Shown piece after piece: positions 1 to 64,000 of a stretch of 64,000 bases of DNA; position 1 is the stretch's first letter, and the number at the start of each line of letters is the position of its first letter. This stretch comes from Bdellovibrionales bacterium (GTDB lineage: Bacteria; Bdellovibrionota; Bdellovibrionia; Bdellovibrionales; UBA1609): assembly GCA_965219095.1 (NCBI GenBank), contig OZ244719.1, forward strand, positions 288,001 to 352,000, read 5' to 3'. The position numbers and the translations under genes are program-made. The notes beneath the pieces were generated by a model that had not been told where the DNA came from, made no database searches, and worked only from the letters and a program-made list of their open reading frames with translations.

Positions 1-399
1 GTAATGATTTTTTTCCTGTAAACTAAAGATTCTTTTTGCCATCAGATCAACAGAACGCTCAAAATTTTTATATTCAACATCTACACCTACAGGTGATAAG
101 AAGCTATAGGCAATACTACAAATGTTACGAGAGTGAGATAAGTTAAAATAATACTTGTCAAAATTTTTCAAACTTGGTTTTCCATATTTGTTGTATTGAA
201 GTTTTAAATTATAAGCTTTAATTTTTGTCTTTTCAGATAATAATTCCTTTAACCTTCCCCTACAACAAAGATAACTCATAGATATTTTTTTATTCTTCAT
301 TTTTGAAAACCTTTCTAACTCCTCTTTTGTGAGACAGCTCTTATAGAACTTTTCATTTTTTTGAAGATTGGAGATTTTATGAATGTAAACTTCAAGCAT
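1..399 (-). CDS. Sfp-type 4'-phosphopantetheinyl transferase (partial, runs off window)
   Basis: Not in the ORF track; manual translation from ATG 399 gives MLEVYIHK...NKYGKPSL...YFNLSHSRN...SPVGVDVE, the GKP/FNxSHS/GxDxE motifs of Sfp PPTases. Confidence 0.85.
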   Translation of the reverse strand, partial: MLEVYIHKISNLQKNEKFYKSCLTKEELERFSKMKNKKISMSYLCCRGRLKELLSEKTKIKAYNLKLQYNKYGKPSLKNFDKYYFNLSHSRNICSIAYSFLSPVGVDVEYKNFERSVDLMAKRIFSLQEKNHY

Positions 400-648
400 A
401 ATAATTTTGATTTTTTTTAAATAAGCTCATAAAAAGTTTTCTTGTTAATTTTATCGCCACTCTTCTTAAGAAAGTTAAACCTTATGGTTCTTTCATACAT
501 CATTTGATCTAAAAAATTCTAGTTTTTTAGAGAAGCTCTTTCAACTCCTTTTTATAAAAATAACCTATAATGAATCCGAATTCATTTTTTAAAAAAAGTA
601 GGCTGGAATGCGTTAAGAAGGGATATAAAAACTCATTGAATTTTCATA

Positions 649-722
649 TATAGTGAATACGCTTAGATTTTCCGGTCGATTCTTTAGAGAAAAAACCTGA
701 AAACTTAAACGGAAGCACTATA
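649..722. mobile_element. 74-bp IS630-derived MITE, copy 1
   Basis: TATAGTG...CACTATA ends; near-identical copies at 44534-44607 and 48237-48309; one end matches the IR of the IS630 at 48310-49451. Confidence 0.85.
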
Positions 723-772
723 TGAACTGGTTAGCCTTTTATGCCGTTTATGAATATAATCATAATTACGTT

Positions 773-796
773 GAGCCTCTTTTATAAAAGAGGCTC
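773..796. repeat. 24-bp perfect palindrome (possible terminator or fused IS ends)
   Basis: GAGCCTCTTTTA|TAAAAGAGGCTC just downstream of the spondin-like gene. Confidence 0.7.
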
Positions 797-806
797 GTAG
801 GTTAAA

Positions 807-1498
807 TCAGTAAGAAATTTTTCGTACTCTTTCAATAATAACTTTTGCTACTTTTGAAGCAAAAGCATCTCTTAGAGGCTTTAGGTCACCTATGTTCAGA
901 AGCCCGGGGTGAGGGTGAATAAATCCTTCTCCTCCTTGTGTGCCAACTCCTGGCTTATTGCAGGGAGGAGCTGGAATATGACGACAAAGTTCTGTATTGA
1001 GTTCAGCTCCACTGTCATAAACAGAAGCTAGATAAATGACTTTATCTTTTCCAAAAGAGAGAGGGGCTTTGATAGCTAAAAAAGCATCATTTGTTCGAGC
1101 CAACATAGCTACGACAGATACCTTATTAAAGCGAGAACTGTCAGCTACAACTCGAATTTTAATTTCTGCTTTTTGTCCAGGTAAAATAATACCTTCTCCT
1201 TCTTGGATGCGAATGACTTTGAGTTTGCTCTAAGTTCATTACGAAGTTTGCTTGTGCCTCCATCTTGAGATAACTCCTTAAGACCGGAAGAAGCTTCTTG
1301 TCCTAAGTGAAATATTTGACTGTCTTGTGTATGAACAGCCACAAGGGGTGGAGTGATGGGCTGCCCCTTTGTAAGATTGACGATTGTGATTTTATATTCA
1401 TTGTGCTTGTCGCAACACTTTTTTTCAGAATCCTTGCTATGCGAAGCCAAAAGCATAGGACTAGAGAAAAAAAGTATTATAATGATAAGTTGTTTCAT
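807..1498 (-). pseudogene. Secreted spondin_N-domain protein, frameshifted near 1219
   Basis: Signal peptide plus YKITIVNLT..QPITPP..VH and MLARTNDAF..YDSGAE motifs in two frames; adding one A at TCAAAGTC (minus strand) joins them. Confidence 0.75.
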
Positions 1499-1862
1499 AA
1501 TATGTTCCTCTTAACTTAGTTTTTTATTGATTTTATTTTTATTTATCGTGATTTTATTTAAGTTCTTAAAACTCTCTTCAAGACAGATCGACATTAAAAA
1601 CTCAAACATAACTTACGATATAACCTATCTTTGACAGTATGAAAGAGATGAAAAAAGCTAACAACTAAAACTTCAGTTAAGCTAAAATTAAGCTCATCTT
1701 AAGATCTAAAAGAAGGTTTTTTATCTAATCTTTTATTCAGATTAATGTACTGATGTTTGAATTTTGTCTAATCAAGGCTTTTTATTTTAGAATTCATAAA
1801 TAAAGGGTGAAAAAATAACTTTTTTAGACGCACTGCAGTTTTATTTCATTTTTTATAACCTT

Positions 1863-2429
1863 TTATAGCTTTTGAACAGTCCTCCATTTCATTACTAAAT
1901 AAAAATAAGTAGGTACAAGAAATAAAGCCATCACAAGAAGTGTATAAAATACAGGGGAGCTAAAAAAATCCACCCAAGGTTTCTTTACCCCAGAAATAAA
2001 CTCTTCATAAGTTCCTGTGTAAGTAAACCTTTGGAAACCAGTTCCATCCCAACCGAAAAATAAAATAAAAAACATACAAAAGTGACTTCCTATCACTTGT
2101 AGCTTAGCTAAAAACATTCTTCCAGAACGAATGAGACGATAAGTCACATAATAACCCAAGACTCCAAGAGCAGAATTGGTTGAAGCAAATAAAAATACAA
2201 GCCAAGAAGGAATGCTTTTATGACCAGAAGCTACAAACATAGTTTCCCAACTGGGAAACTCCCATAACAAATACACTCCTGAAGGTGCAAACAAAAAACT
2301 AAGCCACATAAGAATTTTAGGAAAGTAAGGGTTAGACCAAACATTATTTGTATTTTTTAAGAATTCAGTCGCTGATAAAGTTAAACCTGAAGCTAAACCA
2401 TAAGACCAAAAAATATCAACCTGCACCAT
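1863..2429 (-). CDS. Uncharacterised integral membrane protein
   Basis: 188 aa, several hydrophobic helices, AGGAGG RBS, follows the ALDH gene. Confidence 0.75.
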   Translation of the reverse strand: MVQVDIFWSYGLASGLTLSATEFLKNTNNVWSNPYFPKILMWLSFLFAPSGVYLLWEFPSWETMFVASGHKSIPSWLVFLFASTNSALGVLGYYVTYRLIRSGRMFLAKLQVIGSHFCMFFILFFGWDGTGFQRFTYTGTYEEFISGVKKPWVDFFSSPVFYTLLVMALFLVPTYFYLVMKWRTVQKL

Positions 2430-2444
2430 AAAAACCTCCTTAAA

Positions 2445-3827
2445 TTAAAATCTAAAATTTTTATAAATCCTTTTTAAAAACTTAACCTTTTCTTCTGTAT
2501 AGGGAGGATAACGGGCCTCAAAATCATAATAGCTCAATTGCTTCATAACAGCCTTTTTATGGCTGAAAGTTTCAAAACTATGTCGCCCATGGTAGGCTCC
2601 CCATCCGCTATTTTTAACTCCTCCAAAAGGAAGATGAAAGTTATTTGCATGCAAAACAGCATCATTGATAACACAACTTCCACATTTTAGTTCTTTAATG
2701 AATTGATTTTGAATTTTCTTATCTCTTGAAAACAAATAAGATGTGAGAGGTTCACCTTGTAACTTAATCATATCAAAAGTTTTTTGAAAATCAGTGTATT
2801 CTAAAATAGGAAGTATAGGACCGAAAATTTCTTCATGAATACAGGGGCTTTCCCAAGAAGGGTTTAAAATCAAAGTAGGTTCTAAAAAAAGCTTTTCTTC
2901 ATTTTGATTACCTCCATAATAAACCTCTTGATGTTTTAAATAGTTTTGAAGTCTTTGAAAATGTTTACGGTTAACAATTCGTGAAAGAGAACAACTTTCT
3001 TCTGGCTTTTGTCCAAACCATTGCTTCAAAGTAGATTTTAATTTTTTTAAAAACTCATCACGTACATCTTTATGAATACAGACAAAATTAGGAGCAAGGC
3101 AGGTCTGACCATTATTGAGGAACTTACTCCAAGCCAATCGTGAAACTGCAGATTTTAAATGAGCATCTCTGTGAACCATGGAAGGGTTTACGCCTCCTAA
3201 CTCTAAAGTAACTGGGGAGAGGTTTTGGCTTGCAGCTTTTAGTACAAGTTTTCCAACTTGAGGATTTCCCGTAAAGAAAATATGATCAAAAGGGTGCTCT
3301 AAAAGCTTCTGAGATTCTTGAATTCCTCCTTTGACAACAGCTACATGATTTTTGGAAAAAGCTTCTGAAATCATCTCATACAACAATTGGGATGAGTGAG
3401 GGGAATGCTCAGAAGTTTTAAGAACAGCACAGTTTCCTGCTGACAAAGCCCCTATAAGAGGGCTTAGAGATAAGCGAAAGGGATAATTCCAAGGGCTTAT
3501 GATAAGAATAACACCTAAAGGACAATGGACTTCATAGCTTTTAGTCCTCCATAAGAAAAGAGGGGTTCTTACTTTTTTTGAATTCATCCAAAGCTTAAGA
3601 TTTTTTTGAGCAAAGCGAATCTCCTCTAAGAGAAAATAAACTTCACCAGAAAGAGATTCAACTTTTGGCTTTTGTAAGTCCTTATGAAGACAGTCAATAA
3701 TAGCTTTTTCGTTCCTTTGAATGACTTTCTTCAACTTTTCAAGACTATTTTGGCGATAATGAAAATTTTGTATAACATTTTGATGGAACAGGTACCTTTG
3801 GTTTTCAAAAAGAGTAGTAAAGTTCAT
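2445..3827 (-). CDS. Aldehyde dehydrogenase, ALDH3-like
   Basis: ISPWNYP, FFTGN, LELGG, GQTC, EEIFGP, LPFGGV motifs; likely start ATG 3827. Confidence 0.92.
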   Translation of the reverse strand: MNFTTLFENQRYLFHQNVIQNFHYRQNSLEKLKKVIQRNEKAIIDCLHKDLQKPKVESLSGEVYFLLEEIRFAQKNLKLWMNSKKVRTPLFLWRTKSYEVHCPLGVILIISPWNYPFRLSLSPLIGALSAGNCAVLKTSEHSPHSSQLLYEMISEAFSKNHVAVVKGGIQESQKLLEHPFDHIFFTGNPQVGKLVLKAASQNLSPVTLELGGVNPSMVHRDAHLKSAVSRLAWSKFLNNGQTCLAPNFVCIHKDVRDEFLKKLKSTLKQWFGQKPEESCSLSRIVNRKHFQRLQNYLKHQEVYYGGNQNEEKLFLEPTLILNPSWESPCIHEEIFGPILPILEYTDFQKTFDMIKLQGEPLTSYLFSRDKKIQNQFIKELKCGSCVINDAVLHANNFHLPFGGVKNSGWGAYHGRHSFETFSHKKAVMKQLSYYDFEARYPPYTEEKVKFLKRIYKNFRF

Positions 3828-4191
3828 GTATTGAACTATGAAAGAATATCTTAAAAAAGTCCATAAAAATGTACAAAAATGCCTTTTCTTTGTATTTTTT
3901 ACAAAAAGAAAAAATTTATTGATCATTTAATCTTTTTAATATATTATGCCTCAAATTAAGCAAGAAAATCTTAATAAAAAGACGGACTAAAGCTTAAGGA
4001 GATTTACATAATGAAGCCATTATTCAAAGCATCACTTACTAATTTTCTTGTTAAACCCTACCATTTTACTCATACTATCACAGCCCAAAAAACTCCCCAC
4101 TATCATGAGCAGTTTATGGATATCTGGATTCAATGAAAGAAGAAACCCAAAACAAACATGGAAAAATATTTACAAACAAAGGAGGCAAAAA

Positions 4192-7100
4192 ATGAAAAAC
4201 TTTAAACTCATTATTTTATTGGTTTTAATCTTACCTTTGAAGAGCTACAGTTTTCCTTTCGATAATTTCTCTAAAGTAAAGAAAGGGGTACCCGTTCGCA
4301 TCCATTCAGAAATCATACCTTCTAATTCAAGTCCCTTTGGTTCAAAAGCATTACAAAAGAAAGCAAAGCGAAATGAGATAACCTCTATTGAACAAGATGG
4401 AACTCTCATTATTAAAAGTTTCAAAAAAGACATTCTTTTCATTCCTAAATTTGATCTTCAAACTAAATCACTGGTCAATCACTATTTCTACGAAATCGGT
4501 TTTGATAGTTCCAGCAATAAAAACTTTAAAAGTATTGAGAAACCCTTAAGGCTAATATACTATTTTAAAGGGGGTCAAGAAGAAAATGACATTTCTTTCA
4601 TTCCTATTAGTACTATAGTAGAAGAATCTATAGAGGAAGCCGCATGGCAAATAATAAATAATGTAAAATTAGGCTTAAACTTTTATATACATCCTCCTGT
4701 TCATACTCAAAAGGAAATCACAGATCTTTCAGAAAATTTATTAAAACATGAATTTGAAATGTTAGAAAAAACCCTACTTTATCATATATATGATAAAGTA
4801 CAAAGACCTTTGACAGAAAAAGAGCTTGACACGTACTTAAAATATATAAGAAAAAAGCCTTTCTATCAAGATCAAAAATATAAACGTACAAATATGTTGA
4901 GAAAGTTTATCATGGGATCTGTCTCTCATAATAAACTTTACTCTTACAACAACGACGAACCTTTTTATAAAAATGTTGAAATTCAATTCTCCTCATCATC
5001 AAAAGAAATAGATAAAGATGGGAATGAAATTATCAAAATTCACCTTCATATGAAATTTAATTTATATAAAAAACAAGAAAAGAATCTAGCACCTTTAAAA
5101 CAAAACCTTTCTGATTTAATTTTTGAGACTTCTATACTCTCTTTGGCCAGTTTTTTAAGCTTTCAGAATGGAGTTGTAACTCAAAAGTTAAAAGAAGTAA
5201 AATCTAAATCTTACGAATTAAAAGAACTTTCTCCTCTCCTTAATTGTCAGCTTACTAATGATTTTATAGATTCCATGTTATACCTCAATGAATTGCTGTA
5301 TCAACCTGAAGCTACTACTTATTGGAGTTCTCGCATCCATAAAAAAAGTCAAGATGTTCATTTCCAAGGAGAAAAGCCTTTTATTATTTCTTCTTTTCTT
5401 GAAATTATTTCAAGAAAAGAAGAAATTGATTTTAAGAAAGGTGACTTTGAAAACTTTAATATATTTGCTCAAAAAATTCTATCTGAAAAAAATATTCTCA
5501 ATGAATTAATGCAAATTTTAAATCGCTCTTTTATACCTCTTTCAAATATATCAACCCCTCCTCTTTCATCCCAAGAAGTAATGCTAAAGAATTCTTCTGT
5601 TGGAAAAAATCAAAAAACGAATATGCTCATTGAAATTTTATTTACTCATAAAGACATCATTTTAAAAGATATGGAGTCCATTAGAGAGTTCATAAAAAGA
5701 AAGCAAGAAAAAAGGAAGAAGGCCTTATCTTCTTTGAAAAACTTTTACTTGAAGGTTTTTAATTCCTATGATGTTATTTTTCTTGAATCAGATATTAAAG
5801 AGTTTCATACACAGCTTTCTTTTCTAGATAACTCCACACGTCTATTTACAAAATCTATGTGTAAAAAAATTGTATCTTTTTATGCAAAAAGCCTATTAAT
5901 GTATAAAAAAAGATACAATGACTTGGAAAGTTTTATGAAACTTGATTTTGAAGAAACCAAAGACAGCTATAAACTTTCAGAAATTCAAATCAAAGAAATA
6001 AGCACACAACTTGAAGAAAATAATATGAAACAAAACCCTTCTACTATTTCAGAGCAAAGGGCCATAGCTGTAAATAAATTTAAACTCATGCTCAATACAG
6101 AAAATTTTAAGTATGAAACCCAAAGGCAAAGAGAAAATTTAATCTCTTATTTTCTAAGTGTACACGACCTTCAATTTATAGAAAAGCTTAACTTCTTGAG
6201 TGCATCTAATATAAAATTTTTAGAAAAGACCCACTTAACTTCTTTATCCGCATTAAATGTAGACGAACTAGGTAGTGAATTTAAGACCTTTGTTTATGAA
6301 ATTTTCTTAGAAGCCTTTTATCCTTTTGTTAACAAATATAATGCTTTCTTTCTAGATAGTCATTTTAAAGATAGCCTGACTGGTTCTTTTGCTGGTATAG
6401 GTGTAAAATTAGATCGCTTTGTAACTGGTTATGATAGAGTAAAAATTGATTTTGTTTTTCCAGAAGGACCTGCAGAAGAGGTCGGACTCAATGTTGGAGA
6501 TTCTATAACACATATTAAAAGTACTCCAAATAGTGCTTGGATTCCTGTACAAGGGTTAAGCATAGAAGAAATTATAGATAACATAAGGGGTTCCACAAAC
6601 ACTCCAGTTGAACTTAGAATTAAAAGAGGTGACAAAGATTTAGAAGAAGAGTTAAAAATCATTAGAAAACAAATTCAAAAAAACATATACACTCCTTTAT
6701 CTATTTTTGAAATAGAGGAAACTAATTCACAAACAGGTAAGACAAATACTCTTAAAGTAGGAGTTATAAAGGTCTTTAGCTTTCCTATGAATGTTCATAA
6801 AAAAATAGAACAAACCATTGATTTAGCAAAATCTAAAGAAGTTCAATCTCTAATTATTGACTTGACTTCCAACCCAGGAGGTCTATTAAGTGAGGCTATG
6901 TCAACTGTAGCTCTCTTTATTGAGAATGGGTTAATTGTAATAAGAAAAGGCTTTGGAGGTACCAGTTACTCTGAAGCTGTAAATACTCATAAAAAGTGGA
7001 CAGGACCTTTAACAGTTCTTATAAACAGTAAATCTGCTAGTTCTAGTGAGGTTGTAACAGGGGCTCTTAAGGATCATAGACGAGCCTTGATTGTGGGAAG

Positions 7101-7602
7101 CCCTTTTACTTTTGGAAAATTTACTGTGCAACAAATGAAACCTTTTGAAAGATTGTTGTCACATCAAGACTATTCCTCTGAACTCATGGAAAATTTAAAC
7201 AGTAAATACACTGCTAAAATAACAACAGATTTTTATTTTAATCCTAACGGTGAATTTTTAAATGGCAAAGGAGTTGCTTCTCATATTGTTCTTCCTAGTT
7301 TGAAAGACGATATGAAGAATCTTCTTGATGATTATAGTCAATCTATTACTGAACCACCCTATAATAGTCTTTACAATTATCAAGAGTTCATCCCAAGCGA
7401 TCCTCAGATTACAGACGAGAATATTCAAGTCATTCAAGGTCTTATAGAAAAAAAATCTGACTCTACTACTTATACAGTAAGACTCTTAGAATCAGGAACT
7501 TTATATAATGAGAATCTATTTGATGAAACCAATAAAATTCCTTCTCATATTTCAGAGGCCGTCCATGCTTCTTTTTATTTGTATAAAATGCAACAACAAT
7601 AA
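4192..7602 (+). CDS. Secreted S41 carboxy-terminal protease with PDZ domain and long N-terminal extension
   Basis: GGAGG RBS before ATG 4192, signal peptide, FAGIGV/GPAEEVGL PDZ, IDLTSNPGG, SASSSE, TFGK. Confidence 0.85.
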   Translation: MKNFKLIILLVLILPLKSYSFPFDNFSKVKKGVPVRIHSEIIPSNSSPFGSKALQKKAKRNEITSIEQDGTLIIKSFKKDILFIPKFDLQTKSLVNHYFYEIGFDSSSNKNFKSIEKPLRLIYYFKGGQEENDISFIPISTIVEESIEEAAWQIINNVKLGLNFYIHPPVHTQKEITDLSENLLKHEFEMLEKTLLYHIYDKVQRPLTEKELDTYLKYIRKKPFYQDQKYKRTNMLRKFIMGSVSHNKLYSYNNDEPFYKNVEIQFSSSSKEIDKDGNEIIKIHLHMKFNLYKKQEKNLAPLKQNLSDLIFETSILSLASFLSFQNGVVTQKLKEVKSKSYELKELSPLLNCQLTNDFIDSMLYLNELLYQPEATTYWSSRIHKKSQDVHFQGEKPFIISSFLEIISRKEEIDFKKGDFENFNIFAQKILSEKNILNELMQILNRSFIPLSNISTPPLSSQEVMLKNSSVGKNQKTNMLIEILFTHKDIILKDMESIREFIKRKQEKRKKALSSLKNFYLKVFNSYDVIFLESDIKEFHTQLSFLDNSTRLFTKSMCKKIVSFYAKSLLMYKKRYNDLESFMKLDFEETKDSYKLSEIQIKEISTQLEENNMKQNPSTISEQRAIAVNKFKLMLNTENFKYETQRQRENLISYFLSVHDLQFIEKLNFLSASNIKFLEKTHLTSLSALNVDELGSEFKTFVYEIFLEAFYPFVNKYNAFFLDSHFKDSLTGSFAGIGVKLDRFVTGYDRVKIDFVFPEGPAEEVGLNVGDSITHIKSTPNSAWIPVQGLSIEEIIDNIRGSTNTPVELRIKRGDKDLEEELKIIRKQIQKNIYTPLSIFEIEETNSQTGKTNTLKVGVIKVFSFPMNVHKKIEQTIDLAKSKEVQSLIIDLTSNPGGLLSEAMSTVALFIENGLIVIRKGFGGTSYSEAVNTHKKWTGPLTVLINSKSASSSEVVTGALKDHRRALIVGSPFTFGKFTVQQMKPFERLLSHQDYSSELMENLNSKYTAKITTDFYFNPNGEFLNGKGVASHIVLPSLKDDMKNLLDDYSQSITEPPYNSLYNYQEFIPSDPQITDENIQVIQGLIEKKSDSTTYTVRLLESGTLYNENLFDETNKIPSHISEAVHASFYLYKMQQQ

Positions 7603-7803
7603 TAGATCAGGGATTCATACAACCCTTATGAGTCCCTCATCACTACACTTGAAAAATTAATGTTCCAGTTTAGTAGAGCCTAACTGCAATTCACTGATAA
7701 CCTATAACAAAAGAAATATATTGCAGTTACTAGAAAACTTAGAAGTTATTCAGAAAAAAGGTTCAAAGGTTACATTTAATAATGCTGGATCTTTATTTTT
7801 TTC

Positions 7804-7841
7804 GGCTCCTCCCGGGAACCCACAGATTCTTTTGAGGAGCC
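7804..7841. mobile_element. Mini element of fused ISL3-like ends
   Basis: GGCTCCTC...GAGGAGCC; related sequences at 15584-15634, 40321 and 49654-49677. Confidence 0.55.
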
Positions 7842-7869
7842 AAATCTATTAATCTGTAGCAAAGGAGTT

Positions 7870-8103
7870 TCAAGATTGGTTTGTAGAAGTAAAAAAATCA
7901 GATTCTACAACCCTGCAAACCTCATGATTACAAGAAGTGCAATTTCCACGGATAATTAAATTCATTTCTTTGATATTCATTTTTTCTGTAGCTATACTCA
8001 CCATACCTTTACAATTCACACAATATACATTGTTGAGTATTTTTATTCTCATTTGATTAGGTAAAGCATCCCATATTTTTTTGGCTTTAAATGTCTGCTT
8101 CAT
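7870..8103 (-). CDS. Small CxxC...CxxC zinc-ribbon protein
   Basis: YCVNC and NCTSC motifs; ATG 8103 preceded by AAAGGGA. Confidence 0.65.
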   Translation of the reverse strand: MKQTFKAKKIWDALPNQMRIKILNNVYCVNCKGMVSIATEKMNIKEMNLIIRGNCTSCNHEVCRVVESDFFTSTNQS

Positions 8104-8112
8104 TCCCTTTAT

Positions 8113-8223
8113 GTACCACACCCCTGTCTTCAAGCTAGCCGTGACACCGCTCGCCTAACAGTATGGAGGGGAGGAAATGCGAAGTCACGGGTAGTTGATC
8201 GAAGAGACAGAGGGTGTGGGTAC
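8113..8223. other. GC-rich long imperfect stem-loop (candidate structured RNA/DNA element)
   Basis: GTACCACACCCCTGTCTT..CCGTGAC pairs with GTCACGG..GAGACAGAGGGTGTGGGTAC. Confidence 0.55.
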
Positions 8224-8510
8224 TGAAAACTCAATTATTTCAATGAATTGCACTTACTTGTGAAATAAAGTTCCTTTTTCCAAATGTTCCAAATGAAAGT
8301 ACACTTTCATTTCATTTCATTTCACTTTCATGCGGTTTTTTTACCTCATCCCTTCCTCAAAATCTCTCAAGCAAAACTCCAACTCATTATCCATAAAAGG
8401 AGAGGAAAGTTCGGTTTCTAATATCTCAATGCAGTAAGCTAAAATAGATGTCATTTAAGTTTTTTCCCGGGTTTAAAAAAAAGTTCTTTCTCTTCATCTC
8501 TCCGATATAT

Positions 8511-10433
8511 CCTGAAATCTGTTAATTTTGGTACTAGGTTTTTATTCGGCCCTCGTAATGCGTCGCATTAGTCAGAGGGGATTTTACAACTTAAAGCTGT
8601 GTGGGATTTCCCGAGTCACATTAAAAGCTTTATAAAGGCTCTTTTGCTTACCGGACAACTCTCCTAATCTTGTTTGTCCTGTGGCCAATTTATAGAACTT
8701 TAATTTGTCTAAAATTTTATAGACCTCTGTTTTTGAAAATTTCTTGTACAGATTCTTTTCTTTCATCACATTGTTTATGTGAGAGATTAAAATTAAAGCT
8801 ATAAAGTTAATAAATAAACTTCCTCTCATGGTTTGTAGCGAATGAGTCCTCGCTCGCTTTTCATTTATATCATGCTTGAAAGACAAAAAAATCTTTTCAA
8901 TGCTATCTTTGTTTCTATACAACTCTAAGATCTCATCTTTTGAAAGCTTTTGATCGCAATCGGTAAGTAAAATCAACACACCCATTTTTCGCATCTGCTT
9001 TTTAATATAATCCAAATCTCTCAAAATAAAAAAACCCCCCTTTTTCTTGACAACTGTAAAGCGCTTCTTGGCACTCTTTAAGGTTTCTGCTATGCACTCA
9101 TCGCACTCTTTCTTTGTCCTAAACTTCTTCTTAGAAAATCTTCGCTCAAAATAATCCAACTTCAATAGCATTTCATTTTTTTTAGACACCCTTCTCTTTT
9201 CATCCAAATATATATGAGCCATACAACGAGTCTTTCCAATTTTAATTTCTCGTTTGCAGTAAGAATAAACTTGACCACGGAATACAAACGAAGAGGGAAT
9301 TGAATCAACTCCTTACTCACAGATCCCAATAAAGCATGGGATAGACTCGTACTAAAGCTCATAGGGACGATATACGATGAAGCCTCCCTGTTTAAATCTT
9401 TTATGTTTTCTTGGCTGTAAAACCCTTTATCTAAAACAAAACACTTCAAATCTAAATTGTATTCCTTGGCTAACTGTAACACGCTCCTTAATGACACAAC
9501 ATCAGTAATACTGCCCGGATACAATCGATAACCCAAAGGAAGGCTTGAATTTCCTTTGCCTAAACTTTCCTTGCTCTGACTTAAAACTCCTAAATTGACT
9601 TGATCCAAAAACTCACCATCTCGATTATAACCCCTTTCTAAAAACTCATTCTTAACACCATAAGAAGATATAGATGTAATATCAAACATAAAAACTCTGG
9701 AGCTTTCTCTGTGTACACCAACCCACTCCATAAAAAATCTCTCCACTCTCTGCTCGTCTAAACCTATAGATAAAAGAAAATTACTTATGTCCGGTGAATT
9801 AAGACAATTCTTGGAAGAAACAAAGGATTCTTGACACCAATACGGATAAAGATAATAAGCTTCCCCCCTAATCACTTTAAAAAAAGACAAATAAAGAACC
9901 TTCTCATATTCTTTCGGAAAAACTTTCTTTAACACCTTCACTAAATTTAATTGCTTGCTGATCTCTCGCAAAAGATGCACCCCCCAACACCTACAGAACC
10001 TATAGGATGTTTGTTCAACTTGGCTTCAAGCTTCCCCGTAGATTGATTCTTCTTGCCCAAATAAACTCTTCTCTGACGAGATTGTTTTTTTTCTTTGTCC
10101 CAGTAGCTGCTTATCTCATATACATAGATGCTTCCATTTCTTTTCTCTTCATACCTATAAGACATAGTTCAAATTGAACTATGTTTTAGGGGCTTTGTCA
10201 ACTCCCTGTTGATGGCTCAAAACTCTTAACGACAGGATCAAATTTCAATCCAAAAACAGAGCCTATGAAAAACATAGCTTTAAAAAGACCTATAAAAATA
10301 GTGTGTTATAAGTTCTCCAGAAAAACTCAATGAGACTAAATTAACTCGTTCTTATGATTTATCAGGAGTATTCTGTTGAAAAAAAACAGGCTCTTAGTCC
10401 TGAAACCTAGTACCAAAATTAACAGATTTCAGG
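8511..10433 (-). mobile_element. IS1634-like element, transposase in three frameshifted pieces (8584-10165)
   Basis: ~30-bp IR CCTGAAATCTGTTAATTTTGGTACTAGGTTT at both ends; FDITSISSY, LDKGFYS, YRNKDSIEKIF DDE motifs. Confidence 0.88.
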
Positions 10434-10799
10434 AAGGTATAGGAGTATTCTTACAAAAGGCTTAAAAGAGCTTCCAGAATTTCCTAAGAAAAATGGCAAG
10501 AAAGGACAAATAAAGCATACACAAGCTCAGAACCTTTGGCTGCGATTTAAAAAGTATGAAGCAGAAATACTGTATTTTGCTAAAAGAAAGAACGTAGATC
10601 CTACTAATAACAGAGTTGAAAGAGATCTAAGAATGACTAAGGTGAAAAAGAAAGTGTCAGGGTGTTTCAGAACAGAAGAAATGGCGAAATATTTTTCTCG
10701 TATTACCAGCTATGTTAAAACAATGAGAAATAGAGGATATTCTTCTTTAGAAGCCATCTCTATGGCTTTAAATAAAAACTTACGAGAGTGAGCAGTTAC
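10434..10799 (+). mobile_element. IS66-family (ISBst12-like) 3' remnant
   Basis: Manual translation ...PTNNRVERDLRMTKVKKKVSGCFRT...; ends GAGTGAGCAGTTAC. Confidence 0.8.
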
Positions 10800-10884
10800 A
10801 GAAAAACAAGCTATTAGAAAAGGATGGTTTTTGGAACAAAATATGCTTATCCTATAAAAGAGGAGTAAAAACAGAGATTTAACT

Positions 10885-11163
10885 ATGAAAAGACATGGAA
10901 CTAAAGCCATCTTTACTACAATGATTTCAGTATTTATAAGCTTGTTTTATTTTTGCTATGGAGGAGATAAGCTCAGAGACCATCATTATGATAGTGTGGA
11001 GACCCATCATGAAAATATAAAAACTCTTAATCATCGTAATAAAGCTCTTAAAGTGATTGATTCAAAAAATCCTTGTCATAAAAATTACAAAAAAAATGAA
11101 TCTTATGATAAAAACTCTGACAACAAATGCTCTTTGAAATCAAAAGTAGATGGGAAAAAATAG
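10885..11163 (+). CDS. Small hypothetical protein with N-terminal hydrophobic segment
   Basis: 92-aa ORF, no recognised motif. Confidence 0.4.
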   Translation: MKRHGTKAIFTTMISVFISLFYFCYGGDKLRDHHYDSVETHHENIKTLNHRNKALKVIDSKNPCHKNYKKNESYDKNSDNKCSLKSKVDGKK

Positions 11164-11265
11164 ATTCCTTTTGTAGTGTTTCCATCTGAATCTTCTGATG
11201 AATACTTTGTTTTTCTAGAAAGAGAAACTTAAGAAATCCAAAAACCAAAGTTCGACAACTATAAT

Positions 11266-13662
11266 TTATTTACGAATCGAAATGTTTAATTTTTTACTTA
11301 CAGACGAAATAAGATTTTCTTGAAGCAAGCTCAGCTGTTCTTCAGATAAAGTTCCCTTTTCATCTTGAAAAACCATTCGGAAAGATAAAGAAAGCAAACT
11401 ATTCTCAAGAGGGTAAGAGTCAAAAATCTCTATAGATTTTAAAAGGCGACCTGCTTGTTTTTTAATCTCATTTTGAATCTCTAAAGCCGATACTTTCCTG
11501 CCTACCACAAAAGATAGATCTCTATTTACAGAAGGAAACTTAGAAACTGTTTGAAATTGCTTTCTTTTCAAAGAAGAAAGCTCTTCTTCCTCCATCACAA
11601 GCTCCACTTCAGCCAAAGCCACACTCTCTTTTATTTTATACTTCTGTTTAAGAGAAGGATGAAGGGTCCCTAAAAACCCTATGGGGTTTCCTTTAAAGAA
11701 AACCTCTAAAGCTTGATAAGGGTGTATCAAACAAGGAGGCAAACCCTTTTGAAACTCTTTTAATTTAAAAAATTTAGGGTTCCAGGTTAGGAACCAATTT
11801 TCAAAAACAGTTTTTAAATCATAAATCACTTGTCTCTCTGACTCTTTTGACCAAAGGTTATCTTTTTGTCCCCAAAAACTGCAACCTAAATGGGACTTTT
11901 CTTTTTCTAAACCTTGAAACACAGTTCCTACTTCAAAAAGTCTTCCCTTATGATTACCATAGCGAATGTTATAGAGCATGTTTTTAAAAAGATGAGGGAG
12001 AAGGCTTTTTCTCATCACATTAAAGTGTTCGTTAAGAGGATTTTCTATAAGTATTTCTTCTCCTTCATAACCTTCCTTTAAAAGATCATCTTGAAACGAT
12101 TTATTTGTAAAGTGATAATTAACAGCCTCCAGACAACCTTGACGAGAGAAAATTTCTTTTAACTCTTTTTTCAAGACAAAGGAATTCTCTGTTTTCTGAG
12201 GAGGATGGGACATTGAGGGAAGAGTTTCAGGAATTCTATCATAACCTTTCAATCTAGCACATTCTTCTAAAACATCCTCTTCAAGCTGGAGATCTTGTCT
12301 ATAAAGAGGAGGTGTGATTTCATAATGATCGTTCTTAAGCTTCTTACACTTACAATTTAAACTTTTCATAAGTTTTTCAAATTCAAAAGCGGATATATCA
12401 TAAGACAGACGTTGAAGAATCCCGTTGAGTGATACTTTAAAGGATTGAGGTTTTGCAGGTTGAGGATAAACATCTAAAGCTTCTTTTGTTGTTTCACCAC
12501 CTGCTATATCTAAAATCATTTGCGTAGCAAGATTTAAAGCTAAAAGAACTCCTTCACAATCAACTCCTCTTGTAAAGCGATAAGAAGAGTCTGTTTCAAG
12601 ACCATACTTACGAGAGGTTTTCCTTACAGTCTCTAAATTAAAAAAAGCACTTTCTAAAAAAATGTTTTTTGTACTCTCTGTCACGCCAGAGTTTTCACCG
12701 CCTATAATTCCAGCTAAAGCTACAATTTTTTTACCATCACGAATGACAAGTTCACTTCCATCACAACAAAGCTCATCCCCAAAAAGTGTTCTAAATCTCT
12801 CCTTCCTTTCAGCTAATTCCACCTGAATCAAGTTCTTATCTATCAGATCAGAATCAAAAGCATGGAGGGGTTGCCCTCTATCAAACATAACATAGTTTGT
12901 AATATCAACTACATTATTAATAGATTTAAGTCCTACGGTTTTCAATTTTTTCTGTAGCCACTCAGGACTTCTTTTGATTTGCACCCCTGAAATAGAACGC
13001 CCTGTATAACGAGGACAAAGTTGAACTTGCTTGACCTTTACACTGATTCTTTCTTTAACTTTACCAGAAAGTTTTATGTCCTTTATAGGTTTAAGAGGTT
13101 TTCCTAAAAGGCTTGATAACTCTCTTGCTAAACCATAATGACTTAAACAATCAGATCGGTTAGGAGTCACATTCATATCGAAGCATCTATCTTGGGTTTT
13201 TTTTAAGACTTCAAATAACTTCGCTCCCACAGGAGTTTTAGAATCCAAAATCCATATACCTTCTTCTTTTTCTCCATCTAAGCCCAACTCTTTTTGAGAA
13301 CAAAGCATACCATAACTTATCTCACCTCTAATTTTGGTCTTCTTAATTTTAAAATCCCCCGGTAGACAAGCTCCCTCCAAAGCCACTATCACTTTGTCTT
13401 GTTTTCTATGGTTTTTAGCCCCACACACAATAGATAAAAGATTTTTCTTCCCCACATCTACCTGACATAGAGTGAGTCTATCAGCCTGAGGATGTTTCTG
13501 AAGCTCTACAATCTGACCCACAAGCACATACTCTTCAAACTCTTGCTTTCCACCCTCCTCTACTTCAAGCCCTGCTTGAGTTAACTTTTGAGCTATAACT
13601 TGAGGTTCTAATTCAAAAGGAGAGGAAAAAAAACCTTCCAACCACTTCAAAGAAATCTTCAT
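11266..13662 (-). CDS. pheT: Phenylalanine-tRNA ligase beta subunit
   Basis: HPQADRL, IVCGA, TPNRSDCLS, SKFPSVNRDLS motifs; 798 aa. Confidence 0.98.
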   Translation of the reverse strand: MKISLKWLEGFFSSPFELEPQVIAQKLTQAGLEVEEGGKQEFEEYVLVGQIVELQKHPQADRLTLCQVDVGKKNLLSIVCGAKNHRKQDKVIVALEGACLPGDFKIKKTKIRGEISYGMLCSQKELGLDGEKEEGIWILDSKTPVGAKLFEVLKKTQDRCFDMNVTPNRSDCLSHYGLARELSSLLGKPLKPIKDIKLSGKVKERISVKVKQVQLCPRYTGRSISGVQIKRSPEWLQKKLKTVGLKSINNVVDITNYVMFDRGQPLHAFDSDLIDKNLIQVELAERKERFRTLFGDELCCDGSELVIRDGKKIVALAGIIGGENSGVTESTKNIFLESAFFNLETVRKTSRKYGLETDSSYRFTRGVDCEGVLLALNLATQMILDIAGGETTKEALDVYPQPAKPQSFKVSLNGILQRLSYDISAFEFEKLMKSLNCKCKKLKNDHYEITPPLYRQDLQLEEDVLEECARLKGYDRIPETLPSMSHPPQKTENSFVLKKELKEIFSRQGCLEAVNYHFTNKSFQDDLLKEGYEGEEILIENPLNEHFNVMRKSLLPHLFKNMLYNIRYGNHKGRLFEVGTVFQGLEKEKSHLGCSFWGQKDNLWSKESERQVIYDLKTVFENWFLTWNPKFFKLKEFQKGLPPCLIHPYQALEVFFKGNPIGFLGTLHPSLKQKYKIKESVALAEVELVMEEEELSSLKRKQFQTVSKFPSVNRDLSFVVGRKVSALEIQNEIKKQAGRLLKSIEIFDSYPLENSLLSLSFRMVFQDEKGTLSEEQLSLLQENLISSVSKKLNISIRK

Positions 13663-14696
13663 ACAAACTGCCCTAAGAATCTCAAATCATTTTCATTAAA
13701 AAGACGAATGTCACTAATTCCATATTTAATCATTGCCATACGTTCCACTCCAAAACCAAAAGCAAAACCTTGCCATTTTTTGGGATCAATGCGAACGGAT
13801 TCAAACACCTTTGGATGAACCAAACCGCTACCTGCAATTTCAATCCACCCTAAATAAGAGCAGATTCGACATCCCTTAAAATCACAAATAGGACAAGAGC
13901 AATCCACTTCAGCAGAAGGCTCTGTAAAAGGAAAAAAACTAGGACGAAATCGCACTTTTGTCTTGTCACTAAAAAAAGCTTTTGCAAAATAAGAGATCAC
14001 ACCTTTTAGATCCGACATAGATACTTTTTGATCCACCCATAAACCTTCAACTTGAAAAAAGTTAGGCGAGTGAGTTATATCAGAATCACAACGAAACACA
14101 GGCCCTGGAGATAAAATCCTCAAGGGTAAAGATTCTTTTTCCATAGTATGAATCTGAACAGGACTTGTTTGTGTTCTTAAAACAAAGTTTTCTTTCCTGT
14201 CACTTTTAACATAAAAAGTGTCCTGCATATCACGGGAGGGATGATGAGGCGGAAAATTCAAAGCTTCAAAATTGTACCAATCCCTTTCCACCAAAGGCCC
14301 TTCTCTTACAGAAAAACCTAGGCGAGATAAAATTTCAATCATTTCATAAGTAACTAAAGAAAGTGGATGTAAAGCCCCTAGTTCTTTTTTCGCTCCCGGT
14401 AAAAATAAATCAAGCTTTTCTTCTTCAAGTTGTTCTGAAAGTTTTCGTTCCTTTAACTCTGTTAATTTCCTCTCATAGGCCTCTTGTAAATCTTTCTTCT
14501 TTTGATTCACAAGCTGTCCAAAGATAGGTCGCTGGTCTGAGGACAACTGTTTTAACCCTCTCATAAGATAAGAAAACTTTCCCTTTTTACCTAAAAACTT
14601 CACTTTCACATGATGATAAAGAGAGTCGGGATCTTTTGTTTCTGAAATCTTCCTTAAAGCTTCCTCATAAATATGTTGGATCTGTTTTTTATCCAT
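13659..14696 (-). CDS. pheS: Phenylalanine-tRNA ligase alpha subunit
   Basis: HPSRDMQDTF, LRTQTS, RFRPSFFPFTEPS, GFAFGFGVER. Confidence 0.98.
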   Translation of the reverse strand: MDKKQIQHIYEEALRKISETKDPDSLYHHVKVKFLGKKGKFSYLMRGLKQLSSDQRPIFGQLVNQKKKDLQEAYERKLTELKERKLSEQLEEEKLDLFLPGAKKELGALHPLSLVTYEMIEILSRLGFSVREGPLVERDWYNFEALNFPPHHPSRDMQDTFYVKSDRKENFVLRTQTSPVQIHTMEKESLPLRILSPGPVFRCDSDITHSPNFFQVEGLWVDQKVSMSDLKGVISYFAKAFFSDKTKVRFRPSFFPFTEPSAEVDCSCPICDFKGCRICSYLGWIEIAGSGLVHPKVFESVRIDPKKWQGFAFGFGVERMAMIKYGISDIRLFNENDLRFLGQFV

Positions 14697-14798
14697 AGAC
14701 CTTAAGTTTATCAAACTTAATTATGTTATGGCTTAATTGACGCATGCTGTAATCTATTCTCACAAGCTAGACTAAAAAATGATAAAATCACCTCATCT

Positions 14799-15554
14799 AT
14801 GAATGTCTTAAGTGAAAAAAGCTCGCATTTTAAAACATGGAAGCGTCTGCTTTCTTCTAAAGGGCAAAAGGAAGAGAAAAAATTTCTTCTTTCAGGAAGA
14901 AAAGCTGTAGAAGATTTTTTTAAAACCCCTTTGATAAGAGAAATTCTTTATACCAAAGAACATAAAAAACTCGCACCTCAGTTTTTCAAAAATTCTCTCT
15001 TAAAACCTTACGAATTAAGAAAATATCTTTTTAGACAACTTGATCCCTTCAACACAGACTTTCCTCTTCTTATAGGAGAGCAACCTCAAATTCCTGTTTT
15101 TGATCTTAAAAAAGATCCTAAAGGGTTAGAAGTACTATGTGCTTTAGGGGATCCTTCTAATTTGGGAGCTTTTTTAAGAAACTGTTGTGCTTTTTATGTG
15201 TCAAAAGTAATTCTTTTAAAAGAATCAAGTTGGCCTTTTTTACCTAAAAGTCTCAAAACCTCCAGTGGCCTTGCTCTTAAAGCACCACTTTTTCAAGGGC
15301 CTTCTCTTCTAACTCTTAAAGACAACAAACACCTTACAACCTTAGACCCTAAAGGAAAAAATCTTTACCACAAGCCTTTAGAAAAAAACATAAGACTTCT
15401 TATAGGAGAAGAGGGACAAGGACTTCCCAAACTCTTAAGAAAAAAAGCTCTTAAAATTCCCATTCACCCTCAAGTGGAATCTTTAAACGCTATGGTGGCA
15501 GGAAGTCTTTTCCTCTTTTATTACCAAACTCTTCACAGTGAAAATAAAAAATAA
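14799..15554 (+). CDS. TrmH/SpoU-family RNA methyltransferase
   Basis: DPSNLGAFLR, IGEEGQGL, VESLNA SPOUT motifs. Confidence 0.9.
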   Translation: MNVLSEKSSHFKTWKRLLSSKGQKEEKKFLLSGRKAVEDFFKTPLIREILYTKEHKKLAPQFFKNSLLKPYELRKYLFRQLDPFNTDFPLLIGEQPQIPVFDLKKDPKGLEVLCALGDPSNLGAFLRNCCAFYVSKVILLKESSWPFLPKSLKTSSGLALKAPLFQGPSLLTLKDNKHLTTLDPKGKNLYHKPLEKNIRLLIGEEGQGLPKLLRKKALKIPIHPQVESLNAMVAGSLFLFYYQTLHSENKK

Positions 15555-15556
15555 CT

Positions 15557-15582
15557 GTAACTGCTCACTCCTGTAAGTTTTT
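15557..15582. mobile_element. Isolated IS66 terminal remnant
   Basis: GTAACTGCTCACTC is the reverse complement of the end at 10786-10799. Confidence 0.6.
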
Positions 15583-15583
15583 T

Positions 15584-15634
15584 CGCCTCCTCAAAAGAAC
15601 TTCCGGGAACCCACAGATTCTTTTTGAGGAGGCG
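15584..15634. mobile_element. Mini element of fused ISL3-like ends
   Basis: CGCCTCCTCAAAA...TTTTGAGGAGGCG sharing the core CCGGGAACCCACAGATTC with 7804-7841. Confidence 0.55.
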
Positions 15635-15640
15635 AAAAAA

Positions 15641-16005
15641 TAAGCTCTGAAGCTTCAGAAAGTCTTAAAGAAGCTCATTTAGAAACATTGACAGTCCTTC
15701 ATTTAAAAGCTCCTCCTTTTTTACGAAAGACTTTAAGCTCTACGAACCCAATAGAAAGTGCCTTCTCTATCGTTCGTCAACAAACAGGAAGGGTGAAGAA
15801 TTGGAAGAAAAATCCTCGACAAATCTCCTTATGGGTCGCAGCTTCCTTGTTACATGTCGAGAAAAAGTTTTGCACTATCAGGGGACATAAACAAATACTT
15901 CTATTTATGGAAGAAATAAATAAAATAAACCTTGAAAAACAAATGGAGATAGCTTAATTATGAAAAAGTCCCTTCTGAAAGTCTAACGGAATTACGGACA
16001 TCCTC
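15641..16005 (+). mobile_element. IS256-family 3' remnant
   Basis: LRKTLSSTNPIES..VRQQTGRVKNW motif; end ..GGACATCCTC; a second degenerate end at 16301-16327. Confidence 0.75.
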
Positions 16006-16112
16006 TCAAAAGAAGTTTTTTTAAAATCTCCTAACCGAAGCTTTTCCTTAAGTTAATTCTAAAATTTTAAATTTGAACATAAAAATGTCAAATTAATTTC
16101 TGTAATTGGTAT
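16006..16112 (+). mobile_element. IS630-A right-end fragment
   Basis: Matches 18168-18275 (reverse), 49494-49598 and 62080-62187; ends AATTAATTTCTGTAATTGGTA. Confidence 0.8.
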
Positions 16113-16446
16113 AAGTAGCAAAAAGCAAGAGATTCTTTGTCAAACCCTTAAGAAGAAGTTTTTATCCTAAAGACAAACCATTTTACTTTAACATTAAGAA
16201 AGCTTTTAGGACACAGTACTCTCAAAAGAGAAGTTAGAAAACTTAGAAAAAATGGTTGCAAAACAAAGAAAGGCCGCTTAAACATGAAATCGCCCTCTAA
16301 AATTCCACCGAGAAATGGGACATCCTCTCTATTCCCTCTAGGAGAAAAAACTGGAAACCTAAACGGAAGCATTATATACGTACTTACTACACTTCAAAAA
16401 CCCCCTTTTTATCTTGCTAGAAAAAGGGACTTTTGAAACACGGTTA

Positions 16447-17317
16447 GGGCGTGTCCTCATTTGACTGGACCTTTACTTTGAAGTTTAAGCCAAATAAACA
16501 TACATGCTATAGATAGCATAGCTTTGAAATTTCTAGCAAGCTTTTCAAATCGAGTGGCAATACCTCTAAAATGCTTAAGACGAGCAAAAAGGTTTTCTAT
16601 CTGATGTCGAGATTTATAGATATGACGATCAAAATCTTTATTTTTCTTTTTGCTATTTTTTCGTCTCGGTATCACAGGCTTTATCTTCTTACTACGAGCC
16701 TTATCTCGTATCTCATCCGAGTCATAGGCCTTGTCAGCAATCAAATACTCACTATGAAACTCATCAATTAAATCACCTGCAACTTGACTGTCGTGCACTT
16801 CACTCTCAGTGATTTTAAAACAGAGCGGATTTCCATGTGCATCAGAGGCCATGTGTATTTTTGTTGTGGATCCACCTCTAGATTTTCCCACAGCACGACT
16901 TTCTCCACGCCGAGCTCCACTAGCATGCTGATGAACCGATACGTAACTTCCGTCGATGGACACCCACTCTGTATCAACTTCTTCTTGTAAAGTAAAAAAA
17001 AATCATTCCATAACCCTTTTTGTGCCCACCTATTAAAGCGATTATATGCTCTCTTCCAAGGACAGAACTGTTCAGGAATATCACGCCACGGACTGCCTGT
17101 ACGTAATTTCCATAAAATTGCTTCCATAACATTTCTATTGTTTGCTGAATGATAACAGCCTTTCTCTCTTATAATAGCTTCCAGATCCTTCCACATAGAA
17201 TCTGTTAAAACTTTTCTTAACATAATACCTCCCTTTGTTATGAGCTTTTTACAATCTTTATAAATATTCAACACGCCTAAGGTCTTGAAAAAGGTCTGGG
17301 CAAATGAGGACACGCCC
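16447..17317 (-). mobile_element. IS5-family (IS427-like) element, two ORFs joined by a -1 frameshift at a T-run
   Basis: IR GGGCGTGTCCTCATTTG, TA flanks; RTGSPWRDIP, IDGS, ADKAYDSD, YKSRHQIENLF. Confidence 0.92.
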
Positions 17318-17640
17318 TAGTATAATTTGCTTTGCCTTATAAAAAATCCACTATTGTATCAAAACAAAGCTGAGAATAGTCTGTGAGGTTGTCAAAATGA
17401 AAAAGAGTCTAAACCCTCATACTGGACCACAGAGGAAGGAATACAGACCTCTTTTGTGCTTTTTTTATACTTTGAGGAAGAGGATTAAAAAAAATTCAAT
17501 TTTTTTGTAAATTTTCTAGAGTAAAAAACTTTTTTACAGGCTCTTTTATAGGCCTTTTAAGACATGGAATGTCATAAGATTTTTTGATAATGAATGTCAA
17601 TTGTGCTATAAAGTTCTCATCATAAGTAAAGGAGTTGTTT

Positions 17641-18144
17641 ATGTCTTTTAAAGTTGTTACAACTTTCAAAAAAGGGGATCATGTTGTTTATCCAGGACAT
17701 GGAGTGGGTAAAATTGTTGGTATTGAAGAAAAAAAAGTCATGGATACTACTCTTGTGTTTTATATGATCAGTATTCTAGATACAGGAATGAAAATTATGG
17801 TCCCTCAAGATAAGGCTGATTCTGTGGGGTTAAGACATCTCATTTCCAAATCGGATGCAAACAAAGTGATGGACATTCTTCGTCAAAAGAATGTAATAGT
17901 AGATCAGCAAACTTGGAATCGTCGTTATAGGGAGTATATGGAAAAGGTGAAAACAGGCTCTATTTATGAAATTGCAGAAGTTTTAAGGGATCTGATGTTA
18001 TTGAAAGTGGATAAAGAGTTGAGTTTTGGAGAACGTAAAATGCTCAGTATGGTAAGAAACCTTTTAATGGATGAATTAACCCTTGTCACAAGCAAAGAAG
18101 AACTGAAACAGCAGAAAGAAATTAAAAGCATGTTAGGGCTTTAA
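17641..18144 (+). CDS. carD: CarD/CdnL-family transcription regulator
   Basis: FKKGDHVVYPGHGVGKI, WNRRYREYMEK, LSFGERKML. Confidence 0.93.
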   Translation: MSFKVVTTFKKGDHVVYPGHGVGKIVGIEEKKVMDTTLVFYMISILDTGMKIMVPQDKADSVGLRHLISKSDANKVMDILRQKNVIVDQQTWNRRYREYMEKVKTGSIYEIAEVLRDLMLLKVDKELSFGERKMLSMVRNLLMDELTLVTSKEELKQQKEIKSMLGL

Positions 18145-19747
18145 ATTTCTTCTATTTTATAATATTATGCCAATTACAGAAATTAATTCGACATTTTTAT
18201 GTTCAAATTTAAAATTTTAAAATTGACTTAAGGAAAAGCTTCAGTTAGGAGATTTTAAAAAAACTTTTTTTGAGGGGAGGTTGAGTTTTCATAAGATATG
18301 TTTATTTCAGGTATATCTATTTGTTGTGTGAATCGATTGATGGGTTAAAATAAGTGAAAAAGTGAGGGTAAAATTTAAAATGACAAAAATCAGTTACACA
18401 ATTTAATTTATAGGTTCAAATTAATTTACAAGCTTGATTCATCTTGTTGTTTTCCCCAAGATTAATCCTGCCCTCCTGATCGCAAAAAGTATTCCAGGCC
18501 TCACAACAAGTATTCACTATATGGTCATAGTTTTTAAAACATGCATTCGATAATTTGATCCTTCGTAATTGTTGCCAGACTTGTTCCATGGGATTTAATT
18601 CTGGACTATAAGGAGGTAAAGGCATCAGGGATAAATTCTTAGGAACTATCAAAGTCTCTGTGGTATGCCAACTGGCTCTGTCCATTAAAACAATTCCATG
18701 ATAGTTTTCTTGAATATTTTTAGATATCTCATCTAAGTGAATTTGCATCATCCCTGAATTACATTCCGGTAAAATCCAAGCACAGCCTTTATCTTTATCC
18801 GGACAAACTGCTCCAAAAATATAAGTGGATAAAAATTGTCTTTGCCTCACAACTCTAGGCCGTGTGCCTTTTCTTGCCCAAATCCTGCTCAAAGAACCTT
18901 GCTGAGCTTATTCTGCATTCATCCTGCCACCAAATCTCTATTTTATGAGTCTGAATCTTTTCTTTTATTTTCTCCACCTCTTCTGGAAAATGTTCCTTAA
19001 ACTGTTCCATAGCTTCTTAATGAACTTTTAGGATGAAGAGAACGACCACTGATCCATACAATATTAAGGCGGTCTAAAGAAACATAAACCCTAGAAAGAG
19101 AATAGCAACTATCACAATTCATCTGCTAAAAGTTCCTGTATTCCCTTTGCTCCTATGCTTCCTCCTTCTCTTTTGTCTTGAATTTCATCTAACTTGATTT
19201 TAAAGTTCTCCTCTTCTGTTTCTGTCACTGGCAAACGAGGCTTGCGTCCTCTGCCTTCTCGATCTATCAATCCCTCGTAATCAAAGTCTACAAAAAAAGA
19301 CTGTAACCAGGATTTGATACTGTGACGATGATACAAAACCATACCTAGCTGTTTCTTGAATCGATTTTCCTTCTTAAATATGGTGCAAAACCAATAGTTT
19401 TGCCTTGATGTTGGCACTTCTTTCCACTTTGTTAAATAGCTAGAAAATCATACCCTTAAATCTGTGTAACTAAATCTTTTTTCGACGGTAAATCAAAAAG
19501 ACAGGTCACTGGTTTAAGCCATGATAGTGACCCTAAAGTACTTGCAGAAGGAGGTGATTTTTGAGACAAATTCTAAACCCTTTAGCTGGCCTGGTTTTTA
19601 AGGCCTCAAAGGGTGTTTTCCCTTTTTTTCGATTAAGCCTGTATTTTTGTGAAGGCTTACTCGAAAAAAAGGAAAAAGCAAAAAAAAGATGTAAAATAGG
19701 ATTTCAAGACTTTATTTATAAATAAACCAACAAAGGAGGAAAATAAA

Positions 19748-20751
19748 ATGTATGATCACTATATAGCCGTAGATTGGGCACAAAGTAACATGGCCATTAA
19801 GGATGACAGGCAAATCAAAAGATATTAAGACTATGGACACGATTTCAGATCTTGGGAATCTTCGTGCCTATTTAAAAACCCTGAAAGGTAAGAAGATATT
19901 GACTATCGAAGAGACTACAACTTCGACAGTGGTTGTATTCAGAATTAAAGGATAGTGTTGATGAGCTCATAGTCTGTGATCCTCTTCGGAACAGACTTTT
20001 AAGTGAAGGGGCTAAAACTGATAAAATTGATGCTGAAAAACTTGTTTTATTGTTACGCTCTGGCCTTTTGAAACCAGTCTTTCACTCAGGTGATGAATTC
20101 ATTTACCTTCGTAAGATTGTCAGTGGGTATGAAGATGTAGTTAAAAGAGGAGTTCGTGTTAAAAACCAAAGATCAGCTCTGTTTCGAGCTTCCCATCTTG
20201 ATGCTAAGAAGCAGACTCAATTAAAACGGGCAGAAGAGATATATTTGTTCTAGAAGGCTTAGATAAAGCTATCAGTGCTTATGGGGAGGAGAAAGCACGT
20301 TATGAAGCAGAGTTTAAGAGGCTAAGTAAAAAACACAAAGATATTAGAAATCTTAGTAGCATTCCAGGAATTGGTTCTATCAAGGCTATCAAGATTGTAG
20401 CCAGGGTTGTAGTGCCTCACCGATTTAAACGTAATTCCTGGTGGAGTGGACTGCGGACTTGTAAAGCTACATAAAATGAGTGGTGGAAGGTCTTATGGAA
20501 CTAAGAAGTCTAGGTTTTGCCCACAAATGAAAAGTGTTTTTAAGATAGCTGCACTCTCAGTTATAGGAAATAACAATAAATTTAATGATTTTTATGAAGA
20601 ATTGATCAAAAAAAATTTACCACCACACACTGCTAGAAACGTTACCAACTAGAAGAATTGCAGCTTTAACTTTAGGTGTTTTCAAGTCTGAAAAAAATAT
20701 AAACCTTATGGAGAACGTAAAAATGTAAATAATAATAAAACAACCTTATAA
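19748..20751 (+). pseudogene. IS110 DEDD recombinase, frameshifted
   Basis: MYDHYIAVDW, KTDKIDA, SIPGIG, CGL..KMSGG spread across several frames. Confidence 0.88.
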
Positions 20752-20832
20752 AATCATCTGTTTAAAGTTTCTTGCATAGTAAGTAACAATACAAATAATG
20801 ACTTTATGAGGTGAGGATAGATAGCTTAATTA

Positions 20833-22530
20833 CCTGAGTTCGTGCTCAAAAATGTACACTACAGACGGACGTTTTTTTGACAAGACTTTTTCCAATAGAT
20901 CTTAGTATTTTTTCTTGAACTTTATTCAAAGCTACTGTTTTGATAAGTCTAGTTTTATTTTTTCGGTCATAAAGATAGACATTATACATGCTACCGAGTT
21001 CTTCAAGAGCTTCCTCTGGAGACATCTGCATCTTTTCAAGCTTCATTTTTAGAATTGAAAGTATCAGACAAGATAAATAGCATATAAAGACATGTGATTG
21101 AACTCTGTTGTAAAGCCAATGACGAATTGGTCTCAAATTTGTTATTCCCTTTAAGGTCCTAAAAGATTTTTCAATTATCTCTTTCTTATAGTACAAATTA
21201 ACAATATCTTTTGCAGAGATCTTTTTTGTAGAAAATATACAAGAGTAACCATCAAACTCAGATTCTAAATTCAACCGATCTCTTCTTAATCTTCCTGTTG
21301 GAGTAAGGTATTTTTCCAAACCTGGTTTTATATTTTTATTTTTAGACAAAAGAATTTGTGCGTTTGCAATTTCGTCCAAACGAGATTCTCTTATATCTAA
21401 AGCTCTCCTTTGATTGTAACAAACAACTAAACGTCCTTTGATTTTTCCAACATTGTGATTAATGCTCTGAGCATACAAGGTACCACTTGATAACCTGATG
21501 CGATGGGATACATCAACAATAGAGTCTAGCCTTATCATTTTTCTAATCAAATCCTTCTCTTTTTTTCTGAGAGCAATCCCACAAAGCGTATTCCAGCCCA
21601 AATCATTGATTTCATTGAGGTTTCTCTCTGAAAAAATGCCTCTGTCGTAAACAAACATTCCTCCACTTAGTCCATAGTTTGCAAATCCATCGGATAAACT
21701 TAGTAGAGTCCTGCTATCGTGTATGTTTCCACTAAAAGTTTTATGAAACACTGGTATTCCTTCTTTTTGAGTTGTCACCAAACCAATTTGAATCAAAGGA
21801 TTTCCACGTTTCCCATCCTTACTCTTTCCTAATTTTCCAAGCTGACATTTGCTACCATAAAGGTATGTATTGGTAACATCGTACACCAACCCTTTTAGCT
21901 CAAGATTGTACCTTTTCTGAACACCTTGAAATATTTTCTTCTGTAAATTTTCTGGATCACTCTCTAAAGAATCTAGAGCAGAAAGCAAACGACTTTCGGT
22001 TAGATCCTCTAAATTTAGCAAAGTGTTTAAATCTGTTCTCTCATACCATTTTGGCATTTTTCTAAGGCTTTTGTAATCTAAACAGTGAGCATAGACCATG
22101 CTTAATATTTCATTGGAGTATTGGCCAAGAGATTTTTGCAAATCTATTTCCCTAGTATTTTATCTAAAACAAGCAAAGGACCATAAACCTTGACCTTTTC
22201 TATTTCAAGATCAGATGAACTCATTGAAATTACAGTTTCACCATTCTCTTCCTTCCCGATGTACCGAATATGCTTTTGGATAACTTTTCCATCAACCCTT
22301 TTGTTCTCTACTTCTGCAAGATATGTTACCTTTCCTCTTTTTATTCTTCTGATAAAGCTCATATTTCTCCCTCCTATAGTGTAATATATTACACTACAAA
22401 GGAAAATGCAAGGCAAGTTATTTTTTGTGATTTTATCTAAAAATCGAAAATTCCCCTATGAAAACTGAGATTTTTATGGAAAATGGGAAATTATAGCTTT
22501 GTAGTGTACATTTTTGGTCACGAATTTAGG
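20833..22530 (-). mobile_element. IS1634-family element, transposase split near 22143
   Basis: ~30-bp imperfect IR CCT(G/A)A(G/A)TTCGTG..AAAAATGTACACTACA; TSD TTAATTA (20826-32, 22531-37); YDVTNTY, YDRG, IEKSFR. Confidence 0.92.
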
Positions 22531-22740
22531 TTAATTAGAGTGATATTTATAAAAAATTCATTTCGACGAATAGCACATCCTCTATTCCTGAAATTTACTA
22601 TAATCTAAGGTTTTAAATCTTCGGAATAAATTCATGATTTAAAACTAAAAAAGGTTTAGATAGACGCATGATAGGAATATGTTTTTTTTACAATGTGTAA
22701 AGGAAGAGTCATTAAAAAATGGAAAGGAAATGCAGGAAGT
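22531..22740 (+). ncRNA. Putative IS110 bridge/seek RNA, 3' part (5' part ~20765-20832, split by IS1634)
   Basis: Nested stems enclose target matches TTAGAGTG and TTTCGAC, and donor matches ATTTAC and GATAGAC. Confidence 0.75.
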
Positions 22741-22940
22741 TTTTTCTTAGGTGATTAGAATATTCGTGACCGTATGCAAAAAAAATTTTTTATATTTTTT
22801 GTAAATGGAGAAGTGTTTTTTCTTGACATACTTTTTGATAGACACTCTAAAAATTTATAACAGAGTTTGATCAAAAAGCCAGGACACAATGTGTTAAAAG
22901 AATGTCGAATTAATTTTTGGAAATGGTATTATAAAATCCT

Positions 22941-24449
22941 ATGAAGTCCGTACGTCTCAGGTTTGCTCCTAGTCCTACAGGTTATTTGCATGTAGGAGGA
23001 GCGAGAACAGCTCTTTATAATTACCTTTTTTCTAAAAAGAAAAAAGGTAATTATATTCTTCGTATTGAGGATACAGATGAACAAAGAAGTTCAAAAGAGT
23101 TTTTAAAAGATCAAATGCGAGATTTGAAGTGGTTAGGGCTTTGTTGGAATGAAGGTTATGAAAAAGGCGGTAAATGGGGGCCTTATTTACAAAGTAAAAG
23201 GCGTCAACTCTATCAAAACTATGCTGATCAGTTAATTTCTGAGAAAAAAGCTTATTATTGTTTTATGACTGACGAAGATATATTAGATCAAAAAAGAAAA
23301 CAAAAAGAAAGAAAAGATATATTTCAGGCAGTCAGTCCTTACAGAAATCAAAACATTACAAAAACTGAAGCTGAAAAAAGAGGCCTTTATACGGTTCGTT
23401 TCAAAATAAAAGAAAAAAAAGAGGTTTATACTTTTTTTGACGAGATTAGAAAAGAAGTAAAGTTTCCTTCTGATATGGTAGGAGATTTTGTGTTGATACG
23501 TTCAAATGGCATGCCTGTTTATAATTTTTGTTGTGTTATCGATGATCATAAGATGGCTATAACTCATGCATTCCGTTCAGAAGAACATCTTTCTAACACT
23601 TTGAAGCAACTTATGATCTATGAAGCTTTCGGCTGGACTCCTCCTCGGTGGGTCCATCTATCTATAATTCTAGGCGACAACCGACAGAAGTTAAGCAAAA
23701 GACATGGGGCTGTAAGCTGCCATGAAATGCGTTCTAAAGGTTATCTGCCAGAAGCTTTAAACAATACTCTTGCTCTTTTAGGCTGGAGCCATCCTGAGGG
23801 AAAAGAGGTATTAGACAAAAAAGAACTTATAGAAAGTTTTTCTTTAGAACGTCTACAAGCCTCCCCCGCTGTTTTTGATCTTAATAAACTCAATTTTCTT
23901 AACAGCCAACACCTTTGGCATTCAGGTGAAAGTCAGGACAAAATTTTTACAAAAAAAATTCTTCCCTTTTTCAAAGAAATAAAGAATATAGAATTTAAAA
24001 AAATAAATCCCTCCTATTATGAAACAACCGTTAATAATAAGCCATTTGTTTTGCGATCTGAAATGTTTGTCGACACCTGCAAAGCTGTAACTCAGACTTT
24101 ACAACAAGTTTATGAGGTATTTGAAATCATAACAAAAGAGAATTTGGAACTTGATAAAAATGATGACTTAACAAAAGAAGTTTTAAGTTGGCCTGAAACT
24201 AAAAATGTCATTTACTTTTGGAAAGAAGAGCTATCAGGGTTTAACCAACAATTTTTTAGCAAAGAAAGTTTTCTAGAGGTACAAAAAAAGATTCAAAATA
24301 CATTTAAAATCAAAGGAAAAAAGCTCTTTATGCCCTTAAGATTAAGCATTTTAGGAAGACCTCAAGGTTTTGAGATTAAAGAAATTGTCCCCCTTATTGA
24401 GATTTCAAAATTAAAAGCAAAGGCTCAGTATGTCGCTCAGTATTTATAA
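22941..24449 (+). CDS. gltX: Glutamate-tRNA ligase
   Basis: RFAPSPTGYLHVGGAR, LRIEDTD, KLSKR. Confidence 0.97.
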   Translation: MKSVRLRFAPSPTGYLHVGGARTALYNYLFSKKKKGNYILRIEDTDEQRSSKEFLKDQMRDLKWLGLCWNEGYEKGGKWGPYLQSKRRQLYQNYADQLISEKKAYYCFMTDEDILDQKRKQKERKDIFQAVSPYRNQNITKTEAEKRGLYTVRFKIKEKKEVYTFFDEIRKEVKFPSDMVGDFVLIRSNGMPVYNFCCVIDDHKMAITHAFRSEEHLSNTLKQLMIYEAFGWTPPRWVHLSIILGDNRQKLSKRHGAVSCHEMRSKGYLPEALNNTLALLGWSHPEGKEVLDKKELIESFSLERLQASPAVFDLNKLNFLNSQHLWHSGESQDKIFTKKILPFFKEIKNIEFKKINPSYYETTVNNKPFVLRSEMFVDTCKAVTQTLQQVYEVFEIITKENLELDKNDDLTKEVLSWPETKNVIYFWKEELSGFNQQFFSKESFLEVQKKIQNTFKIKGKKLFMPLRLSILGRPQGFEIKEIVPLIEISKLKAKAQYVAQYL

Positions 24450-25848
24450 TAGTTTAACAAGAAAAAAAGAGTTGTTTAGGCCGGTTAAAGAAAAAAAAGT
24501 GACCATGTATGTTTGCGGACCTACTGTTTATGATTATCTTCATGTAGGTAATTTCAGAGGAAGTGTGTTTTTTAACATGGTACGTAGCTGGCTTGAAGAA
24601 CTAGGTTACAAAGTCATTTATGTGTTTAATTACACAGATGTAGATGACAAGGTCATTGAAGCATCAAAGAAAGAAAAAATAACAGCTTCAGAGGTAGCCG
24701 ATAAGTACATTAAAGCTTTTGAAGAGGATTATAAGTGCTTAGGATTAAAGCCCCATGATCATAACCCTCGCATTACAGAGTTTATGGGAGAAATCATTTC
24801 TTTTATTGAGGATTTGCTCAAACAAGATAAGGCCTATGTTGTGAAAACTGAACATGGAAAAGATGTGTTTTATGACATAAAAGCGTTTAGAAATTACGGC
24901 AGATTAAGTAATAAGAAAATTGAAGAATTAGCTAGAGGTGTACGTATTGATATAAGCGAGGGGAAGAAAAATCCTAGTGATTTTGTGTTGTGGAAATCAG
25001 CAAAACAAAATGAACCTTTTTGGGATTCTCCTTGGGGGAGAGGACGTCCTGGATGGCATATTGAGTGCTCAACTATGAGCCAAGCTCTTTTAGGTGATGA
25101 AATTGATATTCATGGTGGAGGCTTAGATCTGATCTTCCCCCATCATGAAAATGAAATTGCTCAAAGCGAAGGACGCACTCAAAAAACTTTTGTTAGGTAT
25201 TGGATGCATCATAACATGCTTGATTTAAAAGGTGAAAAAATGTCTAAATCTTTAGGAAACCTCATTAAAGGAAGGGTTTTTTTTAGAACCTATGATTCAG
25301 AAGTTTATAAATACATGATTTTATCCTCCCATTATAGAAGTGTAATTGATTTTTCAGAAAAGCAAATCCATATAGCTATTAATAGATTAGCTCGTATTTA
25401 TTCAGCTTTAAAAGAATCTAAAGAAAGCTCACATGAAAATAAGTTTGATCCTGTTTTAGAAAAAGCAGACAAAGGTTTTAAAGATGCTCTTAATGATGAT
25501 TTTAACACAGTCGAAGCTTTGGCTCGTGTTTTTGAAGTGATAAGAGAGTTTAACAAACTTCAGGACCATAAAAAAACTAAATCCTTTTACACTTGGCTTG
25601 TGAAAAAAGGGGAACTTATGTCTCTTTTTCAAAGAAAACCTCATGAGTACCTCCAATTTTTAGATAATTTTCTCTTAAAACAAAAAGAACTTTCAAGACA
25701 GAATATTGAAAAGTTAATACAAGAAAGACTTCAAGCTAGAAAAGAAAAAAACTACATTCTTTCTGACAAAATTAGAAATAAGCTTACAAATTTAGGTATT
25801 TTAGTTAAAGATCTGAAAGATACAACTGTTTGGGAGGTCAAAAAGTGA
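24430..25848 (+). CDS. cysS: Cysteine-tRNA ligase
   Basis: [29 protein letters not shown]. Confidence 0.98.
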
Positions 25849-27848
25849 GGCCGTTTAAGATCCACTCCCCTTTTAAACCTTGTGGAGATCAACCTCAAGC
25901 CATTCAATCTTTGGTTGAAAATTTTAAGAAAAACAAGAAGAAACAAGTTTTGTTAGGGGTTACAGGTTCGGGAAAAACTTTCACTATGGCTGGAGTTATA
26001 GAGCAACTTAAAAGGCCTACTTTGATTTTAGTTCATAACAAAACTCTAGCAGGTCAGTTGTATGCTGAATTTAAATCCCTTTTTCCTGAAAATGCAGTCG
26101 AATACTTTGTGAGCTACTACGATTATTATCAACCTGAAGCTTATATTCCTTCCACTCATACTTTCATAGAAAAAGATTCTTCCATTAATGATCAGATTGA
26201 TCGTATGAGACATGCGGCAACCCGTGCTTTAATAGAAAGGGAAGATGTGATTATTGTTGCAAGTGTTTCTTGTATTTATGGCTTAGGAAGCCCTGATATT
26301 TATAAAAAGCTTGTTTTAAATGTGAAAGCTGACACACAGATGAATAGGAACCATTTTTTAAGAGATTTAGTAAAACTTCAGTACTCAAGAAATGATATAG
26401 ACTTTAAAAGAGGAACATTTAGAGTGAGGGGTGATAGTGTGGAGGTCTTCCCTCCTTCTGAAGAGGAACGTATTGTGAGAGTTGAGTTCTTTGGTGATTT
26501 TATAGAACAGATCTCATGGCTTGATTCTTTGAAAAAAATAACTTTGAAAAAAGTAGATGAGATAAGTTTTTTTCCTACCAATCATTACATAGGAACAGAG
26601 GAAATTAACAAAAGAGCTATAGAAAGCATTCGCAAAGAGCTAAGAGAGATGATTCAAAAATACAAAAGGTCTGTTGATATGCTCAAGGCTGAGAGAATTG
26701 AACAAAGGACATCCTATGATTTAGAACTTATGGGAGAGTTGGGCTTTTGTCCTGGTATTGAGAACTACTCACGACATTTTAGCGGAAGGCAAGAAGGAGC
26801 CCCTCCTCCTACTTTATTAGAGTACTTTCCTGAAGACTTTCTTTTAATCATTGATGAAAGTCATGTGAGTGTACCTCAAGTCGGAGGTATGTATAGAGGT
26901 GATAGAGCTCGAAAACTCACTCTTGTAGAACATGCTTTCCGTCTCCCTTCGGCTTTAGACAACAGACCTTTGAACTTTCAGGAGTTTGAAGATTTTTTGG
27001 ATAAAACTCTTTATGTCTCTGCTACACCAGGAGAGTATGAACTAAGAAAAAGCTCTGGTCTTATTGCAGAACAGATCAATCGTCCTACAGGGCTTCTTGA
27101 TCCTCAAGTAGAAGTAAGAAAGGCTAAATATCAGGTTGATGATCTCTTAGATGAAATTAAAAAATGCGTGTCAAAAAAACAAAGAACTTTAGTGACAACT
27201 TTAACAAAAAAAATGGCTGAAGATTTGACCCATTACTATTCCAGCATAGGAATTAAGGTTAAGTATTTACACAGTGATGTTAAAACCATTGAACGTATGG
27301 AAATTGTCAGAGATTTAAGATTAGGTGTGTTTGATGTTTTAATAGGCATCAACCTTTTAAGAGAGGGTCTTGATCTTCCTGAGGTGAGTTTGGTAGCAAT
27401 TTTAGATGCAGATAAAGAAGGTTTTTTAAGATCTCAAACTTCTTTGATCCAAACCATAGGAAGGGCTGCTCGTCATATAGAAGGAAAAGCCCTGCTTTAT
27501 GCTGACAGACAAACAAATTCTATAAAAAAAGCTATTGAAGAGACAAGAAGAAGACGGAAGATTCAAGAAGAACATAATAAAAAACATCATATCAAACCTC
27601 AAAGCATAAAATCTGAAATCAGACAAGGACTTATGGAAATTTTCACTAACACTGAAAAAGAAAAAGAGTTTTTAGAAAAAGAAGCTCAGAAGTACAAAAA
27701 AGATAGCAAAGCCCTAAAAGAAGACATCGCTAAGCTTCATGTCCAAATGAAAAAAGCTGCAGCTGAATTGAATTTCGAAGAAGCCTCTCGTTTAAGAGAT
27801 GAGATCAAAAGATGTAAGTTTTTAGAGCTTGAACTTTTAGACCATTAA
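25845..27848 (+). CDS. uvrB: Excinuclease ABC subunit B
   Basis: [26 protein letters not shown] start 25845 with GGAGG RBS. Confidence 0.98.
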
Positions 27849-27857
27849 ACTTCTTTT

Positions 27858-29711
27858 ATGACAAAGCCTGAGAAAAAATCATTTTTGAAAGCTCTTAAGG
27901 AGAAATCCTTAAAATTGCCTTTAGTATCAGGGGTTTATTTTATGAAAAGCGATAATAAAATTCTTTACATTGGAAAGGCTAAAAACATCAAAAATAGAGT
28001 CCAGTCTTATTTTTCAAGTTCAAGTTTGAAAACTTCCTTTCTCCTAAAAAACACAAAGGATATTGATTATATTATAACCTCTAATGAGGCTGAGGCCTTG
28101 TTATTAGAAGCTCGTTTAATTAAAAAACATCAACCTCGTTACAATATAAGACTGAAAGATGACAAAGCTTACCCCTATATAAAAGCCTCTTTAAACCATA
28201 GTTTTCCTCGGTTTGAGTTGGCAAGGAAAGTACAGCGTAAAAAAGGTCATATGTATTATGGCCCTTACTCTAGCAGTGCTTTAGTAAGAGATCTTATAGC
28301 TTTAATAAGTCAGGTTTTCTACATCAGAGATTGTAAGGACGCTTTTATGAAAAATAGAGTCCGTCCCTGCTTAACTTATCAGATTGGTCGCTGTAAGGCT
28401 CCTTGTGTGGATTTAGTTTCAAAAGACAAGTACCATGAAGATTTCCAAAAAGCTCAAGCCCTTCTTAAGGGACAAAATAAGAAGATTCTTAAAGAGTTAG
28501 AACGAAAGATGAATGAAGCTTCTGAGGAAAAAAAGTATGAGGTGGCGGCACATTTTAGAGATCAAATTAGAGCTATTCATTCTTTATGGGAAAAACAATC
28601 TGTTGTAAGAATCAAGGATGAATCTAAAGACATAGATGTTTTTGGTTTTTATGAAGATCAAAGAGGGTTTTTGGTAGAGCTTTTGTATGTGAGGGGAGGA
28701 GGGGTTTCAGGCCATCGTTGTTATTTTTTCTCATCCACAAGGAATCGAATCGATGATAAGGAGGAGTTTTTTGTTTCCTTTTTAACACAGTATTATACAG
28801 ACAATCTTATTCCTCAAGAAATATACCTTCCTTTAAGCCTTAATACATCCATTCAAAAAACTTTAGAAGAGGTTTTAAGTTCTTTAAAGCAGTCAAGAGT
28901 TTGTATTTCAGAACTTCCTCAACACAATGAACTTATGAAAACTTGTTTTGAAAATGCTAAAAACCATTTTGATAAAAAAGTAAGTCTTTATGAAACACAG
29001 CAAAAAGCTCTTTTAGAAATACAAAGGAAATTGCATCTAGACAAAATCCCTTTTCGTATGGAGTGTTATGACATCTCCCACCTTCAAGGAAACCAGACTG
29101 TGGCAAGTTGTATTGTCTTTGAAGATGGAGATCCCAAGAAACAAGATTATCGTAAGTACAAGCTTAAAACAAAGGGAGGTGATGATTATGCCTCTATGAG
29201 AGAGGTTTTTGAAAGACGGTTTTCAAAAGAAAGTGCAGGACCTGATTTGATTTTAGTGGACGGCGGAAAAGGACAATTGTCTGTTGCTATAGAAGTTTTA
29301 AGGGAATTAGAAAAGTCTCATTTGCCCATCGTAGCTGTTGCGAAACAGAGAACTGAAAAAGCTTTTCAAAAACAAGAGATCTCTCAGAGTGAAGAAAGAT
29401 TTTTCCTACCTAATCGTAAAAACCCTGTTTTGTTTAAAACCTCCTCTTTGAGCTTTCGTATTTTAGTACAATTGAGAGATGAAGCCCACAGATTTGCTCT
29501 TAGCTTTCATAGAAATTTAAGGAAAAAAAACTACTCCATGAGTGTTTTAGATTCTGTTAAAGGTTTAGGTCCAAAAAAAAGGAGGGTTTTATTGGAAAAA
29601 TTTGGATCCATAGAGCTTTTAAAGAAAGCTTCAAAAGAAGAACTCTTAAAAGTTCCCTCATTGAATCAAAAAATAGCTCATGACATTTATGAGCTATTAA
29701 AAAACATTTGA
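27858..29711 (+). CDS. uvrC: Excinuclease ABC subunit C
   Basis: GVY..YIGKAKN GIY-YIG, ECYDISH, DGGKGQ, RDEAHRFA, HhH. Confidence 0.97.
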   Translation: MTKPEKKSFLKALKEKSLKLPLVSGVYFMKSDNKILYIGKAKNIKNRVQSYFSSSSLKTSFLLKNTKDIDYIITSNEAEALLLEARLIKKHQPRYNIRLKDDKAYPYIKASLNHSFPRFELARKVQRKKGHMYYGPYSSSALVRDLIALISQVFYIRDCKDAFMKNRVRPCLTYQIGRCKAPCVDLVSKDKYHEDFQKAQALLKGQNKKILKELERKMNEASEEKKYEVAAHFRDQIRAIHSLWEKQSVVRIKDESKDIDVFGFYEDQRGFLVELLYVRGGGVSGHRCYFFSSTRNRIDDKEEFFVSFLTQYYTDNLIPQEIYLPLSLNTSIQKTLEEVLSSLKQSRVCISELPQHNELMKTCFENAKNHFDKKVSLYETQQKALLEIQRKLHLDKIPFRMECYDISHLQGNQTVASCIVFEDGDPKKQDYRKYKLKTKGGDDYASMREVFERRFSKESAGPDLILVDGGKGQLSVAIEVLRELEKSHLPIVAVAKQRTEKAFQKQEISQSEERFFLPNRKNPVLFKTSSLSFRILVQLRDEAHRFALSFHRNLRKKNYSMSVLDSVKGLGPKKRRVLLEKFGSIELLKKASKEELLKVPSLNQKIAHDIYELLKNI

Positions 29712-29727
29712 ATTGTTTGGGGGGCGA

Positions 29728-29934
29728 TTACTGTAAAGAGTGTGAGGTTTTTTTGTTTTTCACTCCGCAGTTAGGACATGAAGCTTCTTCTTCTACATAA
29801 TTTCTCAAAAAATCACTGATATGAGTAAATATCAACTCCTTTCCGCAGAGAATGCACTTTTCTTCTTCATAAAGAGTTTTTTTCTCTAAACTTTCTTTTT
29901 CGTACATGTAAATCTCGTGTGTTTTGTCTCTCAT
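29728..29934 (-). CDS. Small zinc-ribbon protein
   Basis: CILC and CPNC; AGGAGG RBS. Confidence 0.65.
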   Translation of the reverse strand: MRDKTHEIYMYEKESLEKKTLYEEEKCILCGKELIFTHISDFLRNYVEEEASCPNCGVKNKKTSHSLQ

Positions 29935-30228
29935 ATAACAACCTCCTTCTTAAAAACTTCTTCGGTTAGAACAGAAAAGAAGTTAAAGAAAAATAGGATT
30001 TTCTAGACCTTAGATATGGAAAACTATGAAAAAAGTTGCACTAGTGAATTTCCAGCTATGGAGATGCGTCCTATACCAACACGCACCAGTCCCATCAAGC
30101 CCAGCTCTAATGACCGTTTTTGATTCGACTATCCGAGACCTTAATCCACCTTTTTTAGAAGACAGATCATCTCATGGTTTTATTCCTTGTTTATCAAGTT
30201 CTATCCGACTAACGAGCTTTTTTTGTAA

Positions 30229-31469
30229 TACCATTTCCAAAAATTAATTCGACATTTTTTTAACGCATTGCGTCCTGGCTTTTTGATAAAACTCTGTTAA
30301 ATTTTTAGAGTCATGTCGAAAAAAGATTTAGTTACACAGATTCAAGGGTATAATTTTCTAGCTACTTACAAAGTAGAAAGAAGTGCCAACATCAAGACAA
30401 AATTATTGGCTTTGCAGCATATGCAAGAAGGAAAATCGATTCAAGAAACAGCAGGTATGGTTTTGTATCACCGTCACAGTATCAAATCCTGGTTACAGTC
30501 TTTTGTAGACTTTGATTACGAGGGATTGATAGATCGAGAAGGCAGAGGACGCAAGCCTCGTTTGCCAGTGACAGAAGAGGAGAACTTCAAAATCAAGTTA
30601 GATGAAATTCAAGACAAAAGAGAGGGAGGAAGCATAGGAGCAAAGGAAATACAGAAACTTTTAGCAGATGAATTTGACTGTTGCTATTCTCTTTCTGGGG
30701 TTTATGCTCTTTTAGACCGCCTTAATATTGTATGGATCAGTGGTCGTTCTCTTCATCCTAAAAGTTCACAAGAAGCTATGGAACAGTTTAAGGAACATTT
30801 TCCAGAAGAGGTGGAGAAAATAAAGGAAAAGATTCAGACTAATAAAATAGAGATTTGGTGGCAGGATGAATGCAGAATAGGCCAGCAAGGTTCTTTGAGT
30901 AGGATTTGGGCAAGAAAAGGCACACGGCCTAGAGTTGTGAGGCAAAGACAATTTTTATCCACTTATATTTTTGGAGCAGTTTGTCCGGATAGAGATAAAG
31001 GCTGTGCTTGGATCTTACCGGAATGTAATTCAGGGATGATGCAAATTCACTTAGATGAGATATCTAAAAATATTCAAGAAAACTATCATGGAATTGTTTT
31101 AATGGACAGAGCCAGTTGGCATACCACAGAGACTTTGATAGTTCCTAAGAATTTATCCCTGATGCCTTTACCTCCTTATAGTCCAGAATTAAATCCCATG
31201 GAACAAGTCTGGCAACAATTACGAAGGATCAAATTATCGAATGCATGTTTTAAAAACTATGACCATATACTGAATACTTGTTGTGAGGCCTGGAATACTT
31301 TTTGCGATCAGGAGGGCAGGATTAAAAAATTATGCACTCGATCTTGGACAAAACAACAAGATGAATCAAGCTTGTAAATTAATTTGAACCTATAAATTAA
31401 ATTGTTTAACTGATTTTTTTCATTTTAAATTTGAACATGAAAATGTCGAATTAATTTCTGTAATTGGTA
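30229..31469 (+). mobile_element. IS630-A, intact transposase 30313-31377
   Basis: IRs TACCATTTCCAAAAATTAATTCGACAT / ATGTCGAATTAATTTCTGTAATTGGTA; WQDE, MDRASWH, LPPYSPELNPME. Confidence 0.95.
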
Positions 31470-32357
31470 TAAGGCTATGTTTTATGTAAAAGAGAAAGGG
31501 CATCCAGTGCTTCGCATTTGCGAATTATTAAGAGGATCTCGTTCTTGTTTTTATAGTTTTTTAAAAACCAGGGGAAAGCTTGAAAAGGATAAAAATCTGG
31601 AGAAAAACATAGAATCTATTTTTAAAAAAAATAAAGGCTGTTATGGTTCCCCCAGGGTGTATAGGGAATTAAAGCGTTGCGGAGTGAGTGCTGGAGAAAA
31701 CAAAGTAGCTCGAATTATGAAACTAAAGAATCTCAGTGCCCGTCAGAAAAAACCCTATGTTCCTAGAACAACAAAGAATAACCCTCTCATGATTAAGTCT
31801 CCTCGGTTGTTTAAGACAGGACAGAGCCAAGCAGGAAAAGAAAACCAGGTATGGTGTTCGGATTTAACCTATATTCCTTTTAGAGATAAATTTCTGTATT
31901 TGGTTGTATTTTTAGATGTCTATAATCGAGAGATTAAGTCTTGGAAGCTCTGTGAGAGCTTGGACGGGGTTCATTCAAAACAGGCTCTGAGAGCCGCAGT
32001 CCAATCTGTTTCTGGGAACTTAGAGGGCTTGATAATCCACTCGGATCAAGGGGTTCAATATTGTTGTGAAGGGTTTAGAAAAGAATTGAAATTCTTTGGC
32101 CTCAAGCAATCTATGTCTAGGAAAGGAAATTGTTATGATAATGCGTTTGTGGAGAGCTTTTTCCATACGTTGAAAGATGAACTGGAATACAAAGACTGTA
32201 CAACAAAGGAAGAGTTGGAGAAAAAAATTGCAATTTACATGGATTGGTATAACAAGGTAAGAATGCATTCTTCCTTGAAATACATGAGCCCAAAAGAATT
32301 TAAACAAAGGAGGGCTTTAAGAACATAAAAACTGTCCACTTTTTTGGGGGAAGATCA
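31470..32357 (+). mobile_element. IS3-family partial copy (orfB and IRR), left part lost
   Basis: Near-identical to 37820-38705. Confidence 0.92.
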
Positions 32358-33779
32358 GTACCGTCTGAAGGCAAGCAAATATGATCTCTTTTTCTCCCAC
32401 TTTGCTTGCCTTCAGACGGTACTTGTAAAGATGATGCGTCTTTCTAACATAGCTTCTTACATGAACATCAACCTCTCTTGACACGTCTTGAATCTTTAAT
32501 TCCTCCCACTCACTGTCCTTAGGATAACCATACTGCTGTGCTATATCAGAAAGTTCTTCGTCTGTGAGCTTATGATCTACTCTTATCTCTTTTAGGGCCT
32601 TCACCTCCCCTTCTTTAGGAGCAGGAACTAAACTCTCAGATTCAAGAAGAATTGTCTTTTTAAGCTTCTTTCTACTACGAGAAGATAGTTTTCTTTTTTC
32701 ACTGGATTTTCCAAATACTATTTTCTTGAACTTACTAAGTAGCTCATCATTAAAAAGCTTTAATTGATCTTCTTTGGCCTTTTTCTTCTTAAGCTCATTT
32801 AACTCTCTTTTTAAAAGATTATTTTCTTTTTTATAAAGGTGAATGAATTCATTGAAAATCAACTTTACATTTCCCAGATCTTTTTCCTCTCGAACAAACG
32901 AAGGAAGATGTTTGTATTCAGGGTTTTCGCTTTTTTTTAAATAAGGAAAAAGACTCATCTGCATACATTAATGTCAACATGTCTGTTTTTGTTTTGCAAG
33001 CTTTTTTTTAAAAAAAAATAAAAAAAAATTAAAAAAATAATCTAAAAAAATTATCTTTTCTTAAGCTCGTACTTTCTTAAAATTGAACCATGAACTAAAA
33101 GATTCAATTCACTCCTTGTTAACTCGGGAGAACTTAAATCACTTAAACTCATAAACCTTTCTTTCTCCATCCTCTTTGTTAGTAAAACAAGACCACTCCC
33201 ATCATAGAACAGCCCTTTTTATCTCCTTCTATTAAAACCTAGAAAGAGATAAAGATCTCCCAAGTTGATCTCTCCTTTCATCTCACTTCTTACCAGATAA
33301 CTTAACCTCTCAAAACTCCATCGCATGTCTATCTTTTGAGAGCAGACAAAAATACGGTAGCCTTCAGATAAAAAGATCATAAACTCCTCACTAACTCTAA
33401 AACCTCTTCCCAATCTAGACCCTTTAAGACTAAGACCTTCTCTTTCATCACATGACTTTTCCTTTTTCAAAGAGACAGCCTTAAAAAGGGACTTCTTGTG
33501 AGAAACTGTTGAAACATAAGACTTCTTCCAGTTATTGATCGTGGAAGAGGTGACCTTTGTCTCTTTACAAAATTTAGAAACCTTTCCTCTTTCAAAAAAT
33601 CTAGAATCTCTCTCTTAAGAGCTTCTGGGTAGCGGATAAGCTTCTTGTTGGAATTCTCCTCTCGACAAAGCTGTATCTTCTTTTTTAAATTAATCCCTTC
33701 TTCCATAAAATCCCTCCTCTTAAGAAAAACTTATAAGAGAAATTTAATCTTGGATAGGGCGGTCATATAACCGAGTTAC
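32358..33779 (-). mobile_element. IS66-family 5' remnant (tnpA, damaged tnpB, truncated tnpC)
   Basis: GTAACTCGGTT end; IDMRWSFERL..LYLFL TnpB motif; FGKSSEK TnpC N-terminus; cut by IS3. Confidence 0.85.
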
Positions 33780-33884
33780 ATTACAGCAGCTGACCTTCTC
33801 AATGATAGAGTGTTCCTTTTTTTTGAAGACCATGATGTGCCCCTGCTTCGTATGTTAACAGATAGGGGTACAGAGTTCTGTGGA
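33780..33884 (+). mobile_element. IS481-family transposase fragment
   Basis: Manual translation ITAADLLNDRVFLFFEDHDVPLLRMLTDRGTEFCG. Confidence 0.75.
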
Positions 33885-33885
33885 T

Positions 33886-35202
33886 CTGGAATTTTAATTT
33901 TTTCTATGTTTAAGATTCATTTTCTTTTAATTTTAGCTATCCTTTTTTCTGTATATTGTCAATACAAGAGGCATTATGTTTTGCCATGAGGATTTTTTTT
34001 GGTTATTTTTTTTATGAAAGAAAAAACTAACCAAGGAGGGGTTATGAAAAGAAGAGTTAAAAAGAAAAGAGTCGAGATTCGATTAAAGAAGAAAGATGTA
34101 GAAGAGTTAAGTCATTTTGTAAAAAGAGCAAAAGCCAAAGCGAGAGAAATCATGAGGGCCCATGTTTTACTTTTAAGCCACAAGGGTCGTTCTCCCACCG
34201 AGATATCAGAGTTTTTAGACACGACTTTAAGAACAGTTCAAAACATAAAGGAGCGTTATAATTCAGGAGGAATCAAGAGAGCTCTTTATGATGCTCCTCG
34301 TCCTGGTCAGCCCAGAATTTTTAATGGGAAAGCCAGGGCTCATATAACAGCTTTAGCCTGTAGTAAGCCTGATGAAGGGTCTGGGGTTTGGAGTTTAAGG
34401 TTGTTGGCAGATAGGGCCGTGGAATTAGGTTATGTTGATAGTATTTCTCATACACAAGTTAGAAAGATTTTAAAAAAAAAAATGAGCTCAGGCCCCATTT
34501 AAAACGTCAGTGGTGTCTGGGGAAACTTGATTCTAATTTTATTTGGCAGATGGAGAGGGTTTTAGATACTTATGAGAGAAAATACGATTTAAAAAATCCG
34601 GTTCTATGTTTTGATGAAAGGCCTTGTCAGTTGATTGATGATGTTTTGATTCCGGTTCCTGTAAGTCCTGGAAAAGAAAAAAGAGAGGATTATCATTATA
34701 AAAGAGAGGGGGTGTAGCTTTATTGGCCGTTGAGCCTTTGACAGGAAAGAGGATTGTGGAGGTGAGTCGTAGAAAGACGAAAGTAGATTATGCAAGGTTT
34801 ATGAAAAAGGTGGCTGCAAAGTATAAAGGTTGTGAAAAGATCACATTGATACAAGATAATTTGAACACTCATAATCCCTCTTCATTTTATGAAAATATGA
34901 AAGCAGAGAGTGCTTTTGATTTAACAAATTGCTTTAAGATGATTTACACACCGAAGAAGGCGAGTTGGTTAAATATGGCAGAGATTGAGTTCTCAGCCCT
35001 TTCAAAGCAATGTTTAAATCGTCGTATAGGAAAATTCTCTAAGATGGAAAAAGAGATCACAGCTTGAGCAAAAAATAGAAATAAAAAAAGGATAAAAATA
35101 AACTGGCAATTTACGAACACTAAAGAATTTACGAACACTAAAGCAAGAGAAAAATTTTCATCCTCATATAAGAATATGAAAAATTAAAATTCCAGTGTAC
35201 TA
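33886..35202 (+). mobile_element. IS630-B, degenerate
   Basis: HTH ORF, A-run frameshift at ~34480, FDE / QDNLNTH / SWLNMAEIE; ends CTGGAATTTTAATT / AATTAAAATTCCAGTGTACTA; internal stops. Confidence 0.88.
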
Positions 35203-35287
35203 TAGTGTAACCTTAAGTTCTACCTTATTCTTAAAAACTTTTTTTTATGCTTTAAATCAGTTTATTTCTATGCTATAAATATAAAAT

Positions 35288-36592
35288 ATGACTTTAAGAG
35301 CCGTCTTATTAACTTTCTTTATAGGATTTTTTTCTCATCAGTTAAAAGCAAGCAGTTGTACTGTTGAGGGTTCCATAGAAGGGCCCATTACAGTCAGCAC
35401 TCATGAGTATGTAAAAAGAGTTTTCCAAGAACGTAAAAATAAAGATTGTTCTTCCATACTTTTCCTCATCAACACACCAGGGGGTGTCTTAAGTATTACT
35501 CATAAAATAGTGTCTTTAATTTTAAACTCTAAAAAACCAGTTTTATGTTTGATCTATCCAGCAGGTGCTCATGCTGCTAGTGCAGGAGCTGTGATTCATC
35601 AAGCTTGTCATTTAAACGGAGCTTTGAAAACCACTCGTCTAGGAGCTGCTACTCCTATCACAAGCTCTGGAAAAGATGTACCCAAGGATTTAAGGAAAAA
35701 AATTGTTAATGACATGATTAGCTGGCTTGAAGGTATAGCTAAGGTGAGAAAGAGAAATAAAAAGTTTGTAAAAGACATTATAAAAGAAGCTAAATCTATA
35801 ACGGCTGAAGAAGCTTTTAAAATTAAGGCTATTGATCATCTTTCAAGATCAAAAAAAGATTTTCTAGACTTCGCTGAGGGAAAGAAAGTTTTTATGTCTT
35901 TAAAAAGCCAGTATGAAATTGTGAGAACAGGACCTCTCAAAATTCTTAATTTGAATTTTAAAGAAAAATTTTTAGAATTCACTAGCCATCCCGCTGTGGC
36001 GGCCCTTATCACTATGGGAAGTTTATTTTTACTTTATGTTGAGATCACAAGTCCTGGTCTAGGAGTACCTGGTATTTTAGGGGCAGTAGGGCTTATTTTT
36101 TCTTTTGTAAACTTAGAGGTCCTAGGTGTAAGATGGGCTAGCATTTTACTTATGGTTTTAGGTGTGATTTTATTTGTTGCGGAGGCTTTCACTCCTACTT
36201 TTGGGATTTTTAGTCTTTTCGGAGGTTTTTGTTTTATTTTAGGAGGCCTCTGGTTTTTTGATCCTGAAAAGTCTGTAGGTGTATCCTTTCCTACAGAGAT
36301 TCTTTTTTCTATCAGTCTTTTATTTGTTTTAATTTCAATAGGTCTTGCTTTCTTAGTTTGGAGTTCTCGTAAAAATCGCCTGAAAAGAAACACAGTTTTT
36401 CAGATTTTAGAAAAAGAAGGAGAGGTGAAGTTGTTAAGCTCTCAGGATTCCTGTTCCGGCCAAGTAGAAATAGCAGGAGAGATTTGGAAGTTTCAATCTA
36501 AAAAACCTCTGGCTATGGGAGATAAGGTGAGAGTTATCAAAACATCCGAGAAAAACTCTCTTGTGTTAGAAGTTGAGAGAAAGAATTCTTGA
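35288..36592 (+). CDS. nfeD: NfeD-family membrane-bound serine protease
   Basis: INTPGG, AASAG, GAATP, TM region, C-terminal GEIW OB fold; adjacent to SPFH gene. Confidence 0.92.
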   Translation: MTLRAVLLTFFIGFFSHQLKASSCTVEGSIEGPITVSTHEYVKRVFQERKNKDCSSILFLINTPGGVLSITHKIVSLILNSKKPVLCLIYPAGAHAASAGAVIHQACHLNGALKTTRLGAATPITSSGKDVPKDLRKKIVNDMISWLEGIAKVRKRNKKFVKDIIKEAKSITAEEAFKIKAIDHLSRSKKDFLDFAEGKKVFMSLKSQYEIVRTGPLKILNLNFKEKFLEFTSHPAVAALITMGSLFLLYVEITSPGLGVPGILGAVGLIFSFVNLEVLGVRWASILLMVLGVILFVAEAFTPTFGIFSLFGGFCFILGGLWFFDPEKSVGVSFPTEILFSISLLFVLISIGLAFLVWSSRKNRLKRNTVFQILEKEGEVKLLSSQDSCSGQVEIAGEIWKFQSKKPLAMGDKVRVIKTSEKNSLVLEVERKNS

Positions 36593-36703
36593 GAATTTTA
36601 ACGCACTTAGCCTTTAAAATAAAAGATTTTATAATACGATTAGAGGTGTTTTGATTATGAAGTACAATTTTATTTTAATCACTAACAACAAAAGGAGCTA
36701 TTT

Positions 36704-37453
36704 ATGACATTATTTTATATTCTTACAGCCATTTTAGTTATGATTTTACTTTCGGCCATAAAGATTTTACCAGAATGGGACCGTGGTGTAATCTTACAAT
36801 TTGGACGTTATGTGGGCATGAGAGGCCCTGGTATTATCTTTTTAATTCCCTTTGTTGAAAGAATCATTCGTGTTGACACTCGTACAGTAACTATGGACAT
36901 TCAACCTCAAGATATTATCTCTAAAGATAATGTAAGCTTAAAAGTGAATGCTGTAATTTACTTTAGAGTTTTGGATCCATCTCAAGCCATCACAAAAGTA
37001 GAAGATTATTATTTTGCTACAAGCCAATTAGCTCAAACAACTTTGCGATCTGTTTTAGGTCAGTATGAAATGGATGATCTTTTAAGCAATAGAGATAAGA
37101 TCAATCATACCCTTCAGGAAATCTTGGATCGATCTACTGAGCCTTGGGGAATTAAAATCACTACGGTAGAAATGAAGCAAATTGATTTACCTTCCACTAT
37201 GCAGAGGGCTATGGCTCGTCAAGCAGAAGCTGAAAGAGAAAGAAGAGCGAAGGTGATTAGTGCTGAAGGAGAGCTAGAAAGAGCTTCTAAACTAGCAGAG
37301 GCTGCAAACAATATGTCATCCTCTTCAGCTTTGTTTTTAGCTTATTTACAGACACTTACAGAGATTAGTGGAGAATCCTCTAAGCTTCTTGTTATCCCCC
37401 TCCCTATGGACATGTTAGAGCCTTTTGTGAGATCAAAGTCAAATCTCAAGTAA
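36704..37453 (+). CDS. Stomatin/SPFH (slipin) protein
   Basis: [27 protein letters not shown]. Confidence 0.95.
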
Positions 37454-37454
37454 A

Positions 37455-38705
37455 TGAACTTCCCCTGTTTTTGCGGACAGTCAATTTTCTCTTAAAGTCT
37501 CCATAAAATGGAGGTAAAAGAAAGAATGGAAAAAGTAAAACAGTACTCGGAAGAGTTTAAAAAGCAAGCCATTGAATTGGCAGAGGAAATAGGTGCAAAG
37601 GAAGCCTCAGAGAAGCTAGGACTGAGAAATTTCCAAGTGATAAGCTCTTGGAAGCGTTTTCTAAAGCCTGAAGTAGAAAGACAAGCTTCCCATGACTTGG
37701 CTTCGGCATTGGAGGAAATAAAGAGGTTAAAAAAGGAGCTGGTCTATGAGAGGCGGAGTGTAGGTATATTGAAAGAGGCAGCGGCTTTTTTTTCAAAGGA
37801 AATCCTGAAATGAGATTTAAGGCTATGTTTTATGTAAAAGAGAAAGGGCATCCAGTGCTTCGCATCTGCGAATTATTAAGAGGATCTCGTTCTGGTTTTT
37901 ATAGTTTTTTAAAAACCAGGGGAAAGCTTGAAAAGGATAAAAATCTGGAGAAAAACATAGAATCTATTTTTAAAAAAAATAAAGGCTGTTATGGTTCCCC
38001 CAGGGTGTATAGGGAATTAAAGCGTTGCGGAGTGAGTGCTGGAGAAAACAAAGTAGCTCGAATTATGAAACTAAAGAATCTCAGTGCCCGTCAGAAAAAA
38101 CCCTATGTTCCTAGAACAACAAAGAATAACCCTCTCATGATTAAGTCTCCTCGGTTGTTTAAGACAGGACAGAGCCAAGCAGGAAAAGAAAACCAGGTAT
38201 GGTGTTCGGATTTAACCTATATTCCTTTTAGAGATAAATTTCTGTATTTGGTTGTATTTTTAGATGTCTATAATCGAGAGATTAAGTCTTGGAAGCTCTG
38301 TGAGAGCTTGGACGGGGTTCATTCAAAACAGGCTCTGAGAGCCGCAGTCCAATCTGTTTCTGGGAACTTAGAGGGCTTGATAATCCACTCGGATCAAGGG
38401 GTTCAATATTGTTGTGAAGGGTTTAGAAAAGAATTGAAATTCTTTGGCCTCAAGCAATCTATGTCTAGGAAAGGAAATTGTTATGATAATGCGTTTGTGG
38501 AGAGCTTTTTCCATACGTTGAAGGATGAACTGGAATACAAAGACTGTACAACGAAGGAAGAGTTGGAGAAAAAAATTGCAATTTACATGGATTGGTATAA
38601 CAAGGTAAGAATGCATTCTTCCTTGAAATACATGAGCCCAAAAGAATTTAAACAAAGGAGGGCTTTAAGAACATAAAAACTGTCCACTTTTTTGGGGGAA
38701 GATCA
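37455..38705 (+). mobile_element. IS3-family element, complete (orfA 37508-37813, orfB 37810-38676)
   Basis: TG...CA IRs, AAA flanks, WCSDLTY, HSDQG, CYDNA..ESFF. Confidence 0.95.
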
Positions 38706-38767
38706 AAACGCTTAAAAGAGTAAGTTTCCCTTAAACGATGTGATATGATATGGAAAATTACTGTTAT

Positions 38768-38845
38768 GGTGACTGTAGTTCAGTTTGGTAGAGCCCCGGA
38801 TTGTGATTCCGGTTGTCGCGGGTTCAAGTCCCGTCAGTCACCCCA
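38768..38845 (+). tRNA. tRNA-His (GTG)
   Basis: G-1, GTGACTG/CAGTCAC acceptor stem, CCGGA-TTGTGAT-TCCGG anticodon arm, GGTTCAAGTCC, encoded CCA. Confidence 0.97.
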
Positions 38846-38965
38846 ATAGGCGCTGTTGCACAATGCTCTCTGAAAGCAGTTCTATTTTCATGATTTTTTA
38901 CGTTTTTTTATAAGGGAGTACTAAGATATTAGGGCTAAAGACTTGTTATTGATCTGTCATATTTA

Positions 38966-39061
38966 TACCATTTCCAAAAATTAATTCGACATTCTTTTAA
39001 CGCATAGCGTCCTGGCTTTTTAATCAAACTCTGTTAAATTTTTAGAGTGTCTATCAAAAAG
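38966..39061 (+). mobile_element. IS630-A left end joined at GTC to 10 bp of the IS110-A right end
   Basis: ...TTAGAGTGTC|TATCAAAAAG, same junction as 22831-22850 reversed. Confidence 0.82.
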
Positions 39062-39425
39062 AAAATATGGATGACCAGCCTTTTTTTGAAAATCTGGGAC
39101 TTAAAAACCCTGATTAGAAGAGTTAGACTCATCTAAGAAGTAAGCTCATAAAAAGGAGCTTACTATTAACAACAAAAAAGGAGGTCATCCAATGAAAAAT
39201 ATAATGTATATCGGCCTAGACGTCGATGATAAAAGTTTCACAGCTAGCTTAGTCAAAGAGGGCTTAAGTGTAATAGTCGCAACTTAATCTGACAGTTACC
39301 CTTTCTGGGTTGATAAAAAACTGTCTGTCAGTTTTTTATCAACCCAGAAAGGGTAACTGTCAGATCATATAACGTCTATTACAGCTTAAGCGACGAGGTC
39401 ATAAGTATAAAGAGCCGTCCCAACT
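39062..39425 (+). mobile_element. IS110-family element B, left end and transposase N-terminus
   Basis: GGAGG plus ATG 39192 MKNIMYIGLDVDDK; leader repeated (reverse) at 59187-59307. Confidence 0.72.
39269..39383. mobile_element. 115-bp MITE, TGTAATAG...CTATTACA, 7-bp TSD
   Basis: GCTTAAG direct repeat at 39262-68 and 39384-90; internal perfect 37-bp inverted repeat. Confidence 0.85.
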
Positions 39426-40320
39426 CCTGACTTCGACACAACACACTGCAATAAATGAATAATTTCAAATAGTTACAATTTTTGGGGCCACAGGAAAGGG
39501 TTTTTTAAAGGTCAGCAGATTCAGCAGATGTTGTGGAAAAGAGGCTCATAGAGGAGTCTCTTTTAAGCGAAAAAGCACTGTAAATTTCTTCTACTTCCTT
39601 TGTACAACCTGAGGGAAGGCGATAAAGTTTTTTCGTCTTTTTTTCTTTTAAAATACTGTACTGATCTCTTTTTAAGATCTTTCTCATTCTTTCAAAGCTT
39701 AAATTAAGTCCTGCTTGTTTGAGTTTATAAACCATTGTGTAAGAGATCGCATAGGCTAAAAAACAAATGGCAATGTGAGTTTCTATTCTTCTTTTTTTTC
39801 AATGATAAACAGGTCTCATCTTTAATGTCGTCTTATTCACTCTAAAAGCCTCTTCTATTCTCCACAGACTTCTGTAACGACTTAAAAGCTCACTGGCTGT
39901 CTTGTTTTGAACACTTGTTATAATTCCGTGAAGACCGTCCCACAAAGCTTCCTTTTCCATTTTCTCTTCATCTATGCTCACTTTCACATTGTCAACTTTA
40001 ATAAAACGTTTGGCCCCATGATTGGAGATCAACTGACTCACAGGAATCTCCTTGTTTCTTACTTTCTTCATCAAACGATTGATCAAACGCTCTCTTTGAT
40101 TTTGATCTCTTTTGGCTCTTTTTTTCGAATAACTGACTATCAATCTTTTTCCTTCATGCTCTAGCTCTTTCACCCAAAAAAGATGAGACGTATCACAAGC
40201 CACTTGGGTGGGCTTATAGTTTTTATAACTTAAAACCTCTTCTTTTTTCTTGCTAGAAAGGGATTTTAACTTTGCAGCCACAACATACTCTATCCCCATC
40301 TTATCCATAGTCTCTAAATT
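39426..40320 (-). mobile_element. IS1634-family 3' remnant with an internal stop
   Basis: YRSLWRIEEAFR..MRPVYH*, then RIETHIAICFLA; CCTGACTTCGAC end. Confidence 0.82.
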
Positions 40321-40388
40321 CGCCTCCTCAAAAGAATCTATGAGTAAAAACTAGACTCAACTCTCTGTGTGTGGATTTTGAAGTGCAA

Positions 40389-41945
40389 TCAGTATAGTTT
40401 CTTTACAGCCTGACTGACTTTCTTTGTGGATTCTTCTAGGGGTCTAATTTCGATCACTTTATAATGGTCAGTTTTATTCAGTCTTTCCACTCCATTCCAG
40501 AGCATGTAGGGAGCTTTCCAAAACCCAGTCCATGAATCAAAGTGTATGTTATGTCGAGTTTGAAAAGCTAGATTTTTATAAAGTTCACTAAAAATCTTAC
40601 CTCCAAAATTGTTCCAGATCACAAGATAGTAAGAACTCTCAGGAACAAATTGTTTGGCCCAAAGACCACTAAGATCATAAAGAGTGCTTAAATCACCTAA
40701 AAGAGCCCATGTTTTTTGTTCTTTTGAACAAAGCCCAAGGCTTGTAGATATGAGCCCATCAATACCGTTGACACCTCTTTGTGAAACAACACAGGAAACT
40801 TTGTAATGGTTTTGAGAAAATTCATCCCAGTAGCGCAGAGGAAGGCTGTTTCCTAAGAACACCTGGTCTTCTTTTCCTATGTTTTCTGACAAAGTTCTCA
40901 TGAGGGCTTGTTCTGAGAAAGGATGAGATTCTAGAATTTTTAGTTTTTCCTCATAAAGGAAGTCATCTTTTTTACGAAGTTGTTCAGAAAAACAAGTTTC
41001 TTTCAAAAACAAGTTCTTTTTTTTAAAAAACTCTTCAAAAGAAACAGGCTGTTTTTCCATAAAATCAAGACCCGAAAAAGGCTTATGACTGATGTTGAGA
41101 ACGTTTTTATTTTTTAAAGTCCTCCAAAACTTTAAAAAAGGAATAGAACCTATTCTTAAAACACTTTTAAAAGGAATTTGATTTATAAACTGTTCTCCTG
41201 AGGTAATGAGGTAGGGTTTGAGTTTATGAGATTCTCTTAAACCAGAGTGAGCCTCAGCATAAATGAATGTCTTTAGCTGAAAAAGAAAATTTTCTATATC
41301 TTTTTGGAACTTCAAGGGAATTTCCCCTAAAAGAACAAGGGGGTTTTTAAGAGCTTTTACTTTTTGATGGGATTTTCTAAAGTAAGAAGGAGCTTGAGAG
41401 GTCTTGAAAAAAGAACGTGAAAGATTCTTTGAAACTTCTAAGTTTTTAGTAAGAGATTTTAAATCATCTAAAAGGGGTTCTTCAAAACTTACGTTGATAT
41501 GAAGAGGATAAGAGAAACAAGAGGGAATTTTCAGTTTCTTGAAAGGCTCTAAATCGTAATTTTTTAATGTATAAGGAGAGAACATATTTTTTTGTTCTAT
41601 AGTTTGAGGGCAAGCTTTTTTTCTGAACCTATGAGGACGATCAGCTGAAAGTACAATAAGGGGGAGTTGAGAGTAACAAGCTTCAGTTACAGAAGATAAA
41701 AGATTGCTCACAGCTGTACCAGAGGTCGTCACAACACACACAGGACGTTTTGTTTTTTTGATTCGACCGATCGCAAAAAATCCAGACGAACGTTCTTCAA
41801 AAAAAAAGTAAACTTTAAGCTTCTTTTGGCGAGATAAAATTTCCACAAAAGGAGCATTCCTCGAACCAGACCCTACACAAAACTCTAAGACTCCCTTTTC
41901 CACAAGTTCTTTTATAAGGGAAAAAGCCCATTCTACTTGACTCAC
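40389..41945 (-). CDS. menD: SEPHCHC synthase
   Basis: GSRNAP, EERSSGFFA, TTSGTA, ADRP, RGVNGIDG, GDLS..YD. Confidence 0.93.
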   Translation of the reverse strand: MSQVEWAFSLIKELVEKGVLEFCVGSGSRNAPFVEILSRQKKLKVYFFFEERSSGFFAIGRIKKTKRPVCVVTTSGTAVSNLLSSVTEACYSQLPLIVLSADRPHRFRKKACPQTIEQKNMFSPYTLKNYDLEPFKKLKIPSCFSYPLHINVSFEEPLLDDLKSLTKNLEVSKNLSRSFFKTSQAPSYFRKSHQKVKALKNPLVLLGEIPLKFQKDIENFLFQLKTFIYAEAHSGLRESHKLKPYLITSGEQFINQIPFKSVLRIGSIPFLKFWRTLKNKNVLNISHKPFSGLDFMEKQPVSFEEFFKKKNLFLKETCFSEQLRKKDDFLYEEKLKILESHPFSEQALMRTLSENIGKEDQVFLGNSLPLRYWDEFSQNHYKVSCVVSQRGVNGIDGLISTSLGLCSKEQKTWALLGDLSTLYDLSGLWAKQFVPESSYYLVIWNNFGGKIFSELYKNLAFQTRHNIHFDSWTGFWKAPYMLWNGVERLNKTDHYKVIEIRPLEESTKKVSQAVKKLY

Positions 41946-42955
41946 TTTGTGATCCTAAAGAAAGATTTGACGGACTCTTTTTTCAGTTGAACCTCTTCCC
42001 ACTCTTTTTTCTCTATACTTTCACTGATGATACCACAGCCAGCACCAATTTGTGTTATATTTGAATCCCACCTTATGTTGCGAATGGCAATGATGGAAAA
42101 AAACTGATCTTTTCTAGGTAAGTAAACTCCAAACGGAGCACCCCATCTCTTTCTTTCTTGATTTTGTTGTTTTAAATAAGTCCACACCTTTATCAAAGGC
42201 ACTCCTCCTAACGCAGCCGTGGGATGAAGATGTTTTACAAGTCCCTCTATAGAAACATCATTTTTCAACTCCACTTCCATATCTGTTTTTAAATGAGCTA
42301 AAGAAGAAAGCTTCTTTAAAGTTCTTTTTGAAATATGCACTTTCCCTAGGGGGGTGAGCTTTCTCTTAAGGTCTGAGACTACAAACTCATGCTCTCTTAT
42401 CTCTTTTTTATCTTTTAAAAGTTTATCTATGTCAGTTATCTTTGAAGTTCCTGCTAAAGCCATGGTTTTAAGGTAGGACTTTTGTTTAGAAAATAACATC
42501 TCAGGGCTTCTTCCTATGAAGCCTTCTGTTTCATCCCATAGGCCATAAGAAAAAAGCTCTTCATCTGATTCGCAAAAAACCCTCTCAATCCAAGAAAGCC
42601 TTTCTTTGTAGGAGGGTTTTGTTTCAGAGTTAGAAAAAAAAACAGGGACAGCCTTTTGGAAATGGGCTTTTATAAACTGAAGCTCCTTGTTAAACTCTCT
42701 GCGACAAGAATCTTGAAAAACTCTTAAAAACTTCTCTTTTCTCTCAGTGTTAAAAAAAGAAGGGGAAGAGGTAAGTTGTGAGAAAGAGGGAACCCACCAA
42801 GGGGTATGAGTTTCTAAGAAAAAATCAGGTGCATAGAAGCTCATACTCTCAAGAGAGGGTTTTTTCTGCCAAACTCCTTTCCCCCAAGCCAAAACCCATA
42901 AAGAGGGTGTGATTTGTAAGAAGGCTCCGTTCTGAAAAAACTCACGACATAACAC
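41942..42955 (-). CDS. menF: Isochorismate synthase
   Basis: SPE, ALAGT, KEIREH, LHPTAALGG, GAGCGII; overlaps the menD start. Confidence 0.85.
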   Translation of the reverse strand: MLCREFFQNGAFLQITPSLWVLAWGKGVWQKKPSLESMSFYAPDFFLETHTPWWVPSFSQLTSSPSFFNTERKEKFLRVFQDSCRREFNKELQFIKAHFQKAVPVFFSNSETKPSYKERLSWIERVFCESDEELFSYGLWDETEGFIGRSPEMLFSKQKSYLKTMALAGTSKITDIDKLLKDKKEIREHEFVVSDLKRKLTPLGKVHISKRTLKKLSSLAHLKTDMEVELKNDVSIEGLVKHLHPTAALGGVPLIKVWTYLKQQNQERKRWGAPFGVYLPRKDQFFSIIAIRNIRWDSNITQIGAGCGIISESIEKKEWEEVQLKKESVKSFFRITK

Positions 42956-43018
42956 AAGGCTGTTTTTAATAAAAAAAAGTGGAAAAATCTAGGCTTTTCA
43001 TATAACTTTATCAAGTCT

Positions 43019-43825
43019 ATGAAAATTTCCCAGATGAATGTAGATTTTTCCAAAGACTTTCTTTTGATGGCAGGGCCTTGTTCTATTGAGTCATTTGAAC
43101 AACTCTCTCATGTGGCAAAGTGGGTGAAAGAAAAGGGAGCTTGTATTTTAAGGGGTGGGATTTTTAAATTAAGAACCTCTCATAAAAGCTTTCAGGGAAA
43201 GGGCCATGAAGCCTTTGATTGGGTTAAAACCATCAAAAAACAAACAGGTCTTCCTTTTATTAGCGAAATTACAGATCCAAGACAAATTGAAAGCTTCTTA
43301 GAGTTTGTAGATATTTTTCAAGTAGGTACACGTAACATGTACAACTATGAAATGCTAAAAGAACTGGGAAGCATTGATAAGCCTGTTTTGTTGAAACGCA
43401 GTTTTTGTAGTCGTGTTGAAGAATGGATCGATGCAGCTGAATATGTAGTTCAACATGGAAATGAAAATGTTATTTTATGCGAAAGAGGGATTCGCACTTT
43501 TGAGACTACAACAAGAAACACTCTTGATCTTAACTCAGTAGCTTTTATAAAACAAAACTTCTCCTTTCCTGTTATTGTGGATCCTTCTCATGGAACAGGA
43601 AAAAGATGTCTTGTAAAACCTATGAGCCTTGCTGCTCTAGCTTGTGGATCTGATGGCTTGATCCTTGAAGTTCACCCAGAACCTAAAAAAGCTCTCAGTG
43701 ATGGAGAACAAAGTTTAGATTTCAAGGAATTTCAAGATATTGTAACCGATCTGAAGCACCTTCTTCCTTCATTTCAAAAACAATTAAAAAGCCCTTCTTT
43801 AAGGCAAGACTCCTTAAGCCTATAA
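43019..43825 (+). CDS. aroF: DAHP synthase, type I-beta
   Basis: AGPCSIES, RGGIFKLRTS, LCERGIRTFE, DPSHGTG. Confidence 0.9.
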   Translation: MKISQMNVDFSKDFLLMAGPCSIESFEQLSHVAKWVKEKGACILRGGIFKLRTSHKSFQGKGHEAFDWVKTIKKQTGLPFISEITDPRQIESFLEFVDIFQVGTRNMYNYEMLKELGSIDKPVLLKRSFCSRVEEWIDAAEYVVQHGNENVILCERGIRTFETTTRNTLDLNSVAFIKQNFSFPVIVDPSHGTGKRCLVKPMSLAALACGSDGLILEVHPEPKKALSDGEQSLDFKEFQDIVTDLKHLLPSFQKQLKSPSLRQDSLSL

Positions 43826-44538
43826 TGGAAGATAACAGAAGTCAAAAAGATAAGAAAAAAGGCCCTTCAAAAAAAACCATCCAAGCTCTTTTTAGTCGTG
43901 TCGTTGAGGGTTATGATTTAGCCAACGATCTGATAACTCTAGGACGTATAAGAGCTTGGAGAAGAAGACTTGTTGAAAAAAGCGGAGTTAAAAACCAAGA
44001 TCTTGTTTTAGATATAGCTACAGGAACAGGAGATCTAGCCTATGAATTTTATAAGAAAAGGGCCTCTGTAAGGGGAGCTGATTTTTGTGAAAAAATGCTT
44101 GAAAAAGCAAAAAAAAAGTATCCCAAGCTTTCTTTTGAATACGCTGATCTTATGAATTTAAAATACGAAGATAATTTTTTTCATATTTCAAGTGTTGCGT
44201 ATGGACTTAGAAATGTAGAGGATTTAGAAAGAGCTCTTAAAGAGTTAGCCCGTGTAACACGTTCTTCAGGAAAAGTTCTTATTTTAGAAACAGGGAATAA
44301 GCCCTCCTTTTACATAAAGCCTTTTTTTCATTTCCATATGTGCTATCTTGTTCCTCTCATAGGCTCTTTTGTATCAAAAGATAAACTAGCCTATGAGTAT
44401 TTACAAACATCATCCTTTCAGTTTCCTGCAAGAGAAGAGTTTGTGAAACTTATAAAAGAAACGGGCTGTTTTGCCTCTGTAAATTATGAAGTTTTTATGG
44501 GGGGAGCAAGTTTTCTTTATTGTGCTGAGGTTATATAG
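43825..44538 (+). CDS. menG: UbiE/MenG methyltransferase
   Basis: YDLAND, LDIATGTGD, YGLRNV; next to menDF. Confidence 0.85.
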   Translation: MEDNRSQKDKKKGPSKKTIQALFSRVVEGYDLANDLITLGRIRAWRRRLVEKSGVKNQDLVLDIATGTGDLAYEFYKKRASVRGADFCEKMLEKAKKKYPKLSFEYADLMNLKYEDNFFHISSVAYGLRNVEDLERALKELARVTRSSGKVLILETGNKPSFYIKPFFHFHMCYLVPLIGSFVSKDKLAYEYLQTSSFQFPAREEFVKLIKETGCFASVNYEVFMGGASFLYCAEVI

Positions 44539-44607
44539 TGCTTCCGTTTAGGTTTTCATGTTTTTTCTCTAAAGAATCGACCGGAAAATCTAAGCGTATT
44601 CACTATA
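44534..44607. mobile_element. 74-bp IS630-derived MITE, copy 2
   Basis: Near reverse complement of 649-722; overlaps the menG stop codon. Confidence 0.85.
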
Positions 44608-44609
44608 TA

Positions 44610-46340
44610 CCTAAATTCCCGACAAAAAATATACACTAGGATTTAAGTTCTGCTCAGAATCTGGAAAATTTCTTATTCCCCCTCGTAAAAAGTAGGATTT
44701 CATAGAATTTTTAGAGATAAATACTCTTGCCTATGCTCAATCCTGATGTATAATATATACAGCAGGATTGCTAGGAGGATATACGATGAGTTTCATTAGA
44801 AGAATAAAAAAGAAAGATGGACAAGTTTATTTGGCTGAAGTTGAAAGCAAATGGATCAATGGGAAATCGGTCCAAAAGCATATTCGTTATATTGGAAAAG
44901 AGATTAATGGAGAAGTTGTGCTTTCTCTCTCATCAAAAGATCTCCAAGTGGATGGAGTTAAGGTATATGGCCCCCTTTTACTGTTCCATAGTATCTCAAA
45001 AAAAATTAAACTTCCAGAAATTTTAGGTAAATATTCTGATGAGATTCTCAGTATGATTTATGCCCACTGTATGGATTATAGAAGTGTACGTAATATGCCA
45101 AAATGGTACGAGAGGACAGACTTAAATCTTCTTTTAGATTTAGGAAATCTAACGGAAGCTCGATTAGTTAAAGCAATGGATAGTATAAATGATGATCAAA
45201 TAGAGATTTATCAAAGGTCTATTTTTAGCAACGTAAAAAAGATGTATAGGTTGGACTCTAAAGGAATAGTATATGATCTAACAAATACTTATTTTCATGG
45301 GAAGCATTGTGTTATGGGGAAAGTGGAAAGAAGTAAAGATGGGCGTCGACAAAATGATCTTATCCAAATAGCACTTGCAACGACTCAAAAGGACGGAATT
45401 CCAGTATTCCACAAAACCTTTGATGGAAATATCCATGACAGTAAAACTCTAGCGGACGTTTCCAATAATTTTTCTCAACACAGTCTTCAGTCTGGACTAC
45501 TCATCTATGATCGAGGCATAGTATCCGAGAAAAACATTGATTTCATAGGGGATTTAGGCTGGCACACGTTGTGTGGCTTGCCTATGCGAGAAAAAGAAAA
45601 AGCTATCATAAGACGAACTATAAAGAATGATTCTATAAATAATATTTCAAATATGGTGACAATTGGAGAAAGTATTTTTTACGTTAAAGGTATACCTCAT
45701 TCATTCGGATCGATTAAAGGAAAGCTTGTCATCTGCTATAATGAATCTAAAAAAACAGAAATCACAGAGTCAAGGAGGAAAAGGATTCTAAATGCTCAGG
45801 AGTTAATAAATAAAAATAAAAAAATTGAAGAAGGACTTAGAAAGCACTTGACTCCCAGGGGAAGAATAAGAACTGATGTGTTAAAGAAAGATGAGGAGCT
45901 TGATGGATACTCGTGTATATTTTCTACGAAGAAGATCTCCGACAAAGAAATGGTGAGATTGTATTTTGACAAAGAGATCATTGAAAGAGCTTTCAAAACT
46001 TTAAAAGGTATTTCAAATGTACGCCCTATTAGATTTTGGTTAAATAAGAGAGTCAAGTCACATGTTTTTATCTGCTATTTATCTTATCTCATATTATCTA
46101 TCCTTAAACTAAGTCTAAAATCTAAGGGCATAAATATGTCGCCAGAAAAAGCAATTGAAAACTTAGAAACTATGTACAACGTTTATCTATCAGATAACCG
46201 TAAAAAACATAAATTTACTAGAACCGTAACTCTTAACAAAACTCAAGAACAGATATTGAAATCGGTGGACCCAAAAATTTTAAAGAATCACATAATGCTT
46301 TCTTGAAAACCTAGTATATACTTTTGGCCAAAAATTTAGG
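44610..46340 (+). mobile_element. IS1634-family element, intact transposase 44786-46306
   Basis: IR CCTAAATT..TATACACTAGG, TSD TATATA; YDLTNTY, YDRG, IERAFK. Confidence 0.93.
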
Positions 46341-46346
46341 TATATA

Positions 46347-46625
46347 GTGATCATACATTTTATTTTCCTCCTTTGTTGGTTTATTTATAAATAAAGTCTT
46401 GAAATCCTATTTTACATCTTTTTTTTTGCTTTTTCCTTTTTTTCGAGTAAGTCTTCACAAAAATACAGGCTTAATCGAAAAAAAGGGAAAACACCCTTTG
46501 AGGCCTTAAAAACCAGGCCAGCTAAAGGGTTTAGAATTTGTCTCGAAAAGCTCACCTCCTTCTGCAAGTACTTTAGGGTCACTATCATGGCTTAAACCAG
46601 TGACCTGTCTTTTTGATTTACCGTC
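46347..46625 (-). mobile_element. IS110-A left end, second copy, inserted in the IS630-A right IR
   Basis: Near-identical to the reverse of 19487-19760; junction ...GATTTACC|GTC|GAATTAATTTCTG. Confidence 0.88.
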
Positions 46626-46628
46626 GAA

Positions 46629-47213
46629 TTAATTTCTGTAATTGGTATCAGTATAGTTTCTTAAAATTTCATCTAAAAGATGAAGAGTTGATTCTATTTC
46701 AACTTTTTGAGTTTCTAAAAAGTCTTGTGTGACAGGAACTGTATTATTTAAAATAAAATCTAAAGCTATTCTTTTTTTATAAGAAGAGTCAGGGTTTAAT
46801 ACATGGAGGTGCTCTAAAAGACTTTCTCCCAAAAAAAACGTTAATAAAGCTACAAGTGCGTACATCACATAACCTATCGAAGGTAAAATCAGAACAACTC
46901 CTAGGGTCACTGTTAACCAAGAAAGAAGAAGTCCAGAAGCTTTTACCCATCTTTTGACTTCTTGCCAAATCCTTTCAGACTCTAAATCATCTATAAAATA
47001 AAAGCCTCTACCTCCTATAAGTTCACACGTCACATAATTTTCATAAGGAGAACATCTTTCAAGTTTAAGTCTTTTTTCATCTAGTTGCTCAATTCGTAAA
47101 AATATAGAGGCTTCTTCTCTTGGAATATCTCTTAGATCTTTTTTTTGATTAGGAAAGTAAGAAAGGACTAAAGATGAATGAAAAGTAAAATAAAGCAGAA
47201 AAAGAAATTTCAT
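46629..47213 (-). CDS. Hypothetical exported/membrane protein, C-terminus supplied by the IS630-A IR
   Basis: Signal-like N-terminus, two TM helices, stop codon lies inside the IR. Confidence 0.6.
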   Translation of the reverse strand: MKFLFLLYFTFHSSLVLSYFPNQKKDLRDIPREEASIFLRIEQLDEKRLKLERCSPYENYVTCELIGGRGFYFIDDLESERIWQEVKRWVKASGLLLSWLTVTLGVVLILPSIGYVMYALVALLTFFLGESLLEHLHVLNPDSSYKKRIALDFILNNTVPVTQDFLETQKVEIESTLHLLDEILRNYTDTNYRN

Positions 47214-47470
47214 GCATTTTTTTAAAGCTACTTTTCACCTCCTTATAATACTTTATTATACCCTGAAATATTCTTTTTAAAAAGGGATTTTAAATTAAAA
47301 TTATTTATTCAGTCTTTATGGGAATTCTTTGGAGTTTTTCTTACTTTTGTGGAGGTGTGCGGTTTTGAGCTTGTAAGTTTTTCAAAATCTGACGTAAGCA
47401 TAAGCTCTGAGGTATTTGAAGAATAGATTTTTATTGACATCTCTTAAATTTTTTAATATCAATTTTTCTT

Positions 47471-47809
47471 ATGAGAGAGTTTTTAAGCAGTAAAATTCAT
47501 AAAGCCTATGTTACAAAAGCAAATCTGAATTACATGGGAAGTATTTCCATTGATGAAAATCTTATTGAAAAAGCTGGCCTTCAACCCTATCAAAAAGTTC
47601 TTATTGTGAGCAATACCTCAGGAGCTCGTCTTGAAACTTACGTTATTGCTAGCAAAGAGAGGGGAGAAATTCAAATGAATGGTGCTTGCTCCCATCTCAT
47701 TAAAATAGGAGAAGAGATCATTATTTTAGGATTTTGTTTTTCAGAAAAAAGCATTACTCCTAGAGTGATTCTAGTTGATAAAAACAATCGATTTTTAAAA
47801 TACCTTTAA
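47471..47809 (+). CDS. panD: Aspartate 1-decarboxylase
   Basis: SKIH, NYMGSI (G-S cleavage site), GARLETY, MNGA. Confidence 0.93.
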   Translation: MREFLSSKIHKAYVTKANLNYMGSISIDENLIEKAGLQPYQKVLIVSNTSGARLETYVIASKERGEIQMNGACSHLIKIGEEIIILGFCFSEKSITPRVILVDKNNRFLKYL

Positions 47810-48028
47810 TGGCATTTCAAAAAGAAAACTACCTTAACATTTTACTTTCTACTACCTGTATATGGGTGAGATTCCACACTATATTGAAAAATTTTCACTT
47901 TTTAACCCGAGTTTTGACTTTTTTCAGGGCTAAAGGCTAGCTAATATAAACAAACACCTTAGATCTTTGTAAGATAAAAACAATAATTCATTACAAAGGA
48001 GGCACCTAAGATGTTTAATTCTAAGTAT

Positions 48029-48137
48029 CCTCAAATTTTTACCAAAAAGTATACACTAGGATTTTTAACGTTGTATAAGATGTGGTTTTAAAATTTTAGG
48101 ATTGATAGATTTTAGAATTTTTTCTTGATTTTTGATC
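48029..48137 (-). mobile_element. IS1634 right-end remnant
   Basis: Encodes NQEKILKSINPKIL*; IR resembles 46310-46340. Confidence 0.7.
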
Positions 48138-49598
48138 TTGTAAATTAAATTATGTAACTGATTTTTTCATTTTAAATTTCACCCTCATTTTTTCACACTT
48201 ATTTTAACCCATCAATCGATTCACACAACAAATAGATATAGTGCTTCCGTTTAGGTTTCAGTTTTTTTCTCTAGAGAATCGATCGGAAAATCTAAGCGTA
48301 TTCACTATATATAGTGCTTCCGCTTAGGTTTTCCGTTTTTTTTGAGTTGAGGTCTAGTTTTTATTCTAAGGCTTTGATAAAAAGTCATTTATTTTTAAAA
48401 ATAGTTTCATATGTCAGGGTTTCTATCAAAAAAAGAGCGAAAAGATTTACTCTATGAACTATCTCTAGAGAAAAATCTTAGGTACGGAAAAAGGATTATG
48501 ACAATTCTCCATTTAGATAAAGGTAAGTTGTGTAAAGATATTTCCTACTTTCTTTTCCTTGATGAGGGCACGATAAGAGCCTATAGAGAGCGTTATAACA
48601 AAGGAGGGATAGAGTATTTAATCAACGACAATTACAATCCTAAAAGGTCCTTTTTAACTAAGAAAGAGGAGAAAATGCTTTTAAAGGAATTAGAGAAAAG
48701 AATTTTTCCATCATCACAGGCCCTTATTCAGTTCATTGAGGAGAATTTTGGTGTTACGTACTTTAACAAGTGGTGTAATTGATCTTCTCCATCGCCTTGG
48801 TTTTTCTTATAAAAAAGCCACAGCGATACCGGGCAAAGCGAAGAGAGAAGAGCAGAAAAAGTTTGTGCGTAAATACAAGAGAATTAAGAAGAAGGGTGGT
48901 CTTGTTTACTTTGCTGATTCCACACATCCTGAGTGGGGCCCTACGATTTCATATGGTTGGATAAGAGAGGGTAAGAAGTTTGAAGTGAAGACCAATTCAG
49001 GCTGGAGAAAAAGAGTGAATGTTTGTGGAGCTATTGAGATCAATAGCTTGAAGACAGTAGTCAGGAGTTATAAGACAGTTAACGAAGTTTTTCTATGTGA
49101 TATGCTCTATCATATTCATTAAGAAGCATCCCGATGAAAAAGAGATTCATCTTATCTTAGATGGGGCCGGATACAATAGATCGAAGTCTGTCAAGAAGTT
49201 AGCGAAAGAGTTGAATATAAAACTTGTTTATCTTCCTCCGTACTCACCGAATTTAAATCCTATAGAAAGGCTTTGGAAGTTTATGAAAAAAGAGGTCACG
49301 GCGAATCGATATTATGAAAACTATGACGATTTCAAGGGAAGTTTAAGTCAATTTTTTAGAGGAATACGAAAACACAGGCCTAAATTAGAAACTTTGATAA
49401 CTGATAACTTCTCCATCTTAGGAACCTGAAAACCTAAACGGAAGCACTATATACCTGAAATGAACATATCTTATGAAAACTTAAACCACCACTCAAAAGA
49501 AGTTTTTTTAAAATCTCCTAACTGAAGCTTTTCCTTAAGTCAATTCTAAAATTTTAAATTTGAACATGAAAATGTCGAATTAATTTTTGTAATTGGTA
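48138..49598 (+). mobile_element. IS630-A right non-coding end, interrupted by MITE copy 3 (48237-48309) and IS630-C
   Basis: 48138-48236 plus 49452-49598 rejoin to match 18168-18430 reversed. Confidence 0.8.
48310..49451 (+). mobile_element. IS630-C, frameshifted transposase 48411-49429
   Basis: IR TATAGTGCTTCCG(C/T)TTAGGTTT; FADSTHP, LDGAGYN, LPPYSPNLNPIE. Confidence 0.9.
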
Positions 49599-49780
49599 TT
49601 ACTCTCTTTCTTTTCTTGATGTGACCCTTTTGGGGGATTTCTAACTATTTTTTACCCGCAGATTCCCAGGAGGAGGCATAATTTTTTTAAGGTCCGTCTG
49701 GTAAAAATATATTTTTAAAAGTCAGTTATACAATTTGGTTTATAGGATCAGAGATTTATAGAAAATACACTTTGAATGGT

Positions 49781-50296
49781 TTATTGTTTGAGGGTGGAGA
49801 TGTCTTTATAATTTCGGCAAAGCTCATTGTTATCCATCCCATATCCTACCACATAACGATCATGGATCACCTTTCCAACATAATCAGGTCTAAGGGAGGC
49901 TTTACGCCTCATGGGTTTATCTAAAAGAGTTACAATTTTCAATGAGGCAGGTTTGTTGGCAAAAAGTCTTTCCTTTAAAAACGCAAGGGTTCTTCCTTCT
50001 TGAATGATCTCTTTAACAATAAGGATGTGGCGATTGGTAACGCTTAAAGAAATATCCTTTAAAATTTTAACCTCTTCATTTTTATGAGATGATAGTTGTA
50101 CAAAATCAATCTCAACAGGAATAGAAATTTTTCTCATAAGATCAATTCCAAAAAGAACCGATCCTTTCAGAGGCATGATTAAAACTAACTCTTCGCCCTC
50201 ATAATCTTGTTCAATTTGCTCAGCTAAAACACTGACCATTTTATTGATAATCTCTTCTGAAATAAAAGGTGAAGTGGAGCCTCTCATGAAATTCAT
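49781..50296 (-). CDS. hpt: Hypoxanthine phosphoribosyltransferase-like protein (atypical PRPP motif)
   Basis: LKGS, ILKD, TLLDKP, YVVGYGMD; VEDIIDTG replaced by VKEIIQEG. Confidence 0.75.
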   Translation of the reverse strand: MNFMRGSTSPFISEEIINKMVSVLAEQIEQDYEGEELVLIMPLKGSVLFGIDLMRKISIPVEIDFVQLSSHKNEEVKILKDISLSVTNRHILIVKEIIQEGRTLAFLKERLFANKPASLKIVTLLDKPMRRKASLRPDYVGKVIHDRYVVGYGMDNNELCRNYKDISTLKQ

Positions 50297-50919
50297 AACA
50301 TCTCCTGACTGAGTTGTTTTTTTCTTATTTTGTTTCTATGCTTTCTTAAACACTCTAAAGCTTTAGAATCAAGAGGTTTTTGACTTAAAACCTTACTCCA
50401 TTCTCTCACAGCATGCACTTCGCTTCCTGTAAGATAGTAAAGGTCTGCTAATGTTATACGGCTTTCATAATCTTCAGGAGTTTTTCTTAAAAGTTCTTTT
50501 AAACTTTCTATACGAGCTCTATAATTTATAAAACCTTCACCTTCATTTTTCTCTGGATTCTTTTTTTGGAGAAAAGAATCACTTTCTATGTTGTTGTTAG
50601 TATTTGTTTTTTGTTTGTCTTTAAGTTTTTGAAAGAAAAGCTCAGATTCCTTATAAAAGCCTAAGTCATTAAAAAGGACACTTAAGGAAAGGCAGGCTTC
50701 TGAATGAAAGGGATCTTTTGAAAGGGTTTTCTGAAATAAAAAAATAGCTTTTTTAAAATTCTTTTCAAAAAGAAAAATAGAACCTAAAAGATAATAGATT
50801 TCAGGGTGTTCATGGTTTTTTTCTAAGAGGATTTGCAAAAGCTGTTTTGCCTGATCATATGATTTTTCTTCGATTAAAAAACGTGTTCTCTCCAGAATCT
50901 TTTCAACTGGATATAACAT
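50293..50919 (-). CDS. Tetratricopeptide-repeat protein
   Basis: Repeated TPR-like helices (IYYLLGSI..A..LF..L..DP). Confidence 0.8.
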   Translation of the reverse strand: MLYPVEKILERTRFLIEEKSYDQAKQLLQILLEKNHEHPEIYYLLGSIFLFEKNFKKAIFLFQKTLSKDPFHSEACLSLSVLFNDLGFYKESELFFQKLKDKQKTNTNNNIESDSFLQKKNPEKNEGEGFINYRARIESLKELLRKTPEDYESRITLADLYYLTGSEVHAVREWSKVLSQKPLDSKALECLRKHRNKIRKKQLSQEML

Positions 50920-51673
50920 GCTCTAACTCTTTGTTTGCTTTCTTTAAAAGCTTTTTATTTTGACTTTTCTTTAAAAGTTTTAAGTAATATTTTTTAGACG
51001 TTTTTTTGTATCCTAATTTGAGAGCAGAGACGCTTGCAAAATAAAGGACTTCATCAATTCTTCTGTAATGAGGGTGTCTTTTGAGAAAAGATTGACAACG
51101 TCTCAAAGAGACTTTATATTTTTTTCTTTTAAAGTAAAACCTCATGACCTTAAAGTCTTTCTCTGCCATACGAGATAGCAATTCTTCTATGTATTTTTTA
51201 GAAGAAGTGCTGTACTCACTGTTAGGGTGCTTTTGAATCAACTGTCGAAAGACTAAAATAGAATCAACGGCTAAAGATAAGTCTCTTTCCACAACTTTAG
51301 GGACTTGATGAAAATAACTCATAGCTTCTCTGTAAGAGACATAATCTATTTTTTTATTTTGAGGATAAAGGCTCTTAAAAAAAGAATAGGCATATTGTGC
51401 TTCTGTGTAGTTTTTTTGAGCATAGTAAATATCTGCTACAGCCAAATCAACTTGAACCATTAAGGGATGAAGAGGATAAGTGTTTCGAAAGTCTTTGAGA
51501 GCCGCAAGAGCTGGCTCATAAAGTTTTCTTTCTATTAAATTTTGAGCCTCCTTGAAAAGTTCATAAGCGGGAGATGAAGTCTTAGCTTGATTTTTTGACA
51601 AAGGAGGTTTTGTGCTTGTACTAGAACAGGCTGTAAGAAGGCAGGAAAGGACAAGAAGAATCAAAAACTTCAT
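50903..51673 (-). CDS. bamD: Outer-membrane assembly lipoprotein BamD
   Basis: Lipobox LTAC, TPRs, ERD motif, HPNSEY, FYFKRKKY. Confidence 0.85.
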   Translation of the reverse strand: MKFLILLVLSCLLTACSSTSTKPPLSKNQAKTSSPAYELFKEAQNLIERKLYEPALAALKDFRNTYPLHPLMVQVDLAVADIYYAQKNYTEAQYAYSFFKSLYPQNKKIDYVSYREAMSYFHQVPKVVERDLSLAVDSILVFRQLIQKHPNSEYSTSSKKYIEELLSRMAEKDFKVMRFYFKRKKYKVSLRRCQSFLKRHPHYRRIDEVLYFASVSALKLGYKKTSKKYYLKLLKKSQNKKLLKKANKELEHVISS

Positions 51674-51722
51674 AATAAGGATTTTATAGGTAAGTGCTTT
51701 TTAAGTCAAATTCATATCACCT

Positions 51723-52778
51723 TTAAAAGCGAGGGGTGATGATGTGTCTATAAAAGGTGAATAAAATAAGCTTGCATGTGAAGACAAGAGGTATGGCCAC
51801 AAGCATTCCTAAAACACCTAAAATCTGAGCTCCTGCGAGAAGAGAGATGAGAATGGTGACAGGATGCAAGTTCACTAAACGAGCTACTATAAAGGGCATA
51901 ATGATCAAGCCATCGATGAGCTGAGCTATAACATAGGGTAAAAGAAGAAAGAAAAAATCAAAAACACTATAAGATTTGACAAAACCTAAGAACAGAGCAG
52001 GGGTAGCACTTAAAAAGGGGCCTATATAGGGTATAAGATTGGCCAAACCTGCAAAAACTCCCAAAGAAAAACTCAAAGGAGTGTTTGTTACAAGAAGGCC
52101 TAAGCTCACCACTACTCCCACAAAAAAAGAGGCTATCAATCTCGAACGTATGAACTGGCCTAGTTGAAAGTTAATTTGTGATTGAAGGCTTATAGTGATT
52201 TCAAAAATATTATTAGGTATGAGTTCATAGAGCTTTTTCATAATCCTTCTTCCATCAACAAGCATAAAAAAGGAAAGAAAAGGGGCTAGAATCAAAATGG
52301 TTAGAGATTGAGAAAAGAAAGTGGGAACAGTTCCAAAAAGTTTTGGAGTTTTGTCTAGAAGGGAAGCTTTTATTACGTCAAGGATATTTGTATTTTCAAA
52401 AAAACCTATTTGAATTATTTTTTCTTGAAGAAAATCAAGCTGTTCTATGAGCCTTTCCCAATAAATGGGTCCTTCTGTTTTGAGAAGATGAAACTGTGAA
52501 ACCAGAACAGGATAAAATTGAACACTTCCTATTATAAGCATAAAAATCAAGACGATAAAAGTTGCTAAAATAGAGTGAAGACGTTCAATTCCTCTTCTTT
52601 CTAAAGTATCAATGACCGGTGTTAACATAAAGTTCATCACTAAAGCCACAATAAAAGAGGCCATAAGATTGTTTACGCTAATTATAGTAAAAACGAGGAA
52701 AGCTAAAACTGAGAAAAACAGAATCCCTTTGCCATATTTGTCCTTGAACCAAAAATTTTGTTGGTTGTTAGCTTTCAT
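51723..52778 (-). CDS. AI-2E family transporter
   Basis: NLIPYIGP, LHPV, GVLGMLVAIP; multiple TM helices. Confidence 0.9.
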   Translation of the reverse strand: MKANNQQNFWFKDKYGKGILFFSVLAFLVFTIISVNNLMASFIVALVMNFMLTPVIDTLERRGIERLHSILATFIVLIFMLIIGSVQFYPVLVSQFHLLKTEGPIYWERLIEQLDFLQEKIIQIGFFENTNILDVIKASLLDKTPKLFGTVPTFFSQSLTILILAPFLSFFMLVDGRRIMKKLYELIPNNIFEITISLQSQINFQLGQFIRSRLIASFFVGVVVSLGLLVTNTPLSFSLGVFAGLANLIPYIGPFLSATPALFLGFVKSYSVFDFFFLLLPYVIAQLIDGLIIMPFIVARLVNLHPVTILISLLAGAQILGVLGMLVAIPLVFTCKLILFTFYRHIITPRF

Positions 52779-53307
52779 GTTTTTTCTCGTCCTGGAATTT
52801 TTCAAGATGAGTTTGAAATTCTTCTACTTTAGAAACAAGAACTCTCAGTCTTTTAGCTAGGACTTGAGAAAGTTTTAAAATGAATTTTGAAGCTATAAAA
52901 GGATGTCTTGTACGTAAATCTTCTAGATCATGTCTAAAAAGTCCTATAAGCTTTGTGTTAGATTGAGCTCTTGCCATCGCTGTTCTTAGGCTGTCTGGCT
53001 CTAAAAGAGCAATTTCTCCAAAAAAATCTTTTTTTTCTAAAATAAGAGATTCTTTTTTATTAAGGGAAGAAAAAAGTTGGTTTGTGAGAATTTCTACATG
53101 GCCTTCTAAAATAATATACATTCCAATGCCTAGATCTTTTTGTTTAAAAATAACTTCGCCTTCTTTATAAATTCTTTTATGAAAACATTCAGAAATTCTG
53201 CTTAGCTCTTTTTCAGAGAAATCTTTAAAAAAAGGCATAGACTTTAAAAACACAAGAAGTCTTTTATGGGGTTTCTTTTTTAAAACATTTTCCCAGAGAG
53301 CTTTCAT
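52768..53307 (-). CDS. Cyclic-nucleotide-binding domain protein
   Basis: IFKQKD..MYIILEG, FFGEIALL..RTA. Confidence 0.9.
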   Translation of the reverse strand: MKALWENVLKKKPHKRLLVFLKSMPFFKDFSEKELSRISECFHKRIYKEGEVIFKQKDLGIGMYIILEGHVEILTNQLFSSLNKKESLILEKKDFFGEIALLEPDSLRTAMARAQSNTKLIGLFRHDLEDLRTRHPFIASKFILKLSQVLAKRLRVLVSKVEEFQTHLEKFQDEKKHES

Positions 53308-53316
53308 GCAAGAATC

Positions 53317-54024
53317 CTATATTTGATGTTTGAAAGCATGTTGCCTTTCAATCCACCCTACTTCATCTTTATTTGTTTTGATTTGAAACCAGCCTTCTGT
53401 CTGTTTTAAAATAGAAACATTCTCTCCCCCATAAACTGAGAATAGGCTTCCAAAGTTTTTTGAAGGAACAGAGCGAGCTTCTGTACTCTTTACGATCACT
53501 GTAGCACGAGAATGGAACTGCTCGTTAACATTCTCTACGACAAAAAGACTTGAGATAAGAAATAAAAAACTTGTAAAATAAAAAAAGCCACCTCTTTTTT
53601 GAGAAAAAAAGAGGAAGAAAGAAGAAAAAAGAAACAAAAGGTTAAGGGGTACAAGGTAAGAGTAGGGGATGAACTGAAAAACGAAAAACTTTGCGGATTC
53701 TACAAAGGAAAGAGAGGGTTTTTGTTCTAAGGCCTTATAGGCTTCTTTAAATCCCGGATCTAAATAGAGAACCCTTCTTAGCATTCCTGTTGCAGAAAAG
53801 AAATCTTCTTTTTGTAGTTTCAAAAGAGCTAAGTTGAACAAAGCGTTCACATCTCTAGGTTTATCTTGAACCCATTTTTTTAGAAAAACCTCCCTTTTTT
53901 CCATACTTTTAAGGTTTATAAGAGTACTTCTCAAACTCTCTTCGGCCTGAAGATGGATTGACAAGCTTAGAAGAAGAGGTAAAATAAAAAAACCATACAT
54001 ATATATGATATTAGTTTTTTTCAT
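53317..54024 (-). CDS. BatE-like TPR + TM + SH3 protein
   Basis: ALFNLA TPR, two TM helices, GWFQI..VGWI SH3b; start uncertain. Confidence 0.7.
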   Translation of the reverse strand: MKKTNIIYMYGFFILPLLLSLSIHLQAEESLRSTLINLKSMEKREVFLKKWVQDKPRDVNALFNLALLKLQKEDFFSATGMLRRVLYLDPGFKEAYKALEQKPSLSFVESAKFFVFQFIPYSYLVPLNLLFLFSSFFLFFSQKRGGFFYFTSFLFLISSLFVVENVNEQFHSRATVIVKSTEARSVPSKNFGSLFSVYGGENVSILKQTEGWFQIKTNKDEVGWIERQHAFKHQI

Positions 54025-54041
54025 TTTGTTTGGCAACTTGA

Positions 54042-55406
54042 GTGTTTTTTCATATGAACCCTTTTTTTTACAAAGATGAAACCCTTCAAGAGCTTTTGAG
54101 TTCAGTTGTTCATTACGTGGAAAAAAGCCAAAGATCCCTTAATAAAGTTATTTTCACTCAAAACCCTGAAGTTCTTCTCAAAAGCTCTGAAGAGATCGGT
54201 CATTTAAGAGGAAGGCCCTTATTTTACCCCTACTTAGGTCGAGGTTTAGGAAAGGGCTGTTTTGTTCAACTAGAAGACGGAAGTGTAAAGCTTGATTTCA
54301 TTAGTGGTATTGGGGTCCATATTCTAGGTCACAGCCATCCTATTGTGATTAAAGCAGCCCTAGAAGGAGCTGTAAGTGATATCGTTCATCAAGGGCATCT
54401 TCAAAGTAACCATGAACTTCTAGCCTTTCAAAAGAAAATATTTGATATAGGAAACAGAAAAGCTTGCTTTCAAGGATGTTGGATCACCACTTCAGGCTCT
54501 ATGGCAAATGAAAATGCTCTCAAAATCTGTCAACAAAAAACAAAATTCTCTACCATTCTAACTATGAAAAACGCTTTTGCCGGTCGCACCATAGCCATGC
54601 TCGGTGTCACAGAAAACCCTGCTTTAAAACAAGGTCTTTTACAAACAAATAAAACACTAAAAATCCCCTTTTTTGATCCCAAAAACCCTCAAAGTACAGA
54701 AGAATCACTTTCAAAACTCAAAACTTTTATAAGCCAAAATAAAATTTGCTGTTTTCTTTTTGAACCCCTCCAAGGAGAGGGGGGGATTCTCACAGCACCA
54801 AAGGAATTTTTCCTTCCTCTTTTAGAATTTTGTCGAACAAAAAAAGTTCCCATTTGGTGTGATGAAATTCAAACCTTTGCAAGAACAGGAGAGTTTTTTT
54901 CTTTTGAGAAATTAGGAATAGAAAATTACATCGATGTTTGTACTATTTCTAAAGCTGCACAAAATGGTGTGACTTTTTGGTCTTCTGAAATGGCCCCTAA
55001 AGGGGGTATCTTAGGGGGGACTTTTGCAGGAAGTTCTGTGAGTTTAAGTGTAGGAAGAGCTATTTTGGAGTATCTTGATAAAGGTGGTTTTATGGGAAAG
55101 GGTGGTAAGATTGAAGCTCTTCATAAAGAATTTCGAACAGCTTTAGAAGACTTAAGAGATCATTCTTGTAAAGGTTTGATATCTGACATTTCGGGGCAAG
55201 GAGTTATAATGGCTTTTACCCCTTTCGACGGTTCAACAGAAAAAAGAAATCTCCTTGTAAAGACTCTCCATAAAAAGGGTCTTCTTTGTTTAGGTTGCGG
55301 GCTTCAGACAGCACGAGTAAGATTCTTAATCCCTGTGACTACCACTTCTTATGAGTTACAAATGGCAAAATCCATTATAGAATCTGCTCTAAAGGAGATC
55401 CATTGA
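54042..55406 (+). CDS. Class III PLP aminotransferase (ArgD/AstC-like)
   Basis: LDFISGIG, SGSMANE, EPLQGEGG, DEIQT, SK lysine, GGTF; start could be ATG 54054. Confidence 0.88.
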   Translation: MFFHMNPFFYKDETLQELLSSVVHYVEKSQRSLNKVIFTQNPEVLLKSSEEIGHLRGRPLFYPYLGRGLGKGCFVQLEDGSVKLDFISGIGVHILGHSHPIVIKAALEGAVSDIVHQGHLQSNHELLAFQKKIFDIGNRKACFQGCWITTSGSMANENALKICQQKTKFSTILTMKNAFAGRTIAMLGVTENPALKQGLLQTNKTLKIPFFDPKNPQSTEESLSKLKTFISQNKICCFLFEPLQGEGGILTAPKEFFLPLLEFCRTKKVPIWCDEIQTFARTGEFFSFEKLGIENYIDVCTISKAAQNGVTFWSSEMAPKGGILGGTFAGSSVSLSVGRAILEYLDKGGFMGKGGKIEALHKEFRTALEDLRDHSCKGLISDISGQGVIMAFTPFDGSTEKRNLLVKTLHKKGLLCLGCGLQTARVRFLIPVTTTSYELQMAKSIIESALKEIH

Positions 55407-56899
55407 AATTTTTAGGTGATTTTATAGATGGTCAATTTTCTTTACAAGATCATGAAGAAAAAACCCCAAAGCTCTCTCCTTCAGACACTTCCGATCATAT
55501 CCTTTCTTTTTCTTCTTCGTTTTCTTCTGTTAAAAGAGCTTATGAAGCGGCAAGAAGAGCCTTTCCTTTGTGGAGAGATTTAAATATAAGCCAAAGAAAA
55601 AAGTATCTTTTGAAACTGAAGAAAGCTTACGAGAAAAGATCTTCTGATATAGCGGAGATCATTTCTCGAGAAACAGGAAAACCTCTTTGGGAAGCTCAAG
55701 GGGAGGCTAAGGCTTTAGCTTCTAAAATTGACATTACATTAAATGAATCTCTTAAGCTTGTGCAAAAACAAGTGATCCCTAAAGCCTTAAAAACTATAAC
55801 AGGTGTTATACGATACCAAGCAAGGGGGGTTTTAGGGGTTATAGGTCCTTTTAATTTCCCAGCTCATTTACCTAATGGGCATTTTATCCCTGCCCTACTT
55901 CTAGGAAACACTGTTGTCTTTAAACCTTCTGATAAAACTCCTGCTACAGGACAACTTATTGCGGAGGTTTTCAAATCCTGCGAGTTTCCTAAAGGAGTTT
56001 TTAACCTCATTCAAGGGCAAGCTGACATAGGCCAGAAATTAGCCGAACACCCCGGAATCGATGGCCTCTTGTTCACAGGCTCCTATGAGGTAGGTTTAAA
56101 AATTAAAAGAATGACATTGTATCAAGCTCATAAAATTTTAGCTCTCGAAATGGGGGGCAAAAACACAAGCCTTATTTGGAAAGATGCTAATTTAAAAAGA
56201 GCTGTCTATGAAAATCTGATAGGAAGTTTTGCCACAGCAGGACAGCGCTGTTCTTGCACAAGTAAAATTTTTATTCACAGAAACGTGTATGATGAGTTTG
56301 CGTCTTATTTTATAAAAGGAGCTCAGAGAATAAAGGTTGGGCATTGGAAAGATAAGCCTTTTTACGGAGCTCTCATTGATGAAGCTTCTGAAAGAAGGTA
56401 CTTGCAGTTCCAAGACATTGCTGTAAGAGAAGGAGCTAAAACCCTTTTGCGAGGAGAAAAGATAGAAAGCCCCTATGAAGGTTATTATGTAAGTCCTAGT
56501 GTTCATTTTATTTCAAAACCTTCTCAGAAATCAGTGTATCAAACAACAGAAATCTTTGGTCCTTGTACAAGTTTTTTCCTTATAGATAGCTTTGAAGAAG
56601 CTATTGAGCTTAACAATTCTTCCGGATTCGGTTTAGCTATGTCTGTTTTTTCTAAAGATTCACAAATCTATAAAGAAAGTACAAGGAAGGCTAAAGTGGG
56701 AGTTTTAAATTGGAATCGTAGTACTGTGGGTGCTAGTTCAAAGCTTCCCTTTGGAGGAAGAGGTTTTTCTGGAAACGATAGGCCTTCTGGAAGTTTTGCT
56801 GTCTACTATTGCTCGAGTTCTGTGGCGTCCTTAGAAGGAGAGAACTTCTTTAAAGCTAAGGAAGAGACACAGCCTCCAGGACTTAACTATGAAGATTAG
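55403..56899 (+). CDS. astD: Succinylglutamate-semialdehyde dehydrogenase-like ALDH
   Basis: GPFNFPAHLPNGH, ALEMGGKN, AGQRCSC, GASSKLPFGG..SGN. Confidence 0.78.
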   Translation: MKFLGDFIDGQFSLQDHEEKTPKLSPSDTSDHILSFSSSFSSVKRAYEAARRAFPLWRDLNISQRKKYLLKLKKAYEKRSSDIAEIISRETGKPLWEAQGEAKALASKIDITLNESLKLVQKQVIPKALKTITGVIRYQARGVLGVIGPFNFPAHLPNGHFIPALLLGNTVVFKPSDKTPATGQLIAEVFKSCEFPKGVFNLIQGQADIGQKLAEHPGIDGLLFTGSYEVGLKIKRMTLYQAHKILALEMGGKNTSLIWKDANLKRAVYENLIGSFATAGQRCSCTSKIFIHRNVYDEFASYFIKGAQRIKVGHWKDKPFYGALIDEASERRYLQFQDIAVREGAKTLLRGEKIESPYEGYYVSPSVHFISKPSQKSVYQTTEIFGPCTSFFLIDSFEEAIELNNSSGFGLAMSVFSKDSQIYKESTRKAKVGVLNWNRSTVGASSKLPFGGRGFSGNDRPSGSFAVYYCSSSVASLEGENFFKAKEETQPPGLNYED

Positions 56900-57944
56900 A
56901 ATTTTTATAGGACTTTGTTTCATCTTTACAGGAATCCTCTTTTTTCTTATTTTTTTTCCTGTACCTGCTCATAAAAAAGTTGTTATAGATATAAAACCAG
57001 GTCAGTATTTCGATCAAACACTTAAAAAATTAAAAGAAAAAAATCTGATACGTTCTGTCTTGCTTACTAAAATTGTTTCAAAGTTACTAGGTTTTGATAA
57101 AAAGATCCAAACAGGAGAGTATCTTATAGATAAAGAACTTAACTTAATAGCTCTTCTTAAACTTCTGTCTTCCGGAAAACACATAATTTACACAATAACC
57201 TTTCCAGAAGGAATCAATCTCTACGAAATAGCAAAGAAATTAGATGAAACAGGACTTATTTTAAAAAAGGAATTTCTAGACTTAGCTTTCAACCAAGATT
57301 ATACTAAAGCTCTTCTGGGAGAAAAGCTCTATAGTTTTGAAGGTTATCTTTTTCCTGAAACTTATAAGATTACAAAATACACAGGGGCAAAAAATCTTAT
57401 TAAGCTTATGGTGGATCAATTCTTACAGGTTTATAAAGAAATAAGACCTAGAGAAACCGCTCTAGCACGACAATTCAAAAAAGGAGAGCCTATGACAAGA
57501 AAAGAAATTGTCATTTTAGCAAGTATTATAGAAAAAGAAACAGGAATTCCTTCTGAAAGGCGTCTTATTTCGTCTGTCTTCCATAACCGCTTATCAAAAA
57601 ACATGAGGCTTGAAACCGACCCTACAATCATTTACGGAATCTTAGATCGTACAAAAAAAACTCCTAAAAATATAAGAAAAAAAGACATTAGAACAAAAGA
57701 TGACTATAACACTTATATTCTTAAAGGTTTTCCTAAAGGACCCATTGGAAATCCAGGGCAGGAATCTTTATTAGCCAGTATCAACCCTCAAAAATCAAAC
57801 TACTTTTTCTTTGTAAGTCGCAATGATGGGAGCCATTTTTTTAGCTCAACATATGAAGAGCACTTAAAAGCTGTGAGACAGTATCAACTCAGCAGACCTG
57901 CTGTGAGAAGAAAAACATGGGCTAAACCTAAGAATTCAAATTAA
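56889..57944 (+). CDS. mltG: Endolytic transglycosylase MltG
   Basis: TFPEG, EGYLFPETY, LASIIEKE, DPT, YNTY, GPIGNPG. Confidence 0.95.
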   Translation: MKIRIFIGLCFIFTGILFFLIFFPVPAHKKVVIDIKPGQYFDQTLKKLKEKNLIRSVLLTKIVSKLLGFDKKIQTGEYLIDKELNLIALLKLLSSGKHIIYTITFPEGINLYEIAKKLDETGLILKKEFLDLAFNQDYTKALLGEKLYSFEGYLFPETYKITKYTGAKNLIKLMVDQFLQVYKEIRPRETALARQFKKGEPMTRKEIVILASIIEKETGIPSERRLISSVFHNRLSKNMRLETDPTIIYGILDRTKKTPKNIRKKDIRTKDDYNTYILKGFPKGPIGNPGQESLLASINPQKSNYFFFVSRNDGSHFFSSTYEEHLKAVRQYQLSRPAVRRKTWAKPKNSN

Positions 57945-58396
57945 AAAAGATCAAGGTTTGCACGGACAAACTTTTTTTTCTGAAAATCATAATGAAATAT
58001 ATTCAAATAAGAAACAAGTTTTTTGTCAAAACTGGGGGCTATAACTTCGATTCGACCATCTTTATCAATATCTAAGAGAAAAAGGTTTGTAGGCTGGTTT
58101 TTAAAATTCAAATACCCATCATAGGAATGAAGCAGAGGGATTTTATCTAGAACAGGTTGCACTGTTTTTTTGCTAATATCATAGAACTCTAGAAAAAGTC
58201 CTTTATGAGTTTTAATCTTTACCACTTGAACTTTGCTCCCTATACCCATAAGAGGACCTTGAACAACGCTTAAAATATCTCTATGAGGCTTATGAAAAAA
58301 GGAATAGATAATCTTCCTTACAGGCCTTAAAAAAAGAAGGGTAAAAGTAAGAAAGATAAGGATGAAGAAAGTCAATTTAAAAAGATGGTTTTTCAT
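57941..58396 (-). CDS. Hypothetical membrane-anchored protein
   Basis: N-terminal TM helix, DIDKDGRIE (DxDxDG) motif. Confidence 0.65.
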   Translation of the reverse strand: MKNHLFKLTFFILIFLTFTLLFLRPVRKIIYSFFHKPHRDILSVVQGPLMGIGSKVQVVKIKTHKGLFLEFYDISKKTVQPVLDKIPLLHSYDGYLNFKNQPTNLFLLDIDKDGRIEVIAPSFDKKLVSYLNIFHYDFQKKKFVRANLDLF

Positions 58397-58514
58397 ACGT
58401 TTATAATAACTGAAAAGAGCCTTTTTCTATAGATAGACAAAAGTTGAGACACTGAGTTTCTGAAAACCCTTTTCATAGACATTCAAGATAAGGACTTGGC
58501 ATAATAGAAGAACT

Positions 58515-59105
58515 ATGAACTTTTATGTTCTTGCTTCTAAGAGAAAATCTATCCGTAAGTACAAAAAAAAGCCTGTTGATAGAGAGATCTTAGACCGTAT
58601 TTTAGAGTCTTGCTTTCATGCACCTTCTGGCAAAAACAAACAAAATTGGAGGTTTTTTATACTCGAAGGCAAGAAAAGGGATGAATACCTTAAATATTCT
58701 CAAAAATCATGGCTTGGAATTAAAGACATTCTCAAAAAAACTCTTAAGCCTTCTCTTTATGATTTTACAGAAAGGTTCTTTTATACATTAGGAGACGCTC
58801 CTGTTATTATTTTTTGTTATTGTCTTCACTCAAAAGACGAAAGGTATTTAACAAGTATTGGAAGTGTGTACATGGCAGTTCAGAACTTGAATTTAGCTTG
58901 TTTCTACGAAGGATTAGGTTGCTGTACTATGGGTGCTCCCCTAGAAATTGAAAAAGAAGTCAATGAGTTTTTAGGAGTTCATAAGAAAGAAGGTTTTCCA
59001 GAGGATAAACTTCAGCTTTTATGTGCTGTGGTTTTAGGCTGGCCTGATCATGATCCTCCTAAAGCACCAAGACTACGTGAGGGAAGGGTGAAGTCTATAA
59101 AGTAA
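58515..59105 (+). CDS. Nitroreductase family protein
   Basis: RKSIRKY, APSGKNKQNW, AVQNL.LA..EGLG. Confidence 0.9.
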   Translation: MNFYVLASKRKSIRKYKKKPVDREILDRILESCFHAPSGKNKQNWRFFILEGKKRDEYLKYSQKSWLGIKDILKKTLKPSLYDFTERFFYTLGDAPVIIFCYCLHSKDERYLTSIGSVYMAVQNLNLACFYEGLGCCTMGAPLEIEKEVNEFLGVHKKEGFPEDKLQLLCAVVLGWPDHDPPKAPRLREGRVKSIK

Positions 59106-59129
59106 AATTCTCTAATAATTTAATAGAAT

Positions 59130-59308
59130 CTGGATGGAAATGTCTGATGTTATGTTTTAAAAATGTTGTTTGTAAAAAAAAAATAGGGATGACCTCCTTT
59201 TTGTTGTTAATATTTAGTAAGCTCCTTTTTATGAGCTTACTTCTTAGATGAGTTTAACTCTTCTAATCAGGGTTTTTAAGTCCCAGCCTTTCAAAAAGGC
59301 TGGTCATA
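59130..59308 (-). mobile_element. IS110-B leader copy without transposase
   Basis: 59187-59307 is the reverse of 39071-39190. Confidence 0.65.
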
Positions 59309-59309
59309 C

Positions 59310-59823
59310 GTAACTCGGTTTGATGAAACTCCCTGGCCTATCAATAATTCGCAGCAAAAAGATGGCTATATGTTTGTTATAAGTCATCAGGGAGGGAGTT
59401 TTTATTATTTTCATGAGAGTCGTTCAGCATGTTCTGTTAAAGAACTCTTGAGGTCTTATAAGGGGCCTATTTTAACAGATGGATACGCTAGTTATAAAAC
59501 ACACTTTAAGGATGAAAAGGGAATTGATCTTGCTTTTTGTTGGTCTCATGCGAGAAGAAAGTTTATTGACATAGAACAGAATTACCCTAAGGAATGTGGA
59601 AAAGTATTAAAGCTTATGGGGGAGATTTTTAAAGTTGAATCAAAGGCAAAAACTTATGAAGAGCTCAAAAATTTAAGACAAACAGAATCAAAGGATTTAG
59701 TTCTTAAACTTCAGGATCTGTATTATAAGCTTTATGGAAAAGCTCGTCCTGAGAGTGGGTTACAAAAAGCTATTGATTATAGCTTTAAAACCATTAGGAT
59801 GGCTTAAATTTATTTTTAAATAA
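59310..59823 (+). mobile_element. IS66 internal-deletion remnant
   Basis: GTAACTCGGTT end fused directly to DETPW..TDGYASY..CWSHARRKF. Confidence 0.8.
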
Positions 59824-59955
59824 TACCATTTCCAAAAATTAATTCGACATTCTTTTAACGCATAGCACCCTGGCTTTTTAATCAAACTCTGTTAAATTTT
59901 TAGAGTGTTTAAAGATTTAGTTACAAAGCTTCAAGGGTATGATTTTCTCTACTTA

Positions 59956-61967
59956 GTCGAACGTGAAAAATTGACAAAAGCCTAGGATTTTTATGCTGTA
60001 TGATCTTTATTCCTGTTACTTTCTACTATAGAGGGTTAAATATTTTTTCATAACTTAAACAAAACAGTAGTTTTCAAGAAGGCGTACAGGCCTTTTAAGC
60101 CATTTCAGTGAAAAAAACGAAAAAAGACGCAACCTCTAGCATTAACTTTCTAAAATTTTGAGAAACTCCTGATAAAAGACTATTACATCTTAAAGCCCTC
60201 CTTTGTTTAAATTCTTTTGGGCTCATGTATTTCAAGGAAGAATGCATTCTTACCTTGTTATACCAATCCATGTAAATTGCAATTTTTTTCTCCAACTCTT
60301 CCTTCGTTGTACAGTCTTTGTATTCCAGTTCATCCTTCAACGTATGGAAAAAGCTCTCCACAAACGCATTATCATAACAATTTCCTTTCCTAGACATAGA
60401 TTGCTTGAGGCCAAAGAATTTCAATTCTTTTCTAAACCCTTCACAACAATATTGAACCCCTTGATCCGAGTGGATTATCAAGCCCTCTAAGTTCCCAGAA
60501 ACAGATTGGACTGCGGCTCTCAGAGCCTGTTTTGAATGAACCCCGTCCAAGCTCTCACAGAGCTTCCAAGACTTAATCTCTCGATTATAGACATCTAAAA
60601 ATACAACCAAATACAGAAATTTATCTCTAAAAGGAATATAGGTTAAATCCGAACACCATACCTGGTTTTCTTTTCCTGCTTGGCTCTGTCCTGTCTTAAA
60701 CAACCGAGGAGACTTAATCATGAGAGGGTTATTCTTTGTTGTTCTAGGAACATAGGGTTTTTTCTGACGGGCACTGAGATTCTTTAGTTTCATAATTCGA
60801 GCTACTTTGTTTTCTCCAGCACTCACTCCGCAACGCTTTAATTCCCTATACACCCTGGGGGAACCATAACAGCCTTTATTTTTTTTAAAAATAGATTCTA
60901 TGTTTTTCTCCAGATTTTTATCCTTTTCAAGCTTTCCCCTGGTTTTTAAAAAACTATAAAAACCAGAACGAGATCCTCTTAATAATTCGCAAATGCGAAG
61001 CACTGGATGCCCTTTCTCTTTTACATAAAACATAGCCTTAAATCTCATTTCAGGATTTCCTTTGAAAAAAAAGCCGCTGCCTCTTTCAATATACCTACAC
61101 TCCGCCTCTCATAGACCAGCTCCTTTTTTAACCTCTTTATTTCCTCCAATGCCGAAGCCAAGTCATGGGAAGCTTGTCTTTCTACTTCAGGCTTTAGAAA
61201 ACGCTTCCAAGAGCTTATCACTTGGAAATTTCTCAGTCCTAGCTTCTCTGAGGCTTCCTTTGCACCTATTTCCTCTGCCAATTCAATGGCTTGCTTTTTA
61301 AACTCTTCCGAGTACTGTTTTACTTTTTCCATTCTTTCTTTTACCTCCATTTTATGGAGACTTTAAGAGAAAATTGACTGTCCGCAGAAACAGGGGAAGT
61401 TCACTACATTCTCAAACTCTTTTTTTTTTACAAAACCCTCTCTCAAAGCTAAATCAATGGTTTCCTCTAAGAGAACTTCTATCTTCTCAGCCCCCATCCT
61501 CTTTCTCCAGTTAGTCAATGAACTTCTATCACAGGGATCTTCATAAGAATAAAAAGGCTGACCACAAAAATACTGCCATTGAGGACTCTCTTTGAACATT
61601 TCTATTGTCTTCTCGTCACTTAAATTATAAATGTATTTCAAGCACTGAAGTCCCACCATTAAACGAGTTGAAAGACCTGGACGACCTTTTTTTTCATCAT
61701 ACTTCGAACCAAAATCTTTATCAAAACGATCCCAGTCTATTTTATTAGCTAAAATGACAAGCGGATGCTTCTTATGAACAATGTCGTTTACTCTAAAATT
61801 AAGAGGGCTTCTCTTTTGTGTGCTGAACATGTCTTTTGGCCTCATCTTTTTTCCTTTCTGTTTTGCAAGGTTTTTTATCTGTTTTTCCACTTCCTTGCAA
61901 TTATTTTTATGCGAAAATTACAAAAAAACAAGTGTTTTTAGCTGTTTGTGCATTTTTCACGTTCGAC
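59956..61967 (-). mobile_element. IS5-family element (transposase N-terminus 61404-61890), interrupted by IS3
   Basis: IR GTCGAACGTGAAAAAT at both ends flanked by a TACTTA repeat; HPL..IDW..GRP..LSDE motif. Confidence 0.82.
60188..61403 (-). mobile_element. IS3-family copy lacking IRR
   Basis: Near-identical to 37455-38670. Confidence 0.92.
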
Positions 61968-62331
61968 TACTTACAAAGTAGAAAGAAGTGCCAACATCAA
62001 GATAAAACTATTGGTTTTGCAGTATATGCAAGAAGGAAAATCGATTCAAGAAACGTCTATGAAAACTTAAACCTCCCCTCAAAAGAAGTTTTTTTAAAAT
62101 CTCCTAACTGAAGCTTTTCCTTAAGTCAATTTTAAAATTTTAAATTTGAACATAAAAATGTCGTCGAATTAATTTCTGTAATTGGTATCAGTAGAAGTCA
62201 TGGGCTGTTAAGAAACCGACTTACCCCTTTCCTCTACTGAAATGCTACTTTTTTGAAAGGATAACCTCTTTTAGCTCTTTGACATTATGTCAAGTTATAA
62301 TCAATACAACTAAAACGTAGAGACTGAGGAT

Positions 62332-62700
62332 TTATTCTCCCGGACATCGAGCCATAGCACAAGAAATAGCTTCATTATGGTTAGGCTTCTCTGTTGTTCT
62401 TCCTTCTTGTCTCTCTGTTGTTCTTCCTTCTTGTCCTTGACATCGAGCCATAGCACAAGAAATAGCTTCATTATGGTTAGGCTTCTCTGTTGTTCTTCCT
62501 TCTTGTCTCTCTGTTGTTCTTCCTTCTTGTCCTTGACATCGAGCCATAGCACAAGAAATAGCTTCATTATGGTTAGGCTTCTCTGTTGTTCTTCCTTCTT
62601 GTTCTTTTGATTGTTTTTCTGACGACCTGATCTCTGCATGCGACCACCCAGAAACTGCCATAATTAAAGCAAATACTGTGATTGTTTTTTTCATTTTCAT
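62332..62700 (-). CDS. Secreted protein with three tandem Cys-containing repeats
   Basis: AGGAG RBS, signal peptide ending SHA, 96-bp repeat unit. Confidence 0.75.
   Translation of the reverse strand: MKMKKTITVFALIMAVSGWSHAEIRSSEKQSKEQEGRTTEKPNHNEAISCAMARCQGQEGRTTERQEGRTTEKPNHNEAISCAMARCQGQEGRTTERQEGRTTEKPNHNEAISCAMARCPGE
62343..62601. repeat. 96-bp tandem repeat x2.7 with internal 21-bp sub-repeats
   Basis: Units start at 62343, 62439 and 62535. Confidence 0.95.
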
Positions 62701-62945
62701 GTTTTCTCTCCTTATTGGATTGTTGTTTTTTTACTATTTACACAAAGTCTTTTCATACACCTCATTAGCTAAGTCAAGACCAACTTGCAAATAAATACAA
62801 TGCATCATTTTTCTAGCCTGAATTTCCACGTATCAGCTATAACATTTTCTTTTAAAATCACTAAAATTCTTCTAACACTTTTAACGCATGTGCTGCTGTC
62901 AAACTCGGGATGAAAAAATCAGTTACACAATTTGTAAGTCGGTTA

Positions 62946-63217
62946 TATAGTGCTTCCGTTTAGTTTTTCAGTTTCCTAAGATAGAGAAGTTATCAGTTAT
63001 CAAAGTTTCTAATTTAGATCTGTGTTTTCGTATTCCTCTAAAAAATTGACTTAAACTTCCCTTGAAATCGTCATAGTTTTCATAATATCGATTCGCCGTG
63101 ACCTCTTTTTTCATAAACTTCCAAAGCCTTTCTATAGGATTTAAATTCGGTGAGTACGGAGGAAGATAAACAAGTTTTATATTCAACTCTTTCGCGAACT
63201 TCTTGACAGACTTCGAT
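62946..63217 (-). mobile_element. IS630-C 3' fragment
   Basis: Near-identical to the reverse of 49180-49451. Confidence 0.9.
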
Positions 63218-63663
63218 ATAATGACAAAAGAAAAAATAAGCCAAAGCCATTTTATATTGTAAATGGATATGACAGAGATTATAAGGAAACTCAATCCAAT
63301 AAGATGAAGTACATTCCAAGTTATAAAAGAATCAACAAAAGAAAATTTTAAAAAAAGATTCTGAATCACTTCTAAAAAAATAAGAAAAAAAGATATAACG
63401 AGCACACTTTTTAAGGCTGATTTTTTAAGCTTTTCTCCTTTAATTTGAGAATCAAATCTTAGCCTTAAACTAGCTCCTGCTAATAAAGGAATCATAAGGT
63501 TAAAAAGTGCTAAAACTTGCCCTATAGAGATCAAGCTGTCCCTAGGATGGCTTCCTACATAGGAAAAATGAACATTTCCCTGAAGCCATCCAATACAATG
63601 ATTAGAAATCATAATAGAAACAGCTATGCATTTAAGATAATCGATTCCAAACCTAGATTCCAT
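63218..63663 (-). pseudogene. DUF1624/HGSNAT-like membrane protein, truncated and fused in frame to IS630-C
   Basis: RFGIDYLKCIAV..M..NH, LAGAS, WNVLHLIG. Confidence 0.65.
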
Positions 63664-63845
63664 GTTTTTACAGTTACATAATTTTTTTACGGTGTCTAAT
63701 TAGGTTCTCAAGCTCCTTACAGACTTTAGTATTGTTAACGCTTTTCTATACTAGGGGGGGTGTCGTCAATTGATTTAATGTGCCTAACCTTGTTTTGTGA
63801 GAAAGGGAGAAAGATGTTTCTTTAAAAGCACAGAGCCCCTTTTTT

Positions 63846-63887
63846 TTTAATATGAGCCTGTGATTTAAATCACAGGCTCATATTAAA
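63846..63887. repeat. 42-bp perfect palindrome
   Basis: TTTAATATGAGCCTGTGATTT|AAATCACAGGCTCATATTAAA. Confidence 0.9.
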
Positions 63888-64000
63888 CCTCTAAAATCGA
63901 AGCTCTCATAACATATCGCATAAAATATAGTGATCAGGATTTCGTATAATTACTTGAAATCATTAGATTTTTAAAAAGGAAAAGCTGTAGTCGGGAAAAT

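Follow-up and report, generated by a model that had tools for sequence, protein, structure and literature searches.

IS110-A, a decayed insertion sequence of the IS110 family, appears to have been led by its own guide RNA into a second insertion sequence, IS630-A, at either of two sites, each of which is spelled by a different guide allele. RNA-guided targeting, as the initial annotation had suggested on the basis of three insertion traces, is supported directly by the guide sequences as read from the DNA, and 28 of the 36 left junctions of IS110-A in the genome lie inside IS630-A, which constitutes 4.0% of it, so that the converse expectation of junctions mostly outside IS630-A fails. This targeting is not exclusive: the other eight left junctions lie in an IS481 terminal repeat, in an ISL3 gene or at other sites. 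The whole reading, in which guide alleles target IS630-A as a multi-copy safe harbour and deletion, formation of composites and IS630-driven spread follow, is in our judgement probable.

The IS110-A copy and its host

All three traces are found in the window (the whole stretch of 64,000 nucleotides analysed here), at 19481-22850, 39049-39061 and 46342-46647, the last two each displaying only half of the target. The features are as follows.

18168-22928, minus strand: degraded IS630-A host copy, split at its GTG start by IS110-A, with TTA flanks at 18165-18167 and 22929-22931
19481-19486, plus: left half of the target, TTCGAC, whose final C is the 1-nt core (core size taken from relatives)
19487-22842, plus: IS110-A copy, about 1.65 kb plus a nested IS1634, with guide allele V2, in the site that V2 spells
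19492-19500, plus: left sub-terminal inverted repeat, 9 bp, perfect
19748-20750 (3' end approximate), plus: DEDD recombinase pseudogene with several frameshifts, from the ORF list, with PF01548 on the fragment 19933-20250
20806-20832, plus: putative 5' strand of the target-loop stem in the guide RNA, placed by alignment with relatives and separated from the guides by IS1634
20833-22530, minus: IS1634-family element immediately 5' of the right-target guide (NF033559, 250.9 bits; ends located)
22534-22542, plus: right-target guide (RTG) of allele V2, which complements the IS630-A start site (core C plus ACTCTAA)
22560-22567, plus: left-target guide (LTG), ATTTCGAC
22593-22598, plus: candidate right-donor guide (RDG), complementary to the IS110-A left end, with covariation among relatives judged by eye only
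22658-22665, plus: left-donor guide (LDG), AGATAGAC, matching the IS110-A right end
22831-22839, plus: right sub-terminal inverted repeat
22843-22850, plus: right target half, ACTCTAA, preceded by the core C, seen in the sequence
30228-31468, plus: uninterrupted IS630-A copy with a 354-aa ORF and the ATG-start allele, to which V2 has no match
38966-39061, plus: IS630-A left end (AATC haplotype, 38966-39048) fused to the terminal 13 bp of the IS110-A right end (39049-39061)
39269-39383, plus: mini-IS481, with an unoccupied copy of the second most used IS110-A target as its right terminal repeat
46342-46622, minus: left end of IS110-A with its leader, cut short by a further IS1634
46623-46647, plus: outer 25 bp of an IS630-A right terminal repeat, a V1-type site, joined to the left part of IS110-A

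The site had been described as TTC-GAC-A and the TTCGAC junctions are real, but judging from the relatives the core shared by both sides is a single C and not GAC. The second target of IS110-A was first labelled IS66-like, a label that was rejected in favour of IS481.

IS630-A is an IS630-family element with a DDE transposase, according to its sister copy at 30313-31374 (NCBIfam NF033545, 215.9 bits against a cut-off of 100; PF13358). An open transposase frame survives in 18 of the 50 full-length IS630-A copies. The IS630 family duplicates a TA target. The duplication of IS630-A differs from it, 45 of 52 paired copies being flanked by identical TAA or TTA and one empty site carrying a single TAA; among the papers searched, none had IS630, target site duplication, TAA, TTA and 3-bp together.

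IS110-A belongs to the IS110 family in the broad ISfinder sense, with PF01548 on the fragment in the window and both PF01548 and PF02371 in its best relatives (82-85% identical over 143 aa). No intact transposase of IS110-A exists in the genome, where every copy is broken and the longest natural frame spans 143 aa. Like ISEc11, ISKpn4 and ISPa11 with their seekRNA, or IS621 with its bridge RNA, it has a long non-coding region downstream of the transposase (about 385 bp, holding all four guides), a top-strand guide preceding the bottom-strand one (RTG 5' of LTG, here and in relatives), 6+3 terminal extensions and, in its relatives, recombinases of 334-337 aa (PMC11187229 and PMC11208160, in the portions available). 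The first two are traits of the IS1111 group, which is further marked by 7+3 or 6+3 extensions to the sub-terminal inverted repeats and by a C-terminal GL-P----S(t)G motif. Unlike those elements, it has a perfect sub-terminal repeat of only 9 bp, within the 7-17 bp given in the accessible part of PMC11208160 yet under the 11-13 bp that the accessible part of PMC11187229 gives as usual; it also has a long 5' leader (about 265 bp), its relatives score 115-116 against the NCBIfam IS110 cut-off of 140, and the C-terminal motif GL-P----S(t)G is incomplete, G, L and SG being invariant and the proline absent in 30 aligned relatives. Due to this missing proline, IS110-A is filed as IS1111-like and not as an IS1111 member. 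A candidate -35 box, TTGACA, lies at 22823 and would belong to a circle-junction promoter; a promoter scan, on linear DNA only, gave no sites.

Guides, guide alleles and site choice

Covariation in relatives was used to place the guides within the 3' non-coding region. The relatives are kin, so that the shuffle tests overstate significance: against their own left flanks, the LTGs of 21 relatives match on average 5.0 of 7 positions, compared with 2.48 after shuffling. The RTG matches 7 of 7 in nine of the 12 relatives tested (12 of 29 loci entered the test, 14 lacking an anchor or an end and three being duplicates), and relatives carrying AGATAGGC as LDG have CATAGGC at their end. The consensus fold is two-lobed, with compensatory changes in 18 of 33 pairs, and the fold of the single sequence was no better than shuffles (z -1.1). 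Covariation, consensus fold and the matches of the element's own guides together identify a predicted guide RNA whose guides match target and donor halves. Covariation did not bear out an AC core, nor a right guide placed at ACAATGT or at GAAGTGT, nor a donor guide at GACCGT. Among the relatives, no guide polymorphism was seen in one with 11 copies (L047-L056/L064), G031 has two guide sets though the scaffolds are only 91-92% identical, and a sister element in G032 occupies an IS4-like element's terminal repeat. Homologous DNA is absent from 29 of 30 kin genomes, the remaining one giving a single 37-bp match.

IS110-A would thus encode a bridge/seek RNA with the guide order RTG-LTG-RDG-LDG, presumably expressed from the 3' non-coding region. 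Its left guide reads TTCGAC, a motif present in IS630-A at each terminal repeat as well as over the start codon, and the right guide would decide the site, V1 spelling the right terminal repeat and V2 the GTG start. These two alleles occur together in one genome, diverged by about 1.7%. They have a common left guide, and their only fixed differences are three among the 357 positions compared; these all fall in the RTG, and the seven V1 and nine V2 copies include no intermediates. Every exact genome match of the V1 13-mer (47/47) lies in the IS630-A right terminal repeat and every one of the V2 13-mer (25/25) at the IS630-A start site; shuffled 13-mers match IS630-A 138 (V1) and 21 (V2) times in 300,000, that is, with chances of 5e-4 and 7e-5. 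A third allele, V3, goes loosely with the IS481-repeat and ISL3 sites; its best ungapped match does not exceed 14/16, and a bulge is needed.

The genome search returned 48 left-type and 43 right-type matches, of which 12 and 6, respectively, were removed before counting as sister subfamilies or noise. The 28 left junctions in IS630-A, 24 in the right terminal repeat and four at the GTG start, all have a single orientation at these two sites, which makes the insertion site- and orientation-specific, and they comprise all the TTCGAC-type left junctions, in a genome with 480 occurrences of TTCGACA, 168 of them outside the repeat and start contexts of IS630-A, a background that the initial annotation had proposed for comparison. 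No left junction lies in the IS630-A left repeat (142 copies), the ATG allele, of which 62 copies are intact, has none of the 19 start junctions, and all seven repeat-type right junctions lie within the V1-matching allele. The guides fit this choice of sites; an empty left repeat was therefore rejected as proof of amplification, the guide explaining the absence equally well. At two single off-target junctions the last bases are TAGAC, as they are at the donor end. These junctions recall the half-match (LD-only) insertion of IS621, which was demonstrated in vitro and with editing data in the available part of 10.64898/2026.08.31.748434, whereas here it is a resemblance of sequence only.

Composites, their proposed spread and competing explanations

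Under the safe-harbour reading, IS110-A would insert at the 1-nt C core in one orientation, an IS630-A element hit at both sites would undergo deletion between the two co-oriented IS110 copies, and this deletion would remove the IS630 transposase and leave a single IS110 between IS630 ends. Some composites of this kind would then have been copied as units, most likely by IS630 transposase acting in trans. One IS630-A copy with both sites occupied is indeed present (C2:1421823-1423840), and most start-site junctions appear to be composites, with one IS630-A haplotype common to 15 of the 19, against 1 of 30. The ratio of repeat to start junctions is 24:4 on the left and 7:14 on the right (p=2.6e-4), and this asymmetry, together with the common haplotype, means that junction counts overstate independent insertions. 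Descent of the same-site junctions from one ancestral composite, which had been named as a possible refutation of specific targeting, is thereby borne out in part; the copy in the window sits on a different host haplotype and is thus a separate insertion. That an insertion disables its host follows for transposase expression at the start site, but loss of mobility does not follow from it: three of 26 IS110-joined ends, at different TWA sites, have in common a private terminal-repeat variant (0 of 89 intact ends) as well as the same IS110 leader deletion and SNPs. Furthermore, 72 perfect IS630-A targets are still empty.

Could the same junctions have arisen with little IS630-driven spread? With the guides acting as above, IS110-A may have struck nearly every older-lineage IS630-A at both sites, each then collapsing in place via IS110-IS110 recombination, with real suppression of the host and with the intact IS630-A copies expanding after the death of IS110-A. 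The AATC/GTTAA left ends (15 IS110-joined, one intact, five scarred or deleted) point this way, as do the rare substitutions, commoner in IS110-joined left ends (6 of 18 with any, against 9 of 89 intact; p=0.013), and one frameshift found in 12 of 15 copies belonging to several target classes, a pattern consistent with IS110 having inserted repeatedly in trans. Host left-end and IS110 3' haplotypes show no linkage either (Mantel r=0.17, p=0.23, 12 of 18 copies), which leaves clonal spread of composites unproven, and an empty-site partner could be assigned to only one of 24 outer flanks. A TAA duplication claimed for a composite inside IS3 (C2:1748081-1749671) was rejected, the flanks of this best-preserved composite not rejoining, and four copies with the 13-bp right end and a second IS110 were rejected as proof of IS630 spread, given that the second IS110 may target the site. 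Nonetheless, such a wave would need about 15 separate double hits with a deletion after each, and the private variant with its leader deletion speaks against it, so that we hold it to be rather unlikely.

As for the origin of the alleles, a stepwise path from one to the other is favoured within the safe-harbour reading. A one-step rewriting, in which the seven bases beside the insertion site overwrite the right guide and convert V1 into V2 or the reverse, would account for the confinement of the differences to the RTG and for the lack of intermediates; it would also suit the fact that changing three bases of the V1 right target, which can be done in 945 ways, yields an IS630-A TTCGAC site in one way only, namely V2. 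At C2:1617244, moreover, the junction of an element left end falls precisely on the core position within the DNA of the RTG itself, which can therefore be a recombination substrate. However, A/G swaps account for two of the three changes and would preserve G:T wobble with the repeat site, so that a selected stepwise path probably exists; the guides of relatives differ from one another by one or two point changes, those of IS110-A do not track their own flank (of five copies with both junctions from one site, only two occupy the site best spelled by their own guide, a figure that also tells against the safe-harbour reading itself), and a natural three-base redirection, between ISEc21 and ISMch6, is already reported in the accessible part of PMC11187229. 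Rewriting is accordingly very unlikely in our estimation, and the same slight probability is given to its extension to the family, whereby IS110-family elements would re-aim by copying insertion-adjacent bases into the guide, V1/V2 would be one frozen event amid a conflict that nearly eliminated an IS630-A lineage, and a 3-bp indel at the insertion point would be a host escape allele. Target variants as host escape alleles were rejected elsewhere in the analysis, being unremarkable given the polymorphism of IS630-A (74 common polymorphic columns of 1436).

Least probable of all, and barely credible, is an absence of real specificity, with a short degenerate motif and purifying selection leaving insertions only in repeats and IS630 amplifying one or two ancestral ones. 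Its grounds are that 36% of the genome lies within repeats of at least five copies, the junction asymmetry with its common haplotype, and the eight left junctions elsewhere. The guide matches largely refute it: both alleles match IS630-A exactly and nothing else exactly, at the low chances given above, and the separate insertion in the window adds to this.

Known systems and significance

Partridge and Hall 2003 is reportedly the reference cited on IS4321/IS5075. Targeting of other elements is already known in the IS110 family, as is the underlying system. IS4321/IS5075, of the IS1111 group, insert into terminal inverted repeats that belong to transposons of the Tn21 family, termed a "safe harbor" (PMC8269217, in the part available), and resemble IS110-A as IS110-family elements in the terminal repeat of another transposon; here, unlike there, the host is an IS630 element with two sites, one guide allele for each, and host-end composites without host transposase occur. 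ISEc21, of the IS110 group, targets catalytic codons of IS3-family transposases, with its guide RNA upstream and its guide order reversed relative to IS110-A, and ISMch6, redirected by three changed guide bases, is a separate element with 72% protein identity, whereas V1 and V2 share one genome (all from the accessible text of PMC11187229). The available part of 10.64898/2026.08.14.744561 makes no mention of IS630 or retargeting, and no explanation was found in the literature of how bridge/seek RNA guides naturally acquire new targets, the cases of natural redirection in the available part of PMC11187229 comparing elements 72% identical in protein.

In the present case a single genome contains two alleles, distinguished by the right guide alone, that each match a different site of the same host insertion sequence. 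The V1/V2 pair is thus an unusual snapshot of natural re-aiming, in an element that is now dead, and a ready pair for studying how much wobble is tolerated, whether re-aiming goes stepwise or in one step, and how the host is affected. A further suggestion is that an insertion sequence under such targeting can come to carry its own parasite.

Junctions of IS110-A in the source genome

The genome from which the window derives (G000, 3.11 Mb, 34% GC, contigs C1 and C2; window at C1:288001-352000) consists to 36% of repeats with at least five copies. Its IS110-A is a decayed element, without an intact recombinase among the G000 copies (natural frame of at most 143 aa), whose closest relatives were found in Bdellovibrionales records. 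A genome-wide junction search gave 48 left-type and 43 right-type matches, 36 and 37 of which passed the filter on IS110-A ends. Among the left junctions, 24 lie in the right repeat of IS630-A (two of them forming a segmental duplicate), four at its start, four inside an IS481, again in the right repeat, and four elsewhere: in an ISL3 gene, at the end of another repeated element, in a ~17-copy repeat and just behind a transposase-like frame. The right junctions comprise 14 at the start, seven in the right repeat, five in IS481 and 11 others, which were sorted by eye into three in ISL3, two in further IS481-like elements, one start-like, four T-ended sister or rearranged ends and one single case. 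The three traces in IS630-A described by the initial annotation are present in the window, and its proposal that IS110-A is aimed at this element holds genome-wide, with 28 of the 36 left junctions inside IS630-A (24 in the right repeat, four at the start), which makes up 4.0% of the genome. The complete trace in the window is the following:

19487-22842: IS110-A copy, a simple insertion in a single IS630-A (18168-22928) with TTA on either side, and a nested IS1634 inside

IS630 elements duplicate TA at their targets. The flanks of IS630-A instead carry TAA/TTA in 45 of 52 paired copies (e.g., window 18165-22931), and one empty site shows TAA once; this can be read as a 3-bp duplication or, equally well, as longer element ends with a duplication of 1 bp. 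Short palindromic elements whose ends belong to a second IS630 family also occur in the window (44532-44610, 48235-48342 and 638-728), as do three 96-nt tandem repeats within overlapping short ORFs (62332-62619).

Guide RNA and its alleles

The natural recombinase fragment of IS110-A served to find intact relatives, whose alignment was used to fetch 138 loci; 96 were examined, 29 contained a conserved non-coding anchor and 26 distinct guide pairs resulted. The guides follow the order RTG-LTG-RDG-LDG (right and left target guides, then right and left donor guides), with a single C as core. In 21 usable relatives, the seven left-guide bases preceding the core match the left flank of their own element at a mean of 5.0 of 7 positions (shuffles 2.48, maximum 3.95 in 20,000), and the right guide matches at 7/7 in nine of 12 (mean 6.33 vs 4.02), although these statistics are overstated, since the loci are kin. 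Donor guides and element ends covary in the relatives, as judged by eye. Folded together, 23 sequences give a two-lobed consensus in which 18 of 33 pairs show compensatory changes; a single IS110-A copy folded alone did no better than shuffles.

Other features were seen in these relatives. All 11 copies of one relative in a single Bdellovibrionales record (L047-L056, L064) lie in a repeated palindromic element and have a T core, and six of ten left junctions of the closest relative, in G031 (L184, L190, L192, L196, L198, L200), share a repeated sequence of their own. Among L159, L163 (G032) and L018, the right-end ~50 bp stand in tandem at one locus, and in another copy a sequence resembling the start of a group II intron interrupts the element where the right guide begins on its 5' side.

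The left guide is kept at 20 G000 loci, which carry right-guide alleles V1 (seven), V2 (nine, two of them a duplicate pair with one additional change), V3 (two) or others (two). ATTTCGAC is common to V1 and V2, whose differences fall at three of 357 testable positions, each within the right guide; nearby divergence is 1.7%. Exact matches to the V1 target, TTCGAC-ATTTTTA, number 47 in G000, 47/47 in the IS630-A right repeat, and those to the V2 target, TTCGAC-ACTCTAA, number 25, 25/25 at the GTG start; with 16-mers, 48/49 and 25/25 best matches lie in IS630-A. With shuffled 13-mers, a match somewhere among 50 IS630-A copies arose 138 and 21 times per 300,000. In agreement with guide-directed site choice, none of the left junctions lies in the left repeat of IS630-A (142 copies), the ATG allele (62 intact copies) holds none of the 19 start junctions, and all seven right junctions in the repeat are in the V1-matching allele. 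Counting against a tidy picture, the copy's own guide agrees with the occupied site in just two of five copies having both junctions from one site; action in trans, wobble pairs between V2 and the repeat or recombination among copies could explain such mismatches. V3 fits its likely targets (the IS481 repeat and ISL3) only with a one-base bulge, and its best ungapped match (14/16) is at a different site. A comparable bulge occurs in a sister element of G032; there, eight of 12 pattern matches mark where the right end of this sister element meets the terminal repeat of an IS4-like element of 1391 bp (a label whose HMM score is under the cut-off). The targeting of IS630-A by IS110-A is real and, as read from the sequence, RNA-guided.

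IS110-A is itself joined to other elements. IS1634-like-ended insertions of at least four variants, at one TAATTA just 5' of the right guide, split the guide RNA gene in five of nine V2 copies and in none of seven V1 copies. Another element, whose N-terminus looks IS110-like by eye, repeatedly abuts the right sub-terminal repeat of IS110-A, as if targeting it. In two copies whose left guides differ from those of IS110-A (L204, G000:C2:1616900-1617500, and L014, C2:625400-627600), an inverted element left end abuts right-guide DNA precisely at the core position, possibly by self-targeting. The right guide of a sister subfamily (69% identical) is complementary to GATTTACT, a sequence similar to the IS110-A left end as read on its reverse strand, and T-ended right junctions were found in sites like GATTTACT.

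Window 20833-22530; C1:172924; C1:526936; C2:1475178; C2:2072273: IS1634-like insertions by the V2 right guide
Window 39062-39260; C2:890915; C2:959439; C2:1136228; C1:709974; C2:1616973: second IS110-like element joined to IS110-A
G000:C1:10350-11050; C2:705042; C2:625727: sister subfamily

Fate of the host element and composites

The initial annotation expected insertion to disable the host. By sequence, insertion at the start does split the reading frame off from the left end, and insertion in the right repeat leaves the outer 25 bases; nevertheless, IS630-A has not been eliminated, with an open frame in 18 of 50 full-length copies and 72 perfect targets still empty. The ATG allele differs from GTG by a 3-bp indel precisely at the insertion point, but its reading as a host escape is unsupported, given that 74 of 1436 IS630-A columns are commonly polymorphic. 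Three IS630-A left ends of the AATC haplotype (window 59823-59955, C2:2191441, C2:2200697) carry an identical small start-site scar, possibly left by imprecise IS110 loss.

IS110-A left ends are preferentially joined to the repeat and its right ends to the start (p=2.6e-4), a bias expected if ~15 loci are composites in which IS110 lies between an outer right repeat and a host left end and the host transposase is missing. Two such junction pairs are still linked, and one IS630-A copy carries co-oriented IS110-A at both sites. Fifteen of the 19 IS110-joined host left ends carry a haplotype that occurs in a single intact GTG copy out of 30 (p=3.5e-8), and a variant shared by three of 26 joined right repeats occurs in 0/89 intact ones, which points to the copying of composites as units once IS110-A had inserted. 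Much of the same data would also fit a saturation wave of IS110-A over an older IS630-A lineage, in favor of which IS110-joined ends appear older (p=0.013), a single frameshift recurs in 12 of 15 copies, which belong to several target classes, and host-parasite haplotype linkage is lacking (r=0.17, p=0.23). Outer flanks could be traced to an empty site in only one of 24 cases. Descent of the same-site junctions from one composite, a possibility the initial annotation had raised, is in line with the haplotype of those 15 joined ends, which the trace at 39049 shares, but does not extend to the full insertion in the window, whose different host haplotype marks it as a separate event.

Relation to known systems

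Tn21 repeats are a safe harbour for IS5075/IS4321 (PMC8269217), ISEc21 targets IS3 transposase codons, and three bases redirect targeting in ISMch6 (both PMC11187229). Compared with the IS1111-type features given in PMC11187229 and PMC11208160, IS110-A is, by its sequence, an IS110-family member operating like IS1111; the motif proline of the IS1111 group is missing in 30 aligned relatives, so strict membership is withheld. Among titles and abstracts, a coverage that mostly leaves out subscription papers, none dealt with an IS630 target, coexisting guide alleles or templated guide rewriting. The targeting by IS110-A is mostly known in kind, and what is new is the guide pair within one genome, together with the composites built on host ends.

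Follow-up and report, generated by a model that had tools for sequence, protein, structure and literature searches.

Bridge RNAs are best described for IS621, whose RNA holds two internal loops, each with a long and then a short guide (PMC11208160, PMC11208158, PMC13626964). In that system a 2-nt core is used, the DNA is cut beside the core, and handshake bases pair with the non-cognate DNA. Positions 1-9, the core among them, are read by the long guide; cleavage first occurs between positions 9 and 10; and the short guide keeps positions 10-14 and takes up the incoming core, two handshake bases pairing with positions 6-7 of the other DNA (PMC11208158). Action in trans was raised as a possibility for IS621 (PMC13626964). 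The IS1111-group elements ISEc11, ISKpn4 and ISPa11 carry a seekRNA in a downstream non-coding end, and their sub-terminal repeats lie 7+3, occasionally 6+3, nucleotides from the ends (PMC11187229). A DEDD protein of 330-350 aa, a top-strand match placed 5' of the bottom-strand match, a junction promoter and natural re-aiming among relatives were also described for them (PMC11187229). PMC11187229 left open whether these elements, with their reversed guide order, work unlike IS621.

We analysed a window (the whole stretch of 64,000 nucleotides) that contains an element sharing these features of the IS1111 group, the junction promoter being putative here, and sharing with IS621 the two loops, the guide order within each, the 2-nt core with a predicted cut beside it, and the handshake bases. 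We consider it quite probable that this is a dead IS1111-type copy whose bridge RNA reads both the target and the joined element ends with the geometry of IS621 flipped, and that it was re-aimed and moved in trans. The features of the locus are collected in Table 1.

Table 1. Features of the element and its neighbours in the window; the roles given to RNA segments are predicted.
Feature	Positions	Strand	Basis
Whole IS1111-type element	19486..22842	+	junction survey and empty sites
Left sub-terminal inverted repeat, 9 bp, 6 nt inside left end	19492..19500	+	
Right sub-terminal inverted repeat, 3 nt inside right end	22831..22839	+	
Donor core dinucleotide CG (circle junction +1,+2)	19486..19487	+	homologue comparison
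-35 hexamer TTGACA	22823..22828	+	
Frameshifted IS110-family recombinase gene	19748..20751	+	PF01548; pieces align to intact P0001
Bridge RNA 5' part: outer stem halves 20771-77 and 20796-803, target-loop stem 5' strand 20813-18	20771..20832	+	
Nested IS1634	20833..22530	-	NF033559 above cut-off
IS1634 transposase, two ORFs	22144-22416, 20846-22141	-	
IS1634 7-bp duplication	20826-32 and 22531-37		
First target guide of allele B, 8 nt, complement of +1..+8 on the target top strand; resembles long IS621 LTG	22535..22542	+	
Second target guide, 5 nt, same sense as target -5..-1; resembles short IS621 RTG	22562..22566	+	
Core-pairing CG and target-loop handshake dinucleotide (AA here)	22567..22570	+	
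First donor guide, 9-nt window, complementary with wobble to left end of element	22592..22600	+	
Second donor guide 22660-64 (same sense as last 5 nt of element), CG 22665-66, donor-loop handshake CA 22667-68	22660..22668	+	
3' strands: donor-loop stem 22673-79, outer stems 22707-14 and 22730-36	22673..22736	+	
Host IS630-family element, main part (limits approximate)	18165..19485	-	NF033545 above cut-off
Remainder of host IS630 end: right target flank and terminal repeat	22843..22931	-	consensus extent of class B sites

A survey of junctions and empty sites placed both element junctions between A and C, and 36 clean left ends and 34 clean right ends of the element were found in the genome. 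Once the nested IS1634 and one duplication are discounted, the element measures about 1652 bp; in an uninterrupted copy the span from GAC to GAC is 1651 nt. The sub-terminal inverted repeats announced in the preliminary description of this DNA were found; they are shorter (9 bp) than the 11-13 bp usual for the IS1111 group in the available literature. Among homologues, when these two offsets only were tried, the ends followed 7+3 in 47 and 6+3 in 3 of 50 target-loop programmes. If the element were circular, the -35 hexamer of its right end would stand 17 nt from a -10-like hexamer at 19489-94, and the pair may constitute a promoter formed at the junction of the circle. No circle-junction joint was present among those listed from short-read contigs, which drop rare forms; one short-read joint skips the whole element and may be a paralogous empty site.

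The element had been attributed to an IS110-family DEDD recombinase, and this attribution holds: a piece of the window gene matches PF01548, the D, E, D, D and SG residues are legible in its pieces, and intact homologues, 61-83% identical over the PF01548 piece, carry both Pfam domains. These homologues, mostly 329-345 aa long, have D12, E58/E59, D95, D98 and S247 invariant. Of the IS1111-group motif GL-P----S(t)G, residues G239, L240, S247 and G248 are invariant with the right spacing, but in contrast to the described members the proline position is not a proline. The NCBIfam profile NF033542 was matched over its whole length (E 4.5e-33) with 114.8 and 100.6 bits, below the cut-off of 140, and the protein is thus distant from that of IS621, which is nevertheless the best solved-structure match (E 8.8e-11). 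Identity to annotated plasmid relatives, named only 'IS110 family', is about 25%, and a motif search of supplementary file 3 of PMC11208160 gave no close ISfinder-named row among the matches listed. The nearest full loci come from Bdellovibrionales assemblies (L101, 84%). These comparisons indicate that the recombinase clade is divergent within the IS110 family.

Relative to the intact protein P0001, the window gene is broken at about six places. Three of the breaks are common to 17 of 18, 12 of 15 and 14 of 14 covering copies, and a fourth is present in nearly all. Long-read error was considered as the origin of the frameshifts and rejected, since short-read contigs (four runs, one study) cover the gene without gaps at the common breaks. 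We did not find an intact recombinase in the genome, which is 94% complete: the longest stop-free frame is 116 aa across 13 long copies, the longest high-identity single-frame match is 144 aa, and a search with PF02371 matched two unrelated fragments only. The window copy had been called inactivated, and its gene is indeed frameshifted; however, the nested IS1634 is not what killed the element, because the frameshifts sit at sites common to most copies. Between 19930 and 20660, one common frameshift creates a match to the short target guide, and one frameshift site has three different one-base-longer versions among copies.

The IS1634 insertion splits the target loop of the window RNA. A 7-bp duplication flanks 13 of the 14 full-length IS1634 copies of the genome, and removal of IS1634 with one duplication, proposed earlier as the way to restore the loop, gives a loop that is present uninterrupted at C2:1349900 and C2:1976237. 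All ten motifs located in the preliminary description are in place, the outer stem halves standing at 20771 and 22730. When a natural uninterrupted copy of 264 nt was folded, the four named stems all formed (-49.3 kcal/mol, z -2.64, 2 of 200 shuffles as good). A 313-nt fold with a z of -0.30, in which the 5' stems were missing, was mis-bounded and is replaced by the former. Compensatory changes were observed in 19 of 26 consensus pairs (38 aligned RNAs; the two outer stems lie outside the span of the RNA alignment, A2, and the genome's own row is shortened and misaligned at its 3' end). A two-loop RNA downstream of the gene had been claimed, and in addition to the fold, the scaffold was found downstream of the gene in 109 of 160 homologous loci. 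The RNA matched no Rfam family at gathering score. We conclude that it is a real bridge/seek RNA and belongs to an IS1111-type element; systems of this kind are known.

We then compared guides and insertion sites. From the 160 homologous loci fetched, 75 rows were retained, representing 50 distinct target-loop programmes; the other 85 had no readable gene (10), were too short (4), mismatched the scaffold (37), had no callable ends (20) or little flank (14). Element ends were called from inverted repeats and end motifs, independently of the target guides. Since the search patterns demanded CG behind the short guides and at the left end, as well as TAG to mark the right end, those identities are built in. 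Chance matching was estimated by permutation over the 50 programmes, whose homologues are related and not independent.

The short target guide agrees with the left flank at 3.98 of 5 positions (1.57 after permutation), with an identity per position of 0.60-0.96 over -5..-1 and of 0.16 at -6. For the long target guide, agreement with the right flank is 6.92 of 8 versus 3.52 permuted, the best of four registers being taken for both, and 5.28 of 6 versus 2.69 without its first two bases. None of 5000 permutations reached the observed identity in any measure. In the donor loop, the last base of the short guide tracks the right end in 48 of 50 programmes; the long guide is nearly constant and covaries weakly, with U opposite A or G in 46 of 50. 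In the window copy itself, the first target guide matches class B sites at 8/8 and the second matches both class A and class B sites (see below) at 5/5. The four guide segments and their order had been predicted from the window, and constant guides facing differing targets would have spoken against them; we observed that the target guides vary with their sites. The covariation argues that the target guides do track insertion sites and are naturally re-aimed, and we infer from it that this RNA-guided recombinase is programmable.

The recombination site had been taken to be a fixed 3-nt GAC core common to target and donor. GAC does occur at both junctions of the window copy (19484-86 and 22841-43) and of most class A and B insertions, but the left junctions of site classes C and D are AAC while their right junctions are GAC, and in the 50 programmes target and donor have -1 in common in 5, -2 in 8, and both in none. 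The comparison of programmes refutes a general GAC core and the AAC junctions contradict a 3-nt requirement particular to this lineage; we regard this core as practically untenable. Target and donor share +1 in 46 and +2 in 37 programmes, which argues that the core is CG, immediately to the right of the A|C junction, and that G and A are flank bases read by the short guides; these two bases happen to be identical between this donor and site classes A and B. The target carries CG at +1,+2 in 33 programmes, CA in 10, TG in 3, CC in 2, AG in 1 and CT in 1, and its +2 is unlike that of the donor in 13 of 50. The core of IS621 is CT, and unlike there, the target and donor cores here often differ at one base (PMC11208158).

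Each short guide is followed by bases that belong to the partner. In 48 of 50 programmes the short target guide continues into 4 nt identical to donor +1..+4, and in none are these 4 nt identical to target +1..+4; the handshake is AT facing AT in 34 and GT facing GT in 14, a switch that may reflect few events among related homologues. Behind the short donor guide and its CG stand 2 nt that agree with target +3 in 30 of 50 programmes (null 14.7), with target +4 in 27 of 50 (null 13.4), and with donor +4 in none. In the lineage of the window, the AA handshake of the target loop mismatches donor +3,+4, where GT is expected.

When the bottom strand is read, guide order, guide lengths, core and both handshake dinucleotides appear to fit IS621 position for position, and the donor core CG would correspond to IS621 positions 9 and 8 on the opposite strand (geometry from PMC11208158). 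The 'reversed order' of IS1111-type elements may thus be the IS621 geometry on the other strand. We did not find this equivalence stated in the literature searched; Extended Data Fig. 10c and the supplement of PMC11208160 may show it. Compared with IS621 as described in the available text, the RNA lies here downstream instead of upstream of the gene, the guides are on the opposite strand relative to the gene, and long sub-terminal repeats are present. The element is, as far as covariation can tell, one that works like the IS621 bridge RNA with the end structure of the IS1111 group. As to the question left open in PMC11187229, the covariation indicates that IS1111-type elements have the four guides, the core and the handshakes in common with IS621 but use them on the opposite strand.

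In the mechanism that we favour, the target loop, judged by its sequence, reads the insertion site with an 8-nt guide to the top strand on the right of the junction and then with a 5-nt guide to the bottom strand on the left, the donor loop appears to read the joined element ends in the same way, and each short guide is followed by CG and two bases matching the partner DNA, not its own. The first cut would fall at the A|C junction on the bottom strand (as written), and that strand would be exchanged. Pairing of the CG core and the handshake bases with the incoming strand would follow, and the strand exchanged first would set the junction seen in the genome. As known for the family, the element would form a circle, gene and RNA would be transcribed from a promoter at the circle junction, and the chemistry would be performed by a DEDD/serine tetramer. 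The target loop would have been re-aimed several times in this genome, mostly at the two ends of one IS630, and a helper now missing from the assembly would have moved the frameshifted copies in trans.

Two other mechanisms have to be weighed against this one. The target loop alone could guide the element, the protein recognising the ends through the sub-terminal repeats and making a blunt, coreless joint by a chemistry unlike that of IS621. An 82-nt seekRNA sufficed for movement of ISEc11, without duplication, and its authors suggest different mechanics (PMC11187229); the ends here obey the same 7+3 or 6+3 rule, the long donor guide covaries weakly, and some targets depart from the donor core (the TG, AG, CT and CC cases above). 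However, a loop devoid of guides should not have a handshake that tracks the target, as the donor loop does in 30 and 27 of 50 programmes versus about 14 by chance; moreover, the second loop is conserved with covarying stems, and its short guide varies together with the final base of the right end. We judge that guidance by the target loop alone is quite improbable. It is less improbable, while still unlikely, that the same RNA-DNA pairing serves a single-strand copy-out/paste-in or a direct strand transfer, as proposed for CazIS110-1, with no full Holliday-junction exchange. A preference of more than 1,300-fold for one strand was reported in bioRxiv 10.1101/2025.10.25.684509, the junctions here nearly always follow the crossover of one strand, and the copy number rose to dozens. 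Dominance of one strand in the final junction is, however, also a trait of IS621, and sequence cannot tell the two routes apart; the guide assignments are the same either way.

Re-aiming of the target loop can be followed among the copies of this one genome. Four target-loop alleles were observed, A (7 copies), B (7), B2 (2) and C (2). Alleles A and B match site classes A and B, respectively, at 13/13 and each other's class at 10/13. Allele C matches class C ungapped at only 3/5 and 3/8, fitting with a bulge only, and matches class D partially (5/5, 5/8). Perfect genomic matches number 47 for allele A and 25 for allele B, the same as the numbers of empty sites, and the target rebuilt in the preliminary description is present as 25 empty sites. 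The two classes stand 1280-1320 nt apart in 51 cases and, judged by sequence, are the two ends of one IS630 element; in the window, an empty class A site is present at 18181, in the other end of the IS630 host.

No insertion occupies the site variants in which pairing of the long guide is broken: in one comparison junctions were 8 versus 0 and empty sites 47 versus 39 (Fisher p 0.019), and in a second 18 versus 0 and 25 versus 61 (p 9e-9), the occupied sites being partly non-independent (distinct outer flanks in 6 of 8 and 14 of 18). Judged by eye, only 6 of 13 readable copies carry an allele that fits the right flank of the copy itself, and one of these fits with a bulge only. The two flanks agree in four allele-mismatched copies, and among 9 paired elements there are 3 whose flanks belong to different classes. 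Since the fit between allele and own site is low and no intact gene was found, the frameshifted copies probably moved in trans, with later recombination between copies.

In 5 of 7 allele B loops an IS1634-type element is inserted, each time at the same position; the loops of the 11 copies with other alleles are free of such insertions. It is tempting to see a three-way contest of mobile elements fought through the guide RNA, with a re-aimed loop, an immune IS630, an IS1634 disabling allele B, and possibly guide rewriting, but we hold this scenario to be unlikely. If it were true, IS630 variants whose site is altered by one base or lengthened by three inserted bases would owe their spread to immunity, allele B2 would have removed the IS1634 insertion site yet kept 7 of 8 pairs, and self-reading loops, one of which matches its own flank, could show that guides are rewritten from bound junction DNA.

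Such loops were seen at C2:1617312(-) and C2:625735(-), where the long guide is complementary to the left end of the element itself and the short guide is left-flank-like. At C2:1617312(-) the loop is immediately preceded by the left end, folded into a perfect palindrome, and the short guide agrees with its own flank in 4/5 positions. Both could be self-targeting alleles or rearrangement products. A related second family (C1:10962(-)), with an RNA about 67-70% identical, has a long guide that matches the inverted left end of the first family at 8/8, and at C2:705050(-) precisely this kind of inverted left end is fused to a right end. A doubled GAC, empty or at a left junction, is rare (1 of 116 class A and 2 of 90 class B sites); these may be footprints.

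The class of system, natural re-aiming among relatives and the targeting of other mobile elements are already published. In PMC11187229, only target matches are assigned and re-aiming is described among relatives, whereas here the donor loop and two handshake dinucleotides are readable and re-aiming is observed among near-identical copies of one genome. IS4321/IS5075 (known to us from a reference title) and ISEc21 (PMC11187229) likewise insert at a fixed position in another transposable element; in contrast to them, the host is here an IS630, struck at both ends by two guide alleles. A literature search on IS110 elements targeting IS630 retrieved no paper in which all the search terms occurred together. 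The comparison would provide base-level design rules, namely a CG core, guides of 8-9 nt and 5 nt and two handshake pairs, for a clade that is widespread and includes many intact members. In addition, one genome with several guide alleles and both matched and unmatched site variants constitutes a natural test of the rules of targeting and re-aiming.

Other insertions were observed in and around the element. The right end is entered, immediately past the -35 hexamer, by another repeated element that has perfect terminal repeats, for example at C1:709976, C2:1616975 and C2:2092946 (window equivalent 22829-33); this element also inserts at similar sites elsewhere. At C2:990861 and in L103 (~2560), insertions lie at the 5' edge of the long target guide, and their starts resemble those of group II introns; in L102 the same target loop is interrupted further in. 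A tRNA gene lies near the homologous element of L155 (3227-3308). In the window, positions 15688-19417 form a dense cluster of broken transposases, including an IS5-like one (16457-17313) and that of IS630 (18416-19417), located between pheS and gltX-cysS-uvrB-uvrC-like genes, most of these names being assigned from translations.
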